IMG/VR virus record: IMGVR_UViG_3300037358_000205
Source of the DNA: an uncultured virus (IMG/VR IMGVR_UViG_3300037358_000205)
Taxonomy: Duplodnaviria > Heunggongvirae > Uroviricota > Caudoviricetes
Reading direction: 5' to 3' (one strand)
DNA: 64,000 nucleotides
Shown here: piece by piece, positions 1-64,000 of the stretch
Layout: each line of letters opens with the position of its first letter
Position numbering within the stretch: the stretch's first letter is position 1
Notes under the pieces: generated by a model
Databases searched by the model: none
Seen by the model: only the letters and a program-made list of their open reading frames with translations
Told to the model about the DNA's origin: nothing
Program-made: the position numbers and the translations under genes

Positions 1-843
1 TTAAGAGCCATTCCTAGCCGGCTCCGGGCCGGCTTCCCCAAACCAATACCGCAACAGTCCATGATTGCGTTCCTGGGATAGAAGCTGAATCAGTTCTGAT
101 TGGCCCCAAAAGACCAATTCAACTCGCGTTCTCCATTTGCTTTCCAAGTTCATCCATTGATTAAACGCAGTTTGTGAACGGTCAAGCGGGACGGCTACAA
201 AGTACCGCTTTAGCAGGGGGTGGGTCTCGCAGGCACGCTCGATTGATTGCTCAACTTCACCCTTCCATTCCTTCTGACGGAGCCGCCGAAAATACTTCGT
301 TTGAAGTCCCGAGAGGCCGCCGCACGATAGAGGGGCGATTGCCTCTACGCCGCCGTCCCCCGCTTGGGCATGAAAACGACAGATAGAAGGCATTCCGTGT
401 TCAATGCGAAATAAGGCAACGCAAAGCTCCTCGAATCCGGCGTGCTGGGTTCCATTGTGGGGGCGGATTTTTTGGAAGTCTATGCTTGGTAGGTCAGCCT
501 CGGGCCGGAACTCCTCCCCCTCAAGCGGTTCCCCGCACACAAGCTGCCTTTTTAATCTTTCTGCGGCTTGAATTTGATCCTCAAGAAATTGAATTTCCTC
601 CCTGAGCCGCGAAGCAACCGGCTCGGTTTTTTTCATAAACGCTTGCAACGCTTGCGCCTCCGTAAACGCCAAGTCCGATTTTTGTAACCTTCGCTTGCCG
701 GGGTTAGCCAACAGCGGTTCGTCCAAGCAATACCAGCCGCGTCTCAGGCAAGTTGCTAACGTCGATTGGATTTCAACTTTGCGGGAAGCATAATTCCAGT
801 ATGCCCCAAAGACCTGGATTTCATCGGGTGGGGTCGTTTTCAC
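1..843 (-). CDS. Mrr-like/PD-(D/E)XK restriction endonuclease-domain protein (domain type often N-terminal to STAND/NACHT NTPases)
   Basis: IDFQKIRPHNG..GFEELC, GDGGVE, GLQTKYF and terminal RYWFG motifs; stop codon at 1-3; lies outside the proposed att. Confidence 0.6.
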   Translation of the reverse strand: MKTTPPDEIQVFGAYWNYASRKVEIQSTLATCLRRGWYCLDEPLLANPGKRRLQKSDLAFTEAQALQAFMKKTEPVASRLREEIQFLEDQIQAAERLKRQLVCGEPLEGEEFRPEADLPSIDFQKIRPHNGTQHAGFEELCVALFRIEHGMPSICRFHAQAGDGGVEAIAPLSCGGLSGLQTKYFRRLRQKEWKGEVEQSIERACETHPLLKRYFVAVPLDRSQTAFNQWMNLESKWRTRVELVFWGQSELIQLLSQERNHGLLRYWFGEAGPEPARNGS

Positions 844-1077
844 GCCTGGAAGCGACTATAGGTTTTCGGTTGATAATCGTCAACGGTCCCGAGGGGTATC
901 GGTAGGGGTGGCCCCCATGGGAGCCCTAGAAGGTCAGAGCAGGGGAACCCGCATCGCACCGGGCTTTCTCTCAACCGGCAACGCGGCCCCGAGGATTCGC
1001 TGGACTGGCTACGCTTAATGCCATACGGGTAATGCCATGCAAAACACAAATCATCGTAAGTCGTTCAGCGCGAGGAG

Positions 1078-1119
1078 TGCGCGATACAGGGTTCGAACCT
1101 GTGACCCCCACCGTGTCAA
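1078..1119 (-). other. 3' half of tRNA-Val(GAC), probable prophage attachment site
   Basis: Minus strand TTGACAC-GGTGG-GGGTC-ACAGG-TTCGAAC-CCTGT-ATCGCGCA gives anticodon loop, T arm and 3' acceptor strand; no 5' acceptor strand upstream. Confidence 0.75.
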
Positions 1120-1218
1120 AATGGGGGCCTGCTCTCGTAGGTAACATTTCGGCGGTAACTTCCTCATTCCGTGCTGTTACCAAACTTTCGGCTACTGTGC
1201 GCTATGGTGGCCTAAAAA

Positions 1219-1290
1219 TGCGCGGTGCAGGTTTCGAACCTGCGACCTCCTGCGTGTCAGGCAGGCGCTCTACCCCTGAGCTAACCGCGC
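1219..1290 (-). tRNA. tRNA-Val(GAC), complete, no encoded CCA
   Basis: GCGCGGT TAGCTCAGGGGTAGAGC G CCTGC CT-GAC-AC GCAGG AGGTC GCAGG TTCGAAA CCTGC ACCGCGC A folds into a full cloverleaf. Confidence 0.95.
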
Positions 1291-1306
1291 TTGAGAATGG
1301 GGGATT

Positions 1307-2161
1307 ATGGGCCTGAAAGATTACGTGTCAATCCCCCTCAATTTCGAGCGGAGGCCAGAGGTTCGGATGCTGGCGCGGCGGCTCGGAAACGGGGAGGGTA
1401 ATGACCCCCATCCGCACTTCATGTCGGGGGCCTCTCAATGCGTTGCGCTGGCACTCGGAATCTGGATGGAGTTCGCCATCGCCGGGACGCGGTGGCGACC
1501 CTTGACGATGCCGATGGTGGACGGGCACGCCGGGGCCGCATCGGAGCATCCTTGGGACCGCGAAGAGGTTACTTTTTTGATCGAGGGGGCGGCGGGCTGG
1601 GATGGCAAGCCGGGGGCGCTGATTCAATCGGCGCTGGACGCCGGGATACTGGCCGTCGAGTACCACGGCGATGTCGCGGGGTTGACGATTTGTGGCGTGT
1701 TCGGGTTTGGGGATTTGAATGCCCACTTGCTCCCCGGGTACGAGTCGATGCAGCAAAAGGGAGCGAAGGCATCGCAAGAGTCGCGGCGGCGGAAAGACGA
1801 CGTGGCGGGAGCGAAGCAGCAACGCCGGATACTGGAGGCCCGCGAGGAGCGGCTCCCGATCTTCGAGAGCCAGGCGGCGACCACGGCAGAGGTTGACGCG
1901 GCCCTCGCCCTTATCTCCGGGGTGGACCGCGCTTGCGGCCACGCCGCGAGGCTCGCCGGGGAGTTCACGCAAATGCTCGTCGAGGCGGCGGTGGAGGTTA
2001 CGCGGAATTTCCAAACCCGAGAAATCGAGGAGGCGATGAACTGCCTTATTAGAGGGCGCGACAATCCGGCGATTGTGAAGCGCACGGATTTCGTGCTCAC
2101 CCATTTTGCGGAGTACGTGACCTTTCGGCGTGCCCCGAGTTGTGACAAAATAGCAACATGA
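1307..2161 (+). CDS. Phage protein, possibly a replication initiator (wHTH-type N-terminus)
   Basis: N-terminal RPEVRMLARRLG...LGIW pattern resembles phage replisome organisers; function inferred. Confidence 0.4.
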   Translation: MGLKDYVSIPLNFERRPEVRMLARRLGNGEGNDPHPHFMSGASQCVALALGIWMEFAIAGTRWRPLTMPMVDGHAGAASEHPWDREEVTFLIEGAAGWDGKPGALIQSALDAGILAVEYHGDVAGLTICGVFGFGDLNAHLLPGYESMQQKGAKASQESRRRKDDVAGAKQQRRILEAREERLPIFESQAATTAEVDAALALISGVDRACGHAARLAGEFTQMLVEAAVEVTRNFQTREIEEAMNCLIRGRDNPAIVKRTDFVLTHFAEYVTFRRAPSCDKIAT

Positions 2162-2167
2162 CCAAAA

Positions 2168-2183
2168 TGTTCCACGTGGATCA
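2168..2183. promoter_or_regulatory. parS: Canonical-type chromosomal parS site
   Basis: TGTTCCACGTGGATCA, 1 mismatch from TGTTCCACGTGGAACA; intergenic. Confidence 0.55.
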
Positions 2184-2202
2184 TCGTTAGACCTGCAACA
2201 TT

Positions 2203-2658
2203 ATGAAACGCTGTGAATATAAAATCCCCGGTGGTGCCCGCTGTAGCGACCGCAAGGGCCATCGAGGTCCCCATCGCGTGAAGGTGGCGTTTGAGACGAT
2301 TTGCAACTTCCACCTTCGAAACGTGGCGCGGATGAAGGATGGATGGAGCGTCATTATCGAGGTCCAAGGCCAAGAGAATGTCGGGCCGTGCTTCCTGCCG
2401 GATGAGGCATTGGAGCGGCTTGCCGAATTTCGGGTTTGGTGCATTCGGGTGGGAGGGTGTGCCATCTGGAAGGGTGGAGAGAGCGACCTGAGAACGCTTA
2501 CCGCCGCATTGAAGCGCGCGGCTCCCCTGCGCAACATTGACTGGCGGGCGACGTGCCGGGAGACGGTGACGGCGATGCGTGCCGCCTACGCAAGCGGGAG
2601 GGGCATTAACCTTTCCCGCGAACAACTGCACTCGATCCTTTGCGGGTACGCTTTATGA
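2203..2658 (+). CDS. Hypothetical phage protein
   Basis: 151-aa ORF whose stop overlaps the next start (ATGA). Confidence 0.6.
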   Translation: MKRCEYKIPGGARCSDRKGHRGPHRVKVAFETICNFHLRNVARMKDGWSVIIEVQGQENVGPCFLPDEALERLAEFRVWCIRVGGCAIWKGGESDLRTLTAALKRAAPLRNIDWRATCRETVTAMRAAYASGRGINLSREQLHSILCGYAL

Positions 2659-3737
2659 GGCACTCCATTCAATCGCTCATGAAGCAGTTTGGCGCGAACA
2701 CCGTGGGGGGGCCGGGAGCCGTGCGCGCGCTGATTCATTGTCAGATTGTCGCGATGGAGCGGCGGATGGCGCAAAACTCAAAACCGTTCTTCGACATCCA
2801 GGTGTCGGACGGCGGCGGCGTTATCAAGCTCAAGGTGTGGAGCAATGCAGCGGCCTTCCCGCAATGCGAGACGTTGACGGCGAATGGCGCATCGGGGGTT
2901 GGCGTGTTCGTGGAACTGGATGGCGGCTTCAAGAATGGCGACTTCGGGGTGGAGTCGAATGACTTTCGGATTCTCCTGCTTACTGACGCCCAGGTGGAGG
3001 CATTGCTCGAAGGGACACCGGAGCAAATCGGGAACATCGCGGGGAAATGGTTAAAGATCGTTTCCATGGTGGACTCGATGGAGTGCCCGGTGATGAAGGA
3101 GCTTTGTAAGCGGTTCCTCGCCAAGTATGAGGAGCCCTTCAAGCGGGCGGGTGCGGCTCGCGGGAATCATCATGCGCGGCGGGGTGGGCTTGTGGAGCAC
3201 ACGGCCACCATGTTGGGGGCGGTGGATAGCGTCTGCTTCAATTACCGCCTGATGCGCCCCGAGATTACGCTCAATCGGTCGCTTCTTCTGGCCGGGACGC
3301 TCCTGCACGATTGCGGGAAGATGGTTGAGAACCAATTCGAGAAGCGGGGCTTTGAAATGCCCTTCTCCACGCGGGCGGAACTGTACGGGCATATCGGCAT
3401 CGGGGTGGAGATCGTCAAGGGGCTGGCGCGGGCAAGCTGCGCGGAGGGGGCTGCTAACCCCACGGAAGCGCTCGTTGTGGACGCGGCGAGGTTTGAGTAC
3501 GCGGTCGATTGCCTGTGTCACATGATCCTCGCCCATCATGGGCAATTGGATTTCGGCTCGCCTGTTGAGCCGAAGTTTCCCGAGGTCGCGATCCTGCACT
3601 ACAGCGACCAAATCGACGCGAAGTTGGAAATGATGCAGACCGCCTACATGAGCGCGAAAGAGATAGCGCCAGGAGTCTTTGAACGCGCGTGGCCCATGAA
3701 GGTGAATCTCGTTCGCGCGGCCAAGGAGGGTTTCTGA
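2655..3737 (+). CDS. yhaM: YhaM/Cbf1-family 3'-5' exonuclease (OB fold + HD domain)
   Basis: HHARRGGLVEHT, LLHDCGK, ILAHHG..FGSPVEP..PEVAILHYSDQIDAK motifs; N-terminal OB-like segment. Confidence 0.85.
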   Translation: MRHSIQSLMKQFGANTVGGPGAVRALIHCQIVAMERRMAQNSKPFFDIQVSDGGGVIKLKVWSNAAAFPQCETLTANGASGVGVFVELDGGFKNGDFGVESNDFRILLLTDAQVEALLEGTPEQIGNIAGKWLKIVSMVDSMECPVMKELCKRFLAKYEEPFKRAGAARGNHHARRGGLVEHTATMLGAVDSVCFNYRLMRPEITLNRSLLLAGTLLHDCGKMVENQFEKRGFEMPFSTRAELYGHIGIGVEIVKGLARASCAEGAANPTEALVVDAARFEYAVDCLCHMILAHHGQLDFGSPVEPKFPEVAILHYSDQIDAKLEMMQTAYMSAKEIAPGVFERAWPMKVNLVRAAKEGF

Positions 3738-3984
3738 ACGCGAACACGATCCTCTCTCGCGGCGTCATTTACCGACTTATCTTCGCGCCGGGTATTCCGC
3801 CCCGCAAAGAATGGCTCACTCGCAGCGAGGCTCTCTTTGCGCCCCTTGAATGGGATTGGAGCAAGCTCTTTGCCGAAGCCTATATCTTCCCCCGCTACGA
3901 GGACGCTGTAGAGATGGTTTCCTCCCATGAGGGCGATGGCGGTCAAATCCGGATGGTCCCGATGGTTCACAAGGAGGAAGCTCC

Positions 3985-4269
3985 ATGATTCCGCAACGCT
4001 TCCCCGAGGCAAATACCGTGATGGTGCGCCCTCAAGGGTGGACGGAAGAGGAATGCTCGGACATTCACGCCTTCGTGGGGGACGGTTGGGTGATTACGGC
4101 GTGGCGTCCGACTCCAGCGGAGTTGATGAAGCTGAATCTTGGCGAGCCGGTTTACCTGATGTTGAAGGGGGGGACGATGCAACCCGCGTGTGTCACCGCG
4201 GATTCGCCTTTCGTGCCTGATCCAGTTCAAGACCGCCAGCTTGATGAACTTCAAGACAGCCACCTTTAG
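3985..4269 (+). CDS. Hypothetical phage protein
   Basis: 94-aa ORF with AAGGAGG RBS upstream. Confidence 0.65.
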   Translation: MIPQRFPEANTVMVRPQGWTEEECSDIHAFVGDGWVITAWRPTPAELMKLNLGEPVYLMLKGGTMQPACVTADSPFVPDPVQDRQLDELQDSHL

Positions 4270-4483
4270 GGCCGCGCTTGCGGAACGCGGGATGACCGTG
4301 GCGCGGCTTGCCAAGGCCGTGCAGATCAATCCCCGGCAATTGCTGCATGTGCTGAACGAGCATCGGAAGGGGAGGCTTACATGGCGGCGGATCGAGAACG
4401 CGATTGATGCCAGGGAGCGGGAGTTGCTTGTGGAATTATACGGGCCTGTGTTTGGCGAGGAACCTGCGGAGGCAATTTTATGA
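4244..4483 (+). CDS. XRE/Cro-like helix-turn-helix protein
   Basis: AALAERGMTVARLAKAVQINPRQLLHVLN HTH pattern; stop overlaps next start. Confidence 0.65.
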   Translation: MNFKTATFRAALAERGMTVARLAKAVQINPRQLLHVLNEHRKGRLTWRRIENAIDARERELLVELYGPVFGEEPAEAIL

Positions 4484-5856
4484 GTGACGAATTCTTTGTT
4501 CCCGAAGCTCCAATGGAGGATGAACCCGAGAGCAAGCCCAAGCGGGGCAGGAAGAGACGCGAGGAGCTTGTCACGCCGCTTCCCCCGCCCGCGCCAGTAG
4601 AGGAGCCCGCGCCCGCGCCCGTGGCGCCTGCACCCGTGCCGAAAGCCGTAGTGAGGGGAATCTTCACCGAATATGACGCGCCGGACGGTTCGCGCTGGCG
4701 CTGTGACAACCCGGACAGGATGCGGGAGGATTTTGGGATTTACGGGGATGACCTGACGCGCTGGCACGCGGATGTGGCGACGGTGCAGGAAGTGTGGACG
4801 ATCCTTCGGCGCGTGTACCGTCTCGCGCCTCTCATGGGGTCTTCGCATGAGGAATTGCGGGAGTGGACCATCGAAGAGATTGCGAAGGAATCGGCTGTGC
4901 CGGTGAAGCGGATCGAGACGTTGATCGAGGAAACGAAAGTGTTTTGGGACAGGAAGAACACAGAGCGGAGCTTCGTCGATCGGGCGGCGTCGTCGGGAGA
5001 TTTGAAGCGGATGGACGATGACCAGATTGAAAAGTTACTTTTGCTTCATGGCTTCGTGACGGTTGGCGGATCTGCGGCCGTACCGACTTATGAGCGGCGT
5101 TACCTCGCGTCCCGAATCGTGGACTTTCAGCACTTGCTCGAAGACGAGCAGGGCGCGCAGTTGGCGCGAAACGCGTTGATGACGGAGTTGATTCTTCGCA
5201 AATACGACCGCGAAATTTTGGAGAAGATGGCTGACACGCGCAACCTCTCCTCGACTGAGTTTCAAAAGCTGGTGGACGCCCGCGCGGAGCAACAGAAGGC
5301 GTATGAGGAGACGTTGAAGCACCTGGGCGCGACCCACGCGCAGAACCCCGGCTTTCGCGCGAAGATGGCGTTTGGGGATTCGGTGGGGCACATGGTCAAG
5401 GCGTATCAGGAGTTCTACCGGGACGGGAGCCAGGTGTTGGTGGACGGGATGTTCACGGAGGCGGAAGTGAAGCTGTTGATGACGCCCACGACATTGAGGC
5501 CGGCGCAATACCGGCCTGATTTGCCGCTCATGGTCGAGGAGTGGAGGCGAAACTTTTGGGATGCCAGCTATGACGCAAGGGGCGCGGCACTCCCTCGCGC
5601 GGCCCACCGGGTATTGCTGGCGGCGTTCCAGAGCGCGTCGGTGGATTTTGTCGGCGGCAAGATCGTCGATATGGAAGGGGAATTGGGCGAGGATGAGGCG
5701 GATGCGGCGTTGGAGCAGGCTGAGGTAGCGGAACCGGAGCGTGCGGCCCATGATGAATTTGGGACGGACATCGAGGGCGATGCGTCCATGCCGATGCCGG
5801 AGGGAGGCGCAAGGATGCCGCGAGGAGGAGGAGATTTGGGGGTGTTCGGCGTATGA
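4480..5856 (+). CDS. Phage protein (candidate terminase small subunit-like, HTH + coiled coil)
   Basis: 458-aa ORF with WTIEEIAKESAVPVKRIE HTH-like segment; last backbone gene before terL once the cargo gene is removed; function inferred. Confidence 0.45.
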   Translation: MSDEFFVPEAPMEDEPESKPKRGRKRREELVTPLPPPAPVEEPAPAPVAPAPVPKAVVRGIFTEYDAPDGSRWRCDNPDRMREDFGIYGDDLTRWHADVATVQEVWTILRRVYRLAPLMGSSHEELREWTIEEIAKESAVPVKRIETLIEETKVFWDRKNTERSFVDRAASSGDLKRMDDDQIEKLLLLHGFVTVGGSAAVPTYERRYLASRIVDFQHLLEDEQGAQLARNALMTELILRKYDREILEKMADTRNLSSTEFQKLVDARAEQQKAYEETLKHLGATHAQNPGFRAKMAFGDSVGHMVKAYQEFYRDGSQVLVDGMFTEAEVKLLMTPTTLRPAQYRPDLPLMVEEWRRNFWDASYDARGAALPRAAHRVLLAAFQSASVDFVGGKIVDMEGELGEDEADAALEQAEVAEPERAAHDEFGTDIEGDASMPMPEGGARMPRGGGDLGVFGV

Positions 5857-6072
5857 TGGTGCTTACCTTCAAAGCCTCACGCCAGTTTGCACCCTCGCCA
5901 TACTGGCGAATCTCCGTCCGTCCCGGCCCGATCCGCCGCGTCACAACGCCCACGCAACAAGGGCGCGATCCCATGGTTCACGAGGGATCGGAATTTTCCT
6001 CCCGAACGCTCAATTTCAGATTTGATGCTTTGCCCAAGCCTCCATAAAGTCGGCAATCAAGAGGATTTTTTC

Positions 6073-9000
6073 ATGGCGTTTAAAGCATTTCTTCCGGCCC
6101 GCTTTGCTCACTCTCACGAGACGGTCATGTTTGACTGCCTCGCGGAACTGCTTCGCGGCAAATTCGAGCCTTCCCAAAAGCCACATTACTTGATTGGAAA
6201 CTGCTGTTTCGGTGGTCGCGAACTCGATGCTGTTTTCCTGAAAGAGAATGCGGTCACCGTCATCGAGCTGAAGAATTATGGTGGCCGAATTCACTTCTCC
6301 GAAAACGGCGACTGGACGGCGGATGGCCAGGTGGTGCGCGGTGGAAATCAGGAAAATCCGTTTCGGCAGGTGCGGGCGAACAAATTCGCGTTGCTAGATT
6401 TTCTACGGGAACGGGAAGCGAGATTCTGCGAGGGGGTCTTGCGTCCGGAATGGGGGCATATTTCCGGAGCGGTGGTCTTCGGGCAGCCAATCTCTTTTGA
6501 TGAGAGAATGCCGGTATCGATCGGCCCGTGGTTTCACATCTGCGACTTACAAAGTGCCGCTGTAAAGCTGGACAATGTACGAAGTCCGCAGATCACTCTC
6601 GGGGATGACGAATTGACGCGACTTTTGGACGTTCTGGAACTGGGGACGAGCCACGTTTACGGCGCAAGCGATCTGAGCAGGGAGGGAGGCGCTTCTCCAT
6701 CTTTTGCGCTAAGGATTATTCATCACAAGCAGTCAGAATTCCGATCCGCCTTTCTCAAGATGCAGAATGGCGGGGCTGCGCGGACGGCCGCCGCCGTGCG
6801 CCTGCTGGAAATGATCCGGCAGGCAAGCTCCGGAATCGACGTTTTTTCTGAAATGCCCGCTGAGAGCGACGCACGCGTTGAAAATTGCCTGATTTATCGA
6901 ATGAACGTCGCGGCTAAACTGGTGACGGTTCGGCACGGCAACACTCTACGTCTCTGCTTTTTTGGCGATGGTCTAGATGTGGAACATTGGCTCGCGGCGA
7001 ATGCCGGTTTGACCTTTTCGGTCTCGGGGACTGACGCAAAGATCGAGCCCACGATTGTTAACAGTACTGCGCCGTTGCCTCCGGCGACAACGACCAGTGA
7101 GAACATTCCTTATCTTCAGCGGGTGGAGGGCCTGGACATGGACGATCTTGTTCCGACCACGTTTATTCGGAAGAGCCTGCTTCGTCTCAACGAGAACTCT
7201 TCGGAGGCGGAAATCGATGAGGTGCTCGAAGCCGTGGCCGGGGACGATCTTCGGTCATTCCTGAAGGATGTGCTACGGTTGACCGTGGCTGGGGATATTG
7301 CCGGCGCGAATGCGCGAATTGCACTGAGGCAGGGCGAGGCATGCCCCGTGGTGGATGCACCGGCGCTAGCCGATGATGCTATTTCCAGCGGCGCAAACTC
7401 AGAGGAGATCGTTATCCTCAACGAAATCGACCCGGGAGAATTGGACCGGTTACTTGACCCCAAGCGCTTCCAGGATTGGATGCTATTCTTGCATCCAGAG
7501 CAGAAGAAGGTCGTGGAGGCTAATTACGAGCGTCCGGTCGTACTCACAGGCGTGTCAGGCAGTGGCAAAACCTGCATCCTTGTCCATCGTGCGCGGTACC
7601 TGGCCCGCAAATACCCCGGCGAGCGCATCGGTGTATTGACCTTGAATCGGTCTCTTGCTGTCCTTCTGAAGAACCTCGTACGGGAACTCTGCCTCGATGG
7701 CGAAGATGCGAGCATAGAGGTGATGGCATTTTATGATTATTTTAGCGATCTTCTCCATGAAATCGGACCAAACGCATATTTGGACCAGTTGTCGGCTCTC
7801 ATCCCAGAAGGGGCCGCCATGAGGAGCGTCATCGCACATGTAAATCGTCATAATCTTGCGCGGGAATTCGACCCTCGGAGTGGCGAAAGCATCGAGGACT
7901 GGGACGACTTCTATGATCAGCAGCATCCGGACTTCAATAATCGGCTGAAGGATGTCGTGAAACATCTTGAAGATTACCGGATTGATACCTCAAGATACCT
8001 GCGTGAAGAGTTCACACTTTTACGAAGCGCATTTACAGTTGCCGAACGGGATCCTGGTTATCTCAGCTTCAACCGAACTGGTCGAGCAATCCCGTTGGGA
8101 GATGAGTTGCGAAATGATATTCTTCGGCTGTTGCTCTACTACGAAGAGTGGATGTTGCATGGTGAACTACTGGACGTACAGGAGTTGACCCAGGCTACCT
8201 TGCCTCTATGGCGGGAGATAAGGGATTTGCCCGCGGAGAAACGATTTCGTTGCTTATTGGTGGATGAGTTCCAGGATTTTTCGACACAGGACCTGCGATT
8301 GCTAATGTGGGTGCCCCCTCGCGACAAGGAAAACGCTCTGTTCCTGGCTGGTGACACTGTCCAGAAGATCATGGTAAAGCGGCTGAGTTTGACAGATGCG
8401 AGCCTGCAAAGGGGAAGCGCTACGCATATACAAATAAGGAAAAACTATCGTAATAGCCGACAAATATTGAGAGCGGCGAGCCAACTGGCCAACGAATACG
8501 GTCGCCAGGCGGCGGCTCAAGGAGAAGAAGTTGAGTTTCTAGATCCGGAATTGGCAGCGCGGAATACAACTGCTCCCATCGCCTTTAGAACAAGTAATCC
8601 TATTCGGAAAGCTTGGGAACTGGCGCTGGAATGTTTCGAAAGTAAATATACTGAAGCATGGACTATTTGCCTGGCAAGTGCAGCGCCCGGGGGAGTTGGC
8701 GTCGCCGATATCCTTGCGCAAAAGCCAGCGGGGATTAAAGCCAAGGCGCTATCAGGTGACTGTATTAACGAGCCGGATACGATGGTCGTGGGTGGAATTC
8801 ATGATTTGAAGGGGTTTGAGTTTAACGTCGTGATCATACTGGGCTGCGACAATAGCAGTTTTCCGGGACCGGGAGTGCCTAAGGACGAGCGTTGGCGAGA
8901 TGCGCTTAGATTGTACGTTGCCATGACCCGGGCTCGGGATCAGGTGTTTCTGTTCTACTCCGAAGAACCTTCGGAATTTCTTCTTCGGATGAAACAGGAA

Positions 9001-9366
9001 ATACTTTGGCAAGAGGGCGAACTGAGCCTTGATTATGAGATTGATCCGCAAGGAGAAGGAAAGAGAAATGCTATCAGCTTGTCTGAGGAGGCGAAGAGGA
9101 AAATCGAGAGGTTATGCGATGTACCTCCGGACACACTCTGCGAATCGTGGTTTGAAGAACGCGAGTTGGATACTCTCAAACGGTACTTCGCTACCTTTGT
9201 CTATGGGAAGCGTGTGCCGGATACCGTTACGTTTAAGGAATGGCTTACACCTGCCGGTCTAGAGCGTGTCGAAATGAGGGAGCTATTGAGGCTCAGAAAT
9301 GTTGGGCGATCTAGTGTGAATCGGTTGACCGAGGCTCTGGAAAAATATGGACTTAGACTGCGATGA
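6073..9366 (+). CDS. NERD nuclease + RelE-like domain + UvrD/SF1 helicase + C-terminal RNAP alpha-CTD-like domain; probable defence cargo
   Basis: ELDAVFL..VIELKN..NPFRQ (NERD); FLHPEQ, GVSGSGKT, LVDEFQD, NYRNS, KGFEF, LYVAMTRAR (SF1); ELLRLRNVGRSS..L.KYGL at C-terminus; GAGGA RBS before ATG 6073; more AT-rich than flanks. Confidence 0.85.
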   Translation: MAFKAFLPARFAHSHETVMFDCLAELLRGKFEPSQKPHYLIGNCCFGGRELDAVFLKENAVTVIELKNYGGRIHFSENGDWTADGQVVRGGNQENPFRQVRANKFALLDFLREREARFCEGVLRPEWGHISGAVVFGQPISFDERMPVSIGPWFHICDLQSAAVKLDNVRSPQITLGDDELTRLLDVLELGTSHVYGASDLSREGGASPSFALRIIHHKQSEFRSAFLKMQNGGAARTAAAVRLLEMIRQASSGIDVFSEMPAESDARVENCLIYRMNVAAKLVTVRHGNTLRLCFFGDGLDVEHWLAANAGLTFSVSGTDAKIEPTIVNSTAPLPPATTTSENIPYLQRVEGLDMDDLVPTTFIRKSLLRLNENSSEAEIDEVLEAVAGDDLRSFLKDVLRLTVAGDIAGANARIALRQGEACPVVDAPALADDAISSGANSEEIVILNEIDPGELDRLLDPKRFQDWMLFLHPEQKKVVEANYERPVVLTGVSGSGKTCILVHRARYLARKYPGERIGVLTLNRSLAVLLKNLVRELCLDGEDASIEVMAFYDYFSDLLHEIGPNAYLDQLSALIPEGAAMRSVIAHVNRHNLAREFDPRSGESIEDWDDFYDQQHPDFNNRLKDVVKHLEDYRIDTSRYLREEFTLLRSAFTVAERDPGYLSFNRTGRAIPLGDELRNDILRLLLYYEEWMLHGELLDVQELTQATLPLWREIRDLPAEKRFRCLLVDEFQDFSTQDLRLLMWVPPRDKENALFLAGDTVQKIMVKRLSLTDASLQRGSATHIQIRKNYRNSRQILRAASQLANEYGRQAAAQGEEVEFLDPELAARNTTAPIAFRTSNPIRKAWELALECFESKYTEAWTICLASAAPGGVGVADILAQKPAGIKAKALSGDCINEPDTMVVGGIHDLKGFEFNVVIILGCDNSSFPGPGVPKDERWRDALRLYVAMTRARDQVFLFYSEEPSEFLLRMKQEILWQEGELSLDYEIDPQGEGKRNAISLSEEAKRKIERLCDVPPDTLCESWFEERELDTLKRYFATFVYGKRVPDTVTFKEWLTPAGLERVEMRELLRLRNVGRSSVNRLTEALEKYGLRLR

Positions 9367-9399
9367 ACATAAGTGCTTTACGCGTAAAGCAATCGTCGC

Positions 9400-9703
9400 C
9401 TAGACGAAGCGGTGCTTGGTCCAGACGGCGGTTTCGCGTTTCGGGTTGATGAGTTGGATGGGATAGGCGGAGTCGCGTTGCTTGAGGACTACGCCTTCGA
9501 TGAAGGAGTTGAGGCCGGTGGTTCCATGAGCATGACTTTATTGAGGTTCGGCATGAGCGGTTTTTGGGGCGGCTTGCCCGCGACGTGGTTTGCGCCACGC
9601 CCTTTCCCGCTCTGCGACGCGATGCGCGTTTGGCAGGACGCCCAAGACCTCAACAAGCGCCTTGGGGAACCTCACCCGCGACCCCGAAGTACGTTACACC
9701 CCC
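9400..9703. pseudogene. Interleaved fragments of ssb and an ATP-dependent DNA ligase, split by an inversion
   Basis: Minus 9554-9525 MPNLNKVMLM; plus 9665-9703 GNLTRDPEVRYTP; plus ..WQDAQDLNKRLG ending 9665; minus 9523-9400 TTGLNSFIEGVVLKQRDSAYP..WTKHRFV*. Confidence 0.75.
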
Positions 9704-9792
9704 ACCCGTCCCGGCACTCCCACATCGAGGCGGAAATCCCCGTGTTCGAGGAATCCGCCCATCTGATTGTCTGTTTTGTCGATATTCAATAA

Positions 9793-11580
9793 TTGCTTTC
9801 GCTGGCGATTCGTGGCATTGCGAGCCTCGTGATCGAGATTGAGCAGAAGTGGATGGAGCAATTCTTCTTCGATCCCGTCATGGCCGCATACGTGCTGATG
9901 GGTGCGAAGCTGGACGTGTTCCAGCAGGCTCGTTTGCGGTTTTACTGGTTCTGCCCCGAAGTGATCGACAGCAGCGGCGTCGGCACGGGCAAGACGGAAG
10001 TTCAATTCGTGTACCTCATGCTCCGGTGCATGTTGATGCCGGGACACCTGGCCGCGATCTACTTCCCCAACTTCCAGACCGGAAAAGATACGTTTTGGGT
10101 GAAGTTCGCGGATTACGAGGAGCGAAGCCCGGTCTTTGCCGCGCAATTCCGCAAGGGTCAGAAGGCGGATGAGGAGAAAGCCAATCAACGAAATCCCGGC
10201 GCGTGGATTCGGACCTTCAAGAACGCCTCGAAACTGTTCATGCCAGCCCCCGACTTCAAGGGCGACTCGAAGAATCAGGCATCGCGCGACTTCAACACGG
10301 TTGTCATTGACGAGTACCTTCGCGCAGCGGATCAGGGCGAGGGCATTGACAAGCAGATCGTGGATCGTGCCCGTCGCAAGTGCTTCAACAAGCTGCACCC
10401 GGTTTGGTGCAACCACGTCAAATTCCTCGGACACGCGGAGAGTCCGCAGCACAAGGAATATCAGCGGCTCAAGGCGTTCAAGGGAGCGATACGGGACGGG
10501 AGTTCGCGGCACGCGCTGATTACCTTCTCCTACCGCGATTGGAGCGAGGAGCTTGCGAGGATGTACCGGGAAGACAACCTGATTGCCTCGCAGAAGCGGA
10601 AGATGACGCGGGACGCCTTTCGTCGGCAATATCTCGGCATCTGGACGATTGACGGCACGAACTACTACCACCCGCATACCATTGCGCTGTGCCGGAGGCC
10701 GGGGATTATTCCGCAGACGCGGCGGCGGCATCCGAATGAAATCTTCGTGCTGGGGCAGGACGTTGCGGAGCCGGGAAGCAAGCACGCGGATTGGTGCGCG
10801 TGGTTCGTCAATCGCATCGTCGAAGTGTCCAGGCGGGACCAAGCGACGATGGAGATGGAGGGGATGTATTACCATGTGGCGGCGGTGTTCGCGCACCAAT
10901 TGCGCAACCGGGACGCGGGGCAGATTGCGGCGCTGACGCACTGGCTCAACATCAAGTACGGGTTTTCCGTGATCGTGCTGGACCCCGGAGGCGGTGGCCG
11001 CTGGGTGCTGCCTGAGCTGCGCAAGACCACGCAGGTTATCAACGGCATCGAGCGGCATGTAACCGGCCTGACGACGCGGGATGATCCGATGGGGGCGATT
11101 CTGAAACGCCCGATTGTGAGCTTCTACAAGCGGGGCGGCGACATGGATACCTTCATCGAAGAGGATTGGCGCCGGGGGGATGAGGGCTTTATCGAGCGGA
11201 GCCACCAGCTTTACCTTGATAGCTGGCAGGGGCAGCATCATTTGTGGCCGGCGCGGGAACAAGACAGGGCGCGCGAGCAACTCCTCCAGTTCTCGCGGGA
11301 GCAACGGGTGGCGCAACACTGGATGGATGTCGCGGCGAAGCAAGTCATGGCGATCCGGCTGCTACGGCGTCCCGATGGCTCGAAGCTCACGAGCAAGCGC
11401 GGGTACGGCTTGTTCGAGGCGAAAGTGAAAAAGGATTTGGGGTACTCGAGCCTTTACGCACACATGGGGGTGCAACTCTGGATGCACGACCGGGAGATGG
11501 CCGGGATGGCGGAAGGCGGGGGCTGTTTCGGGGTGACGCCGGACGAGTCGATGATCGACACCGGCGCGATGATGTCGTAG
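9793..11580 (+). CDS. terL: Terminase large subunit
   Basis: GVGTGKT Walker A, VVIDEY Walker B, FRRQYLGIW, LGQDVA RNase H-like nuclease motif; start codon uncertain. Confidence 0.85.
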   Translation: MLSLAIRGIASLVIEIEQKWMEQFFFDPVMAAYVLMGAKLDVFQQARLRFYWFCPEVIDSSGVGTGKTEVQFVYLMLRCMLMPGHLAAIYFPNFQTGKDTFWVKFADYEERSPVFAAQFRKGQKADEEKANQRNPGAWIRTFKNASKLFMPAPDFKGDSKNQASRDFNTVVIDEYLRAADQGEGIDKQIVDRARRKCFNKLHPVWCNHVKFLGHAESPQHKEYQRLKAFKGAIRDGSSRHALITFSYRDWSEELARMYREDNLIASQKRKMTRDAFRRQYLGIWTIDGTNYYHPHTIALCRRPGIIPQTRRRHPNEIFVLGQDVAEPGSKHADWCAWFVNRIVEVSRRDQATMEMEGMYYHVAAVFAHQLRNRDAGQIAALTHWLNIKYGFSVIVLDPGGGGRWVLPELRKTTQVINGIERHVTGLTTRDDPMGAILKRPIVSFYKRGGDMDTFIEEDWRRGDEGFIERSHQLYLDSWQGQHHLWPAREQDRAREQLLQFSREQRVAQHWMDVAAKQVMAIRLLRRPDGSKLTSKRGYGLFEAKVKKDLGYSSLYAHMGVQLWMHDREMAGMAEGGGCFGVTPDESMIDTGAMMS

Positions 11581-11647
11581 CAAAAACGTCACCTTTACAT
11601 TTTAGGCTTGCGGGCGTCCGGACTTTGTGGTGCCAACTCGCCGCGCA

Positions 11648-13183
11648 ATGGCATCCGCACGTCCTCCCCGTAAACCGCGCACAGTCGCGGAGGAGAGCGT
11701 GGACTACGGCTCGGACGCCACGGGGCAGAGTATGGCGATGGTGTCGGAATTGATGACGTCGGCCCGCTCCATGATGCGCTCGCGGGACTTGTTCCAGACC
11801 GATCAGCAGGGAACCTACGGCGACAACGCGATTACGGACATCCGCATTTTCACCAATGCGTGGAAGATGGTGGACCTCAAGACCGTGTTCAAGCGGTGTC
11901 GCGAGCTCGCGTGGAGGAACCAATTCGTTTCGTGGGCGTGCTATTTCAAAAAGTTACTTTTTTTCAACGGTTTTCGGGTAATGGGGGTGGATGAGAAGGT
12001 GGCGGCGAAATACCTGCCGCAATTCCGGCGCATCGCGCGGGACGTGTTTGACGAGTACCTGACAAACGACAACGCGATTGCCGTGTGGATGCAGGCGAAC
12101 ACGAAGGACACAGAGAAGGGGGAGACGCCGGAATTGCCTCCCGTGATGGTAATGAACTGCGAGAATTGCCGGTATGATGACACGTTTGGAATCCCAAGCC
12201 TGACGATTCAATTCTCCGGGGCGCGGAAACTTTCGGCGGACAGGCGTAACCAGCTTGGGCCGCGTTATGCGGACGCGCTTGAAAAGGGCGGGGAAATCAC
12301 GCTGGACGAAGAAGAGGGCGAGTATTACCGCGTGCTCTCGTCGGACAAGCTGGGCAACGGGCTGGGGATGCCGCGGTTGCGGGCGGTGTTCGATTTGCTC
12401 TCCACCCTGGACCTCGCGAACAAGGGGGACTGGAATGCGTTCTGGACCATGAAAGACGTGATCCGCCAGATCAAAAAAGGGCACGCGATTACCACGGGAA
12501 ACCTTGCGGGGATGCCAATGCACTTCCTTAAAAAAGAGGAGATGGCGAAGATTTTGGCGGGCTTGAGCGGGAAGGCGGGCGCCTACGATGTCGTGTCGAA
12601 CTTCGACGTGGAGATTGCGTATCCGACCCTGGAGATTGAACCAAAGTTTCTCGATCCGAAGAAACTTGGCGGCGTGATGGAGCAACTCCTTCAATGGCTT
12701 GGGCCGGTGGGCTTGTTGTTCAAGACGACGCAAGGGCGGGCGCTCGATGACTTGATACCCGTACTCAACGCGGAAATGACGTACCACCGGGCCTTCGTGA
12801 AGGATCTGTTGGAGGAGATTTTCAATGATCCCGCTTTTATCTCGCCGGGTGGCGATGAGGACGTGCCTGGGAAAGCGGATGGCGTTGCGTCTCCGAGAAT
12901 CACGGTTGAGTTCAATGAATTAACGCTGGTGACGTTCAAGAACCTCCTGGCCTACGCGACCATGATTCTGACGAACGGCATTGCGAGCCCACAAACGACG
13001 CGCCGGATCATGAGTCTGAACGAGGACGAGGAGAACGCGCTCATGAAGAAGGCGGCGGCGAACAAGGCACTTTACACGCCAGTTTTCGAGGCGAAACAGG
13101 GCCTTCTTCAACAGCCCGCCGACCCGGATGCGCCAGAGCCTTCCGACAATGGCGGCGGCAAGCCGGTAGTGAACCAGAACTAA
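11648..13183 (+). CDS. Portal protein
   Basis: Directly after terL, about 510 aa, GLGMPRL motif and C-terminal GIASPQT..R pattern typical of portals. Confidence 0.7.
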   Translation: MASARPPRKPRTVAEESVDYGSDATGQSMAMVSELMTSARSMMRSRDLFQTDQQGTYGDNAITDIRIFTNAWKMVDLKTVFKRCRELAWRNQFVSWACYFKKLLFFNGFRVMGVDEKVAAKYLPQFRRIARDVFDEYLTNDNAIAVWMQANTKDTEKGETPELPPVMVMNCENCRYDDTFGIPSLTIQFSGARKLSADRRNQLGPRYADALEKGGEITLDEEEGEYYRVLSSDKLGNGLGMPRLRAVFDLLSTLDLANKGDWNAFWTMKDVIRQIKKGHAITTGNLAGMPMHFLKKEEMAKILAGLSGKAGAYDVVSNFDVEIAYPTLEIEPKFLDPKKLGGVMEQLLQWLGPVGLLFKTTQGRALDDLIPVLNAEMTYHRAFVKDLLEEIFNDPAFISPGGDEDVPGKADGVASPRITVEFNELTLVTFKNLLAYATMILTNGIASPQTTRRIMSLNEDEENALMKKAAANKALYTPVFEAKQGLLQQPADPDAPEPSDNGGGKPVVNQN

Positions 13184-13187
13184 TTTT

Positions 13188-15617
13188 ATGGCTATCTCCA
13201 CGTTCGACCAAATCCAACTGCAAAACGGGGCGCTTTCCACGGCACCTAACACCGATCCGACAGCCTTTGTGCGGAATCTGGAGTTTGGCGATGCGATTGA
13301 TCCGCTTGAGGCGACATCGCACGCGGCGGCGACAATCACGAGTCCGGACGCAACATTGGAGGTAGGCGGGGCTGGGCAGGCGTTCACGCTGGACGTGAAC
13401 CTTTCGGCTACGCCGGGGGCGGGACAGGGCTTGCTTGTTGCGACTGAGGAGGGATTGGTGGCGCAACTTGGGACAGGGGCGAATGCGGCGGCGGCTGGGA
13501 ACCACACTCACCCGGCTGTAACGGAATCGGTGGTTGGCTTCATGGCGGTTGCGGACAAGGTGAAGCTGGATGGGGTTGCGGCCGGCGCGACGAATGTGGA
13601 GCTGGCCGGGAGCGGAACGGCGGCGACTGCCTCGCATAGCGACCACACGCACGGAGAAGCGACGGAATCGGTGGACGGGTTTATGGCCGCTGGGGACAAG
13701 GCAAAGCTGGATTTGCTTTGGCTTGATGATGGCGCATACGCGCCCCTGGCTTCCCCTGTGTTCACCGGGACGCCCGAAGCGCCGACTGCCGCGCCGGGAA
13801 ATAACTCGGCGCTGCTTGCGACAACCGCCTTTGTCGCGGCGGGCTTGACGGCGGCGATTGCGAGCGTCGTTGGCGGCGCGCCGGGCGCGCTGGAGACGCT
13901 CAAAGAGCTTGCGGATGCGCTTGGGGATAACGCGGATTACGCGGCCTCGATCACCAATGCGCTCGCGCTCAAAGCGTCCACGGCGAGCGTGACGGCGGCA
14001 GTAGCGGCGGCGGTAGAGCCGCTTGCGCCTGTTGCCTCGCCCGCATTCACCGGGACGCCCACGGCTCCGACGCCTGCCGGTGGTGACAACTCGACGAAGT
14101 TGGCGACGACAGCCTTTGTGGGGGCGGTGGCTGCGGCGCTTGCCCCGCTTGCCTCGCCCGCGCTGACTGGGACGCCTACGGCTCCGACGCCTGCTGAGGG
14201 GGACAATTCGACGAACCTGGCGACAACAGCATTCGTCCAGGAGGCCGTTGCGCCACTTGCGCCGCTTGCTTCGCCCGCGTTAACGGGCACACCAACGGCA
14301 CCGACGCCTGCGGAGGGAGACAACTCGACGAACCTGGCGACGACAGAATTTGTGCAGGGGGCCATTCCACCCGTGGCTTCGGAAGCTGACGCTCAGGCCG
14401 GTACGGATAACGCCAAGATGATGACGGCCCTTGCTGTTGCGGAAGCCATCGCCGCCCTCGCTCCGCGTGTGGCAAACTGGACTTCACCTAACCGTCTGAT
14501 CGACGCACACGCGGGATGGAAGCTGGGCGACATTGTTTACGATGAGGGGTTGGGCGGACAGCAAGTTGCCACTATTACGGTCAATTCAGGTTTCCCGGGG
14601 GACGGGAACGACCACGATATTGAGTTCTACTTCTACGACACGGATCAGGCTGGATCATCGTTTGCGAGCGGCAGCTTGTACTACTCAGCCCTAAGTTCGG
14701 ACGTGGATCAGAACCAGCTTGCCTCAGACCTTGCCAACGCCATCAGTTCGAATATCTGGTTTGTCACGGCTTCTGCAACCGGCAATGTGGTCACGATTAC
14801 TTGGAACAATGCCGGTACGTTCAACAACGTGGGGGGTACATCTTACTACTTCTACAGCGAGAATGAGGGCTGGGGATACCCGGCTGAAATCAATGACACC
14901 GTAGTAATTCCCGGCACCGCGCCGTCCGTCTCCGGCCTGTATGAGGTTGTGGACATGGGCAACTTGGGCAACCCGAACGGGTACGCCGTTCTGCTCAGCG
15001 CCATCCCCACTCCGGACCTTTCCAATCCGGGTCCGATAGGCGCAGCTACTCCGAGCACTGGTAACTTTACAAGTTTGACCGTAGGGACCAGCGGTTATGG
15101 CGTCCAGTCCTTGACCGTGGACGGTGGAGTAGTGGGGTTTACTTCTTCAGGAGCAGATTTTTCAGTCTTAAATTTTAACGCTACAGGATATGGAGCGTCA
15201 GCTTATCCGACCTGGGAAATTGGTATGTATGGAAATGGGGTCGCTGGGACTCGTGGAACTCTTGGAGTTTCGCGAGTCGGATCAGGAACATGGCCGATCA
15301 GGATTGACCCTTCCGATAACCTGTTTCTCGGAAATGGGGCTACCGCATTCCAATCCCTCTTATCCGCTGTCATGACTTTCGGCTGTCCCAGCATCGCCGC
15401 GAACGGCGGGACGCAGACAACCACCATGAGCGTCAGCGGGGCTATCACCTCCTCCACTGTAATTGTCACTCCGATTAGCGGCAACCTGCCTGCGGGAGTG
15501 CTCGTGACTGGCCGCGTGACTGCCGCCAACACCGTGACGCTGACGTTTACGAACGTCACCACGGGAGCCATCACCCCACCTTCTCTTCAATACCGAGCAT
15601 CTGTCTTCAACTTCTAA
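13188..15617 (+). CDS. Tail/head fibre protein with phage fibre repeats
   Basis: Four APLASP(A/V)(F/L)TGTPTAPT..GDNST.LATT.FV repeats, GGAPGALETLKELADALG, GFM...DK.KLD motifs. Confidence 0.85.
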   Translation: MAISTFDQIQLQNGALSTAPNTDPTAFVRNLEFGDAIDPLEATSHAAATITSPDATLEVGGAGQAFTLDVNLSATPGAGQGLLVATEEGLVAQLGTGANAAAAGNHTHPAVTESVVGFMAVADKVKLDGVAAGATNVELAGSGTAATASHSDHTHGEATESVDGFMAAGDKAKLDLLWLDDGAYAPLASPVFTGTPEAPTAAPGNNSALLATTAFVAAGLTAAIASVVGGAPGALETLKELADALGDNADYAASITNALALKASTASVTAAVAAAVEPLAPVASPAFTGTPTAPTPAGGDNSTKLATTAFVGAVAAALAPLASPALTGTPTAPTPAEGDNSTNLATTAFVQEAVAPLAPLASPALTGTPTAPTPAEGDNSTNLATTEFVQGAIPPVASEADAQAGTDNAKMMTALAVAEAIAALAPRVANWTSPNRLIDAHAGWKLGDIVYDEGLGGQQVATITVNSGFPGDGNDHDIEFYFYDTDQAGSSFASGSLYYSALSSDVDQNQLASDLANAISSNIWFVTASATGNVVTITWNNAGTFNNVGGTSYYFYSENEGWGYPAEINDTVVIPGTAPSVSGLYEVVDMGNLGNPNGYAVLLSAIPTPDLSNPGPIGAATPSTGNFTSLTVGTSGYGVQSLTVDGGVVGFTSSGADFSVLNFNATGYGASAYPTWEIGMYGNGVAGTRGTLGVSRVGSGTWPIRIDPSDNLFLGNGATAFQSLLSAVMTFGCPSIAANGGTQTTTMSVSGAITSSTVIVTPISGNLPAGVLVTGRVTAANTVTLTFTNVTTGAITPPSLQYRASVFNF
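13740..14353 (+). repeat. Intragenic fibre repeats (4 copies, last three in tandem)
   Basis: Repeated gcc(t/c)cgcccgc..accgggacgcc..gacaa(c/t)tcgacgaa units. Confidence 0.85.
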
Positions 15618-15628
15618 AAACACACACT

Positions 15629-16039
15629 ATGGCAAACATCGTCATTAACTCACCCACCTCTATCGTTGTTGACGGAGTGGATAATGGTGCGGTCGCAGAC
15701 TGCATCGCAAACAACCCCGCCATCGCCAGCGATGTGCAAAATGCACTCGTGGCTTTTGTCGCCACCAAGGATGCCGCAACGCAAGCGGTAGTGGACGATT
15801 ACAACGGATACAAGGGAGTGGCCCAGAATGCGCTGAATGTGGCAGGCGCGGCCCTTAACAATGGGTCCCTGAATCCGCAGCAGCAGCTCGCCGCGGTGCA
15901 GGCCGCATTCAAGATTGCCACCACCCCTGCGACGGAAGCCAGGCGGGTGCAGTTGCAAGTGCTGCTTGCCCAGACGCAGGCACAACTTAACGCACTGCCG
16001 CCTCCACCGGCTCCTCCGTCCAATTCGTCCGGCGATTAG
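15629..16039 (+). CDS. Hypothetical virion/fibre-associated protein
   Basis: 136-aa ORF directly after the fibre gene. Confidence 0.6.
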   Translation: MANIVINSPTSIVVDGVDNGAVADCIANNPAIASDVQNALVAFVATKDAATQAVVDDYNGYKGVAQNALNVAGAALNNGSLNPQQQLAAVQAAFKIATTPATEARRVQLQVLLAQTQAQLNALPPPPAPPSNSSGD

Positions 16040-16054
16040 GTTCGCCATAATAAC

Positions 16055-16462
16055 ATGACCATGCTCGCTGTTATTCATTGGGAAGAATGGGTGCCGGGGG
16101 GCCTGTGGGCAGCCGGCATCGTGCTGGGAGGATTCTTCCTGTTCCTCCTCGATAAGCGGTATGCGAAGCTGAAAGACCTCGAACGGGTGGGTATTGCCGC
16201 GATGGCCGAAGCGAAACGCGTGGAAACTGCGGCTATAACCGAAGCGAAACGCGTGGAAACTGCGGCGATAGCCGAAGCAAAACGCGTGGAAGAGGCGAGT
16301 AAGGATTGGTTCAAGGAGAGCGCCAAGAACATTGGCTTGCTCCAGGCGAGCGAGGCCAAGAGGGACAGGGACAGCGACGTAGTGAAGGATAAGCTGGCGA
16401 CCATCGACGGGAAGCTCTCCATCCTGATTCCGTTGATGGAAAAGCGCATTCTCGAAAAGTAA
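16055..16462 (+). CDS. Membrane protein with coiled coil (holin- or i-spanin-like)
   Basis: One N-terminal TM segment and about 3 AEAKRVETAAI repeats (33-bp tandem unit at about 16205-16293). Confidence 0.55.
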   Translation: MTMLAVIHWEEWVPGGLWAAGIVLGGFFLFLLDKRYAKLKDLERVGIAAMAEAKRVETAAITEAKRVETAAIAEAKRVEEASKDWFKESAKNIGLLQASEAKRDRDSDVVKDKLATIDGKLSILIPLMEKRILEK

Positions 16463-16469
16463 CTTTTCT

Positions 16470-16733
16470 ATGATTACACCAGATCAATTTACATCGGTTG
16501 GGACGGCGTGGATCGACGCCTTTGCGGTCGTCGTGGGCCACTTCATCTCGCAGACGGGGATGATCGTCGCGGCGGTTTACGGACTGGTCAAGGCGGTGCA
16601 GACGGGAGCGGCGTCCTTGAAGGGGATGCAAGCGCAGCAGGACGCGCAAGGGGCGAGGATCGAGGCGATGGAGAAGCTGCAATCGCAGGCCGCGCCCGCG
16701 TCGGAGCCGTCCGTCGAAGTGCTTCACGCGTGA
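16470..16733 (+). CDS. Small membrane protein (holin-like)
   Basis: Hydrophobic N-half, lysis-type context. Confidence 0.5.
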   Translation: MITPDQFTSVGTAWIDAFAVVVGHFISQTGMIVAAVYGLVKAVQTGAASLKGMQAQQDAQGARIEAMEKLQSQAAPASEPSVEVLHA

Positions 16734-16796
16734 AGCGGAAAAAAGCCGATTATGTCACATTGACAAAATAGCGTCGTCGGAATAACAGGGAGGCTG

Positions 16797-17162
16797 ATGA
16801 AACTCCTCCGTCTCTCAGCGGTCCTTGTGACCGCCGCGCTATTCGCGCTCCTACCGGCCTGCTCCTCAGTCGAGCAAGCCGCATTCGACAACTGGTTCAG
16901 CAGTCCAGCCGTCCAAACTGAAATCGGGGATATGACGCAATTCGCGTTCGTCCTGCTCAACGGCTACCTCGAATCGGTCGATGGATCGACTGCGGTAAAA
17001 ACCAGCGTCACGGCAACCCCCAACTTCTCGGGTTGCGAGACCGCGGTTATCGCGGCGGTGCAGAAGCAATTCAAGCTCAACACGCGCGAGGCGACCTACG
17101 TGGTCAAGCAGGCGGAAGCGCGGATCGTGGCCAAGGCCGCTTTGAAAGGGGTGCGCAAGTGA
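16797..17162 (+). CDS. Lipoprotein (o-spanin-like candidate)
   Basis: Signal peptide ending in lipobox LPAC. Confidence 0.6.
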   Translation: MKLLRLSAVLVTAALFALLPACSSVEQAAFDNWFSSPAVQTEIGDMTQFAFVLLNGYLESVDGSTAVKTSVTATPNFSGCETAVIAAVQKQFKLNTREATYVVKQAEARIVAKAALKGVRK

Positions 17163-17977
17163 GGATCAATCCCGATTTCGAATTGTGCGAGCTTGAGAAA
17201 AGCGGGGGCAACCGCGTCGATAACAGTGGGATGAAGCTGGGCGCCAGCTTGGATCGCTTTGGGCTTGTGGATGGCCAGCCCGGCATCCATTGCCTCGCGC
17301 GATACCTCGATTCCACGCTCCCGGCCCCTCCCAAGGTTGTCTCATGGTCCTCGCTCGTGTCGCCTGACGCGTGGGGGATGCTGTTGAATGACAGCTTGGG
17401 GGATTGCACCATCGCGGGCGCACTCCATCTCAATCAGTCGTGGGCGACATCGGCGGGCGGCGTCTTCACTCCGACCAATCAGATGGCGCTTGAAGGGTAT
17501 GAGCGGATTGACGGCTATGTGCCGGGAAAACCGAGCACCGACCAGGGCGGCGACATGGTAAACGTGTTGAACCACTGGAAGTCTCAGGGAATCGGCGGTC
17601 GCAAGATCCTCGGGTTCGTGTCGGTGGACCACCGCAACGATACCGAAGTGCGGCAAGCCATCGCCTTGTTTGGAGGCGTCTATGCCGCTGTCTCGCTGCC
17701 TGTGAGCGCGCAGAGACAGAAGACGTGGTGGAACGCGAGCCCGGATGATGGCGGCGTGTGGGGAGGGCATTGTGTGCCCGTCCTTGATTACGACGACACC
17801 AGGAACACGCTGGAATGCGTGACGTGGGGCGCGATGAAGACCATGACGCGCTCATTCTTCCGGCGTTACTTCGTCGGATGCTTCGCTGTGGTATCCCGGG
17901 ACTTCATCAAGGCCGGTGGCGAAGCGCCCTCGGGCCTCGATCTTGCGCAACTCCTGGCCGATCTCGCGGAGGTCTAA
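17159..17977 (+). CDS. Papain-like cysteine peptidase
   Basis: LNDSLGDCTIAG (Cys), GGHCV..DYD (His), CVTWG motifs. Confidence 0.7.
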   Translation: MRINPDFELCELEKSGGNRVDNSGMKLGASLDRFGLVDGQPGIHCLARYLDSTLPAPPKVVSWSSLVSPDAWGMLLNDSLGDCTIAGALHLNQSWATSAGGVFTPTNQMALEGYERIDGYVPGKPSTDQGGDMVNVLNHWKSQGIGGRKILGFVSVDHRNDTEVRQAIALFGGVYAAVSLPVSAQRQKTWWNASPDDGGVWGGHCVPVLDYDDTRNTLECVTWGAMKTMTRSFFRRYFVGCFAVVSRDFIKAGGEAPSGLDLAQLLADLAEV

Positions 17978-18006
17978 CCGCAACCAACCAACGCAAGAAA
18001 ATTCCT

Positions 18007-19089
18007 ATGGTTGAACATCCTTCGCACGCGCCTTTTAGCGTTCCCGCTATCAAGGCGTTCCCTGACCGCCTCCATGTGGTGACGGTCCTCTTTAACCCGT
18101 TGCGGTATCGGGCACGATACCGCAACTACCGGGCGTTCCAAAAGCACGTCGAGGACTCGGGGGCTGTGCTGCACACCGTCGAGGCGGCGTTCGGCGGGCG
18201 CGAGTTTGAAGTCACCGAAGCGGGGAATCCGCTGCATTTGCAAGTGCGAACCGGCGACGAGTTGTGGTTGAAGGAGAGTCTCCTCAATCTCGGCATTTCG
18301 CGTCTCGGACCGGAGGCCCGTTACATCGCCATTGTGGATGCGGATATCGCCTTCCAGAAACCGCATTGGGCACAGGAGACGTTGCAGGTTTTGCAGCATC
18401 ATCCGGTGGCCCAGATGTTCTCCGCGATCACGTATCTCAACCCCGAAGATGAGCCGCTGCATACCATGGAGTCGTTTGCAGAACGTTGGATCAATGGCAA
18501 CCCTATCCGCGTCGGTGATGCGGTCATCCAGAAGGATGTGTTCCACGGTCGTCGCCGGGGCAACGCGGTCGTTGCGTCCTCCTACGACCAGGGAACGATG
18601 CAGGCGATTCTAAAGAACGCCTGGGGTCAACCGGGGGGCGCATGGGCCTTCCGGCGCGAGGCGCTCGATCAGGTGGGTGGCCTGATGGATTACTGCATCC
18701 TTGGGAGCGCGGACAGCCTGATGGCGTTCGGCATCCTCGGCAAAGTACGGGAGTACATCGCCCGCGATGGATACTCGGGGGGTTACGTCAATGAGTTGCT
18801 TGCGTGGGAGGAGCGTGCGGTGGGCGCTTTCCGGCGCAACATCGGCGTTGTTCGCGGTGGGGTAACGCACTACTGGCACGGCCCGATGAAGGATCGCCGC
18901 TATGGGGAGCGAAACCGAATCCTGCGAGAGACCGCCTTTGATCCTCGCCGGGACTTGAAGCGGGACACGCAAGGGCTGTGGCGCCTGCATGATGACGGCT
19001 CCGAGCGATTCGTTAAACTTCGCGACGATCTGCGGAGTTACTTCGCGGGGCGCAACGAGGACAGCATCGAATGCGGGAGGCTGTCATGA
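18007..19089 (+). CDS. GT-A fold glycosyltransferase-like protein
   Basis: LWLKESLLNLGI, IVDADI (DxD), PGGAWAFRRE...GGL, ILGSAD, HYWHG. Confidence 0.65.
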   Translation: MVEHPSHAPFSVPAIKAFPDRLHVVTVLFNPLRYRARYRNYRAFQKHVEDSGAVLHTVEAAFGGREFEVTEAGNPLHLQVRTGDELWLKESLLNLGISRLGPEARYIAIVDADIAFQKPHWAQETLQVLQHHPVAQMFSAITYLNPEDEPLHTMESFAERWINGNPIRVGDAVIQKDVFHGRRRGNAVVASSYDQGTMQAILKNAWGQPGGAWAFRREALDQVGGLMDYCILGSADSLMAFGILGKVREYIARDGYSGGYVNELLAWEERAVGAFRRNIGVVRGGVTHYWHGPMKDRRYGERNRILRETAFDPRRDLKRDTQGLWRLHDDGSERFVKLRDDLRSYFAGRNEDSIECGRLS

Positions 19090-19709
19090 CGAACTTTGTC
19101 GCCACCAAGGCAATTCAAGTACCGAATCAGGGACCGCCCCCTGACGATTTCATCGCGTTGTTGCTGGCCTTTGGGACGGTCGCTGGGGATTACGTGTTCG
19201 AGTTCAACGAGAACAACGACATCTTTTCGATTATCGGGCCGATTCTCGGAACGGTTGATCCTCAGACGGGAGCGGTATCATGGCCGGGAGGGATAGCGCA
19301 ACGCAGGGCGGCGTTGCTGGTGGCGCTGCTTTATGATGCCGGGTTTGAAAGCTCGTGGAACCTACAGTGTGGGGTTGATATGGAGCCCGGAGCGGGAACC
19401 GGGCGTCCTGCGAGCGAATGGGAGGCCGGGGCGTGGCAGGTATCGCAAAACAGCATGATCTTTGACCGGACGTTGCTGGATTTGGTTGCGGCCCACTGCG
19501 GGGGATTGACGGACCCGGCGACATTCCAGGCCGGCATGAAAGCTGATAAACTTCTGGCGGTTTATTACGCGGGGTGGCTTTTCCGATACGACACCGAATG
19601 GAGCGGCCCGTGCGATAGTGGCGACCTAGCGGCGGCGATGTCTGTGGAGAACGGCGCGCAGGCTATCGCGGCGATGAATGAGTTGATGGCGCTGATTGCA
19701 GCCGCGTGA
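19086..19709 (+). CDS. Lysozyme-like/transglycosylase endolysin candidate
   Basis: ESSWN...EAGAWQVS motif pair typical of lytic transglycosylase folds. Confidence 0.55.
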   Translation: MTNFVATKAIQVPNQGPPPDDFIALLLAFGTVAGDYVFEFNENNDIFSIIGPILGTVDPQTGAVSWPGGIAQRRAALLVALLYDAGFESSWNLQCGVDMEPGAGTGRPASEWEAGAWQVSQNSMIFDRTLLDLVAAHCGGLTDPATFQAGMKADKLLAVYYAGWLFRYDTEWSGPCDSGDLAAAMSVENGAQAIAAMNELMALIAAA

Positions 19710-19874
19710 AAAGGAACGCCATCGTGATTGCGTGGGTGGACCTGGTGCTGTGCCTGGCGCTGATCGCCAGCGGCATCAGGTTCCACGATTGGAAGCCGGT
19801 GGTTGGCGGCGTTGTCGCGGGGTTGTTTATCGTGTGGGTTCTCAGGAGATTGATAAAGGCGGACCGGGGACATT

Positions 19875-20081
19875 ATGAGTAGGTCTCGGCGGCGTCCAAT
19901 ATTTGGTGGAAAACCGGAATCCAGGCCGGGACTCGGGGACCGAATTGAAAAAATTGTAAAGCCCATCGCCAAGGCTCTAAAAATGAAATGTCTCGACGAG
20001 AAAAATCGACTAAGGGCCGGAAGCCCGTGCGCGAAACGCCGAGACGCGGCAAACAGGCTTGGTAAGGGGATTGGTTTATGA
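19875..20081 (+). CDS. Small hypothetical phage protein
   Basis: GLGDRIEKI...C..PCAKRR..N pattern; stop overlaps next start. Confidence 0.55.
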   Translation: MSRSRRRPIFGGKPESRPGLGDRIEKIVKPIAKALKMKCLDEKNRLRAGSPCAKRRDAANRLGKGIGL

Positions 20082-20344
20082 GCCGCGCGAAGCTGGTGGA
20101 TTCCGCGGAGGCGAAAAAGTTGGTAGGCGAGGCGATACGGGCGGGCCTTATCAAGCCGGCGCCAGAGGACCTTGAGGACGCGTATTGCTATGTTCACCCC
20201 TTGAGGGTATGCCCGGTGTGCGACAAACCGACGCGGTTGCCGGTCATGAGGCAAATCACGAGAGGGAAGCTCTATGGGTGCATTTACTGGACGTGCGGGG
20301 AGTGCGGCGCGGAACATTTGGGCGCTGGAAGCCTGATAAAATAG
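20078..20344 (+). CDS. Zinc-ribbon protein
   Basis: CPVC...CGEC. Confidence 0.6.
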   Translation: MSRAKLVDSAEAKKLVGEAIRAGLIKPAPEDLEDAYCYVHPLRVCPVCDKPTRLPVMRQITRGKLYGCIYWTCGECGAEHLGAGSLIK

Positions 20345-20380
20345 TGGACAGAAAAGTAACTTTGTGAAGAGGACAGCCCC

Positions 20381-21463
20381 ATGAAAGAGCAGAACCTTGA
20401 CACGATGGACCTTTGCATTTCCGGCGTAACGCTCCGGTGGGAAGAAGATGGCGTGGAACTTTGCGCCGATGGATCGACTTCGTTCGCGGACGGCCCCTTC
20501 GCCGGCCAGAACTTCAAGCCGAATAAGTGGCGAGCCTACATGCAATTCCACATCCAGCACGCGATGCCGGTGGTTGCGGGGCCGACGATGAAAGGGAACC
20601 ATCTGGCGTACCATCCCGCCGTGATCGAGCGGAGCGTCCACGGCCTGATTCACCAGCAGATGAACCTCGAGCATCGGATCAAGCGTTATCACCCGGACAA
20701 CAAGGCCATCCGCGACCGGATTGTTGGCGCGGTTGTGGGTGTTCATTTCCCCAAGCGTCCGATAACGGGCTGGCAGATCCCCGCGGACCCGGAAGCAGCT
20801 CCGTACATCACGGCGGTTGCGGCGATTTTCAAGCAAGCCGAGGGGGTGCCGAGAGTTATCGGTGAGCATCAATCGAGCAGCAAGGTTTGGAATAACTCCA
20901 TCGAGATTCTGTACCCGCTCGATGAAATGGGACTGTTTATCCCCAGCACGCGGGAAGTTATTCCGACCCTCGCGGAGCTGCCCCCGGCGATGAAGAACGC
21001 GATAACGCGCGACCCCAAGACCAATCATCTTCTGGCCGGGAAGTACCGGGGCGAGCAAATGGCGCTGGCGCCCGGTGGCATTAACGGGACGATTGACTAC
21101 CAGGGCGTAGGAATGACGAAGTTTCCGGCTGAGAAGACGGCGGGGATAGATCAAATCCTCGCGTCGGGGAAGGAAGTCGGCACGGAGATGGAATCGGCTG
21201 AGACGGAGGAAGGCAACATGCTGGTCGCGGTGCAGGCCGAAGCCCATTCGATGATGATGTTCGTCAAGGGGGTGAGCTTTCTGGACGCGCAAGGGCGACG
21301 CGTATGGGCGCGAGTGAAGGAGATTACTCAGGAGGGGATCGTGAAGCTGGACGGATGCGAGATGCAGGCCACGCCGGAAAACCCGGTATTGCTGGTGAGG
21401 ACTGTGATCGAGGGGCGGGTGTACGAGCTCTTGAGGAAGTTGAGCGGCGTGGCGGTCGTCTAG
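20381..21463 (+). CDS. Prohead protease-like protein
   Basis: MNLEH...IVGAV pattern and position before scaffold/capsid; inferred. Confidence 0.5.
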   Translation: MKEQNLDTMDLCISGVTLRWEEDGVELCADGSTSFADGPFAGQNFKPNKWRAYMQFHIQHAMPVVAGPTMKGNHLAYHPAVIERSVHGLIHQQMNLEHRIKRYHPDNKAIRDRIVGAVVGVHFPKRPITGWQIPADPEAAPYITAVAAIFKQAEGVPRVIGEHQSSSKVWNNSIEILYPLDEMGLFIPSTREVIPTLAELPPAMKNAITRDPKTNHLLAGKYRGEQMALAPGGINGTIDYQGVGMTKFPAEKTAGIDQILASGKEVGTEMESAETEEGNMLVAVQAEAHSMMMFVKGVSFLDAQGRRVWARVKEITQEGIVKLDGCEMQATPENPVLLVRTVIEGRVYELLRKLSGVAVV

Positions 21464-21495
21464 TCGGCGGGATGCTTCACGCGTGAAGCGGTTTT

Positions 21496-21530
21496 GAGGT
21501 CGGCGGGAATTCCCGCCGGCCTCTTTTTTT
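21496..21530 (+). terminator. Intrinsic terminator
   Basis: GAGGTCGGCGGG-aatt-CCCGCCGGCCTC followed by T7. Confidence 0.85.
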
Positions 21531-21627
21531 ATAAGTAAAAAAGGAAATATGACAAAATTTCATTGACGCTGCCGGAGGTCTGTGAAATCGCGACACCCAT
21601 CACCGGAAACCAATCCAAATAAATCCA

Positions 21628-22629
21628 ATGAAACACCGTCATAAGCCCTCCCTCATCAAACATACCCTGCTTTGCGCAGCCCTACTGTTCACCGTTTGCG
21701 CCGGAATCGGCGTGGCGGCAACCATCCCCAGCCCGCCCGCTACCACCCTTTCCGCCCCTGCCTCCCACGGCGGCGGCGCCCTCGCCCTTACCCTACTTCC
21801 GGCTGCCGTTGGGATCGTTGTAACCAGCGAATCCGCGAAGACCTCGCTGGAGAAGTTGAAGGGCCATATCGACACCCTCAAGGGTCAAGCCAACGATTGG
21901 CTGTCGGGGCTTAAACCGCTGGAGCAGCATCAGGGCGCGGAGCAACTCGGCTACGTGTTTAACCGGCTCAAGAGCGCCCACGGCGATTTGACCGACATGC
22001 TTGACCGCTTCAAGACAAGCATGGTGCCGCAATTCGAGACGGCCATGCAGGAAGGCTTCGAGGCCCTCAAGAAAGACGAGACGCTTATCGCCGGAGTCCG
22101 CGACCAGATTTTGCAGGGCGGCGAGTACGTGAAGAAAACCGACGCGGATGGACGTGTGCAGGCCGCACAGCAGAGCGCCCGCACGGAAGCCAAGACCGAG
22201 TTTGCGGCTGAGGCGCAGCAAGCGGCGACCATCGCCACCCGGCGCGGCGAGGTTATTACCGCACTGGCCCTTGTCCTCAAGACCAAGACTGACGACGGGC
22301 GCAAGGCCGCCACGGAGCTTTGCGGCAAGATGGGCGACGAAGCCCTCCTGGCCGACAACTACAAGACTCTGGTCACGGCGGCGGGCGAGCGACTCGGCAA
22401 AGCTGTCAAGCTGGGTGTCACCAAGCCGGAAATCCTGCAAGAGCTTTGCTCCACGGATAAAGCGGCCTTCTCGATGAATGACGCGGCGTTCGACCGCCAG
22501 ATCGGGACGTGGACCGAGATCGCAGCGGGCGCTGGCGCGACCACTCGCCTCAATCCCTTTGCCGTTAATCAGCAGGAGCGGCAGAGCGCGGAAACCACCA
22601 CCAAGAAGACGCGGCGGATCATCTGCTAA
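21628..22629 (+). CDS. Capsid scaffolding-like coiled-coil protein with hydrophobic leader
   Basis: Helical charged body, NPF near the C-terminus, position upstream of decoration/capsid genes. Confidence 0.5.
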   Translation: MKHRHKPSLIKHTLLCAALLFTVCAGIGVAATIPSPPATTLSAPASHGGGALALTLLPAAVGIVVTSESAKTSLEKLKGHIDTLKGQANDWLSGLKPLEQHQGAEQLGYVFNRLKSAHGDLTDMLDRFKTSMVPQFETAMQEGFEALKKDETLIAGVRDQILQGGEYVKKTDADGRVQAAQQSARTEAKTEFAAEAQQAATIATRRGEVITALALVLKTKTDDGRKAATELCGKMGDEALLADNYKTLVTAAGERLGKAVKLGVTKPEILQELCSTDKAAFSMNDAAFDRQIGTWTEIAAGAGATTRLNPFAVNQQERQSAETTTKKTRRIIC

Positions 22630-22685
22630 CCCGGCGAGTCCAAACCACCCACCGATAAAACCACCACCACCAAGAAAGAAATCCA

Positions 22686-23540
22686 ATGCTTCAAGACCTC
22701 ATTCGAATCCGCAAGCGGATGGACGGCCAAATTATCAGCGGTCTGGTAAATTTTGGCCCCGCCCCGCTCGGACTCTTCGTTAACTACGATCCCGCGAACC
22801 TCGCGGGTCCGAACCTGATCCCGTCCACGGGACGCGGCCCGGCCTACTCGCTCATGCGCCAGGTCCTCGCCGCTGGCCTGTCCGTGCCTCTGGCGAACTT
22901 CGTGTTCGACCGCAGCACCATCATCAACCCGGTGCCCAACGGCAACGCGGTATCCGCCTCGCGCCTTCTGGAAGCCGAACTGGAAGGCCCGACGCTTCTG
23001 CCGGCAGGCGCTGGCGGCACGGCCCAAGTGGACACGGCGACCTGTGTGGGCACGGTCACAGGGGCGGGCAATGCCGCCGTGACAGTCACCGGAGCACTTA
23101 TCGCCGGAAGCCCGGTGGTCCTCGCGGTAGCCGTCGCCGATGGTGACACCCCGGCTGTGTACGCCCCGAAGATTGCGGCGGCGATCAACGCCAACGCGGC
23201 CATCGCGGCGATGTACACTGCCACGTCCGCTGGGGCGACCGTGATCCTGACGGCAAACGAGCCGACGGCCAATGACGGCACGCTCAATATCGCCGTCGCG
23301 ACGGGAACAGCGACGGGGATTACGACGGAGGCGGATAGCGTGAACACGACGGCCGGTGTGGCTTCGAACCCCGGCGCAATCACTCCCATCACCGCGGCCA
23401 ATACCGCGCTCTCCACCTACAACGGTGGCCTGATCGTGGCGGCAGGCAGCGCCGAGGTTGTCGGGTATCTGAGGGGTCAACTGACTCCGATGAACGCACT
23501 CAACCCCACCCGCATCCTCGTGCAGTTCACGGGCAACTAA
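22686..23540 (+). CDS. Head decoration-like structural protein with inserted beta-rich domain
   Basis: Position before the MCP candidate; A/T/G/V-rich domain shared with 24893-26077. Confidence 0.5.
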   Translation: MLQDLIRIRKRMDGQIISGLVNFGPAPLGLFVNYDPANLAGPNLIPSTGRGPAYSLMRQVLAAGLSVPLANFVFDRSTIINPVPNGNAVSASRLLEAELEGPTLLPAGAGGTAQVDTATCVGTVTGAGNAAVTVTGALIAGSPVVLAVAVADGDTPAVYAPKIAAAINANAAIAAMYTATSAGATVILTANEPTANDGTLNIAVATGTATGITTEADSVNTTAGVASNPGAITPITAANTALSTYNGGLIVAAGSAEVVGYLRGQLTPMNALNPTRILVQFTGN

Positions 23541-23593
23541 CCAAGTAGCAACCAAGCAACCAATCAGCAGAACTTAGAAAAGTAACTTTTCTT

Positions 23594-24820
23594 ATGATCG
23601 TTAATCCCAATGCAATCCGGGTGAAGCCCTGGAGTATGGCACGCCGCGAGACCTTCCTGAAGAGTCAGGCCGAGCGCGCAAAGCACATGATTATGGGCGC
23701 ACTCGGACAGGAGTTGTCCGCCGCGCTCACTCTCACCAAGGAGCAACTCGACGAAAGCCGGGTGTACTTCGCGGAACTCTGCGCGTCCGCCGATGGCGGC
23801 GACCGCGTGGCACAGTCGGAGATGCAGGAAATCCGTATCTGGAGCGTCCAGAATTTCCTCGTCGCCGGCCTGAACTACGGCTCCTTCTTTGAGGTTCTGA
23901 ACCTCGAAAAAGGCGATGTCCCGTACATCGAGAACACCACGCGCCAAGAGGCAATGGTGTCCTTCGTTGGACAGGATGGCGGCGAAGTGCGCTGGCAGGC
24001 GTTCGTCAACTGGACCAATACGCAGATCCCCGCGTTCTGGCTCACCAGCAATGACTTCGAGTACCCGCTCGTGGACGAATACACAGGCGAGGTTGCCGAC
24101 CGCTCCAAGAGCAATGTGGACATCGCGTTCGACCTCAACATGAAGCTGGACGCGATCCTGTTCGGCTACTTGCAGGCGTTGATCGGCGTGTTCAACAATG
24201 CCGGCGATCCCGCGACCCGCGTATTCGTGGCGCACACCCGCATCAATCAGGCGAACCTTCCGACCACGAACCTCCTGGTTCCCGGCGACACCGACGACAC
24301 CACCCTCTTCCGCAAGTCCTGCATGGACGCGATCCTCGCGTACTGCAAGGCGTGGGGCGATCAAGCGTTCGAAGATGGACCTCTCCTCCCGGTGGCGGTG
24401 TATGTGCCTTCCTCGCACATCACCGGCTTCCTCGACGAAGTGGATGTCTCCAACCCGGTGAACGAGTACAGCGCCCAAATCTGGGAGTTCGGAATGATTA
24501 TGAACTACGCGGGAAGCCGCTGGGCGTTCATTGCTGATCCGACTCTCGATCCCGGCGCCGGTGTTGCCTACGTCAAGTTCAATAAGGCGATTGGCAAGCT
24601 GTACACGAAGACAGGCCTCGACAAGATGATCGTGGACAACAGCGTGGCGATGCAGAAGCAGAACATGGAGTCCGTCAGCGAGCGGAAGGTGTTCTTCGCT
24701 GCCATCCCCAATCAGGCGCGTATCAACATCGCCGCGGTCCAGTACCGCACCCCGGCTGCGTTGACCGCCGCCCGCACGGTGCAGGACAGCTTCAACCCCG
24801 GAGGCGCTCCGCTCCAGTAA
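23594..24820 (+). CDS. Major capsid protein (probable)
   Basis: 408 aa, strongly C/G-ending codons, position after scaffold/decoration, followed by a hairpin; fold inferred. Confidence 0.65.
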   Translation: MIVNPNAIRVKPWSMARRETFLKSQAERAKHMIMGALGQELSAALTLTKEQLDESRVYFAELCASADGGDRVAQSEMQEIRIWSVQNFLVAGLNYGSFFEVLNLEKGDVPYIENTTRQEAMVSFVGQDGGEVRWQAFVNWTNTQIPAFWLTSNDFEYPLVDEYTGEVADRSKSNVDIAFDLNMKLDAILFGYLQALIGVFNNAGDPATRVFVAHTRINQANLPTTNLLVPGDTDDTTLFRKSCMDAILAYCKAWGDQAFEDGPLLPVAVYVPSSHITGFLDEVDVSNPVNEYSAQIWEFGMIMNYAGSRWAFIADPTLDPGAGVAYVKFNKAIGKLYTKTGLDKMIVDNSVAMQKQNMESVSERKVFFAAIPNQARINIAAVQYRTPAALTAARTVQDSFNPGGAPLQ

Positions 24821-24835
24821 CCTCAACGCGGCTGA

Positions 24836-24862
24836 TCGGCGGGGGGAATCCTCCCCCGCCGA
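24836..24862 (+). terminator. GC-rich hairpin after the capsid gene
   Basis: TCGGCGGGGG..CCCCCGCCGA; no U-tract. Confidence 0.45.
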
Positions 24863-24892
24863 GAGGCGGCAAAAGGAAAACACCAACTACTT

Positions 24893-26077
24893 ATGAAATG
24901 CTCTCCTGCTCCCATTGCGGACTCTGATTTGCAAACGGCCATTGATCCCGAGATCGGTGCCGAAAAGCAACTTTTCGTCAGCTACAACCCGTGGAACTAT
25001 CTCGGTGACATCGCGCAAATCTTCGGCGGCACTCCTCAAGTGACCACGGCGACCTGCGCGGGCGAAGTTACCGAGGCTGGCAATGCCGCTGTGACAGTCA
25101 CCGGAGCCGGCATCGCCGGAAGCCCGGTAGCCGTCCCTGTGGCCGTCGCTGTTGACGACACGCCCACCCTGTACGCTGCGAAGATTGCGGCGGCGATCAA
25201 CCTCAACGCCGCAATCGCGGCGCTATATGTGGCTTCGTCCAGCGCGGCGAAAGTGATCCTGACGGCGATAGCACCCGCTGCCAATGACGCCACCCTCAAT
25301 ATCGCCATCGCGACGGGGACGGCGACGGGGATTACTGCGGCTCCCGATAGCGCGGATACGACGGCTGGCGCGATTGGTACGGGCACTTACACGCCCAACC
25401 CGATTGCGGTTCCCGCCGCAGCCGGAGCCGGGTTCGACCTCCAGCTCATCAGCACCAATGGCGCTCTCTCGGCCTGCGAGATTGTGGCGCTCCTCAGTGT
25501 CGTCTTCGCGGACTCCACTGCTGGGACGGCGACCGCGACGTTCGCGATCCCGGCGCGTGCCGTCAACCAGGCATCCTCCGTCCCGGCCGGGACGGCGGTT
25601 GACATCGCAGGCGTTGGCGACGGCGCTGGCAAGCAAATCGCCTCGATCACCGGGCTGGTAAGCATCGTGGGCGGCTATGTCGGAAACCAGTTCAAGCTGG
25701 TAGCATTGCCGGACGCGGATTCCTACAGCCTCGTTGGCTTCGTGACCGAAGCCGGCCTCAAGCTGCCGGTGTCCGGTAGCGTGGCGATTGCGGACGGGTT
25801 TGACGGCTCCGCGGCCATCAAGCGCGGTCGCTCGGAACCCGGCAGCCTCACGGCGAAAAGCCACTACATCGACTACATGAGCGGGCTCGCCCGCATCAAT
25901 GGGTTCTTTGTCACTGGCCGAATCGACGTGCTCAAGGATGACCGCGTGCTCACCGAGCGCACGATCATTGGCCGGTGGAAGGCCATGTGCAACCCGACGC
26001 GCGGCGATGGCAACGACCCGGTGATGGGCGATGCCGAAGGATCGTTTCAGGAGTTCGCGATCTTCGTCGCTCCGTAA
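24893..26077 (+). CDS. Structural protein (tail tube candidate) with inserted beta-rich domain
   Basis: Highly biased codons, beta-rich C-half; shares an approximately 110-aa domain with 22686-23540. Confidence 0.5.
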   Translation: MKCSPAPIADSDLQTAIDPEIGAEKQLFVSYNPWNYLGDIAQIFGGTPQVTTATCAGEVTEAGNAAVTVTGAGIAGSPVAVPVAVAVDDTPTLYAAKIAAAINLNAAIAALYVASSSAAKVILTAIAPAANDATLNIAIATGTATGITAAPDSADTTAGAIGTGTYTPNPIAVPAAAGAGFDLQLISTNGALSACEIVALLSVVFADSTAGTATATFAIPARAVNQASSVPAGTAVDIAGVGDGAGKQIASITGLVSIVGGYVGNQFKLVALPDADSYSLVGFVTEAGLKLPVSGSVAIADGFDGSAAIKRGRSEPGSLTAKSHYIDYMSGLARINGFFVTGRIDVLKDDRVLTERTIIGRWKAMCNPTRGDGNDPVMGDAEGSFQEFAIFVAP

Positions 26078-26091
26078 CTGATTCGCCAAGG

Positions 26092-26131
26092 AGAAGCCGC
26101 CGCCTTACTGCAAAGTGGGGCGGCGGTTTTC
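26092..26131 (+). terminator. Intrinsic terminator
   Basis: GCCGCCGCCTTAC..GTGGGGCGGCGGT followed by TTT. Confidence 0.6.
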
Positions 26132-26242
26132 CCGTTATTAACCGCCGCGTGGCATTCATCCTGCCGGAAGGTACGATTTACGAAGAATTGTTTGGTTATC
26201 CCGAAGGGTAGTCACAAAGTCGCAACTTAGGTCCGTTCACTT

Positions 26243-26788
26243 ATGCTTATATCCACGCTTTTCACCCCGATGCGCGTTGTGCTGGGAGACAATGACACGC
26301 AGGGCTCGCAAGAGTTCACTGACGACCAGCTTGCAGAGGGTGTCCAGACCGCGTATCTACTGGCGAGCTTCCCGAGCGGGACGTGTCCGACACAGCCTTA
26401 TCAGCTTATCGATTCGGGGACCGGGGCTGTGGATTTGTTCAGCGGCAATGCGGACACGATCGCGCCGGACCCCACGGTAATTGATTTCGCGATCATGATG
26501 TGCGAGGCGTGTCAGGCACTCATGGTGGGCGACCAGGGGGCATTCAGCGTGCAGACGCGGGCCATCAGTGAGACGGACCACGGCGAGCGGAAGCGCGACA
26601 TCCTTCAATACGTGCGGCTAAGGATTCACACCCTCAAGGATGGGGATACCGTGTTCGCCACGCGCGAGAATTTCACGGCGTTCATGATGACGCTCGACAG
26701 CTTCGCGGATCTGGCGGAGGTCAAGCAATCGGGGGCCATCAACATCGACGTGAATGTGGCGAGCGACAACGTAAGCATCTTCCTGTAG
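26243..26788 (+). CDS. Head-tail adaptor-like protein
   Basis: MRVVLGD....FTDDQL N-terminus typical of adaptor proteins; position. Confidence 0.55.
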   Translation: MLISTLFTPMRVVLGDNDTQGSQEFTDDQLAEGVQTAYLLASFPSGTCPTQPYQLIDSGTGAVDLFSGNADTIAPDPTVIDFAIMMCEACQALMVGDQGAFSVQTRAISETDHGERKRDILQYVRLRIHTLKDGDTVFATRENFTAFMMTLDSFADLAEVKQSGAINIDVNVASDNVSIFL

Positions 26789-26794
26789 CCAATT

Positions 26795-27727
26795 ATGAAC
26801 TACGGCCAGATACCCTTCTCTCAGTGGGAGGCGGATATTGCGGTGTACCTCTCGGACGCGAGCGGCAACACCGTAGGCGGCGCGTCTCCGATTTGGCTTG
26901 GGGGTACGCCTTCGAAAAGTAACTTTTCGGATGGGTTCAAGGAGGAGGAGGCGAATATCTCCGGCCAACCGGGGGTGAACATCCAACACCTCGAGGAAAC
27001 GCATGGCATCGAGTTGGAGAATGTGTGGATGGCGCGGGCGGATCAGCCGGTGGGCGGTGTTGTTCCGGTGGAAGTGCTGGGCCTTGACCGCAATCAATTC
27101 TATTCCATCGCGATTATCTGGACGGATGAGGAGACGGGCGTGTGGGTCAAGCGGGTTTACTACGGGGTAAAGCTACCTGAGTTGTCCATGAGCACGGAGA
27201 ATCAGGTGATGGCGCAGAAAATGAAGTTCGAGGGGGGGACGATGTTACAGACGGCGGGGACACCCCAGCAGGCGCCGGATGAAGGAGTAGCCCTCTACGG
27301 CCGAGTCCAGTACGTGAATACTCTTGGACAGGCGACGGACATTTACACCTACGACTTCGGGACACGGGTTTTCTCTCCCGTTGGGGGTGGCGTGCCCGGT
27401 AATTCGGTAGGATGGGACGGGACTGAAAACGAGATAACCGTGGCGGGGATGGTTGCCTTGATCGTCACGGAGGCGGGCCAGGTGCAGGTGGAGCAACTGA
27501 GTGCGGGTGGCACTTATAACAACCCGCCCCGGCTGGACTTCTACGCTGGAGCTTCGCGGATCGCGTCGGTGAGCGCGGCGGGAGTGCTTGCCGTGACATC
27601 CTTTCGGGAGACGGACGTGGACCCCGGCTTGCCTTTGGGATTCGCGCTTGTGGACAGCGAGGGGCACTGGCTTGCAACCATTGACGCAACGGGGGTGTAC
27701 GCGCCCTCGATTACTGACGACCTATGA
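26795..27727 (+). CDS. Structural protein
   Basis: 310-aa ORF; C-half paralogous to 27969-28823. Confidence 0.6.
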   Translation: MNYGQIPFSQWEADIAVYLSDASGNTVGGASPIWLGGTPSKSNFSDGFKEEEANISGQPGVNIQHLEETHGIELENVWMARADQPVGGVVPVEVLGLDRNQFYSIAIIWTDEETGVWVKRVYYGVKLPELSMSTENQVMAQKMKFEGGTMLQTAGTPQQAPDEGVALYGRVQYVNTLGQATDIYTYDFGTRVFSPVGGGVPGNSVGWDGTENEITVAGMVALIVTEAGQVQVEQLSAGGTYNNPPRLDFYAGASRIASVSAAGVLAVTSFRETDVDPGLPLGFALVDSEGHWLATIDATGVYAPSITDDL

Positions 27728-27972
27728 GGAACGGCGCCACCGAATCCGATGACATGGATGGGCTTCGCAAGACGCGAAGAGCGTCCACGCATGGAGTGGA
27801 AGAAGCGGGGGTGGAATATGGAACGATGGGGGACACAAAGAGGGCGCTGAATGAGGCCCTTGCCCGCAGGCATCTTCAACTCCCATCGTGGAGGGAGCGC
27901 GCGGCCCGGTATCACGAACAAGCGGGCACCCCTAAAACGGACGCGGATGATGAACCTCTTGTGATTCTATGA
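27724..27972 (+). CDS. Small hypothetical protein
   Basis: ATGA overlaps at both ends. Confidence 0.5.
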   Translation: MRNGATESDDMDGLRKTRRASTHGVEEAGVEYGTMGDTKRALNEALARRHLQLPSWRERAARYHEQAGTPKTDADDEPLVIL

Positions 27973-28823
27973 GCACCTTCACTAATCTCATTCGCAGGGC
28001 GAGCGGCAAATTCATGGTCGATGTGGTGATTGCCTTTACCGAGGGGGCGGCGGTGCCGGATACCAACGTCGAAGGCAGTTACGTGGGGGGGGATGAAATC
28101 CGGCACATCGAGCAAGGGCTTCTGACCTACGCGGCGGCGGCGCAAGGGAAGTCGCGTGGATGGATGGAGCAGATAGATTGCGACCTCGTGATTGACTTCT
28201 ATCCCGAGGTTGACTTGAGCGGGGACAACGTGCGCTTCATCGTCAACGGGGAGGAGTACGTGCAGAAGAACACGGGGCGAAACGTCACTGATTTCTTCAC
28301 GCGAGCGGGTGCGGATACCGCGTTTCGGACGGTGGCATTGATGAGGACGGGCAAGATCGAGGGCTATATCCGGTACACGGATTCGACGCAGACGGCGGAC
28401 CTGATCCATTACGACCCAATCAAGAAGCAGGTTGTGTGGATCAATACCGATCCGTCCCCGGTGGGGCTGGCGGATTTCTCCACGGCCCCGGTTGACGGGA
28501 ACCTCCTGGAAGTCAGCGTGGCGGGCGTGCTGGCGCTGGCTGTCGATCCCGCGAAGTCGATTCACGCACTCGACATCATCGCAGCGACGATTTCGACCAT
28601 GAGCGCGGCCCCGCTCCCCAGGCTGGAATTTTACATGGGGCAGTCGCAGATTGCCGCGCTGACGGCCACGGGGGGTTTGTACGTGCGGGCGTTCAACCAG
28701 ACGACAACGATGCCCGTGGGCAGGAAGGATGAATGGGATGTCTTCGCGGCGGATGGGGTGACGTGGCTGTTGGGGTTGCGGGATGCGGGGCTGTTCGGGG
28801 CGTCCGTCACGCAGGGCTTTTGA
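27969..28823 (+). CDS. Structural protein (head-closure-like N-half)
   Basis: 284-aa ORF; C-half paralogous to 26795-27727. Confidence 0.55.
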   Translation: MSTFTNLIRRASGKFMVDVVIAFTEGAAVPDTNVEGSYVGGDEIRHIEQGLLTYAAAAQGKSRGWMEQIDCDLVIDFYPEVDLSGDNVRFIVNGEEYVQKNTGRNVTDFFTRAGADTAFRTVALMRTGKIEGYIRYTDSTQTADLIHYDPIKKQVVWINTDPSPVGLADFSTAPVDGNLLEVSVAGVLALAVDPAKSIHALDIIAATISTMSAAPLPRLEFYMGQSQIAALTATGGLYVRAFNQTTTMPVGRKDEWDVFAADGVTWLLGLRDAGLFGASVTQGF

Positions 28824-28929
28824 CCAGCTTGAAGCTGGACACATTATGCTTCACGCGTGAAGCAAACGCGGTGATTGACGGCGCGGCCAAGCTGGGCGAA
28901 AACGTCTCCGTGACAAATTCGACAAGTCG

Positions 28930-29214
28930 ATGATCGACGCCAATACAGAGCCGGATGATCTCCTGGAATGGGTCTGCTTCAAGACGAGGCAGTTTGTCAT
29001 CTTCCGTTCCCTGCACTGGAAGGATGAAGCGGACGGCCTGAAACGGGTGAAGGTCAGCTACCAGCTTTACGGGAATCGGCGGAAGGTCACTGGGGAGATA
29101 TTTCTCGACGTGGACGCGGAGCGCCTGGCGCTGGCGCAAATGGCAATCGCCCGCTACACGGACGACTGGAGGCGGGGCAATAACGTCATGCTGGGGGCGT
29201 TCCCGGTAATCTGA
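28930..29214 (+). CDS. Hypothetical protein
   Basis: 94-aa ORF in operon. Confidence 0.55.
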   Translation: MIDANTEPDDLLEWVCFKTRQFVIFRSLHWKDEADGLKRVKVSYQLYGNRRKVTGEIFLDVDAERLALAQMAIARYTDDWRRGNNVMLGAFPVI

Positions 29215-29216
29215 CT

Positions 29217-29846
29217 ATGGCGCGCCCCACCCTGTCGGGTCATATCGAGCGGTTGAAGGGAATACGCGAGCAACTTGCGAAGCCCGCGGATTTCTTTGCG
29301 TCCCACCGGGAGGAATATGTCGCGGCGTTGCGGGAAATCACGGTGCGGGAAATGATGCTGATAAAGCCCGACGACCAAGAGGACGAGGAGTGGGGATTCC
29401 ATGTGCAAGTGGTCGCGGAATGCATCACGAGCGCGTTGATCTTCGAGCTTGAGACGGGGCTTCGTTTCTGGCTCTCGCCCGAGGCCCAGCCGCAAATTGA
29501 GGAAGTCGCCGGGCCAACACGCATCTTCGCCCAAGACACCGTGCAGGAGTGGGTTGCGGCGGGACGCGCCGGGGAGGACGGCGGCAAGGATTTGGATGAC
29601 CGAGACATCGGGAAAAGCGATGCGGAGATAGCGAAGCGGGTATGGTGGGCGATGTACGAGGGGCGTTCGCTAAACTCGCACGACCGCATCCGCGCCTTCC
29701 TTATCGCGCAGGGCATCGACTTAATGCGCGAGGCGCTCCCGTCGCTCCTGAATGCCTGGAAACAGAACATCATCGTGCCGATGCGCAAGGATTGGCGGAA
29801 GTACGTCGGGGAAGTGGTGCGCGGCAAAGTGAAGGTCCCTTTCTAG
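29217..29846 (+). CDS. Hypothetical neck/tail-region protein
   Basis: 209-aa ORF in operon. Confidence 0.6.
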   Translation: MARPTLSGHIERLKGIREQLAKPADFFASHREEYVAALREITVREMMLIKPDDQEDEEWGFHVQVVAECITSALIFELETGLRFWLSPEAQPQIEEVAGPTRIFAQDTVQEWVAAGRAGEDGGKDLDDRDIGKSDAEIAKRVWWAMYEGRSLNSHDRIRAFLIAQGIDLMREALPSLLNAWKQNIIVPMRKDWRKYVGEVVRGKVKVPF

Positions 29847-29869
29847 TCGAACGCCAAAAAGTAACTTTT

Positions 29870-30436
29870 ATGCCCCTAACTCTCTCAAGCCCTCCAGTTG
29901 ATCCCATCGAAACAGAACGCAGCGTCCAAGAACTCCTGAACGAGTTTTACAAAGCCTATTTTAGCGGGGCTGATTCCGTGGAGGATGGCCCCGTAAGTTA
30001 TCCCGGCTCCATGATCGAGACGCCGGATGGAGAGATTCCGTTCGTCGGCTGCAACCTCGCCTTCAATGCCACGATGCCCGACATGACGAAGCCGGTGATT
30101 CACACGGTATTCACCGACCTCAAGCCGGATCGGACGTGGGAGACTTCGACGGCCGGCATTGTGACCCAGCGCAACTACCGAGTGCCGGCGTGCATGACGG
30201 TGTACGTGCGGGTGCAGAACAAGGGGCAGGCGGATGGACAGAGCGATTTCATGGCGCGGAGGGTGGCGGATCAGGTGCGGTATCTATTCGAGTCGCCAAC
30301 CCTGCGGGGGGCGATTGCGCAGAAGGGCATTACGCGAGCGAGGATTGTGCGCGGGCCGCTGCCACAGGGATTTCCGGGGTATCAGGTCCGAATGATGATC
30401 GTGGATTACGTGCTGACCTACGCAATATCCCTATGA
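29870..30436 (+). CDS. Tail terminator-like protein
   Basis: Alpha/beta pattern (TVYVRV...ARRVADQVR) and position; inferred. Confidence 0.45.
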   Translation: MPLTLSSPPVDPIETERSVQELLNEFYKAYFSGADSVEDGPVSYPGSMIETPDGEIPFVGCNLAFNATMPDMTKPVIHTVFTDLKPDRTWETSTAGIVTQRNYRVPACMTVYVRVQNKGQADGQSDFMARRVADQVRYLFESPTLRGAIAQKGITRARIVRGPLPQGFPGYQVRMMIVDYVLTYAISL

Positions 30437-31008
30437 GGATCATCGGGCTTTGTGGGAAACCACGGGCGGGAAAGAACGCGGTTGCGGAGATCGCGGCGCA
30501 GTTGGTGCCTGGGACGGCCATCATTACTTTCTCGGATGAGATTGTGGAGGAATGCGCAATGACTCTGGCCGTGAACAGGCCGTGGGAGACGCGGAAATGG
30601 ATTGAGCGGATTAACGCGGACAAGGAGCATTACCGCCCGTTCCTGCAATGGTACGGGTTTGACCATAAGCGTCAGGAGGACGCGGAGTATTGGGTGAAGA
30701 AGATCGAGGCGAAACTCGACGCGGCGGAAGCGGCAGGCGCGCCCTTGGCCGTGGTGTGCGGGGTGCGGGCCTTCAATGAGTGGGTAATGATTAAGAGGCG
30801 CGGCGGGGTGGTGTTGCAGGTCGTCAGGGGGGTACAGGAATGGGTGCCGTCTTATGAGCACGCCAGCGAGAACCAGAAGATCCCGATAGACGGGACGATC
30901 AAGAACATGGATGGCATTGGAGCATTGCGCCGGGGAGTGGAGCGGGTTGTGCGCTATGCGATGCGGGAGGAGCCCGCCGAAGACAAAACAGCCACGGTGA
31001 CAAAATAG
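30433..31008 (+). CDS. Deoxynucleoside monophosphate kinase
   Basis: MRIIGLCGKPRAGKN, FSDEI, RPFLQWYG, YWVK, GVR..NE, HASE motifs of phage dNMP kinases. Confidence 0.85.
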   Translation: MRIIGLCGKPRAGKNAVAEIAAQLVPGTAIITFSDEIVEECAMTLAVNRPWETRKWIERINADKEHYRPFLQWYGFDHKRQEDAEYWVKKIEAKLDAAEAAGAPLAVVCGVRAFNEWVMIKRRGGVVLQVVRGVQEWVPSYEHASENQKIPIDGTIKNMDGIGALRRGVERVVRYAMREEPAEDKTATVTK

Positions 31009-31046
31009 TTGCCAGTGGGGTGCAGGCGGAATAGAAATCGAACCTC

Positions 31047-31547
31047 ATGACAACTCCTGCCGCCACTCCTCCGACCCCGATTCTGATTTCCGATTTCGAG
31101 CAACTCCGCAAGCTCGTGATGGCAAACCGCTTTTGGGATTTCTCTCTGACCAAAGGCTCCGGCATCGAGGCAGACGAGAAGGAACCAAAGCAGCGGTTGC
31201 GGATCGAGTTGCGGGCGTTGACGGCGGATGAAGTGCAGGAGTGCAACAAGATCACGGACAAGATTCGTCCTCCGTCCGAAACGGACAAGAAGACGAACCA
31301 AACCACCTACGACACCGAGGACCCGGAGTATCAGGAGCGGATGAAGGTGGGGCTTCGGCAGAAGAAAACGGCGTGGTTCGTAAAGGGCCTTATCTCCTTC
31401 CAGATTCCCGGCGACACGCTGCAAGAGCAGGCGGTCAATCTCTACAAGCAAATGCCCATCGGCGTGATCGAGGACATCTATAACGCGCTGATGGAGTTGA
31501 CGGGCGATCCCTTCAAGGACGCGCTTTTTACCTCCACCGGGAACTAG
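31047..31547 (+). CDS. Tail assembly chaperone (gpG-like)
   Basis: IELRALT motif, upstream of tape measure, slippery CTT TTT near the 3' end. Confidence 0.7.
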   Translation: MTTPAATPPTPILISDFEQLRKLVMANRFWDFSLTKGSGIEADEKEPKQRLRIELRALTADEVQECNKITDKIRPPSETDKKTNQTTYDTEDPEYQERMKVGLRQKKTAWFVKGLISFQIPGDTLQEQAVNLYKQMPIGVIEDIYNALMELTGDPFKDALFTSTGN

Positions 31548-31927
31548 CACCGCATCCCGAGTTTGCCCGGTGGAAGCCGTCTGAAAAGGGATATGCGCCT
31601 GCACCCTCATGGGATTACCTCGAAGCCGAAGCGTGGATTGTTGCGGGGTATCCCGGCCTTTCGGCGTGGGACAGGGAGAGCGGATACAACAAGGCCCGCG
31701 TCCTGGCCCACTACCTTGAGAAACTCCATCGAGAGGGATACGAAGCGGACGCGGCCCGCAAGAACAAGAAGGAGAAGGGGAGCGCCAAGGACAAGGCAAA
31801 CCCCGACTCCGCGGCAAACGACAGTTTCCGCTACCGGCAAGCCATCCAGCAGGACGCATGGGCGGCCCGTCTTGCGCGCAAGAAAAAGCGCGACGGATCG
31901 AGCACGGATGGGGTACAATCATCTTAG
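31529..31927 (+). CDS. -1 frameshift extension of the tail chaperone (gpGT-like)
   Basis: 132 sense codons in the -1 frame (YLHRELAPHPEF...KARVLAHYLE...VQSS*) with no ATG of its own. Confidence 0.7.
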   Translation, partial: YLHRELAPHPEFARWKPSEKGYAPAPSWDYLEAEAWIVAGYPGLSAWDRESGYNKARVLAHYLEKLHREGYEADAARKNKKEKGSAKDKANPDSAANDSFRYRQAIQQDAWAARLARKKKRDGSSTDGVQSS

Positions 31928-32038
31928 CAGAGGCTTGGCGGCCTTTGTGTGTGTGGGCCGCGCCGGAATGTCGCAAGATACCCGGCGCGGCCCTAACTTT
32001 TGTCGATGATCGACGACATTGAGAGGGGGTGAGAATGA

Positions 32039-32227
32039 ATGGCAACAAAACCAGAACCTAAACCCAATCCCTTCCCGGTAAGAACAACCGGAAAAGCCAA
32101 GCCGGCGCCGGAGGCAACACCCCCGAAGCAAGCTCCGAAGGCGGCGGCTCCCCAGCCTCACGTGCTCTCGGAGGCGGACAAGGTAATCAGGAGCAAGGGC
32201 GTAAAACCCCGCAAGCGCAGGCGATAA
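32039..32227 (+). CDS. Small basic Pro/Lys-rich protein
   Basis: 62-aa ORF with purine-rich RBS. Confidence 0.45.
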   Translation: MATKPEPKPNPFPVRTTGKAKPAPEATPPKQAPKAAAPQPHVLSEADKVIRSKGVKPRKRRR

Positions 32228-32254
32228 TCAAAAAGTAACTTTTCGCCTCAGTCG

Positions 32255-32292
32255 AGCGGTCCACGCTTTCCCGCGTGGACCGCTTCTTTTTT
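32255..32292 (+). terminator. Intrinsic terminator directly upstream of the tape measure gene
   Basis: AGCGGTCCACGC-tttccc-GCGTGGACCGCT then TCTTTTTT. Confidence 0.8.
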
Positions 32293-32329
32293 GGTCGCAA
32301 AAGTGGGTGCTTTGTGAAATCGCGAGCCC

Positions 32330-35300
32330 ATGCCATCCGTTGAAAGCGAAACCATTGAACTCAGGGCGGTAAGTAAATTCGTTTCGGCGGGCATTGATGA
32401 GGCGATTACGAAGTACGAGAAGCTGTTCGATCTTCACTCGAAGCTGAACAATCTCACCATTCGCGTCCACGCGGAGGGGTTCGCGGAGTTGAACCGGGAA
32501 TTGACGGGCATCCAGGTGGCGACGGCGCGGATCGCGACCATGAAGGGCTTCGACCAGATGAACCGCCAGATCACCAACATGACGCGGAACATCGGCCTGC
32601 AAAAGAAGGCGCTGGCGGAAGCGGAGGATGCCCATATCAAACGGGATTACGAGGGCGAGGTTCGGCAGCGGGGTGGTGGTCAAGATGCGGCCAGTGGATT
32701 GGCGAGGCGCGAGAGGAAGCGGTTGGATGCGATGCAGGCGGACATCGACCGCGAGCAAGCCTTGCTGGATAAGACCGAGGCCATGAGGGACGGCTTCCTC
32801 AAGGCCACGCAGATGCAGAAGATTGCGAAGGCGTCTCCGGCGACCGTCATTGCGGAGTCGAGCGAGGCGAAGAAGAAGATGGATGCCGCTGAGGCGGAAA
32901 TGGCGGGCAACGTGAAGAAAACGACCGGCGCGATCGGGGGGCAGACGGCGGCGACCAAGAAGAAGGCCCAGGAGACGGACAAGCTCGCGGGTTCGCTTGA
33001 GAAGACGAAGCAGAAGGAGAAAGAGGCGGCGGACCAAATGGCGAAGAATCGCGCCAAAATGGAAGAGGCGATGGGCGAGGAGGGTGGGGCTGGCGGGTTG
33101 CTGTATACGCAGACCAACGCGGATGAGGAAATCGTCGGGGCGAAGTTCCAGAAATCGCCCTCCGAGACGACGATGGTGCGCGGGGATAGCGAGGTCACGA
33201 CGAAGAACCATCTTGCCGAGGCGACCGAGAAGGCGAGGGCGGCACAGCAGAAGTACGACCGGCAGATGAACGCGGCCAGGTACGACCGTCAGGCGCAATT
33301 GCAGTTCTCGAAGGATTACGTGAAGACGATGGAGGATCAACGCGCTGCATTGGAGGAAGCCGGATTGGCGGGCGAAAACAAGGCTTGGACTTCGGTGACG
33401 GGCAAGCTGGGGAAGGGTGAATCCAATGTCGCGAAAACCGAGGCGGATATTGCGCGGCAAAGGCAGCAGGATGAGGCCGCGCTCCAACGGCTTAGGTCGG
33501 TGGCGTTGATTAAGAATGCGACCGATGAGGAGAAGGCGGCGGCAAAGCAGGCGAAGATGGAATCCGATTCGGTGGATGCCATCCAGCGGCAGCGGAGCGC
33601 CGCGCTCATCAAGAGCGCGAACGATGCTGAGCGGGCCGCGAAAAAGCAGGAGAAGACCGAATCTGATTCAGTCGAGGCGTTGCAGCGGCAACGGAGTTCC
33701 TCGCTCATCAAGATCAAGAACGACGAGATCAAGGAGGCAGAGCGGGTCGCGGAGGAAAAAATGCGAATCGTCCAGGCCGAAGCCGCGAAGCAGGGGTTGA
33801 GGCTGGCGCCGGACGCGAAGGTGATTGGGACCAGCGCGGTTCAGGAGAACGGGCGGATGACATCCCAAACCACGACCTATCAGCAGATCGTTGATGGCGA
33901 GAAGCAGAAGATTTCGGCGGTCGAGGGATACAACGCGGCGGGTGAGCGCACATCGTTTGTTGTCCGTCAAATCAACAAGGATGTGACGGACCTTGGGCGC
34001 ACGGGTGATTGGGCGGCACGCTCCTTCCTTCACAATACTTTCGTGGTCGGCGCGTGGGCGGCGAGCGTGGGGACGTTCTACGCGGGGGTTGGCGTAATGG
34101 TGAAGGCGTTCACGAGCAGCAGCGACATCGAGCGGAAGTTTGCGACGACCAAGACCGTCTTTCACGACACGGAGGAAGAGGCGCTTAGGTTGCGGGATGG
34201 CGTGCTGGAGCTGGCGGCGGCGGAAGGGCGCACAGCGGATGAGGCGATGGACGCCGCGACGAAGTTTTCGCGACTGGGGCTCTCTCGCGTGGAAGTGCTC
34301 GAAGCGGTTACGGCCGCATTGAAGGCGTCGAACATCGCTCAGATTTCGACCGCGGAAAGCGCGGACTATTTGAGCGCGATCCTTGTGGGCTATGGGCTTC
34401 ACGCGAAAGACCTCCACGTGGTCCTGAATCAGTTGAACGCAATCGCGATCAGCTACAACGTGACCAACGCGGATATGCTCGAAGGCATCTCGCGCGTATC
34501 GAGCATCGCACAGCGGGCCAAGCTCCCGCTGCAAGAACTCATGGGCATCATCGGGGCCGGCGTGGGCTACACCGGACGTCCCGGCAGCGAGTTCGGCAAC
34601 GCGATGAAGGCGATGATTGTGACGCTGGGTACGCCGAGTAAACAGAAGAAGTTGAGCGAGAACTTCGGGATCGAGGTCAAGGATGACGCCGGGGAGATGA
34701 AGACCATGAGCCAGATCCTCGCGGAAGTGTACGAGAAATACACGGCCCTCACGAGCGCAGAGCAGGCGAACATGCTGCAAATGATCGGCCAGAAGCAGCA
34801 AAGCTCCCGGCTGGCGGCCGTGCTGGATAACTACGTGCAATCCCAGGTGCTCTCCATTCGGGCGCAGACGGATCAAAACAGCGCAGAGCGGGAGAACCTG
34901 AATATCCGCTCCACGATGAGCAGCCAGTTACAAACCCTGCAATCGGAGTTTGAGCGGTTCAGCACGAACATGGTTGCGAGCGGTGATAGCTGGGCGATGA
35001 CGAACGGCATCCAGACCGCGTTGAAGGTGATAAGCGACGCGCTGCGAGTGATGGCGGATCATCCGACCGCGATGACGGCGATTGCGGGGTTGATCGCGCT
35101 GATGGCGGGGCGACTCCTGTTGATGGCGGCGAGCTTCGAGAGCGCGGCGGGAAAGGGCAATATCTTCACGAACTCCGCCAAGCAAGTGAAGCTGGCGGTG
35201 ACGCAGATGATGGAGGCGATGGCGGCATCCAACGTGGAGATGAAGGCTTCGATCAAGGGCTTCTTCCAGGGGGGCGTTGCGGCGCGGATCGCGGCGGCGG

Positions 35301-37612
35301 ATGTGGAAGGTGCGGCGATGAGCTTCGGGACGCTGGGAACGGTTGTTGGGTTCGCGGCTTCCTCTATCCTGAAACTGCTGGCCGTAGTGCCGGAGCTCGC
35401 CGCGATCAGCCTTGCGATGTGGGGAGTAACGAAGGTATTCGATGCGATGTCCGCCGACGCCGAGCGGGCCAATGACAAGATAACGGGCCTTAACGACGAG
35501 ATCGAGCGGAGCAATAACCTTGCGAACGCGGCGGGGCAGAGTGCGCGGCTCTTTGAAACCATTGGCAATGCGGTTCCGAATCTGGACACGAAGGGCTTCC
35601 AGCGTGCGGCGGAAGGGGTGGCGGAAGTTGTGGCCCCCGGCGACAAGGAGAGGCAGGCTGCGATAGATAAGGAATTGGAGAACTTGCACGAGCGCGGGCG
35701 GCTCGAGGAAATCCAATCCAAGCTCAAGGCATACCAAGCGGAGTTCACGGCGCGGGCAAACGTCGAGAGGGAAAAGTCGCTGGACCTGACGCGCCAAACG
35801 CTCGCGGTGGAGAATGCGCACCTTGAAACGATCCAGAAGCAGATCGAGGCAAAGAACAAGCTGGGACGCCCGGTGGGCGAAGAGAAGATCGAGGAGGGGC
35901 AAATCAACGACCGGATCAAGGCGCTGAGCGAGCAGCGGGATCAACAGTTCAGTGAGTTGGGGGATGACACGCCCGAGGAAGAACCTGAAACCCCGGAATC
36001 AGAGTACGCGAAAGGAGTCGTGAGCGGGGCACAGAAAGGAATCGAGGACTTTGCCAACAAGACCCCGGCTTATGACGCGACCGACAAGCTCAATAACGAG
36101 CTGAATGCGCTTCGCGCCAAAAAGCAACTTTTGGAAGGCAATGCCGCGCTGGCGAAAAAGGAATACGACGACGCCAATGGGGCGGCGGCGGCGCGGACGA
36201 ATGCGGTAAAGAAAGAGCTTGATGCCGCGCATAATGCCAAATTGGACGCGAAGTACATGAAGGCGTACGGGGCAAAGGATACAGCCGACGCCGAGTTGGC
36301 GGTATTACAGGATCAGCAGAGGCAGGACGCCGAAGATGCGGCGGCGCGGGAGTTCTGGCACAAGCCGACCGCGCAGGAGAAGCAGGCAAGGGGATGGCAG
36401 CGTGTGGGGAATATCGGAAACCGGATCAAGGAGGCGGGAGACTACTTTATTCACGAAGGCATCGAAGGCCCGGGCGAGAAGGAGAAGCGGCTTGCGCAAG
36501 AGAAAAAGGAGATGGATGAAGCGGTGGCCCGCCAGAAGGAAACGAGCCAGCGGTTGCAGGAAATCGAGAGCCGTAACGCGGCCTATTACGGCGGGCTCAA
36601 GGCAAAGCAGGCGGCGTTGGATGCGGCGACCGAAGCCGAGAAAGCCGCGACCGCAGGGCTCAAGGAGAAATCGGACGCCCTGGCCGACGCGACACAGAAA
36701 GCTGACGACTACGCAAAGGCTGAGGCAGAGATTGCCCAGCAGATGCGCGTGGTTGCGGCGGCGGATGCGCAGGACGAGGGAATCCGCGAGGCGAAGTATG
36801 TGGGCGAGCGCACCAAATACGGCGGCAACGAAACCGAGAAGCTGTGGAACCAATCGCAGGGGTGGATGAGTTCACTGCCGGGCCTTGGCGTGAACCTGGA
36901 CCGCATGACGGATGCCGAGCCGGGGGCCGACAAGCTGGCGGCGCAAGCGGCGTTGCTCCCCAAGATCGAGACGGAAGCACAGATCCGCGAGACGATCAGG
37001 AACCTCAACGAAACCGTGCTTGCGATGACCCAGCGGAGCGCGGAACTGGAAGCGGAAAAACTGGACACCTTGCAGAAGCAGACCGAGGAGCGGACTAAGG
37101 CGCTGCTGATGGGAAGCCGCGAGGAGCAGATGGGGGCGGCGATGCTTGCGCGATTCCAGCAACAGCGCGGCAACAAGGCATTCACGGCAGAGGAGTTCAG
37201 CTTCCTCGACCAGAAGACGCGCAAGAGCATCGAGACGTTCGACCCCAGCGCGGCGCCGGATGGCCTCAACACACCGACCCAGGCCGTGGACAACGAGATT
37301 GGGGAGAATAAGGCAATGCTCCAATCGCTCACGGACGCGGTGAAAGCGATGACCGAGGCCGCGAGAACGAGGAACATCAACCCGGAGGCGGATGCCGCGA
37401 CCTACGCGGGGACGCCTCCCGACAGCAAGCCCCCGGTGCCTGAAATCGCACTGAACGTGGGCGGGGTCCATATCGACATCGGGGACCAATTTGCGCGGAT
37501 TACGAGCCAGTTCGGAAGGGTTGTGGCACAGCAACTCCAGCCGCAATTGGACAGCATGAGCAACCGGATCGCGACCCTTGAGCGCCCGCTGAACAACCAA
37601 GCGCACAAGTGA
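32330..37612 (+). CDS. Tape measure protein (TP901-type core)
   Basis: 1760-aa Ala-rich helical protein; FSRLG, GSEFGNAMK, FGIEVKD..GEMK core motifs; follows the chaperone. Confidence 0.9.
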   Translation: MPSVESETIELRAVSKFVSAGIDEAITKYEKLFDLHSKLNNLTIRVHAEGFAELNRELTGIQVATARIATMKGFDQMNRQITNMTRNIGLQKKALAEAEDAHIKRDYEGEVRQRGGGQDAASGLARRERKRLDAMQADIDREQALLDKTEAMRDGFLKATQMQKIAKASPATVIAESSEAKKKMDAAEAEMAGNVKKTTGAIGGQTAATKKKAQETDKLAGSLEKTKQKEKEAADQMAKNRAKMEEAMGEEGGAGGLLYTQTNADEEIVGAKFQKSPSETTMVRGDSEVTTKNHLAEATEKARAAQQKYDRQMNAARYDRQAQLQFSKDYVKTMEDQRAALEEAGLAGENKAWTSVTGKLGKGESNVAKTEADIARQRQQDEAALQRLRSVALIKNATDEEKAAAKQAKMESDSVDAIQRQRSAALIKSANDAERAAKKQEKTESDSVEALQRQRSSSLIKIKNDEIKEAERVAEEKMRIVQAEAAKQGLRLAPDAKVIGTSAVQENGRMTSQTTTYQQIVDGEKQKISAVEGYNAAGERTSFVVRQINKDVTDLGRTGDWAARSFLHNTFVVGAWAASVGTFYAGVGVMVKAFTSSSDIERKFATTKTVFHDTEEEALRLRDGVLELAAAEGRTADEAMDAATKFSRLGLSRVEVLEAVTAALKASNIAQISTAESADYLSAILVGYGLHAKDLHVVLNQLNAIAISYNVTNADMLEGISRVSSIAQRAKLPLQELMGIIGAGVGYTGRPGSEFGNAMKAMIVTLGTPSKQKKLSENFGIEVKDDAGEMKTMSQILAEVYEKYTALTSAEQANMLQMIGQKQQSSRLAAVLDNYVQSQVLSIRAQTDQNSAERENLNIRSTMSSQLQTLQSEFERFSTNMVASGDSWAMTNGIQTALKVISDALRVMADHPTAMTAIAGLIALMAGRLLLMAASFESAAGKGNIFTNSAKQVKLAVTQMMEAMAASNVEMKASIKGFFQGGVAARIAAADVEGAAMSFGTLGTVVGFAASSILKLLAVVPELAAISLAMWGVTKVFDAMSADAERANDKITGLNDEIERSNNLANAAGQSARLFETIGNAVPNLDTKGFQRAAEGVAEVVAPGDKERQAAIDKELENLHERGRLEEIQSKLKAYQAEFTARANVEREKSLDLTRQTLAVENAHLETIQKQIEAKNKLGRPVGEEKIEEGQINDRIKALSEQRDQQFSELGDDTPEEEPETPESEYAKGVVSGAQKGIEDFANKTPAYDATDKLNNELNALRAKKQLLEGNAALAKKEYDDANGAAAARTNAVKKELDAAHNAKLDAKYMKAYGAKDTADAELAVLQDQQRQDAEDAAAREFWHKPTAQEKQARGWQRVGNIGNRIKEAGDYFIHEGIEGPGEKEKRLAQEKKEMDEAVARQKETSQRLQEIESRNAAYYGGLKAKQAALDAATEAEKAATAGLKEKSDALADATQKADDYAKAEAEIAQQMRVVAAADAQDEGIREAKYVGERTKYGGNETEKLWNQSQGWMSSLPGLGVNLDRMTDAEPGADKLAAQAALLPKIETEAQIRETIRNLNETVLAMTQRSAELEAEKLDTLQKQTEERTKALLMGSREEQMGAAMLARFQQQRGNKAFTAEEFSFLDQKTRKSIETFDPSAAPDGLNTPTQAVDNEIGENKAMLQSLTDAVKAMTEAARTRNINPEADAATYAGTPPDSKPPVPEIALNVGGVHIDIGDQFARITSQFGRVVAQQLQPQLDSMSNRIATLERPLNNQAHK

Positions 37613-37635
37613 TCGACTTCGAAAAGTAACTTTTT

Positions 37636-39801
37636 ATGGGCAAACTTCAAATCTCCTACGGTACTTACGCCTTCGATCAGACGGGCATCCCTCAATACGG
37701 GGTGACGCTTGCGCCTGAAAACACGAACGTCCCCCTCAAGAGCACGCTGACTTACCGGATCAAGCATCGGTTTTTCGAAACGAGCTTCGCGGACAATGAG
37801 GCGCGGCTCGCGACGTTGAAGGTTTACATGGCGAATAACCCGCGCGCGACGTTGACCGTGCTGGATGAGAACGGTGGGGCGATTGCGCAAGCGGACGTGA
37901 AGTTCGCGGGGTTCGAGGTCGGTGAGGAGTGGGGCCAATTTCGCCGGGAGGTTACGTGCCGGTTTGAATGCTTCTCGAATCTATTGATCGGCGGGCAGAG
38001 CGCGACGTTCACGCCCGCGGGATCGACGGCGGTGATCCTGCCGAGCATCCTGCATTGGGAGGGCGGCGTCCGGACTGAGCGATACACGGGCCAGGTAAAC
38101 AACCGCAAGGTGAGCACGGAGACGATAACCGCGACGGGGCGCGTGCTGGTTGACCCGACGATGACGCAAAGCCAGAAGCGGGACTACCTTCTCAGAGCGA
38201 AGGATACCATTGAGAGCATCGCGAACTTCGCTGATGGCGTGTTGTGCTTCGGGGCGAGCGCCCCCAGGACCATGCGCGTCGAGGACGTGAAGGCGGACAT
38301 CGGCGACACGCAGGAGGAGTTGACGTGGACGGCGACATTCAGCCAGTGGATTTTCCCCACCGGGACCTACGCGGAAATGGATTACGAGGTTGATTTCTCG
38401 GACGATTGGGAAAAGGGCATCCGCACCATCACGCTATCGGGCAAAGTGCTGGCGACGACACGGGAGGGAGGGGAAGCCGCCGCGACGGCCCTGATGACCT
38501 CCTACGCGACGGGACGGACGCTTCTGTTGAAGAATCTCAAACACCGGGAACTCAACGGCGCGGACGGCGATCCTGATTTCGGAGAAGTAACTTTTTCCTT
38601 CCGATTTGAGGAATCGCTTTCGGTAATCAGCGTGGAGTTGAAGGTTTCAACCAAGACGGACCGCCGAAGCGGGATGATTAACACGACCTATTCGGGGCGC
38701 GTTCACGCGATAGATGCGGCCACGGCCATCGCCACGGCGCGGAGTGTGGGCTACGGAAAGGGAACGATCTTGATGGGCTACAGCGAGGACATCGACACCC
38801 TGACCACCGGGGAGACATCGCCGGCGGATGGCGTGGCGGGAACCGGGGGCAACACGACCTTTATCGGGTGCGTGTTCAGCTATGAGTATCAGTCGAAAGA
38901 CGTGACGGTGGTGGCGGCTCAGGTTTCCATCGAGACTTCGAATGAGCGGTTTGGAGCCTGCATGACGACGATCAGCGGGAGCGTCACGGCTTCGACGGCC
39001 GCAGCCGCGTCGAGCTTCGCCGCGAACCTCAAGATGACGGGGGTGATCGTGCGCAGCGAGAAGGACACGCCTTCGACGACGACGATTCAGGTGGAAGACG
39101 GGACGGGCGGCGTGCTTTTCAACAAGCTGGACTTCTCTTACTCCTACGCGGCCATGCAAGGGAATGTGAGCGCCAGCTACGGGATCGACATAGACAATGA
39201 CTACCAGAAACGGGAAGTGGCAGTGACGATAGCGGGAACCGTGTTCGGTTCCGACATTGATAACTGCCGCGCGATGATCGCCGCGCTTACCACGACGCCG
39301 GCGGTGCCGACCTGTCCGACTGGATTGGTGATGACGCGGAGCCGGGAGAACGACACCTACGAGACGCAAAACGCGGAGGATCAAGTGACCCTGCTGAAAG
39401 AGATGCCGTTCTCGCAGAGCTTCGTTGGCGTGATGCAGGACTCGAGCGCGAACGGCTTGATTCTTGAGGCGGATTTCTCGGTCGATACCACTTACCCGGT
39501 TCTGAAAGCGCAGATCGACGAAATCCCCTTTGGCAAGCCGTACATCCAAAAGGATGTGACGACCACGATAGGGCTAATCACGGTGGTTGGGAATGTGTGC
39601 GCGACGAGCCAGAGCGCGGCGGATACATGGGCGCTGGACAAGAAGCAGTACGCGACGGGATGCCTGGATGCCGTGCAGATGCGGCGGCAGACTCAATTCG
39701 CGGCGATGAATGGAACCACGCCCACGCGATACCGGACGGAGTTTACCTTTACCGCGAGAGGGGATACGTCCCTGACGGTGGGCGGTCCCGCGTCGAGTTA
39801 G
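37636..39801 (+). CDS. Distal tail/hub protein with internal repeats
   Basis: Follows TMP; repeated TIT.SG.V.A...A modules. Confidence 0.6.
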   Translation: MGKLQISYGTYAFDQTGIPQYGVTLAPENTNVPLKSTLTYRIKHRFFETSFADNEARLATLKVYMANNPRATLTVLDENGGAIAQADVKFAGFEVGEEWGQFRREVTCRFECFSNLLIGGQSATFTPAGSTAVILPSILHWEGGVRTERYTGQVNNRKVSTETITATGRVLVDPTMTQSQKRDYLLRAKDTIESIANFADGVLCFGASAPRTMRVEDVKADIGDTQEELTWTATFSQWIFPTGTYAEMDYEVDFSDDWEKGIRTITLSGKVLATTREGGEAAATALMTSYATGRTLLLKNLKHRELNGADGDPDFGEVTFSFRFEESLSVISVELKVSTKTDRRSGMINTTYSGRVHAIDAATAIATARSVGYGKGTILMGYSEDIDTLTTGETSPADGVAGTGGNTTFIGCVFSYEYQSKDVTVVAAQVSIETSNERFGACMTTISGSVTASTAAAASSFAANLKMTGVIVRSEKDTPSTTTIQVEDGTGGVLFNKLDFSYSYAAMQGNVSASYGIDIDNDYQKREVAVTIAGTVFGSDIDNCRAMIAALTTTPAVPTCPTGLVMTRSRENDTYETQNAEDQVTLLKEMPFSQSFVGVMQDSSANGLILEADFSVDTTYPVLKAQIDEIPFGKPYIQKDVTTTIGLITVVGNVCATSQSAADTWALDKKQYATGCLDAVQMRRQTQFAAMNGTTPTRYRTEFTFTARGDTSLTVGGPASS

Positions 39802-39937
39802 TGCTTCACGCGGAAGCACTTGGACGCACACGGAATGGCGCGTGCTACGGCCCGACGCTCCCGCGATGCCGCGCGGCCATTCCATGAGAAGTTTTGCTTG
39901 GACGTGGCCACTCTAGCGGAGATTATCGGGGGCTGAT

Positions 39938-42900
39938 ATGACGCAGGCGCCCCCCTCCACCGCAAATCCGTCCGGAATTCGCGACAATCATCGCCGCGGA
40001 AAAGTTGGAGATTTTCTGCGCGAAAAGCTCCGCCCGGGTGCTGAACTCTCCTTCGTCTCTGCCTATTTCACCATCTACGCCTACGAGGCGCTCCGGACGG
40101 AACTCGAGCAGATCGGCCATCTCCGGTTTCTCTTTGGCGAGCCGCGCTTCATTCAGTCGCTCGACCCGTCGAAGACGGAGCAAAAGGCGTTTGGCATCGC
40201 GGACGACAAACTCGAATTGAAGAATCGGCTTGAGCAAAAGCGGGTCGCTCGCGACTGCGCGGAATGGATAAATCAGAAAGTCGATATTCGGTCCGTCACG
40301 CAGGCAGGTTTCTTACACGGAAAGATGTACCACATCGACAATGCAGGGGTGGAGGAATCCCTGCTCGGCAGCTCGAACTTTACCGTTCGGGGCCTCGGTC
40401 TCGCCGCTGCCGGCAATAATATCGAGTTGAATCTTCAGGTCGATAGCAGCCGCGACCGGCGCGACCTGAAGACATGGTTCGATGAGCTATGGGACAACGA
40501 AGAACTCGTCCAGGATGTGAAGGCCCAGGTGCTCAGCTACCTGGAGCAGCTTTACCAAAACCATTCTCCAGAGTTCATCTACTACAAGACCCTCTTCCAT
40601 CTGTTCGAGCGATTCCTTGGCGATACCGGCAAGACCGCGGAGGAACTCGGCAAGACGACGCTCTTCGAATCGGGCATTTGGCGTGCGCTCTACCAGTTCC
40701 AGCAAGACGGCGTGAAAGGTGCCATCAATAAAGTCCTCAAGCACGATGGATGTATCCTCGCGGACAGTGTCGGTCTCGGTAAAACCTTCGAGGCGCTTGC
40801 CGTAATCAAATACTTCGAACTCCGAAACGAGCGCGTGCTCGTGCTCTGTCCGAAAAAGCTCCGGGAGAACTGGACGGTCTATAAGCTCAATGACCAACTG
40901 AACCCGTTCGGCGACGACCGTTTTCGCTACGACGTGCTCTCGCATACCGATCTCAGCCGGGACACCGGCAAGACCGGTGACATCGATCTTAGCACCCTCA
41001 ATTGGGGCAACTACGACCTCGTCGTTATCGATGAGTCCCACAACTTCCGCAACAACACACCCGGGAAGCGCGATGAAGAGGGGAATATCGTCCGCAAGAG
41101 CCGTTACGAGCGCATGATGGACGACATCATCAAGGCCGGCGTGAAGACCAAGGTGCTCCTACTCTCCGCAACCCCGGTGAACAACAACCTCAAGGATCTC
41201 CGGAACCAAATCTACTTCCTCACCGAGGGAAACGATGCCGCATTCAAGGATAGCATCGGCATCGCCAATCTGAAGGAGACGCTCCGCAAGGCGCAGCTCA
41301 ATTTCACCAATTGGGCGAAACAGCATCCGTCCAAGCGCAAGGTCCGCGATCTATTGGAACGTCTCGGCTCGGACTTCTTCAAACTCCTTGATGAGCTGAC
41401 CATCGCCCGATCCCGGAAGCACATCCAGAAATACTACGCCGCTACCATTCAGGAACTCGGGGGATTCCCAAAGCGAGAGAAACCCGTTTCCTGTACCCCG
41501 GATATCGATCTTCAGGGCCGCTTCCTCTCCTACGACAGGCTCAACCGCGAGATCAGCGGCTACAAACTCTCCCTATTCAATCCTTCACGGTTTGTGTTGG
41601 AGCGGTACAAGTCTCTCTACCAGACATCGGACCGTGATCCCTTCAGCCAGGCCACGCGCGAAAACTACCTCATCGGTATGATGAAGGTGAATTTCCTCAA
41701 GCGCCTGGAGAGTTCCGTCGAGGCATTCCAAATCACGATGGAAAACACGATCCGCAAGATCGAGCACCTGGAGCAGAAAATTAGGAACTTCAAGGCTTCT
41801 CCCGGTCAGAATCCCGAATCCGACGAGATGGAGCTTGATCTAGGCGAAACTGACGATGAGGAGGACGACGCGGCAGCAGAAGTCGTTGGCGGGAAATTCA
41901 AATACCGCCTCGAACACCTCCGCCTCGATGACTGGTTGAAGGGACTTAAGGATGACAAGGACCAGCTCACCATCCTACTCAATGCGGCCAAAGCAGTCAC
42001 ACCGGATTGTGATGCAAAGCTCGCGGAACTCAAAAACTTCATCCGGAAAAAGGCCACCCATCCGACCGTGAATAAGGACGGCAAGCCTAACCGGAAGGTC
42101 CTCGTCTTCACCGCGTTCGCGGATACAGCCCAGTACCTATACGATCAACTCGCAGAGTGGGCGGAGGCGGAGCTTCGCATCCACGCCGCCCTCGTCTGCG
42201 GGAGCGGCGATAACCGCACGACCTTCCGCCCCGGCGGCTATACCCAGGCCACGGAGTTTAACCACATCCTGACCAACTTTTCGCCGGTTGCTAAGAACCG
42301 CGTGAAGATGCCGTCGATGCCCCAAACCGGCGAGATCGATCTTCTCATCGCTACGGACTGCATCAGCGAGGGCCAGAACCTCCAGGATTGTGACTACCTC
42401 ATTAATTACGACATTCATTGGAACCCCGTGCGGATAATCCAGCGCTTCGGACGTATCGACCGGCTCAAGAGCCGCAATCATTCCGTCCAGCTCGTCAATT
42501 TCTGGCCTACGGACGATCTCAATATCTACATCAACCTCAAGCACCGGGTAGAAGCCCGCATGGCTCTCGTGGACATCGCCGCCACCTCGGAGGATAACGT
42601 ACTTAAGACCGACGACCTTGAGGAGTTAATCCAGGACGACCTCAAATACCGCGACAAGCAACTCCTCCGTTTGAAGGACGAAATCCTCGACATGGACGAA
42701 CTTAACGAGGATGGCATCTCCCTTTCCGAGTTCACCCTCGACGATTTTCGAATCGACCTCCTTAAATACCTCGAATCCAATCGCGCCGCGCTTGAAGCCG
42801 CCCCCTTCGGCCTCTACACGGTCGTCCCTCCCGATCCGGAGTTTCGCGTTATTGCTCCTGGCATCATCTTCTGCCTGAAACAAGCCGGCAAGACGGAAGG

Positions 42901-43273
42901 CAGCGAATCCGTGAACCCCCTTCAGCCTTACTTCCTAGTCTATATCAGGGACGATGGAAACGTCCGTTTCACCTTCGCCCAACCGAAGCAGACTCTCGAC
43001 ATCTACCGCATCCTTTGTACGGGCAAAGCCTCCGCGCACGAAGCCCTCTGCACTCTCTTTGACCATGAGACCAACCATGGCAGCGACATGGCGGCCTATT
43101 CGGAGTTGCTGCAAAAAGCTCTTATCTCGGTCGTTCGCACCTTTAGCAGCCGTGCGGCCGGCCAACTTCTGCTCGGCCGCGATGCCGTTCTCCCTACCCG
43201 TCAAGAACAGGCCACGGCGGATTCCGAGTTCGAGCTTGTTACGTGGCTCGTCATCAAGAATCCAGCGGAATAG
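39938..43273 (+). CDS. PLD nuclease domain + SNF2-family helicase
   Basis: LHGKMY...GSSNFT (PLD); LADSVGLGKT, IDESHNFRN, LLSATP, SEGQNLQ, QRFGRIDR. Confidence 0.9.
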   Translation: MTQAPPSTANPSGIRDNHRRGKVGDFLREKLRPGAELSFVSAYFTIYAYEALRTELEQIGHLRFLFGEPRFIQSLDPSKTEQKAFGIADDKLELKNRLEQKRVARDCAEWINQKVDIRSVTQAGFLHGKMYHIDNAGVEESLLGSSNFTVRGLGLAAAGNNIELNLQVDSSRDRRDLKTWFDELWDNEELVQDVKAQVLSYLEQLYQNHSPEFIYYKTLFHLFERFLGDTGKTAEELGKTTLFESGIWRALYQFQQDGVKGAINKVLKHDGCILADSVGLGKTFEALAVIKYFELRNERVLVLCPKKLRENWTVYKLNDQLNPFGDDRFRYDVLSHTDLSRDTGKTGDIDLSTLNWGNYDLVVIDESHNFRNNTPGKRDEEGNIVRKSRYERMMDDIIKAGVKTKVLLLSATPVNNNLKDLRNQIYFLTEGNDAAFKDSIGIANLKETLRKAQLNFTNWAKQHPSKRKVRDLLERLGSDFFKLLDELTIARSRKHIQKYYAATIQELGGFPKREKPVSCTPDIDLQGRFLSYDRLNREISGYKLSLFNPSRFVLERYKSLYQTSDRDPFSQATRENYLIGMMKVNFLKRLESSVEAFQITMENTIRKIEHLEQKIRNFKASPGQNPESDEMELDLGETDDEEDDAAAEVVGGKFKYRLEHLRLDDWLKGLKDDKDQLTILLNAAKAVTPDCDAKLAELKNFIRKKATHPTVNKDGKPNRKVLVFTAFADTAQYLYDQLAEWAEAELRIHAALVCGSGDNRTTFRPGGYTQATEFNHILTNFSPVAKNRVKMPSMPQTGEIDLLIATDCISEGQNLQDCDYLINYDIHWNPVRIIQRFGRIDRLKSRNHSVQLVNFWPTDDLNIYINLKHRVEARMALVDIAATSEDNVLKTDDLEELIQDDLKYRDKQLLRLKDEILDMDELNEDGISLSEFTLDDFRIDLLKYLESNRAALEAAPFGLYTVVPPDPEFRVIAPGIIFCLKQAGKTEGSESVNPLQPYFLVYIRDDGNVRFTFAQPKQTLDIYRILCTGKASAHEALCTLFDHETNHGSDMAAYSELLQKALISVVRTFSSRAAGQLLLGRDAVLPTRQEQATADSEFELVTWLVIKNPAE

Positions 43274-43276
43274 CCG

Positions 43277-46200
43277 ATGCCTGCGCCTGACCGCCAAGAA
43301 CTCGCCACGGCCCTTGAAGCGTTCGCTTCCCTGCCGCTGGGTGCCGCAGCCACCGCATTTTGGAAGCAGCTTGGCTATTTCAGCGAGCGCACCCTCGATA
43401 TCAGCGACCGCGACCATTTTCGCCAGCTCTTCGACCCGTCACGCACTCTCCGCGAAGACCACGCCCGGTTTTCTGAGTGGCGCGAAGTTGCATTCCTTTT
43501 TCAGCTAACCGATGCCGACCTCCGTCGCACCGACGGCGAGCGTCGGCTACCTTTCGATTCGACGAAGCGCGTCGAAGACAAAGAACTCCATGCCTACTAC
43601 TTCCTTGCAATACACCTCGACGGACGGCGTTACACCCGCACCGACCTTGCCCGCATCACCCGCGCGGTGAACCGTCTCTTTCCTGCGCCGGTGATCATTC
43701 TATTCCTGTACGGCGAAACCCTTTCCATCGGGGTCATCGACCGCCGCATAGGCAAACGAGATGAATCCCGCGACGTCGTCGGGGACACGACGCGCGTCTC
43801 CCTGATCAAGGACGTGCGCTTTACGGATCCGCACCGTGCCCACCTCGAAATTCTCCTAGACCTCGCCTACCCGGCACTACGCATCTCCTTCGGTGTCACC
43901 GACTTCGTATCTCTTCATGCAGCATGGCGCAAACGCCTCGCCTCGCTCGAACTGAACGAGCGGTTCTACCGCGACCTCGCCAATTGGTATTTCTGGGCGC
44001 TCCAGCGCGGTGAAACGGGGCGCGACCTCATCTACCCGCGCAGCGTTGGCGCTGATGAAGAGCAGCGTTCCCTCTTTCTTATCCGCCTGCTCACCCGCCT
44101 CATCTTTTGCTGGTTCCTTGTCGAGAAGGGTCTCCTTCCACGTGAGCTGTTCCGGCCGACGGCACTGCGCGGACTCCTCCGCGACTTCTCACCGACGGCG
44201 GGGACATATTACCGCGCCGTCCTGCAAAATCTATTCTTTGCGACCCTTAGTCAGGAGCGCGGGGAGCGCAGCTTCCGGGGCAAGAACTCCACCGGCCTCG
44301 ATCCAAACCGCGGCGCTCACGGTTTCTTCCGTTATTCCGAGCTGTTCAGCGACCCCGCCGCGTTCCAGGCGCAAGTGAAGGACATTCCGTTCCTCAATGG
44401 CGGCCTCTTCGAGTGCCTCGATACCGTTTTCACCAAGGACGAAACGCATCCGAATATCCGCCTCGACGACTTCTCGGAGGAAAAAGCCAATACGCTACGC
44501 CTGCCTAACGATCTCTTCTTCGCCGAAGAAATCGAGACAGACCTGAGCGAAGCCACTGGCCAGGCCAAAGACGAGCGCGCCAAAGTGCGGGGCCTCATTG
44601 AGTTGCTCGATCGCTATAAATTTACCGTGGAGGAAAATACCCCGCTGGAGCAGGAAGTCGCCCTCGATCCCGAGCTACTAGGCCAGGTCTTTGAGAACCT
44701 ACTCGCCTCGTACAACCCCGACACCCGTACCACCGCGCGCAAAGCCACTGGATCCTTCTACACCCCGCGCGTCGTCGTCAACTACATGGTCGACGAATCT
44801 CTCATAGCCTACCTCACCCAGGCCCTTCCCACTGCCGGCGAGAAACGCCTCCGCGCCTTCTTCGATGACCCTCCCGACGCTTACCCCGTCAATGCGGAGA
44901 ATGCTTTCTCGGGTGAGGAAAAGGACGACATTGTCCAAGCGATTGATCGCGTGAAAATTCTAGACCCCGCATGTGGTTCCGGCGCGTTCCCGATGGGCGC
45001 GCTCCACCGCCTTGTCGATCTGCTTACCAAGATCGATCCCGGAAATGACCGATTCCGCGAACGCCAGCTTGCCAAAGCACGCCACCTCCTCTTCCTGGCC
45101 GAGGAGCGACCTGCTTCGCCGGAACGTGAAAATGAAATCGCAGCAGCACAGACCCGCCTCGCCGAATTGGAACGCTCCTTCGATAAGACCCGCCATCGCG
45201 ACGATTACGCCCGCAAGCTCTGCCTCATCGAAAACTGCATCTACGGCGTTGATATCCAACCCATCGCCTGCCAAATCGCAAAGCTCCGCTTCTTCATCGC
45301 CCTCATCGTCGATCAGGAGCGTGACCTCGCAGAAAAGAACGTCGGCATTCTCCCGCTGCCGAACCTTGAAACCAAAATCGCCGCCGCTAACGCTCTCCTT
45401 CCCATCGAAGGCATTCACCAACACCAGTTCGACCTCCTCGATCAGCAGGTGCGCCCCCTCCGCGAGCAGCTTGCCGCCGTCCGCCACGAGCACTTCAATG
45501 CACGCGATGCTCGGCAAAAAAAACAATACCGCAAGCGCGACGCCGAGCTGCGCGCCGAGATCGCCCGCGTCCTCCGCGATCAACTCGGCGCCGCCGCGGC
45601 CAAGCTTCTCGCCGGCTGGAATCCCTACGACCAAAATACCCCTGCCGCCTTCTTCGACCCCGAGTGGATGTTCGGCCGCCTCCGCGAACCTGAGCCGTCT
45701 TCTTTAACTCGACTCTCAACGCTCAACACTCAACTCTCCCCCGGCTTCGATATTGCCGTTGCAAATCCGCCCTACGTCCGACAGGAGCAAATTAAAGAGC
45801 AAAAACTACTGCTCAAGCCGCACTACCCCGAGGTCTTTACCGGCACCGCCGACTTATACGTCTATTTCTACGCCCGCTCCCTCCAACTCCTGCGCCCTGG
45901 CGGCCAGCTTGCCTTTATCACTTCGAACAAGTTCTTTCGGTCCGGATATGGCGAAAGCCTGCGCACCCATCTCGCCCACACCACGCGTCTGCGGCAGGTC
46001 ATTGATTTTGGCGACGCACCTGTCTTCACCGCTATCGCCTATCCGTGCATCGTTCTCACCGAGAAAGGAAAGCCCGAGCGTGGCCATACCTTCCATGCAC
46101 TCAACTGGGAGCCCAGCAGCCCGATTCCGGAATTCGTGAACATTGTGAGGCAACAGAGTCTATCCTTGGCGCAGTCAGATCTCGACAAACTCGGATGGCG

Positions 46201-47272
46201 TTTTGGTGCAGCGGCTTACGGAAAGATTCGTGACCGGATTACTTTGGCTGGTAGGCCACTTCGTTCCTATATTCGTGCGCCAATTCACTATGGAATCAAA
46301 ACAGGGTTAAACGACGCCTACGTAATCGATGAGGAGACGAAGGCCCGTCTCATTCAATCTCACAAATCGGCAGAGAGAGTTATTCGACCGTTTCTTCGGG
46401 GGCGCGACATCAAGCGATGGAGAACATCGTTTCAGAACCACTATTTGATTCAGATTGAGTCTTCAGAAAACTACCGTCACCCATGGAGCGGTTTGCCTCT
46501 CCATGAAGCTGCTGCAAAGTTTGAAAAAACATATCCTAGTATATATGCTTGGTTTCAAGAAGAAGATCGGTGGCAAGGCCTTAAGCAGCGAACAGACCAA
46601 GGAACCTTTTTCTGGGAATTGAGGTCTTGTGATTATTGGGGCGAGTTTGACGGTCCCAAGGTCATCTATCCTGACATCTACGAACATCAAAGTTTCGCGA
46701 TGGATATGGACTCCGGGTTTCGACTCGGAAACACCTGCTACTTCATGCCTGTTGCAAATCGTGCGCTTGTAGGCATTCTCAACTCACCAGTTGTCGAATG
46801 GTATTATGGGACGCTATCAAATCGGATTCAGGGCGGATATCTCCGTGCTTTCACCCAACATATTGAGCAAATACCAATACCCGCTGTGACCACCGAGCAG
46901 CAAGCGGCCATTGAGGTAGTCGTTGATTATCTGCTATGGCTGCACCGCGCCGACGCCGGCACGGTCTCGGCGGATGCGCTAATGAATGGCTATTGGGAGC
47001 AGGTGATCAACGCGCTCGTATATGAACTCTATTTTCCTGACGAACTGCGCGCTCACCTCGCCTCCAACTCCGGCGATCCCGCCTATCTCCCCATCCTTAC
47101 CCTTGTCAAATCTGCAAACCTCCCCGCCATGACCACCTGGCCGGTCGCCCGCCGCACCGCTGAGCTGCGTGCAATCTTCCAGCAACTTTACGATCCAAAT
47201 CACGCTCTCCGAGGCACGCTATTCTCCCTCGCCTCCCTAGAAACTGTAAAACTGATCGAGGGCCGGGGATGA
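43277..47272 (+). CDS. Type IIG/Eco57I-like N6-adenine DNA methyltransferase with TaqI-C-type target recognition domain
   Basis: FLNGGLFE, TGSFYTP, LDPACGSGAF, ANPPYVRQE, GIKTGLN, PFLRGRDI. Confidence 0.9.
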   Translation: MPAPDRQELATALEAFASLPLGAAATAFWKQLGYFSERTLDISDRDHFRQLFDPSRTLREDHARFSEWREVAFLFQLTDADLRRTDGERRLPFDSTKRVEDKELHAYYFLAIHLDGRRYTRTDLARITRAVNRLFPAPVIILFLYGETLSIGVIDRRIGKRDESRDVVGDTTRVSLIKDVRFTDPHRAHLEILLDLAYPALRISFGVTDFVSLHAAWRKRLASLELNERFYRDLANWYFWALQRGETGRDLIYPRSVGADEEQRSLFLIRLLTRLIFCWFLVEKGLLPRELFRPTALRGLLRDFSPTAGTYYRAVLQNLFFATLSQERGERSFRGKNSTGLDPNRGAHGFFRYSELFSDPAAFQAQVKDIPFLNGGLFECLDTVFTKDETHPNIRLDDFSEEKANTLRLPNDLFFAEEIETDLSEATGQAKDERAKVRGLIELLDRYKFTVEENTPLEQEVALDPELLGQVFENLLASYNPDTRTTARKATGSFYTPRVVVNYMVDESLIAYLTQALPTAGEKRLRAFFDDPPDAYPVNAENAFSGEEKDDIVQAIDRVKILDPACGSGAFPMGALHRLVDLLTKIDPGNDRFRERQLAKARHLLFLAEERPASPERENEIAAAQTRLAELERSFDKTRHRDDYARKLCLIENCIYGVDIQPIACQIAKLRFFIALIVDQERDLAEKNVGILPLPNLETKIAAANALLPIEGIHQHQFDLLDQQVRPLREQLAAVRHEHFNARDARQKKQYRKRDAELRAEIARVLRDQLGAAAAKLLAGWNPYDQNTPAAFFDPEWMFGRLREPEPSSLTRLSTLNTQLSPGFDIAVANPPYVRQEQIKEQKLLLKPHYPEVFTGTADLYVYFYARSLQLLRPGGQLAFITSNKFFRSGYGESLRTHLAHTTRLRQVIDFGDAPVFTAIAYPCIVLTEKGKPERGHTFHALNWEPSSPIPEFVNIVRQQSLSLAQSDLDKLGWRFGAAAYGKIRDRITLAGRPLRSYIRAPIHYGIKTGLNDAYVIDEETKARLIQSHKSAERVIRPFLRGRDIKRWRTSFQNHYLIQIESSENYRHPWSGLPLHEAAAKFEKTYPSIYAWFQEEDRWQGLKQRTDQGTFFWELRSCDYWGEFDGPKVIYPDIYEHQSFAMDMDSGFRLGNTCYFMPVANRALVGILNSPVVEWYYGTLSNRIQGGYLRAFTQHIEQIPIPAVTTEQQAAIEVVVDYLLWLHRADAGTVSADALMNGYWEQVINALVYELYFPDELRAHLASNSGDPAYLPILTLVKSANLPAMTTWPVARRTAELRAIFQQLYDPNHALRGTLFSLASLETVKLIEGRG
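45708..45735 (+). repeat. Four imperfect heptamers CTC(A/G)ACN inside the MTase gene
   Basis: ctcgact ctcaacg ctcaaca ctcaact. Confidence 0.6.
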
Positions 47273-49200
47273 GAATTCAAAAGATAACGGTTTGTGATTT
47301 CCGGGCCTTCCCTGGTTCACCGCAAACAAGTTACGAACTGCTCCTGCCCGGTGGCAAGAATCTACTGCTTCATGGCGAGAACGGCAGCGGCAAAACGTCG
47401 CTTTTTCAAGCATTGCGAGGGCTCCTCGCTCTCACCGGTCCCGCACCCGCGCCAGGTCAGCAACCGGAGCCGGGTGTCGCGGAGAGTTTCAGTCTCAAAC
47501 ACAAAAACGTCTTTTCCGATCCCAACTTTACCGCCGGGGTGGTGAACATCGAACTTACGGACGGAGTACCGAATAACTATAGCTGGACATACGGCCAACC
47601 GCACGAAGCCGAGGGCGGCAATCCTCAATTTCAGGAACTCGCTCGACGCGCGACCTTCCTTGATTACAAGGCGCTTCTCAGGACGAACTTTCTCCATGAG
47701 GACCGCGCTGAAGTAGAGCTTTTTCCCCTGCTCATGGCGGTCGTATTCCGTAACGCTGAGAATCCAGTAATGCCGGGGCAAAAGATGCGCGACCAGTGGG
47801 AGGAACTGACCGCACGCGACCTCACGCCGCCTCCCCCGGAACCTCCCGGCGAAGATGAAGATGACGAACTCGAAACACCGGAACAACGCATCCGCGACGA
47901 CGCGCAAACGTGGTGGGGCCAATTCGGTGCCGTGCTCCAACGGGTCGCCCGCCGGGCCAACCGGTATGTGCGCGTGCTCGCGCCAGGAGTCCGCCTCCGC
48001 TTAGGTGCGCGGGGCCGCCTGCGCATGCGCCCCGGCCCGCCGCACGACTTCGGCTTTTCCGTGCGCCTCTCAGCCACCTACTATGGCCAACGTGTGGCGC
48101 ATCCCGCGCTTTTTCTAAATGAGGCACGCCTTTCAGCCATCGCCATCTCGCTCTACCTCGCCGCCGCACAGGAGACCGTGCCGCCACCGACCGCAGCCGA
48201 CTACCCGCGCCTACTTGTATTGGACGATGTGCTCATAGGCCTCGACCTTTCCAACCGCCTCCCCGTACTCGACTTGTTGGAGAGAGAGTTCGCCGACTGG
48301 CAAGTCTTTCTCCTTACCCATGACTGGGTGTGGTTCGAAATGGCACAGAAGCGACTTGGCAGAGTGCGATGGGAACACCGACGGCTTTTCGTTCGGCCCG
48401 GGGCCGACTGCGAGACGCCAATGCTCGTGACGGAATACCCATACTTGGAGAAAGCTCGGCAGTGGATGGACGATGGCGACCCGAAAGCCGCCGGTGTATA
48501 TTTACGCGGAGCTTTCGAAGAGATGTTGCGCGAGTTCTGCCTGGACCGCCGTTTGCAACTCACTTACCGGCGCGAACACCGAGACTATAGAAGTGAAGAC
48601 TTCTGGGATGTGGTCAAAGTTTTCGAGTTTAACCTCGGCCAAAAACTTTTGGACGAAGGACTTATCACCGAAGTCGAGCTTTGCCGACAACACGTCCTCA
48701 ACCCACTCTGCCATAAAGATCCCGGGTATCCGTTCCCTGGCGAAATGCGGCGCACCCTTGGCGTCTTACTCCGTCTTGAACGGCTGCTTTCCGGCTACAA
48801 GCCCGCGAAAGGTCAGACCCCCACTGCGAATTACCACTTGGAGAAAGCCATCGTTCACATCGACGCGGTGCCACTCGATCCCTTGAAATGCGCCACCTAC
48901 CTGCGGTCCGCATTCGACCGTGGGCTGAGGGCCTTCTGGCGTAAACATCCGCTCCTGTTGGCGGGCGCCCCGACTACTCAGCAGCTCTGGCAGGAGGTGG
49001 CGCATGGCACCGGCAATCTTGCCGGGACTCAGCAAGTATTTGTGCAGGCTGTGACGACTCATACCGACGTGCTCCTTGCCGATCCTTTCGATGTGGCAGT
49101 CATCGGCGCCAAGACAAAGGCCGACTTCGAAGCCATTCTAAATGTGCTGCTCGTCCCAAATACTCGGAAGCAACCTAAGTCTATTGTGGAAACATTTTGA
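47269..49200 (+). CDS. ABC/SMC-type ATPase with C-terminal HEPN-like domains (PrrC/RloC-like architecture)
   Basis: GENGSGKT, LNEAR signature-like, LVLDDVLIGLD, LLTHD; YLRGAFE...RQHVLNPLCH; ATGA-coupled to the MTase. Confidence 0.75.
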   Translation: MRIQKITVCDFRAFPGSPQTSYELLLPGGKNLLLHGENGSGKTSLFQALRGLLALTGPAPAPGQQPEPGVAESFSLKHKNVFSDPNFTAGVVNIELTDGVPNNYSWTYGQPHEAEGGNPQFQELARRATFLDYKALLRTNFLHEDRAEVELFPLLMAVVFRNAENPVMPGQKMRDQWEELTARDLTPPPPEPPGEDEDDELETPEQRIRDDAQTWWGQFGAVLQRVARRANRYVRVLAPGVRLRLGARGRLRMRPGPPHDFGFSVRLSATYYGQRVAHPALFLNEARLSAIAISLYLAAAQETVPPPTAADYPRLLVLDDVLIGLDLSNRLPVLDLLEREFADWQVFLLTHDWVWFEMAQKRLGRVRWEHRRLFVRPGADCETPMLVTEYPYLEKARQWMDDGDPKAAGVYLRGAFEEMLREFCLDRRLQLTYRREHRDYRSEDFWDVVKVFEFNLGQKLLDEGLITEVELCRQHVLNPLCHKDPGYPFPGEMRRTLGVLLRLERLLSGYKPAKGQTPTANYHLEKAIVHIDAVPLDPLKCATYLRSAFDRGLRAFWRKHPLLLAGAPTTQQLWQEVAHGTGNLAGTQQVFVQAVTTHTDVLLADPFDVAVIGAKTKADFEAILNVLLVPNTRKQPKSIVETF

Positions 49201-49233
49201 ATGGGGCCGACTCGTGAACCTTCGTTTGATAGC

Positions 49234-50079
49234 TCAAAAAGATTTCTTTTGGCCGCTTGTAGGATGAGAAGGCTTTCCGTCCAGAATATGCTGGTAGGCT
49301 TTATTAGCAGCAAGCATCTTCCTGCCGATTCTTTGCCTGTCTTCACCAAGAGCTAAATTAAACAACTCTACAAATTCAATAAATACAAAAGACATCATTA
49401 CAATTGCTGTATGAAGAGTGTCGATAGAATCCGAATCCGTTCTCGATAATACGCAATGACTCGGCCTTCCTTTCTCATTGCGCCGTATGCTTTCAAGTAG
49501 TGGTTGAAGCGTCGGGTGTCCGTACAGACACAATAGACTATATTCGCTCTGGTAAATCGCGCTCATTCCTGCTGCTTCTGCGATTTCCTTAACAGTCAAG
49601 GATTTAGCGTTTTTCTTTCTCTTTTGGAGCGCCTCCAACGATTTCGCAATTTCCGGGTCACTCTTCCCGCCGTCGGTTTTGCTTAAGTCACGCACATAGT
49701 TAAAATCCTTCACGCTGCAATGATTAACAAAGTGTTCCACAAAAGACGCATCCTTACATGCCGCTACAAAAACAAAAGTCGTTTCTATCATACTTCGCAG
49801 CACAGCCTTTGGTTCAGCAGCTAATCCCTGTTCTACCAACAACAAAACTGCTTGATAATTACTGAGTGCCCGGACCATCAACATGCCCGCTAACATCTCC
49901 TGATTATTGTCATCATGCACAACAGCTTTTCCAAATGCCGACTGAGCCACAGCGTTTAAGTCCCTGTAAAACTCTAGCCATGGCGCATAGCTAGCGCGAA
50001 AATATGTTCTCCATTCATCCAATTGTTCCGACAAAAATCCGTGTTTCTTGAACTCGTCCTCTGCCTTTGACTTATTCAT
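49234..50079 (-). CDS. DUF5677-like (HEPN-superfamily) protein
   Basis: LRSMIE, IAEAAGM...YSLLCLYGHPT motifs; AT-rich. Confidence 0.6.
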   Translation of the reverse strand: MNKSKAEDEFKKHGFLSEQLDEWRTYFRASYAPWLEFYRDLNAVAQSAFGKAVVHDDNNQEMLAGMLMVRALSNYQAVLLLVEQGLAAEPKAVLRSMIETTFVFVAACKDASFVEHFVNHCSVKDFNYVRDLSKTDGGKSDPEIAKSLEALQKRKKNAKSLTVKEIAEAAGMSAIYQSEYSLLCLYGHPTLQPLLESIRRNEKGRPSHCVLSRTDSDSIDTLHTAIVMMSFVFIEFVELFNLALGEDRQRIGRKMLAANKAYQHILDGKPSHPTSGQKKSF

Positions 50080-50098
50080 TCTAATTTCGGTCCCTCCG

Positions 50099-50839
50099 TT
50101 ATGGAGTCGGTATCGCCTCAGAAGATGTGCTGTTAGTACCGGACGGTATCATGGATATTTCGTCTTGTAGCGCCCCCAACAACTCCCGTCCAAAAACCAA
50201 TTGGGACTTAGGATTGCCGGTTTTATGAGCTTCAATCTTCATCATATCATCATATAAATCAGGGATGTGTTCATAAATAGTCGGGTTCTCGCTTCTTCTC
50301 AATTCTATGTAACCCTTCGCCGCTTCATAATATAACTGAACCCAGTATGAAAAATATTGATATGCAATCCGATCACTAATTTGATGCCCCTGGAGCAAAA
50401 AACCTATGTCGTCCAAAACATCCAGAATTGGGTCGATTTCGCAACGGTCTTGAATGTCTTTCCAGTCCTTTGTGGCGACCGTGTGAAATCTTACTAAAAC
50501 CTCCGTTCCCCTTTGCCTCTCCGCTTGAATGTCTTTGAAAAATACGTCCATATATTTTAATGCCAAGGTAGGGTCGTACTGTCTTCTATAAACGTCCTTC
50601 CAAACCGAAGACCATGTAGTTATCGCATACAAAATGGCGCACGCTATTAACACAACGGCAAACGCTAAATGAAACGCTTGCGATGAGCCCGTCATCTGTG
50701 TTGAATTTGATGAAGAATAGATTGTTGCCGTTACAGCCGCCGCTGTTACTACGAGCAAATTCACGGATGGTTCCCACGAGGACAGCAAGAGCCAAAAAAA
50801 CTCTGATTTACCGTCTCGGGGGTAGTTGGGCTTTTGCAT
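50099..50839 (-). CDS. Membrane protein (DUF4760-like)
   Basis: Two TM segments, then ILDVLDDIG..L...YIELRR..P.IYEH; AT-rich; start uncertain. Confidence 0.5.
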   Translation of the reverse strand: MQKPNYPRDGKSEFFWLLLSSWEPSVNLLVVTAAAVTATIYSSSNSTQMTGSSQAFHLAFAVVLIACAILYAITTWSSVWKDVYRRQYDPTLALKYMDVFFKDIQAERQRGTEVLVRFHTVATKDWKDIQDRCEIDPILDVLDDIGFLLQGHQISDRIAYQYFSYWVQLYYEAAKGYIELRRSENPTIYEHIPDLYDDMMKIEAHKTGNPKSQLVFGRELLGALQDEISMIPSGTNSTSSEAIPTP

Positions 50840-50989
50840 CGCTCACGTGTACCACGTTCCAGGGTTTCGTCAATTCGCCCCCCGGGCGGAGATTGAAGTG
50901 GGAGCTTCTTTGGTGAGGATGACGGGAGGCGTGGCCTGGGTTGAAAGTTGCTTTTCCCGGCGTTTGGCGGAATAGACGGTGGCGGGATG

Positions 50990-51166
50990 TCATAACAGGA
51001 CGGGAAGGGTGGGCTGTTGAGAAAGTAACTTTTCGCGCCGGGTTGCGGCGGATTTACGGCCGGCGCGCTGATTGAGGAGCTTGCGGGCCTCCGCCGTGCT
51101 GATGCGGCGCTCGATGGCGAGGGCGCTGACGCGCTTCTCGATGCGATCTCTCATGGCGTCATTCAT
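50990..51166 (-). CDS. Small basic hypothetical protein
   Basis: MNDAMRDR... coupled to the upstream gene. Confidence 0.5.
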   Translation of the reverse strand: MNDAMRDRIEKRVSALAIERRISTAEARKLLNQRAGRKSAATRREKLLSQQPTLPVLL

Positions 51167-51519
51167 GCGAGGTATTGCCTTTCGTTGTGCTCGAAGCATT
51201 CCTGTGCCGAGACGCGATTCTTCTTGCGAAGCCGGATGTGGCGAACGTGGTAGGTGTGAACGGGCGGCGTCTCGGAGGGGCGGATGCGGGGCTTGCCCTC
51301 TATCGACAGGTCCACGCAGGGAACGGAGTGGCCGCCGTGGATGGCAACGCATTCATCGGCTTCCTTGCCGTTTGGGAATGTCCATTTCTCCCATTGGTTC
51401 GCGGTCCATTCGTAATCATTGCCTCCTCCGGGGAGGATTTTAAGCCACTCGGGAACCATTGTCGCGCGGTTGATGTGGAGAACGATGTGGGGCAGCTTCG
51501 CCAGTTCGAGGAGTGTCAT
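51163..51519 (-). CDS. Hypothetical phage protein
   Basis: MTLLELAK... starts just after the recombinase stop. Confidence 0.55.
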   Translation of the reverse strand: MTLLELAKLPHIVLHINRATMVPEWLKILPGGGNDYEWTANQWEKWTFPNGKEADECVAIHGGHSVPCVDLSIEGKPRIRPSETPPVHTYHVRHIRLRKKNRVSAQECFEHNERQYLA

Positions 51520-51523
51520 AGGT

Positions 51524-52363
51524 TCACGGGTAGTCCTTGCGGTCGGCAACCCGCGCGAAGCTCCGGACGCTGTAAACCGTGGCCGGGAACCACCGCTTGC
51601 CTTGCTGCGTGGGGATGGCTGCGAGGTTGAGAATCTTCGCGATGTGATTGTCGGATTGGCCGTCGCTGGAACGCTGGAGGATTTGGGCAAGCACGTCCTG
51701 CTGCTCCCAATTCGGCACGAGGTCGAAGGCGGTATCGTTGCCAACCTCGAGATCCTCGCCGGATCGGAGGGCGCGAGTCTTGCGGGTGGCGCTGGGAACC
51801 TTGTTCCAGCCGTAGGGGACGTTGCGGCCCGCCTTGTATCCGCTCTGCCGCATGATGGAGACGGTTTCAAGCTGGCGCTGGAGGCGCAGGTCGGTTTCCA
51901 GTTCGGCAAAGAGGGCGATGACGGTAAGCATCGCGCGGCCCATTGCCGTGGTGAAATCGAGGTCCTGTTCGCAGAAGTGAATCTTCACGCCATGATTGGC
52001 GCATTCGGTGATGGTGAGAAGCGCGTCGGCGGTGGAACGGAAAGCGCGGTCGAGCCGGGTGTAAACGATGTGCTGGATGGCGTTGTCGGCCATGAAGCGA
52101 ATCATTTCCTTCACGTTGTCGCGTTCGAGCCAGGCGGTCTTGCCGCAAGTGCCGGAGTCGATGAAGTCGGCAACGTGCTCGAAACCCTTCAATTCCGCGA
52201 AGTGGCCGATGGCCGTTCCCTGTGTCGGGATCGTGAGGCGTTGCTTTTCGGTGGAACCCCGGATGGCTCCCACACATTTGAGGGAGACGGGATTAAGAGC
52301 GGGCTGGGCCGTCTTGCGGCGGGTGCGGTCGGTGCTTTGGCGGCTTTGGTGTGTAGTAGTCAT
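51524..52363 (-). CDS. Serine recombinase (resolvase domain + short Recombinase domain)
   Basis: IRGSTEKQ, DSGTCG, TRLDRAFRS, FAELE, PYGW, IAKILN...GKRW. Confidence 0.85.
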   Translation of the reverse strand: MTTTHQSRQSTDRTRRKTAQPALNPVSLKCVGAIRGSTEKQRLTIPTQGTAIGHFAELKGFEHVADFIDSGTCGKTAWLERDNVKEMIRFMADNAIQHIVYTRLDRAFRSTADALLTITECANHGVKIHFCEQDLDFTTAMGRAMLTVIALFAELETDLRLQRQLETVSIMRQSGYKAGRNVPYGWNKVPSATRKTRALRSGEDLEVGNDTAFDLVPNWEQQDVLAQILQRSSDGQSDNHIAKILNLAAIPTQQGKRWFPATVYSVRSFARVADRKDYP

Positions 52364-52457
52364 ATTGTCAAGATGCAATATTGTCACAACTCGGGGCACG
52401 CCGAAAGGATGAAGTCGATGATCGACGGCAGTTTCGGCGTGTCCCGGTCGTGGCTCG

Positions 52458-52724
52458 TCACTTGAGAAGGAGGTCGAGCGCGGCTTTGAGGCTTTGGATG
52501 GAGTCGGCGGGAACCATGATGCGGTCGCGCCGGCCATTCACATTCTCGGTGATGCGGACAACCTTGCCCCGTTCGTTCTCGATGAGGTCGAGGTAGAAGG
52601 TTTTCGTGCGGCCCCGGTCGAGGGTCACGTGAATCTTCTCGGTGGCAATGACGTTGAGCGGCTGGCGCTCGCTCGGGATGTAGGTGCGGTCGCTTTGGGT
52701 TTCTCGTGGGTCTGCGTTAATCAT
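52458..52724 (-). CDS. PurA/DUF3276-family single-stranded nucleic-acid-binding protein
   Basis: KTFYLDLIENERGKVVRITE...RRDRIMVP. Confidence 0.75.
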   Translation of the reverse strand: MINADPRETQSDRTYIPSERQPLNVIATEKIHVTLDRGRTKTFYLDLIENERGKVVRITENVNGRRDRIMVPADSIQSLKAALDLLLK

Positions 52725-52872
52725 CTGCGTGTGTTGTGGTGCTGTGTGTTGTGGTTGAGGTCGTCCATGTAGAAATGAAAAGACCAGTGGTGAAGATCGA
52801 GAGCGCGGGGAGTGGAGCGGCGGTATTCGTCGAACCAGACCGGGAGGATGCTAAAGAGGCGCATCATAAAAG

Positions 52873-53256
52873 TTACTTTGCGCGGAGTAGGACTTCGGGG
52901 GGCTGGCCCATGTAGATACCTCGCTGCACCTTGACGCCTTCGGCGCGGATTGCCTTCTCCCGCTTTTCGAGTTTGCCCCACATGATTTTCTGCATCTTCT
53001 TGTGTTCGCCAGCGCGCCACTCCTCAAGCTGTTCGGGGGTTTCGACTTTCTCGCCGGGTTCGTTGGGCGGCTCCTGATCGAGCGCAATCTCCGAACAGAC
53101 GGCGATGCAATCCGCGATAACGGCGGTGGCGACAACGGCGAAGATATAGCGGTCGCCGCCCGATACATCGGCAATGTCGAGATGACTGACGGTGATATTG
53201 TGGTGTTTGAGATGAAGCACGTAGGCTCCGAAGTCGCTGAATTTCAGGTATGTCAT
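52873..53256 (-). CDS. Hypothetical protein
   Basis: 127-aa ORF in the minus-strand operon. Confidence 0.55.
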   Translation of the reverse strand: MTYLKFSDFGAYVLHLKHHNITVSHLDIADVSGGDRYIFAVVATAVIADCIAVCSEIALDQEPPNEPGEKVETPEQLEEWRAGEHKKMQKIMWGKLEKREKAIRAEGVKVQRGIYMGQPPEVLLRAK

Positions 53257-53277
53257 AGGAAGGATGAAGGAGCGGAG

Positions 53278-55008
53278 TTATGCGGCGGCGAGTTGCTTCA
53301 CGCGTGAAGCATCGGCGTAGTCCTCGGGGAAGAACTGGCTGATGTCGGCTTCCTGAGTCCAGGCGGCGAGGGTGACGGCCTCTGCCAGATCGGGCGGGAC
53401 GGCGTTGCCGATTTGTTTGACTTGCTCGCTCTTGTTGCCCGCGAACCAATAGTCAGGCGGGAAGCCTTGGCAGGCGGCGAGTTCCTTGGGGGTGAGCATC
53501 CGCAAGAGGATGTCGATGCAGAAGGTTTCGCCGTCGATTTCGAAGCAGGGCAGGCCGTCGATTGTCTTGCTGCATGTTACCAGCGTCACGAGGCCGAAGC
53601 GGTCCTTGGTGGTGATCGTGTCCATCGGCTCGTCGAGGCTCACGGCGCTTGCGGTGCCGTAGTATTTCACGAGGAAGGCTTGAACCAGCGTGTGCCGGGC
53701 TTTGGTGCTGACGGTCGTGAGCGGCTCGTCGAGGCTCTTGGTGCCGTTCTTGAGGTTGCCATCGGCGCGGGCGGAAGCCTTGCCCTGGTTGTCGATGGAG
53801 ACGATGAACTCCGCGAGAGCCTTTCCGTTGGTGCAGGTGACATTCTTGAGCGGCTCGTCGAGGGTCTGAACCCGGCGACCATTGGCCCGCGTCCCCTCGG
53901 AGCCGTTGCCGTGGTTCACGTCCACGATGACGGGCTGGGCGAGGTAGAGCGTCTTGCTGCAAGTGATGGTGGGGCTGGGCTCGTCGAGGCCCTGTGCGCT
54001 GCCGTCGAGTTGGTTGGGAGCGGTGCCGCGCATCTTGACGATGAACGGCTCCACGAGGGCCTCGCCGCGCATCGTGGTGGTGATGGGGGATAGCGGCTCG
54101 TCGAGGCTCTTGACAGCCTTCCCGCCCCGTTGCTGGGGTACGATGAAGGGAACGTCCCCGAAGAGTTCCACGCCCTTTACGATGCGGCGGAAGGTGTTGG
54201 GACTGAGCGGGGGCAAACCGGCTTCCTTGCGGCGGTAAATTGAGATGCCCTTGTCGGTGAGGTCGATGCATTGACGGGCCACGCGCCAGGGAAGCATGGG
54301 GCGCTCTGTGCCGGAGAAAAGTTCCATCGCGGTGGCTTCCTTTGCGAAGCGCGGATTGGGCCAAACGATCTTGCGACCGCTGCCGCGGCGGATGCACTGG
54401 ATGATGAGACGGCGCCGGGTGGTCGGGCTGCCGTAGTCCGCGCAGCAAAGGACGCGGGCTTCGACGAGATGGGTGACTTCGATGAGGGCGATCCATGCCC
54501 GGTAAAGCTCGCCCTCGCGCTTCGGATCGGGAACCCACTTCATTTTGCCCTTTACCCGTTTGCGGATGCACGGCCCCCATTTGCGAAACTCGGGCACGTT
54601 CTCGATGAGCATGACATCAGGCATCGTGTCGTCCGCCCAACGGGTGACGCAATGGGCCGTGGCGCGGCTCTGCTCGTTGATGGGAGCGCCAGCGGCGGCG
54701 GTGGAATGCCCGGTGCATTCCGGGGAGGCGTAAAGAATCTTGCACTCGCCCCGCCTGAAGTGGTCGCGGGGATTGACGCTATCGAGGGAGGTTAGAAGGT
54801 GCCTCTCCTCGGGGTGATTGTGGCTGTGGGTGCGGATGGCGAGCGGGGCATGATTGATGGCGAGAATCTCCGTCAGAATTTCGAGCCGCTTGAAGGCTTG
54901 CTTGGCCCCGGTTGTCGTGCCGCCAGCCCCGCAGAAGAGGTCCGCGCCCTTGATGGGCTTGGACGTTTGCCAGCGGAATTTCCGCTTGGTCAAAAAGTTA
55001 CTTTTCAT
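53278..55008 (-). CDS. Phage C5-cytosine DNA methyltransferase
   Basis: DLFCGAGG, SPEC, ENV, TRRRL, RMLTPKEL..QGFP, QIGNAVPP; five LDEP repeats. Confidence 0.92.
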   Translation of the reverse strand: MKSNFLTKRKFRWQTSKPIKGADLFCGAGGTTTGAKQAFKRLEILTEILAINHAPLAIRTHSHNHPEERHLLTSLDSVNPRDHFRRGECKILYASPECTGHSTAAAGAPINEQSRATAHCVTRWADDTMPDVMLIENVPEFRKWGPCIRKRVKGKMKWVPDPKREGELYRAWIALIEVTHLVEARVLCCADYGSPTTRRRLIIQCIRRGSGRKIVWPNPRFAKEATAMELFSGTERPMLPWRVARQCIDLTDKGISIYRRKEAGLPPLSPNTFRRIVKGVELFGDVPFIVPQQRGGKAVKSLDEPLSPITTTMRGEALVEPFIVKMRGTAPNQLDGSAQGLDEPSPTITCSKTLYLAQPVIVDVNHGNGSEGTRANGRRVQTLDEPLKNVTCTNGKALAEFIVSIDNQGKASARADGNLKNGTKSLDEPLTTVSTKARHTLVQAFLVKYYGTASAVSLDEPMDTITTKDRFGLVTLVTCSKTIDGLPCFEIDGETFCIDILLRMLTPKELAACQGFPPDYWFAGNKSEQVKQIGNAVPPDLAEAVTLAAWTQEADISQFFPEDYADASRVKQLAAA

Positions 55009-55047
55009 CGTAATCTCTCCTGTGGGGCTGCTTCACGCGTAAAGCAC

Positions 55048-56607
55048 TTAGGCTTCGCTCTTGGTCAGGTGGCGAGTCTCGGTGCTGCCGTAGAGGATCA
55101 GCGCCTTCAACTCGTTGTGGGTGTGTTCTCCCCGGAAATACTCGGTGAGATACTTGACCGTATCGTACTGCTTGTTGTTGCGGGTGATGCCGGTGATGCC
55201 GCTGACATCGGCAAAGACGCGGTTCATGCCGTCGATGGCTTCGTCGCTGTCGGCGGGGGCGGTGTCGCCCATATCCTCGGAGAGCCGCTTGTCCGTCTCG
55301 GTGGGATCGGCGGGGACTTCAATATCGTCGCCCCCGTTGGTGCCGCTGGTGTCGGCCTCGCTCTTCGTGAGGTTCTTGATGGCGGTCTTGATGACGGCCA
55401 AGGCTTTCTGAGTGAACTTGCCGGCGTGCTTGTCGAGGAATTGATAGATTTCCTTGTACGCGGCGAGCAGCGCGCCGTCGGCCTCGTCGAAGCCTTCGGT
55501 TGCGGCATTGGCCTCGGTCTTGGTCAGGTGCGAGGCGACGGCGGCATAACGCCAGCCGCTATCGTGCTCCTGCGAGCTTTGGCTGACGTGGAGGTTGTAG
55601 AAGTAGGTCTTGTTGACCCGGTGCTGAGACAGGAGGATTTGCCCCTCGATCTTCCACTTGGCGTCCATAAGGGCGCTGAGGTTCTTGATGGTGCGGCTCC
55701 CAAGGACGGACTCCAAGGAGGCGACGGGGGCGGGCTTGCTGCCGCCGTTCGTGCTGCCGGTAACGGCGTCGAAGCGGTGGGTGGCGGATGATCCGCTGCT
55801 GTTGCCGTTGCCGTTGGTGGTGCTGGCGCTGCCGTTTGCGGCGGCTTTCCGCGCGGCGGCGCTGCCCTTCTTGGTGGGAGCGACCTTCTCACGGACAGGG
55901 GCCGGGAGGTCTTTTGCCGTGGCGCGGGACTTGCCCTGGTTTTTGGCGGTGTTGATGCCGTCCGTGATGATGGCGAGACGCGCGGTGTTGTCCTTGACCT
56001 TGCGGCAGACTTCGACCGCGAGCGAGGCCGCGACCTGGCCGGAGCGGATGAAGGGGTGCAGATCGGGAGCGCCGTTGAGGAGCACGCAGTTGGCGAACAT
56101 CGTCTTGGTGCGGCCCGTGCGCCGGAGGATCGTCTCCTCGCCCTCGCCGTGATCCTTCTGGAGCCGGTGGAAGAGGAGCGCGTATTCAAGGAGGTTCAGC
56201 TCCTTGCCGGAATTGCGGGTGGCAATGTCGTAGTTGCGATCCTTGTCGGTGTAGTCCTGCGGCTCGGATGAGCAGGGGACAACGGAAATGCGCTCGATGT
56301 GAGCCTTGATTTCCTTCGCTTCCTTCGAGCGGGAATCGACCCCCTTGAGCCGGGCGTCGAGGATTTTGAGGGCCGCGCTGAGGCCGGTGATGCGGCGGTG
56401 GCCATCGGTGATGACGAAGTTATCCTTATCGTCTTTGTGGCCGCTGATGGCGACCTGGATGCCATTCTCCAAGATGGAGTTGGTGAATTCTTCGAAGTCG
56501 GAGCCGAAATCGAAGCGGACGTTGAAGCCCTCTTGGGCGATGATGCGGGAGGCGGAAAGCCAGAACAGATCGGTTCTGGAGACTGCCAGTTCTTTGAGAC
56601 GAGCCAT
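55048..56607 (-). CDS. ParB/Srx-domain protein with long C-terminal extension
   Basis: GFNVR, SILENGI, ITDGHRR arginine patch, N.GK.L..LE, HTH-like GRTKT. Confidence 0.8.
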   Translation of the reverse strand: MARLKELAVSRTDLFWLSASRIIAQEGFNVRFDFGSDFEEFTNSILENGIQVAISGHKDDKDNFVITDGHRRITGLSAALKILDARLKGVDSRSKEAKEIKAHIERISVVPCSSEPQDYTDKDRNYDIATRNSGKELNLLEYALLFHRLQKDHGEGEETILRRTGRTKTMFANCVLLNGAPDLHPFIRSGQVAASLAVEVCRKVKDNTARLAIITDGINTAKNQGKSRATAKDLPAPVREKVAPTKKGSAAARKAAANGSASTTNGNGNSSGSSATHRFDAVTGSTNGGSKPAPVASLESVLGSRTIKNLSALMDAKWKIEGQILLSQHRVNKTYFYNLHVSQSSQEHDSGWRYAAVASHLTKTEANAATEGFDEADGALLAAYKEIYQFLDKHAGKFTQKALAVIKTAIKNLTKSEADTSGTNGGDDIEVPADPTETDKRLSEDMGDTAPADSDEAIDGMNRVFADVSGITGITRNNKQYDTVKYLTEYFRGEHTHNELKALILYGSTETRHLTKSEA

Positions 56608-56726
56608 GTTGTTGTTTCTGTGTTTGCTGCGGTTTAGTTTGCCGGGTGGTCGATGATCGACCCCTCGGCGTCGGTGAAGGCAGGAGGCTCATTTTCCACT
56701 CCCCGGACAGGACCGGCTGGGTTCGT

Positions 56727-56755
56727 GGAATAGAGACAAAATTTCAATGTGTCAA
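56727..56755 (-). promoter_or_regulatory. Sigma70-type promoter candidate for the parB operon
   Basis: TTGACA-17 bp-TATTCC on the minus strand. Confidence 0.4.
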
Positions 56756-56996
56756 AAAAGAATCGGCGAAATCGCGAAGATTTCCGCGCGGGATTGTGCC
56801 AAAAAAGAGCTTGCGGCGGGGCGGGAAGGGCGTTGCCGGAGCGGCGACCCCGGAGTGGCCCGCGAGTTGTGCCGTCGGCCTTCATCTTCCGCGACGATGA
56901 ATAACTGGCTGGCCACGCTGAACCGGATCGGCGTTGGGGAGTGAGGGGGCTGATACTGCCATTGACGGAGCGGGCGCCCGGTGCTACGCCTGCCCC

Positions 56997-57377
56997 ATGG
57001 CCAAGATCGTCTGCCCGAAGTGCAAAAAGCCGTTCAACCGCAACGGCCCCTGCCACGTTTTCAAAATATCAAGCCCGCCGAGTTAGCCGCAAAAATCGCA
57101 TTCGATGCTCTCAATCATAACACAGAAAATCCCCTTTTTTCTCCTCGACGGCACCGAATTTGTGGCGATTCGCGCAGTGGAGCCGCACCTCAGAGCGATG
57201 GACACTAAAGTTTACGCGCTAAATTGCCCCTGCGGCGAGCCTGCACCTTTGATTAGCTTTAACGAGAAATTTTCTTGCGAATCGTGCAAACGCATTTACG
57301 AGGTGAAATCCGGAGGCGGCGATTGGTGGAACGGTCCGAGCAAGTGGTGGATCGAGGAGATACGTCAATTAGCATGA
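56997..57377 (+). pseudogene. Zinc-finger protein interrupted by an in-frame TAG (57084-57086)
   Basis: MAKIVCPKC.. is in frame with the 57105-57377 ORF (CPC..CESC); TTGACG-17 bp-TACGCC just upstream. Confidence 0.4.
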
Positions 57378-57397
57378 GCGCATAACCCGATGAACCG

Positions 57398-58072
57398 ATG
57401 AACTTTTTGTTCCAAATACTGGCATTCTTTTGTTTGTCTGGGTATACGCGCAGCCGAGACAAACGCTTCAAGACTAATGTCGCGTGCAGTCTATGTGGCA
57501 CAGAGCAGCCGAAAGGGACTAGGTTCTGCAAACATTGTGGGAGCAGCGAATTGCTTTCGATGGATGACTTTAAAGACCTAAAACACCAAAGACGCACCGC
57601 TGAAATTGATGAACTTAAGAAAACTCAATATCGGAATTCCGCTATCAAGAGAATCCAGGAACTGGGTGGTTGTAATTATTGCACGACATGTAATACTTAT
57701 CACGTCGAGAGTTTTCACAATCCTGCCAGCGCGTTGTTTTGTCCCGACTGTGGGAATAGTATTGAAGGAAAACGAATGCCTGATGAAATGGTTTTTGCAA
57801 TCGCTCAAGGTGAATACCCGGAGCTGGTTCGTACAAAAAGCGAATATCGTGCATTAAAGTCCTCCGCACCCGAACGTAAAGTGTTACGAAAAGTATTCTT
57901 AGCCTCAGCGGCGGATTTTGTAGAGGAGGTTAATCGTCCTACGAAGGGAACGAATTGGAACAACATATCAGTCTATGCAATAATAATTATCCCACTTGTG
58001 TTAATTGCTATCTTACTGATTACGGTTGTTGTTGCCATCTGCCAAGGCGCATGGCACGAACTTTTTAAATAA
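57398..58072 (+). CDS. Double zinc-ribbon membrane protein
   Basis: CSLC, CKHC, CTTC, CPDC; C-terminal TM; AT-rich. Confidence 0.7.
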   Translation: MNFLFQILAFFCLSGYTRSRDKRFKTNVACSLCGTEQPKGTRFCKHCGSSELLSMDDFKDLKHQRRTAEIDELKKTQYRNSAIKRIQELGGCNYCTTCNTYHVESFHNPASALFCPDCGNSIEGKRMPDEMVFAIAQGEYPELVRTKSEYRALKSSAPERKVLRKVFLASAADFVEEVNRPTKGTNWNNISVYAIIIIPLVLIAILLITVVVAICQGAWHELFK

Positions 58073-58218
58073 ACGAATGAACAAGCAAATCTACGATAGG
58101 TTACTCTGGCTTGTTCGAAACCAGCATGACTCGTCGGCCTGGATATGAATGAGGATGCCGACTGACATGAGATTCCGCCGGCGTCGGTAGGTGAATCTGT
58201 CTGTTAGTATTTGGTCTA

Positions 58219-58572
58219 ATGATCCCGCCAGAAAACATCGCTGCGTTCCGGCTGTGGGTGAGGAAACGCCATCCGAAAATTCGCGCTTTCGAGGAAGATG
58301 ATTTGGAGTGGCGCGATGAGGGGATGAATTTACTCGAAATGGGCCGATTCGGATTGGCGGAGAACAAGTTTCAAAAACTGATCCTCTCGCAACCGAATCA
58401 CTTTGACGGGTATGAGGGCCTGGCACGCGTTTACGCCAAAACCGGAAGATTGGAAGAAGCCCGCATGCTCATGGATTATGCGATTGAGCTGGCATTGCAT
58501 TTCGTTGACGAGGGGTCGATGGATCAGGAGCCGTTCGAGGAAATGAAGGCGTTTCGCGCGGGATTGTCCTGA
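58219..58572 (+). CDS. TPR-repeat protein
   Basis: G...AE..F......P....GYEGLARVY...G..EEA. Confidence 0.7.
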   Translation: MIPPENIAAFRLWVRKRHPKIRAFEEDDLEWRDEGMNLLEMGRFGLAENKFQKLILSQPNHFDGYEGLARVYAKTGRLEEARMLMDYAIELALHFVDEGSMDQEPFEEMKAFRAGLS

Positions 58573-58582
58573 TCCGGCAACC

Positions 58583-58972
58583 TCATGGCGTCAACACGAG
58601 TTCGGGGCCGGCGAGGACGCACACGGCTCCCTTGCATTTCACGAGCATTCCCTCGTAGGAGAATCGCACCTTGGGGTTGCCGGGATATTTGAACGTCTCG
58701 CCGGGGTAAAGTTGGTGTGCGACAACCCTCCATGCGTGGACGTAGGCGCCACCGGGGCAGGCCGCTCCCGCCGTGCCGGTGGTGGTGTAAAGGAAGCCGC
58801 GGTGTCGAAATGTCCTGACGGGCTGGTTCTGACCAATCCTGTCGGCGCTGTAGGCATCCGTGGCGGTCTTGAACAGATTCGGCGGGCAGCTTTGGTCGTG
58901 GTTGTCGAGGGCGGCGCGGATGGCAGTCACAACGGGATCGGGAGCGAATAGTTCCAGGGCTAATTGGTTCAT
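58583..58972 (-). CDS. Hypothetical phage protein
   Basis: MNQLALELF... follows the helicase gene. Confidence 0.55.
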   Translation of the reverse strand: MNQLALELFAPDPVVTAIRAALDNHDQSCPPNLFKTATDAYSADRIGQNQPVRTFRHRGFLYTTTGTAGAACPGGAYVHAWRVVAHQLYPGETFKYPGNPKVRFSYEGMLVKCKGAVCVLAGPELVLTP

Positions 58973-58977
58973 GCTTT

Positions 58978-61900
58978 TCATTCCTTGGGCATCTGGATGT
59001 TGTTGAGCTTTTCGAGGAGGCGGCGAATCTCGGCGGATTCGGGAGTCTCGTCGGGGTCCACGAATGTCGGCTTCTGCTTCTTCTTCCGCTTGGGCGACAC
59101 GAGGGCCTCCAACGCTGCCTTGATGTCCTGCGGAGTGACCATTGGATTGAATGGGCTGTTGGCGAACCGCTTGGGGCCGATGCAGGAGGCGATGGGCGGG
59201 TGAAACTCGCGGAATTGCTGTTCCGCAATGTTGAGCTTTTGCTTGAGGTAGGGCCACTCGGCTTCGATCTGGTGCTCGTCAATCGTCTCCCTTGCCGGGT
59301 CGAAGTCCCTGACGGCATCAGAAAGTAACTTTGCGAGGTTTACCTCTTCGATCCGCTCAGTGAACAAGCGGCCGTCGAGAGCCAGGTGGGACGAATCGCC
59401 CTTCTCGGTGTAGAGGGCGAAGAGGCGTTCATCGACCGTGTTCTCCGTGACGCAACCGAAGATATAAACATCCTCCTTGCTGGTGAGCCGGTGGACGCGA
59501 TCGGTGACTTGATCGTTGATGTCGAACGCCCATTCGATGGAGGGAAGGAAGAGGTAATTGCATTGCTCGAAGCTGTTGCCCTCGCCCATCGCTTTCTCGC
59601 CTGCTACCATCACGGAGTAATGGAATTGCTTGAACCGGCCCGCCATGTCACTCCGCTTGGTGGCGGATACGGTGCCGTCGCAGAGGCAAGCCTTTACCCC
59701 GGCTTCGCGGAGACGCTGAAACATGGTGGCGTTGAAGTGCTGGAAGGGGCTGGCAATGAGGATTTGCTTGCCCCGGCTCAGGGGGTCGATGAGCGCCCCA
59801 AGGATGGCGGCGGATTTCGTGGTGAAATCGGTCCATGAAGCGGCCTTGGTGTCGTTGTGGTAGTCGCGCAAGTTCTGCGAGTCCGGACAGAGCGCGGCCT
59901 GACGCAGAAGATTCAACTGGACGGCGACAACCGCGGATTTCTTCAACTCCTCCCCGGCGCGGGTGAACTCGGGCGGATTATTCAAATGGAAGGCATAGAC
60001 GGCCTGCTGTGCGCTCCCGGCCTTCACGCGGAGGGGCTTGAATATCTTCGGCGCGATGTCCTCGCCCACGTCCTCTTTGCGCCGGCGGATGACGATGGGG
60101 CCAAGAAGTTTCCAGAGGCGGTGAATGTTGCAAATCTCGGCGCTGCGTTTCTCGAAGCGGCGGCTCTTGCCGGTGTTGGCGTAATAGACGGCCTCACGGG
60201 TGAGGTTGCGCTCCTTGAGCTGGTGCTCGTTGGCGAATTGCTCCTTGGCTTCGGAGCTATTGGCGTAGGGGAAGCGTGCGGTGGCGTCTTCGGTGCAGCC
60301 ATCGACCCATTTCGCGAGCCAGAAGATGTCCTCCAGCCGGTTCTTGATGGGGGTCGCGGAGAGGACAAGGCGGGTCTTGGGATTAAGGCCGCGAACTCCG
60401 GTGCTGGTGTAGCTGTCGGTGCTCTTGAGCCGCACGCCTTCATCGACTTCCACGCAATCGAACAGATCCGCAACGAGCCGGGAGAGGGTGGGAGTGAAGA
60501 TGCAGCGGATGCCGTGCTCACAAATCTCCTTGCCGATGCCCGCGCTGTATTCCTCATGCCAGCCTTCGGTTTGCCAGCGGCGCCGGGTAATGGTTTCGCT
60601 GATCTCGAGGGTCTGGACGCCGTTGCGCTTGACCAATTCAGGCTCCCATTCATCGGCCCCATTCATGCCAAGGGCGGTATAGCTGGTGATCCAGAATTGC
60701 GGGTCGCCGTCGCCGGGGGCGGGGTTGGTGGTATGGGTTTCCGTTACCATGCCCGTCAGGCGAAGAATGCGGAGCACTTCCTCGCGGCCGGGAATGCGAA
60801 GCCATCCACCGGGCTTGCCGGATTGGAAGCTGGGGTCCATGGCGCGGACGCATTGCCAGAGGGTGACAGGATACTCATTGACGGTTTGCGCATGGGTCGC
60901 GAGGTCGGTGCGATGGCCCCACACTTCCTCCCCGGCCCTGCCTGTGATGCCGCCGATCTTGTGATGATCCGGGTTGACGCCGATGGAATAGACGTGTTCC
61001 CAAGTTTCCTCGCAGGGCTTGTCGAGGAAGGCTTGGATGCGGGGGACGGCGGCACCTACGTTGTGGGTGCCGATTCTAGCGTTGACGACGATGGTGGAGC
61101 GGGTGGCGTTGAGGCGGTCGAGCAATGCGGATTGCAGGATTTCATCGTCATAGAAATCGTCCTGGCTCATGAGGTCGCGGATCTCCACGCCGAAGAATTT
61201 AAGGGCCACGTCCTTGGTCTGCTGGTGCAGGGTATCGGGGGCGACGAGGAGGACGCGCTTGGCTCCCATGAGGAAGGGGCGGATCATTTCGGCCCACGTT
61301 TTGCCAAGGCCAGCGGCCCACGCGAGGATTGCGCCATCCATGAGGGTTGAGCGGGCGAGGTCGTCTTTCTGGAAGTTCTTGATGTGGACGTCCTTCTCCT
61401 TGAGTCCCCAGCGGAGGGCGAGCTCGTCGATCCGGGCGAGCGCGGCGCGGTATTCCTCGTGCCGGATGGTGGCCACGTCCTGAACCTCGGGGATCTCGAA
61501 GCTCTCGATGAGGGCGCTGAGGTTGTTGGCGGGCGAGGTCGGGCGGATTTCGGTTCCATCGGGCCGGAGTTCCAATTCCATCTCGGGGAATTGCATGAAG
61601 CGGTGTTTGGTGCCGCTCTCGTCGGTGACGGTAATCACGAGGTCCTGGCCCGTGACGAGAATATCCTCTTCGTCGCCGTCGATGTTGATTTGCGTCTTGT
61701 GACGCCCGATCTTCACCGTCTCGGAAGCGATCTTGTAGGACTTCCCGGCCTCGAATGAGGTGTGGCCGGTGAAGGAATTGCCCAAGTTTCTGCGGCACTT
61801 GAGCGTCTCGTTTTCATCCACGTAGCCGATGCGCTGGACTTCCGAGAGGGGATAGAACGGGGCGCGGCCGGCGTGATAGAGGCGGATGGATTGTTCGACT

Positions 61901-63024
61901 AGCGGCGGGAGCTTGGGATCGACAAGCCACACGTCGCTATTGACGGCCGCTTGCAACGCCTCGCGGGTATTGCGCTGGACAACGAGGGCCATCGGAGTTT
62001 GGCCCTCGAGCAGATGGAGGATCGAAACCAGCTTTTGCGGTACGCGACCGCTGAGGGTTTGGAACGGCGTGAGATGCCGGTGGATAACCTGGTGCTCGTC
62101 GATCCAGATATTGAACTGGCGCTTCTTCTCGCCGTGGCGGGCTTCGTATTCGTCGCGGGCGGTGTCCCAATCGCGCCATGTGGTCATCGAGCCATCGGTC
62201 TTAAACTTCCGCTCGATGCCGCCGCGGATCATGTAGCGGTTGGTTTTGATGTCCTTGATCGCGGCTTCGGCGCCGGAGGGAGTGTTGGTCCTGGCGGTGC
62301 GGTGTTCAATCTTCCCATCCCGGCGATGGTCGCGGGCGAAGTAGAGGACGGCGGTATCTATCGAATTGCAGTTCTGGAAGATGCTGCCGGGGATCGAGAG
62401 CCAGAGCCAGATGTGCTGGCGGGCGGCGAGGTCGCCGCCGTAGCCCTCGGGATTGCCGAAGTAGGCGCGGGCGATTGTCTCCGAGAGGATGATGTACCCC
62501 TCGCCCTTGGTGGTCATGAACTCCAAGGCCATGAGGAAGGTTGCCACGCCGGAGTTGATTTTGCCCTTCTTGGTCGCCACCGCGAAGCTCTCGCGGATCT
62601 CCCGCGACTTGCTCTTGCCGAGAAATTCGAGGCGCTTCGCATCCCAATTGATCGAGAAGGGAGGGTTGAGGACGAAGGTATCGGCCTGCCACGCGATTTC
62701 CGCGAGGATGGGGGCGAAGAGGGTGATGTCGGCGGGGAAGGCGTTCCAGTTCCCCTTGGCATTGGCGGGCTTGCGGGCAACGCCCTTGTCGATGTCGCAC
62801 CCCATGAAGTCGTCGCCTCCGCTCCCCAGGAGGAGATTTCCGGTCCCCATCTGCAAATCGACGGCGCGATAAACAGAGGGAAGGATGGAGGCGAATGCGG
62901 TGGCGTAGGCGAGCGGCGTGATGAATTGCTGCTGGCCTTTCCTGGCGGTGTCGCCGCTGTCGAGGGTTTCCTGTAGGGAATCCCAATGGATGCCGTTTCC
63001 GGCTTCGGTTTTGGTCTTAGGCAT
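58978..63024 (-). CDS. DarB-like methyltransferase + SNF2 helicase fusion
   Basis: QQFITP, DLQMGTG, NPPF (N6-MTase); AAGLGKT, VDEG, LSATPIKN, GEGNSF, DRVHRL (SNF2). Confidence 0.75.
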   Translation of the reverse strand: MPKTKTEAGNGIHWDSLQETLDSGDTARKGQQQFITPLAYATAFASILPSVYRAVDLQMGTGNLLLGSGGDDFMGCDIDKGVARKPANAKGNWNAFPADITLFAPILAEIAWQADTFVLNPPFSINWDAKRLEFLGKSKSREIRESFAVATKKGKINSGVATFLMALEFMTTKGEGYIILSETIARAYFGNPEGYGGDLAARQHIWLWLSIPGSIFQNCNSIDTAVLYFARDHRRDGKIEHRTARTNTPSGAEAAIKDIKTNRYMIRGGIERKFKTDGSMTTWRDWDTARDEYEARHGEKKRQFNIWIDEHQVIHRHLTPFQTLSGRVPQKLVSILHLLEGQTPMALVVQRNTREALQAAVNSDVWLVDPKLPPLVEQSIRLYHAGRAPFYPLSEVQRIGYVDENETLKCRRNLGNSFTGHTSFEAGKSYKIASETVKIGRHKTQINIDGDEEDILVTGQDLVITVTDESGTKHRFMQFPEMELELRPDGTEIRPTSPANNLSALIESFEIPEVQDVATIRHEEYRAALARIDELALRWGLKEKDVHIKNFQKDDLARSTLMDGAILAWAAGLGKTWAEMIRPFLMGAKRVLLVAPDTLHQQTKDVALKFFGVEIRDLMSQDDFYDDEILQSALLDRLNATRSTIVVNARIGTHNVGAAVPRIQAFLDKPCEETWEHVYSIGVNPDHHKIGGITGRAGEEVWGHRTDLATHAQTVNEYPVTLWQCVRAMDPSFQSGKPGGWLRIPGREEVLRILRLTGMVTETHTTNPAPGDGDPQFWITSYTALGMNGADEWEPELVKRNGVQTLEISETITRRRWQTEGWHEEYSAGIGKEICEHGIRCIFTPTLSRLVADLFDCVEVDEGVRLKSTDSYTSTGVRGLNPKTRLVLSATPIKNRLEDIFWLAKWVDGCTEDATARFPYANSSEAKEQFANEHQLKERNLTREAVYYANTGKSRRFEKRSAEICNIHRLWKLLGPIVIRRRKEDVGEDIAPKIFKPLRVKAGSAQQAVYAFHLNNPPEFTRAGEELKKSAVVAVQLNLLRQAALCPDSQNLRDYHNDTKAASWTDFTTKSAAILGALIDPLSRGKQILIASPFQHFNATMFQRLREAGVKACLCDGTVSATKRSDMAGRFKQFHYSVMVAGEKAMGEGNSFEQCNYLFLPSIEWAFDINDQVTDRVHRLTSKEDVYIFGCVTENTVDERLFALYTEKGDSSHLALDGRLFTERIEEVNLAKLLSDAVRDFDPARETIDEHQIEAEWPYLKQKLNIAEQQFREFHPPIASCIGPKRFANSPFNPMVTPQDIKAALEALVSPKRKKKQKPTFVDPDETPESAEIRRLLEKLNNIQMPKE

Positions 63025-63306
63025 GGTGGCTTTGTGTGTGTGTGGTTTTTGCTTCACGCGTGAAGCAGTTCAGGTGACTCGATTGGCGGTTCGAGGGTGA
63101 TGGGCGCGTACTCCGGGGCTGAGTCCATCGCGACGAGGGCGACGGTGCAGACGGGGCACGTTTCAGTGTTGTGGTCTTCGTGGATAAAGAAGGCTGGGCA
63201 CATTGGGCTTGCTGAGGGGTTGAGGTTTAACTAAAGAGGGAGTCGGGTCAAAAGTGTCATTGTGACAATATGTCAACACGTTTGACACAATGATTTTGTC
63301 GTGTGG

Positions 63307-63340
63307 CTGCCGCGCTGGTTTGGGGGAGCCAGCGCGGCAG
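63307..63340 (-). terminator. Stem-loop after the 63355-63924 gene
   Basis: CTGCCGCGCTGG..CCAGCGCGGCAG. Confidence 0.55.
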
Positions 63341-63354
63341 GGCCGCGCGGAAAG

Positions 63355-63924
63355 TTACTTTTTGGGCTGGTCGAGGTCCCGATTCCTGCCGCTGAGAAGT
63401 TCGGCGGCAGTCATGGTCTTGAGGATGTTGCGGGAAGTGAACTCAACGGGGGTGTTGGTTTCATAGCCGTGGATGTGAGCGCTAACCATGTTGGCTTGCT
63501 CGATGACGCCCTGCCACGTTTCGCCCTGGCGGGTGACTTGGACCCAAAAGCGTTCGCCTCCCGCCTTCCGTTCGCCTTCTCCCTTCCAGCCAACGCCAAG
63601 CTGCACGAAGTCGCCCTCGTGGATTTCCTCCAACTCGGCCGCGCCGGGGATGAAGAAGGAGTCCGGATGCTGCCGGTTTCGATCCACGGCATCCATGAGG
63701 GGCATTTGCTCGGCTGCGGTCGGGAGTTTCTCGGGATGCGGGAAGGCCCAAAACTGCGTGCCGTCGAATTGAACATCGTGCCCCACCGGGAGGCGGGCTG
63801 CGGCTTCCACGGTTTCGAAGATGGAATCAAGCGTAGCCTGGAGACGGCAGGCTTCGTCGAGGTCGAGCGTGGACCAATCCTTCTGAATGGCCGTGGCCGC
63901 GTTGTGAGCGAGGAAGGCGGGCAC
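63355..63924 (-). CDS. DUF2314-like domain protein
   Basis: GDFVQL...GERFWVQV....WQGVI. Confidence 0.5.
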   Translation of the reverse strand: MPAFLAHNAATAIQKDWSTLDLDEACRLQATLDSIFETVEAAARLPVGHDVQFDGTQFWAFPHPEKLPTAAEQMPLMDAVDRNRQHPDSFFIPGAAELEEIHEGDFVQLGVGWKGEGERKAGGERFWVQVTRQGETWQGVIEQANMVSAHIHGYETNTPVEFTSRNILKTMTAAELLSGRNRDLDQPKK

Positions 63925-64000
63925 TTTAGTGAGAGGGTAGGGCTTGAGGCCGTAGCGAACTTCCCATGCGGCGGGATCGGGGAATTTGTAGGCGGGTGGA

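Follow-up and report, generated by a model that had tools for sequence, protein, structure and literature searches.

The window, a 64-kb stretch of DNA from a GC-rich uncultured phage of Verrucomicrobia, contains some 17 copies of an AT-rich palindrome of 13–17 bases, AAAAGTWACTTTT, which are spaced ~1–8 kb apart. Eleven motif sites lie in the structural region (16–39 kb), and the window also encodes two candidate binding proteins, one of the Cro/CI-type helix-turn-helix (HTH) kind and one ParB-like (Table 1).

Table 1. Motif copies and genes of candidate binding proteins in the window.
Feature	Position	Strand	Context
Weak copy AGAGGTTACTTTT, 2 mismatches	1564..1576	-	Within gene 1307-2161; membership uncertain
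Cro/CI-type HTH protein, 97 aa, candidate binder	4190..4483	+	phrog_925, E = 3e-5; HTH_26 below threshold
Perfect site	5030..5042	-	Within 458-aa gene, codons 184-188 (EKLLL), using TTA; central T on sense strand; no site at aligned G001 position
AAAAGATACGTTT, 2 mismatches	10083..10095		Within terminase-like gene; one mismatch in inner arm; probably a chance occurrence
Perfect site	11949..11961	-	Within gene 11627/11699-13183 (KKLLF); aligned G001 codons without site
Perfect junction site	16455..16467	+	TAA 16460-16462 is stop of gene 16055-16462; ATG 16470 lies 2 nt beyond motif
One-mismatch junction site	20352..20364	+	7 nt past stop of 20078-20344, 16 nt before ATG 20381; TAA in frame with upstream stop; G001 orthologue has ATG-abutting site (C2:117955)
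Perfect site	23578..23590	+	3 nt 5' of ATG of capsid-like 408-aa gene
One-mismatch site AAAAGCAACTTTT	24963..24975	+	Within gene 24893-26077; L009 copy identical
Perfect site	26915..26927	+	Within gene 26795-27727 (KSNF); identical in L009, absent from aligned G001 codons
Perfect site	29857..29869	+	Abuts ATG 29870; TAA in frame with upstream TAG stop
Perfect site	32231..32243	+	3 nt past stop of 32039-32227; 10 nt before intrinsic terminator hairpin 32254-32285
One-mismatch site	36120..36132	+	Within tape-measure gene
Perfect site	37622..37634	+	Between tape-measure gene and 721-aa gene, 1 nt before ATG 37636; G001 site C2:77005 in same gap, opposite orientation
One-mismatch site	38583..38595	+	Within 721-aa gene (EVTF)
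Two-mismatch copy	50943..50955		Just 3' of last backbone gene, ahead of cargo block
One-mismatch site	51021..51033	+	Last codons of minus-strand gene 50990-51352
One-mismatch junction site	52868..52880	-	TAA is stop of 52873-53256 (minus); abutting ATG opens 48-codon ORF
Perfect site	54993..55005	-	Right after ATG (55008-55006) of C5-methylase gene; 43 nt downstream of ParB-like gene
Non-canonical ParB-like protein, 519 aa, candidate binder	55048..56607	-	phrog_1033, E = 1.4e-26
Two-mismatch copy	59321..59333		Within SNF2/methylase gene
One-mismatch site	63350..63362	-	TAA is stop of 63355-63924 (minus); inverted repeat follows

Each of the nine perfect copies lies where the original prediction had placed it, against 0.00 expected from 100 dinucleotide shuffles. 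Allowing up to one mismatch gives 16 sites in the window, up to two gives 20 (0.46 expected; 3 in the top shuffle) and up to three gives 23 (4.75 expected), with 3 sites having exactly three mismatches; counted this far, the window contains no degenerate tail of weaker copies. The symmetry extends to a dyad of ~17 bp, C-N-AAAAGTWACTTTT-N-G, since 13 of the 19 boundary sites have a C at −2 and, among the 10 of them without an abutting ATG, 6 have a G at +2 when counted from the sequences. Both arms are invariant and free of compensatory changes across the sites of the window and of a related prophage-bearing genome (G001), and an extended dyad with such arms is expected if a protein reads the sequence. 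No Shine-Dalgarno (SD) core (GGAG or AGGA) is present in the motif. With an A at its centre it contains TAACTT, which we read as resembling a −10 hexamer in the three positions that matter most.

The original prediction had taken the palindrome for a signal of the phage and not of its host, and both this specificity and conservation in related phages are borne out. The G001 genome is 5.6 Mb long and its prophage (~112 kb) makes up about 2% of it, and this prophage holds all 8 perfect sites and 6 of the 9 one-mismatch sites (14 of the 17 sites with up to one mismatch). Its count is the highest among 401 Verrucomicrobiota genomes (8, against 1 for the control), the sites of the next highest genomes (6 and 5) are scattered and near their controls in number, and no comparable cluster was seen in the 400 other genomes. 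The motif recurs in G001, L008, L009 and L010 and, judging from the comparison with L009, its sites are under purifying selection, as 1 of 78 motif positions differs against an overall divergence of 11.4% (P = 9e-4). The site before the capsid-like gene keeps its position in G001 (abutting the ATG), L009 and L010, and is absent in L011–L013, three short contigs whose capsid gene is 56–62% identical. The G001 relative is temperate, its prophage carrying an integrase at one end and a Cro/CI-type HTH gene at the opposite end.

The intragenic sites use rare codons (TTA is 1.7% of Leu and AGT 6.5% of Ser) and represent every frame and both orientations, and, as had been claimed, those at 5030, 26915 and 38583 are each read in a different frame. 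They are retained in a 94%-identical relative, while at ~50% protein identity none of their positions is shared (0/8 from the window, 0/3 from G001). The shifted positions, the frames and the rare codons argue that selection keeps the sites on the DNA and does not keep particular residues; the perfect extended dyad and the rare-codon intragenic sites fit the original view that the constraint acts on DNA. The two acquired defence cargo blocks (5887-9366 and 39938-50839), described earlier as free of the motif, indeed hold no site with up to two mismatches (P = 0.017 for 16 sites).

With gene boundaries drawn by a codon-usage caller made for this analysis, which is not a validated annotation, 8 of 16 sites in the window and 9 of 14 in G001 touch a boundary, against 7% and 19% expected respectively. 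An ATG lies 0–4 nt downstream of the motif at 6 of 16 sites in the window and 5 of 13 in G001 (together 11/29; ~7% expected) and directly precedes it at two sites, 54993 in the window and L009:6133. The TAA of the motif is in frame with the upstream gene, as its stop or otherwise, at 13 of 18 boundary sites (P = 9e-4), and the central base on the sense strand is A at 17 of 18 (P = 0.001 against leader composition), or 9 of 10 after removal of the stop-supplying sites (P = 0.04). At boundaries the motif is oriented along the gene, as read from its central base, the one position that can give it a direction. The motif had been said to supply the TAA stop at 16455, 52868 (minus) and 63350 (minus) and to lie 0–3 nt before the ATGs at 16470, 23594, 29870 and 37636; all of this is true, and the motif is bound to translation signals more tightly than was then stated. 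Sites with no following gene start also exist, at 32231, between a stop and a terminator, and at a convergent gene end in G001 (C2:49967).

This tight tie to stops and starts keeps alive an RNA-level explanation, in which the motif would form a small mRNA hairpin before the AUG (stem AAAAG/CUUUU plus flanks, loop UAA), acting either as the operator of a translational regulator or as a cassette in which ribosomes that terminate at the UAA would re-initiate at the following AUG. The ATGs close on either side of the motif, the loop UAA in preference to UUA and the upstream stop or in-frame TAA are all in its favour, and other initiation signals are plausible because most genes lack an SD (a core of at least 4 nt is found in 16 of 50 genes). 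Its nearest parallel and precedent is the SAS/ESAS of Cluster K mycobacteriophages, described (PMC3203893) as a 13-bp repeat of unknown function, 3–7 bp upstream of starts, mostly ATG, that has one orientation, in some cases includes the stop codon of the preceding gene and does not occur in the host genome. The motif likewise lies a few nucleotides before an ATG, though only at part of its sites; the SAS, however, is non-palindromic, has the SD core AGGAG and is confined to the non-structural genome half, whereas the motif is palindromic, lacks an SD core, runs through structural genes and is also found inside genes. Of 6 sites folded, 5 give a predicted hairpin, but it is weak (5–7-bp stem, UAA loop) and not better than in shuffled sequence (z −1.8 to +1.4), and the invariant arms show no compensatory pairs, the inner-stem variants being mostly disruptive. 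A hairpin would also leave no role for the perfect, rare-codon intragenic sites with UUA centres (5030 and 11949), and some sites precede terminators or sit at convergent gene ends. We consider a purely RNA-level element unlikely.

The orientation that tracks gene direction at boundaries and the position directly upstream of ATGs would also suit a complete or partial promoter recognised by a phage-specific RNA polymerase or sigma factor, whose transcripts would begin at or just before the ATG to give leaderless or near-leaderless mRNAs; the −10-like TAACTT, as we read it, adds to this, and a divergent polymerase is possible because much of the proteome is unannotated. However, no family of RNA polymerases or sigma factors turned up in the window or in the scanned G001 prophage proteins, a strong terminator stands 10 nt after site 32231, further sites are placed where convergent genes end or antisense inside genes, and no motif accompanies the gene that follows the terminator at 21496-21523. 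At a spacing of 0–3 nt a host-type −10 would, moreover, start transcription past the ATG, and a promoter function appears very unlikely.

The dispersal of the sites, the presence of a ParB-like gene and the failure to find an integrase in the window could point instead to a non-regulatory DNA signal, such as the centromere-like sites of a plasmid prophage, a compaction or packaging signal, a nicking site or a site of module recombination. Phage N15, which carries four dispersed centromere sites (PMC7205306), offers a parallel in favour of such a signal. We know of no precedent, however, for 17 or more centromere sites, or for multiple packaging sites. The window yielded no ParA-type ATPase, and the G001 relative is integrated and has kept its sites nonetheless. 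Nicking sites should all occupy the same physical strand, yet orientation flips with gene direction, and the tie to stops and starts is left unexplained by all of these ideas; we give them little credence. The packaging signal that the original prediction had offered finds no support; the dimeric DNA-binding protein that it proposed fits the perfect extended dyad and the rare-codon sites inside genes.

The best explanation, which we regard as evenly poised between right and wrong, is that the copies are operators of a single sequence-specific, dimeric phage-encoded DNA-binding protein, forming a genome-wide grid over the backbone genes. What is observed directly is that the motif is in excess, specific to the phage, conserved, symmetric, placed as described and under selection; protein binding, the identity of the protein and the consequences of binding are inferred. 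The sites that no gene start follows, the site-free defence blocks and the temperate nature of the G001 relative also speak for operators. The HTH and ParB-like proteins are encoded by both phages, that of the window and that of G001. The HTH protein is 45% identical to its G001 orthologue, which matches HTH_26 (E = 1.7e-5), and its recognition helix differs considerably between these two phages although their motif is identical, which counts against it. In the interval 3600-4600 beside its gene there is neither a motif copy nor another strong dyad, unlike the operator cluster at divergent promoters of lambda-type CI/Cro; no operator cluster lies beside a regulator gene in the window, and three motif copies upstream of the ParB-like gene occur in G001 only. 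The ParB-like protein matches the ParB of PDB entry 6t1f over residues 135-229 (E = 0.006), has a GHRR arginine patch and is 40% identical to its G001 orthologue, and is non-canonical in a region that is canonical in a second G001 ParB. It is a possible binder, with a second, parS-like palindrome as an alternative target. For the 458-aa protein, no DNA-binding signature was found in scans that included Pfam, PHROGs and NCBIfam.

One repressor acting on many highly conserved sites scattered over a phage genome is known from the conserved inverted repeats of phiC31, which are palindromic and intergenic, and from the C1 operators of P1, and plasmid RK2 has 12 KorB operators (OB). The stoperators of Cluster A phages (L5 gp71, TipsytheTRex repressor) comprise more than 20 13-bp sites across the phage genome, many of them in short intergenic gaps and with an orientation correlated with transcription, at which the immunity repressor binds and stops elongation (PMC9283540). 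The motif matches them in its length and copy number, in being dispersed over the phage genome and specific to it, and in its placement at junctions. Unlike the asymmetric stoperators, which are bound by a monomer with two DNA-binding domains (HTH and stoperator), it is a perfect dyad, stands out as AT-rich within a GC-rich genome, frequently provides a stop codon and abuts an ATG; no gp71-type repressor surfaced in Pfam, PHROGs and NCBIfam scans of the window. OB of the IncP plasmid RK2 is palindromic and dispersed over a replicon of ~60 kb, and KorB, a ParB-family CTPase clamp, silences promoters that are adjacent or >1 kb away, acting together with a second operator type, OA (PMC11790492). 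The OB core described there is an odd palindrome around a central base, as is the motif, and the phage likewise encodes a ParB-like protein and contains a second family of palindromes. The likeness to the KorB network is limited by the ParB-like protein, which is non-canonical, and by the partners, as neither a KorA-like nor a ParA/IncC protein was recognised in the window, with ~25 kb of the phage lying outside it.

Since the intergenic gaps of the phage are very short and its leaders are mostly SD-less and AU/AC-rich, an AT-rich operator would be cheapest on a stop-start junction, where its TAA would double as a stop codon and the AU-rich RNA made from it as the leader; such cheap placement would account for the half of the sites that are found at junctions. 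A symmetric DNA site alone, however, predicts neither the central-A bias, nor the ATG proximity, nor the in-frame TAA. A further reading, which we think distinctly unlikely, is that the sites are a gene-by-gene gate acting on both DNA and RNA. In such a gate, a regulator on the junction DNA would block polymerases, which would release transcripts without the upstream stop and the downstream start, while during lytic growth the RNA copy of these 13 nt would provide a UAA stop and an SD-less, AU-rich start and so couple the translation of neighbouring genes. As operators, the sites would be occupied by the candidate protein, present most likely in the prophage state, and the backbone genes would be kept off, either by a stoperator-like roadblock to RNA polymerase or with the sites as loading or anchoring points of a ParB/KorB-type silencer.

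The 13-bp AT-rich palindrome AAAAGTWACTTTT (the main motif) occurs in nine perfect copies in the window against an expectation of 0.00, and the original prediction had placed all nine exactly. There are 16 sites with at most one mismatch and 20 with at most two, compared to 0.46 expected for the latter and a maximum of 3 in any shuffle. Allowing 3 mismatches adds just 3 further sites, which is the background level (4.75 are expected for up to three), and the family is therefore sharply bounded, with about 17–19 real members in 64 kb of DNA with a GC content of 59%.

The main motif belongs to the phage and is not a host signal. Its density in a host chromosome was measured in a relative, the prophage-bearing Verrucomicrobiae MAG G001 (5.6 Mb), where 8 of 8 perfect sites and 6 of 9 one-mismatch sites in the genome lie within 33.8–125.3 kb of contig C2, and a reversed-pattern control gave 14 sites genome-wide. 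Set against expectation, as the original prediction had envisaged, the excess is thus found in the phage and not in the host (G001 prophage versus the rest of the genome). At least one perfect match is present in 77 of 401 Verrucomicrobiota genomes, among which G001 is the sole outlier (8 perfect matches versus 1 for its control); the next-highest genomes, with 6 and 5 matches, are near their controls and have their matches spread over megabases.

With the 408-aa capsid-like protein of the window as query, 34 homologues were found, including six on contigs of 38–387 kb. Conservation in related phages, which had also been named as a check, is borne out by the metagenome contigs L008, L009 and L010, in which sites are kept (the capsid is identical to that of the window in L008 and 94% identical in L009). 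Three short contigs with capsid genes 56–62% identical (L011–L013) have no site before the capsid gene, the leader being A/C-rich and ending in CTT-ATG in place of the motif. Carriage of the motif thus does not extend to the whole of the wider clade. No relative was found in IMG/VR scans by the capsid-like protein, the terminase-like alignment or the ParB-like alignment, and an IMG/VR pattern scan with CNAAAAGTAACTTTT gave single matches only, among 80 of 116 loci listed. Just one locus, in G001, came out of the genome-collection scan, and the search of the 401 Verrucomicrobiota genomes likewise found G001 alone; comparisons across lineages are between two diverged lineages only, the window phage and the G001 prophage.

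According to Pfam, PHROGs and NCBIfam, the window is an almost unannotated tailed phage, with a recognisable tape-measure protein, tail fibre, HD-domain protein, Cro/CI-like HTH protein, ParB-like protein, small serine recombinase and methylases, in addition to two cargo blocks. A 595-aa protein that none of these databases recognises is, judging from its sequence motifs, probably the large terminase. ORF comparison revealed a syntenic prophage on C2 of G001, with a tyrosine integrase at one end, the orthologue of the HTH protein at the other and host-like genes beyond. The HD-domain and HTH genes, located at the G001 prophage ends, adjoin in the window, which means that the two phages differ either by circular permutation or in their integration site. 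The window has no recognisable integrase, and about 25 kb of the phage, containing the replication module, lies outside it. Near the left end of the window, a tRNA-Val gene adjoins an Avs4-like defence gene, relatives of which turned up in 2 of the 201 Verrucomicrobiota genomes examined for it; this region may be a prophage–host junction or phage cargo.

Features of the window and of the related G001 prophage, with their coordinates
Feature	Location	Remarks
Avs4-like defence gene	window 1–843 (minus strand)	N-terminal part; runs off the left end
tRNA-Val(GAC)	window 1219–1290 (minus strand)	
HD-domain and HTH genes	window 3737–4190	adjoining
HTH protein	window 4190–4483	Cro/CI type
Cargo blocks	window 5887–9366, 39938–50839	helicase/restriction type (Pfam/PHROGs/NCBIfam)
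595-aa protein	window 9793–11580	Walker A- and B-like motifs; 62% identical to G001 orthologue
Intrinsic terminators	window 21496–21523, 32254–32285	strong, plus strand
Defence island	window 39938–49200; G001 C2:103758–113795	PLD-SNF2 helicase, Eco57I-type methylase, SMC-like ATPase
48-codon ORF	window 52724–52867 (minus strand)	outside gene calls
ParB-like protein	window 55048–56607	519 aa
Second palindrome	window 9376, 16722, 21475, 28849, 53296, 55031, 63052	all at or near gene ends
Syntenic prophage	G001 C2, about 23.6–136 kb	
tgGTTTCCGCGGAAACca copies (L003)	G001 C2:40616–47869	eight within 7 kb
Degenerate tandem main-motif copies (L004)	G001 C2:60164–60190	two copies

The sites are concentrated at gene boundaries, as defined by our own gene caller, which are touched by 8 of 16 sites in the window versus 7% expected (P = 6e-6) and by 9 of 14 in G001 versus 19% expected (P = 2e-4). 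The TAA of the motif serves the upstream gene as its stop codon at 3 sites in the window and at no fewer than 5 in G001, and at 5 further sites it lies in frame a few codons past the real stop, giving an in-frame TAA at 13 of 18 in total (P = 9e-4). An ATG follows the motif by 0–4 nt at 6 of 16 sites in the window and 5 of 13 in G001, where about 7% would be expected, and 6 of these 11 start-associated sites have no spacer at all; at window site 54993 and at L009:6133 the site comes directly after the ATG. The central base is A on the sense strand at 17 of 18 boundary sites (P = 0.001 against the leader A:T ratio of 0.59) and at 9 of 10 once stop-supplying sites are dropped (P = 0.04), whereas intragenic sites are of mixed orientation. 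Five or six junction positions are common to the window phage and G001 at about 50% protein identity; among them are the positions in front of the capsid-like and 360-aa genes and the one following the tape-measure gene. The reading frames, TAA stops, nearby starts and site-free cargo blocks described in the original prediction all hold on re-examination. Site 52868 abuts the ATG at which a 48-codon ORF opens; the genes for a PurA-like 88-aa protein and the serine recombinase lie downstream of this ORF.

The dyad extends into the flanks, with C at −2 in 13 of 19 boundary sites and G at +2 in 6 of 10 boundary sites that lack an abutting ATG (manual count), and this flank symmetry implies a site of about 17 bp. 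Motif variants are confined to the three central or the outermost positions, leaving the inner arms almost unchanged, and among the variant sites no change in one arm is compensated in the other. Dyad symmetry reaching into the flanks, strict conservation of both arms, intragenic sites that occur in both orientations and move between relatives, and sites with no gene start after them all support recognition by a dimer on duplex DNA. We therefore propose, with about even confidence, that the main motif is a grid of operators for a single dimeric DNA-binding protein of the phage, located preferentially on stop–start junctions.

The anchoring to ATG, the sense-strand central A and the in-frame TAA, on the other hand, point to translation, and would be in keeping with an operator or coupling element acting at the RNA level. 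Of 6 sites folded, 5 are predicted to form a hairpin with a 5–7-bp stem and a 3-nt UAA loop, whose stability does not exceed that of shuffled sequence, and we consider such an RNA-level element unlikely. An element defined by RNA structure only was rejected, since the hairpin is no stabler than shuffles and the arms are conserved by sequence rather than by covariation, and a known RNA family was also rejected, as Rfam at gathering thresholds found tRNA alone.

For the duplex operator, the preference for junctions could follow from how genes are started and spaced. A Shine–Dalgarno core of at least 4 nt is present at 16 of 50 window genes and 24 of 107 G001 genes, and leaders in both the window and the G001 prophage are G-poor and A/C-rich, which together suggest SD-independent initiation in this phage–host pair. 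Intergenic gaps are often about 5–25 nt, and an AT-rich 13-mer would be costly inside genes at 59% GC, yet tolerated or even helpful around a start codon, where its TAA could double as a stop, so that operators would preferentially occupy stop–start junctions. Binding would then silence the phage in the prophage state, either by roadblock, as at stoperators, or by a ParB/KorB-type mechanism.

Two terminators split the structural region into transcription units. That the motif is instead a phage promoter is improbable: site 32231 is followed by a strong terminator 10 nt later, further sites lie at convergent gene ends or antisense within genes, and the transcription unit after the terminator at 21496–21523 has no motif. 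With a spacing of 0–3 nt, a host-type start would fall past the ATG, and neither a phage RNA polymerase nor a sigma factor could be recognised in a proteome of which much is unannotated. A sigma-70 scan of 15–35 kb gave 5 sites versus 6.9 expected, none of them at a motif. Two metatranscriptome runs and one unlabelled run contain parts of the region, as short low-depth contigs without end or strand information. Non-regulatory roles of the motif in the DNA are considered very doubtful; one such role would be that of dispersed centromere sites, of which N15 has four (PMC7205306). Serine recombinase crossover sites are longer and centred on a 2-bp overlap, and this candidate was rejected on site length and centre.

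Between the window and L009, 1,800 of 15,748 aligned bases differ (11.4%), compared to 1 of 78 motif bases (P = 9e-4), and the two intragenic sites compared are unchanged. Intragenic sites are built from rare codons (TTA, 1.7% of Leu; AGT, 6.5% of Ser; GTA, 9% of Val). None of the 8 in the window and none of the 3 in G001 has a counterpart at the aligned position in the other phage; each lineage therefore maintains its own set at differing places, which fits selection for the presence of a site on the DNA. Both cargo blocks are site-free (P = 0.017), and the long stretches of G001 between sites likewise correspond to cargo, among it the homologous defence island, which occupies different genome places in the two phages and is motif-free in both. 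The main motif is a real, phage-specific and selected grid.

The HTH protein is a candidate binder, and a 17-bp odd dyad is classical for Cro/CI-type proteins, although its recognition helix is poorly conserved between the window and G001 (45% identity overall) while the sites are identical, and neither main-motif sites nor other operators were found beside its gene. The ParB-like protein, another candidate, is 40% identical between the two phages, with the HTH region better conserved than the remainder. Before its gene in G001 lie the degenerate tandem motif copies of locus L004, with a perfect copy 190 bp upstream, which could be an autoregulatory region; in the window, a main-motif site is located 43 nt downstream of the gene. 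For the 458-aa protein, Pfam, PHROGs and NCBIfam gave no DNA-binding signature, and no family emerged from the ESM Atlas (best score 0.85). Alternatively, the gene for the binder may lie in the roughly 25 kb beyond the window.

ParB-type proteins have an alternative candidate target in a second family of palindromes. The TGCTTCACGCGTGAAGCA-like palindrome, also written as (TG)CTTCACGCGTGAAG(CA), has 7 copies in the window versus 0.33 expected, one of them separated by 4 nt from the ParB-like stop codon, and often follows ATG or GTG, thus reading as a 4-codon mini-ORF. The G001 prophage has instead 8 copies of a GTTTCCGCGGAAAC-like site at about 40.6–47.9 kb, in the replication module. We take both forms to resemble parS or Noc-binding sites, the window form being similar to parS with two extra central bases. 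Many of the tgGTTTCCGCGGAAACca copies in G001 are flanked by AAAAGTG...CACTTTT arms that resemble main-motif half-sites, 16 bp apart, and the cluster could be a centromere, an origin array or bidirectional terminators.

To our knowledge, genome-wide operator grids have been experimentally characterised in few phages and plasmids only, such as the L5-type stoperators and RK2 KorB. Further systems for comparison are the phiC31 inverted repeats and P1 C1 operators. Stoperators are similar to the main motif in size, number, dispersal and junction placement, but are asymmetric and bound by a monomer, whereas the main motif is a dyad (PMC9283540). The start-associated repeats (SAS) of Cluster K, which are reported to have no known function, share start anchoring, ATG preference, embedded stops and absence from the host, and differ in being asymmetric, in containing an SD core and in being confined to non-structural genes (PMC3203893). 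KorB operators resemble the main motif in their odd-centred palindrome, in being dispersed and in the presence of a ParB-family protein; the KorB system also has partner proteins (PMC11790492), none of which was found in the window. The main motif unites two patterns, a perfect dyad grid and a stop-supplying, start-abutting placement.

The source lineage, Verrucomicrobia phages from cold soils, is almost wholly unannotated, and a single 17-bp duplex provides a handle by which the master regulator of a phage of this kind could be identified. The motif is also a sequence signature that tells native backbone from recently acquired defence cargo, and offers a test case in which the same bases would serve DNA operators and SD-independent translation signals.
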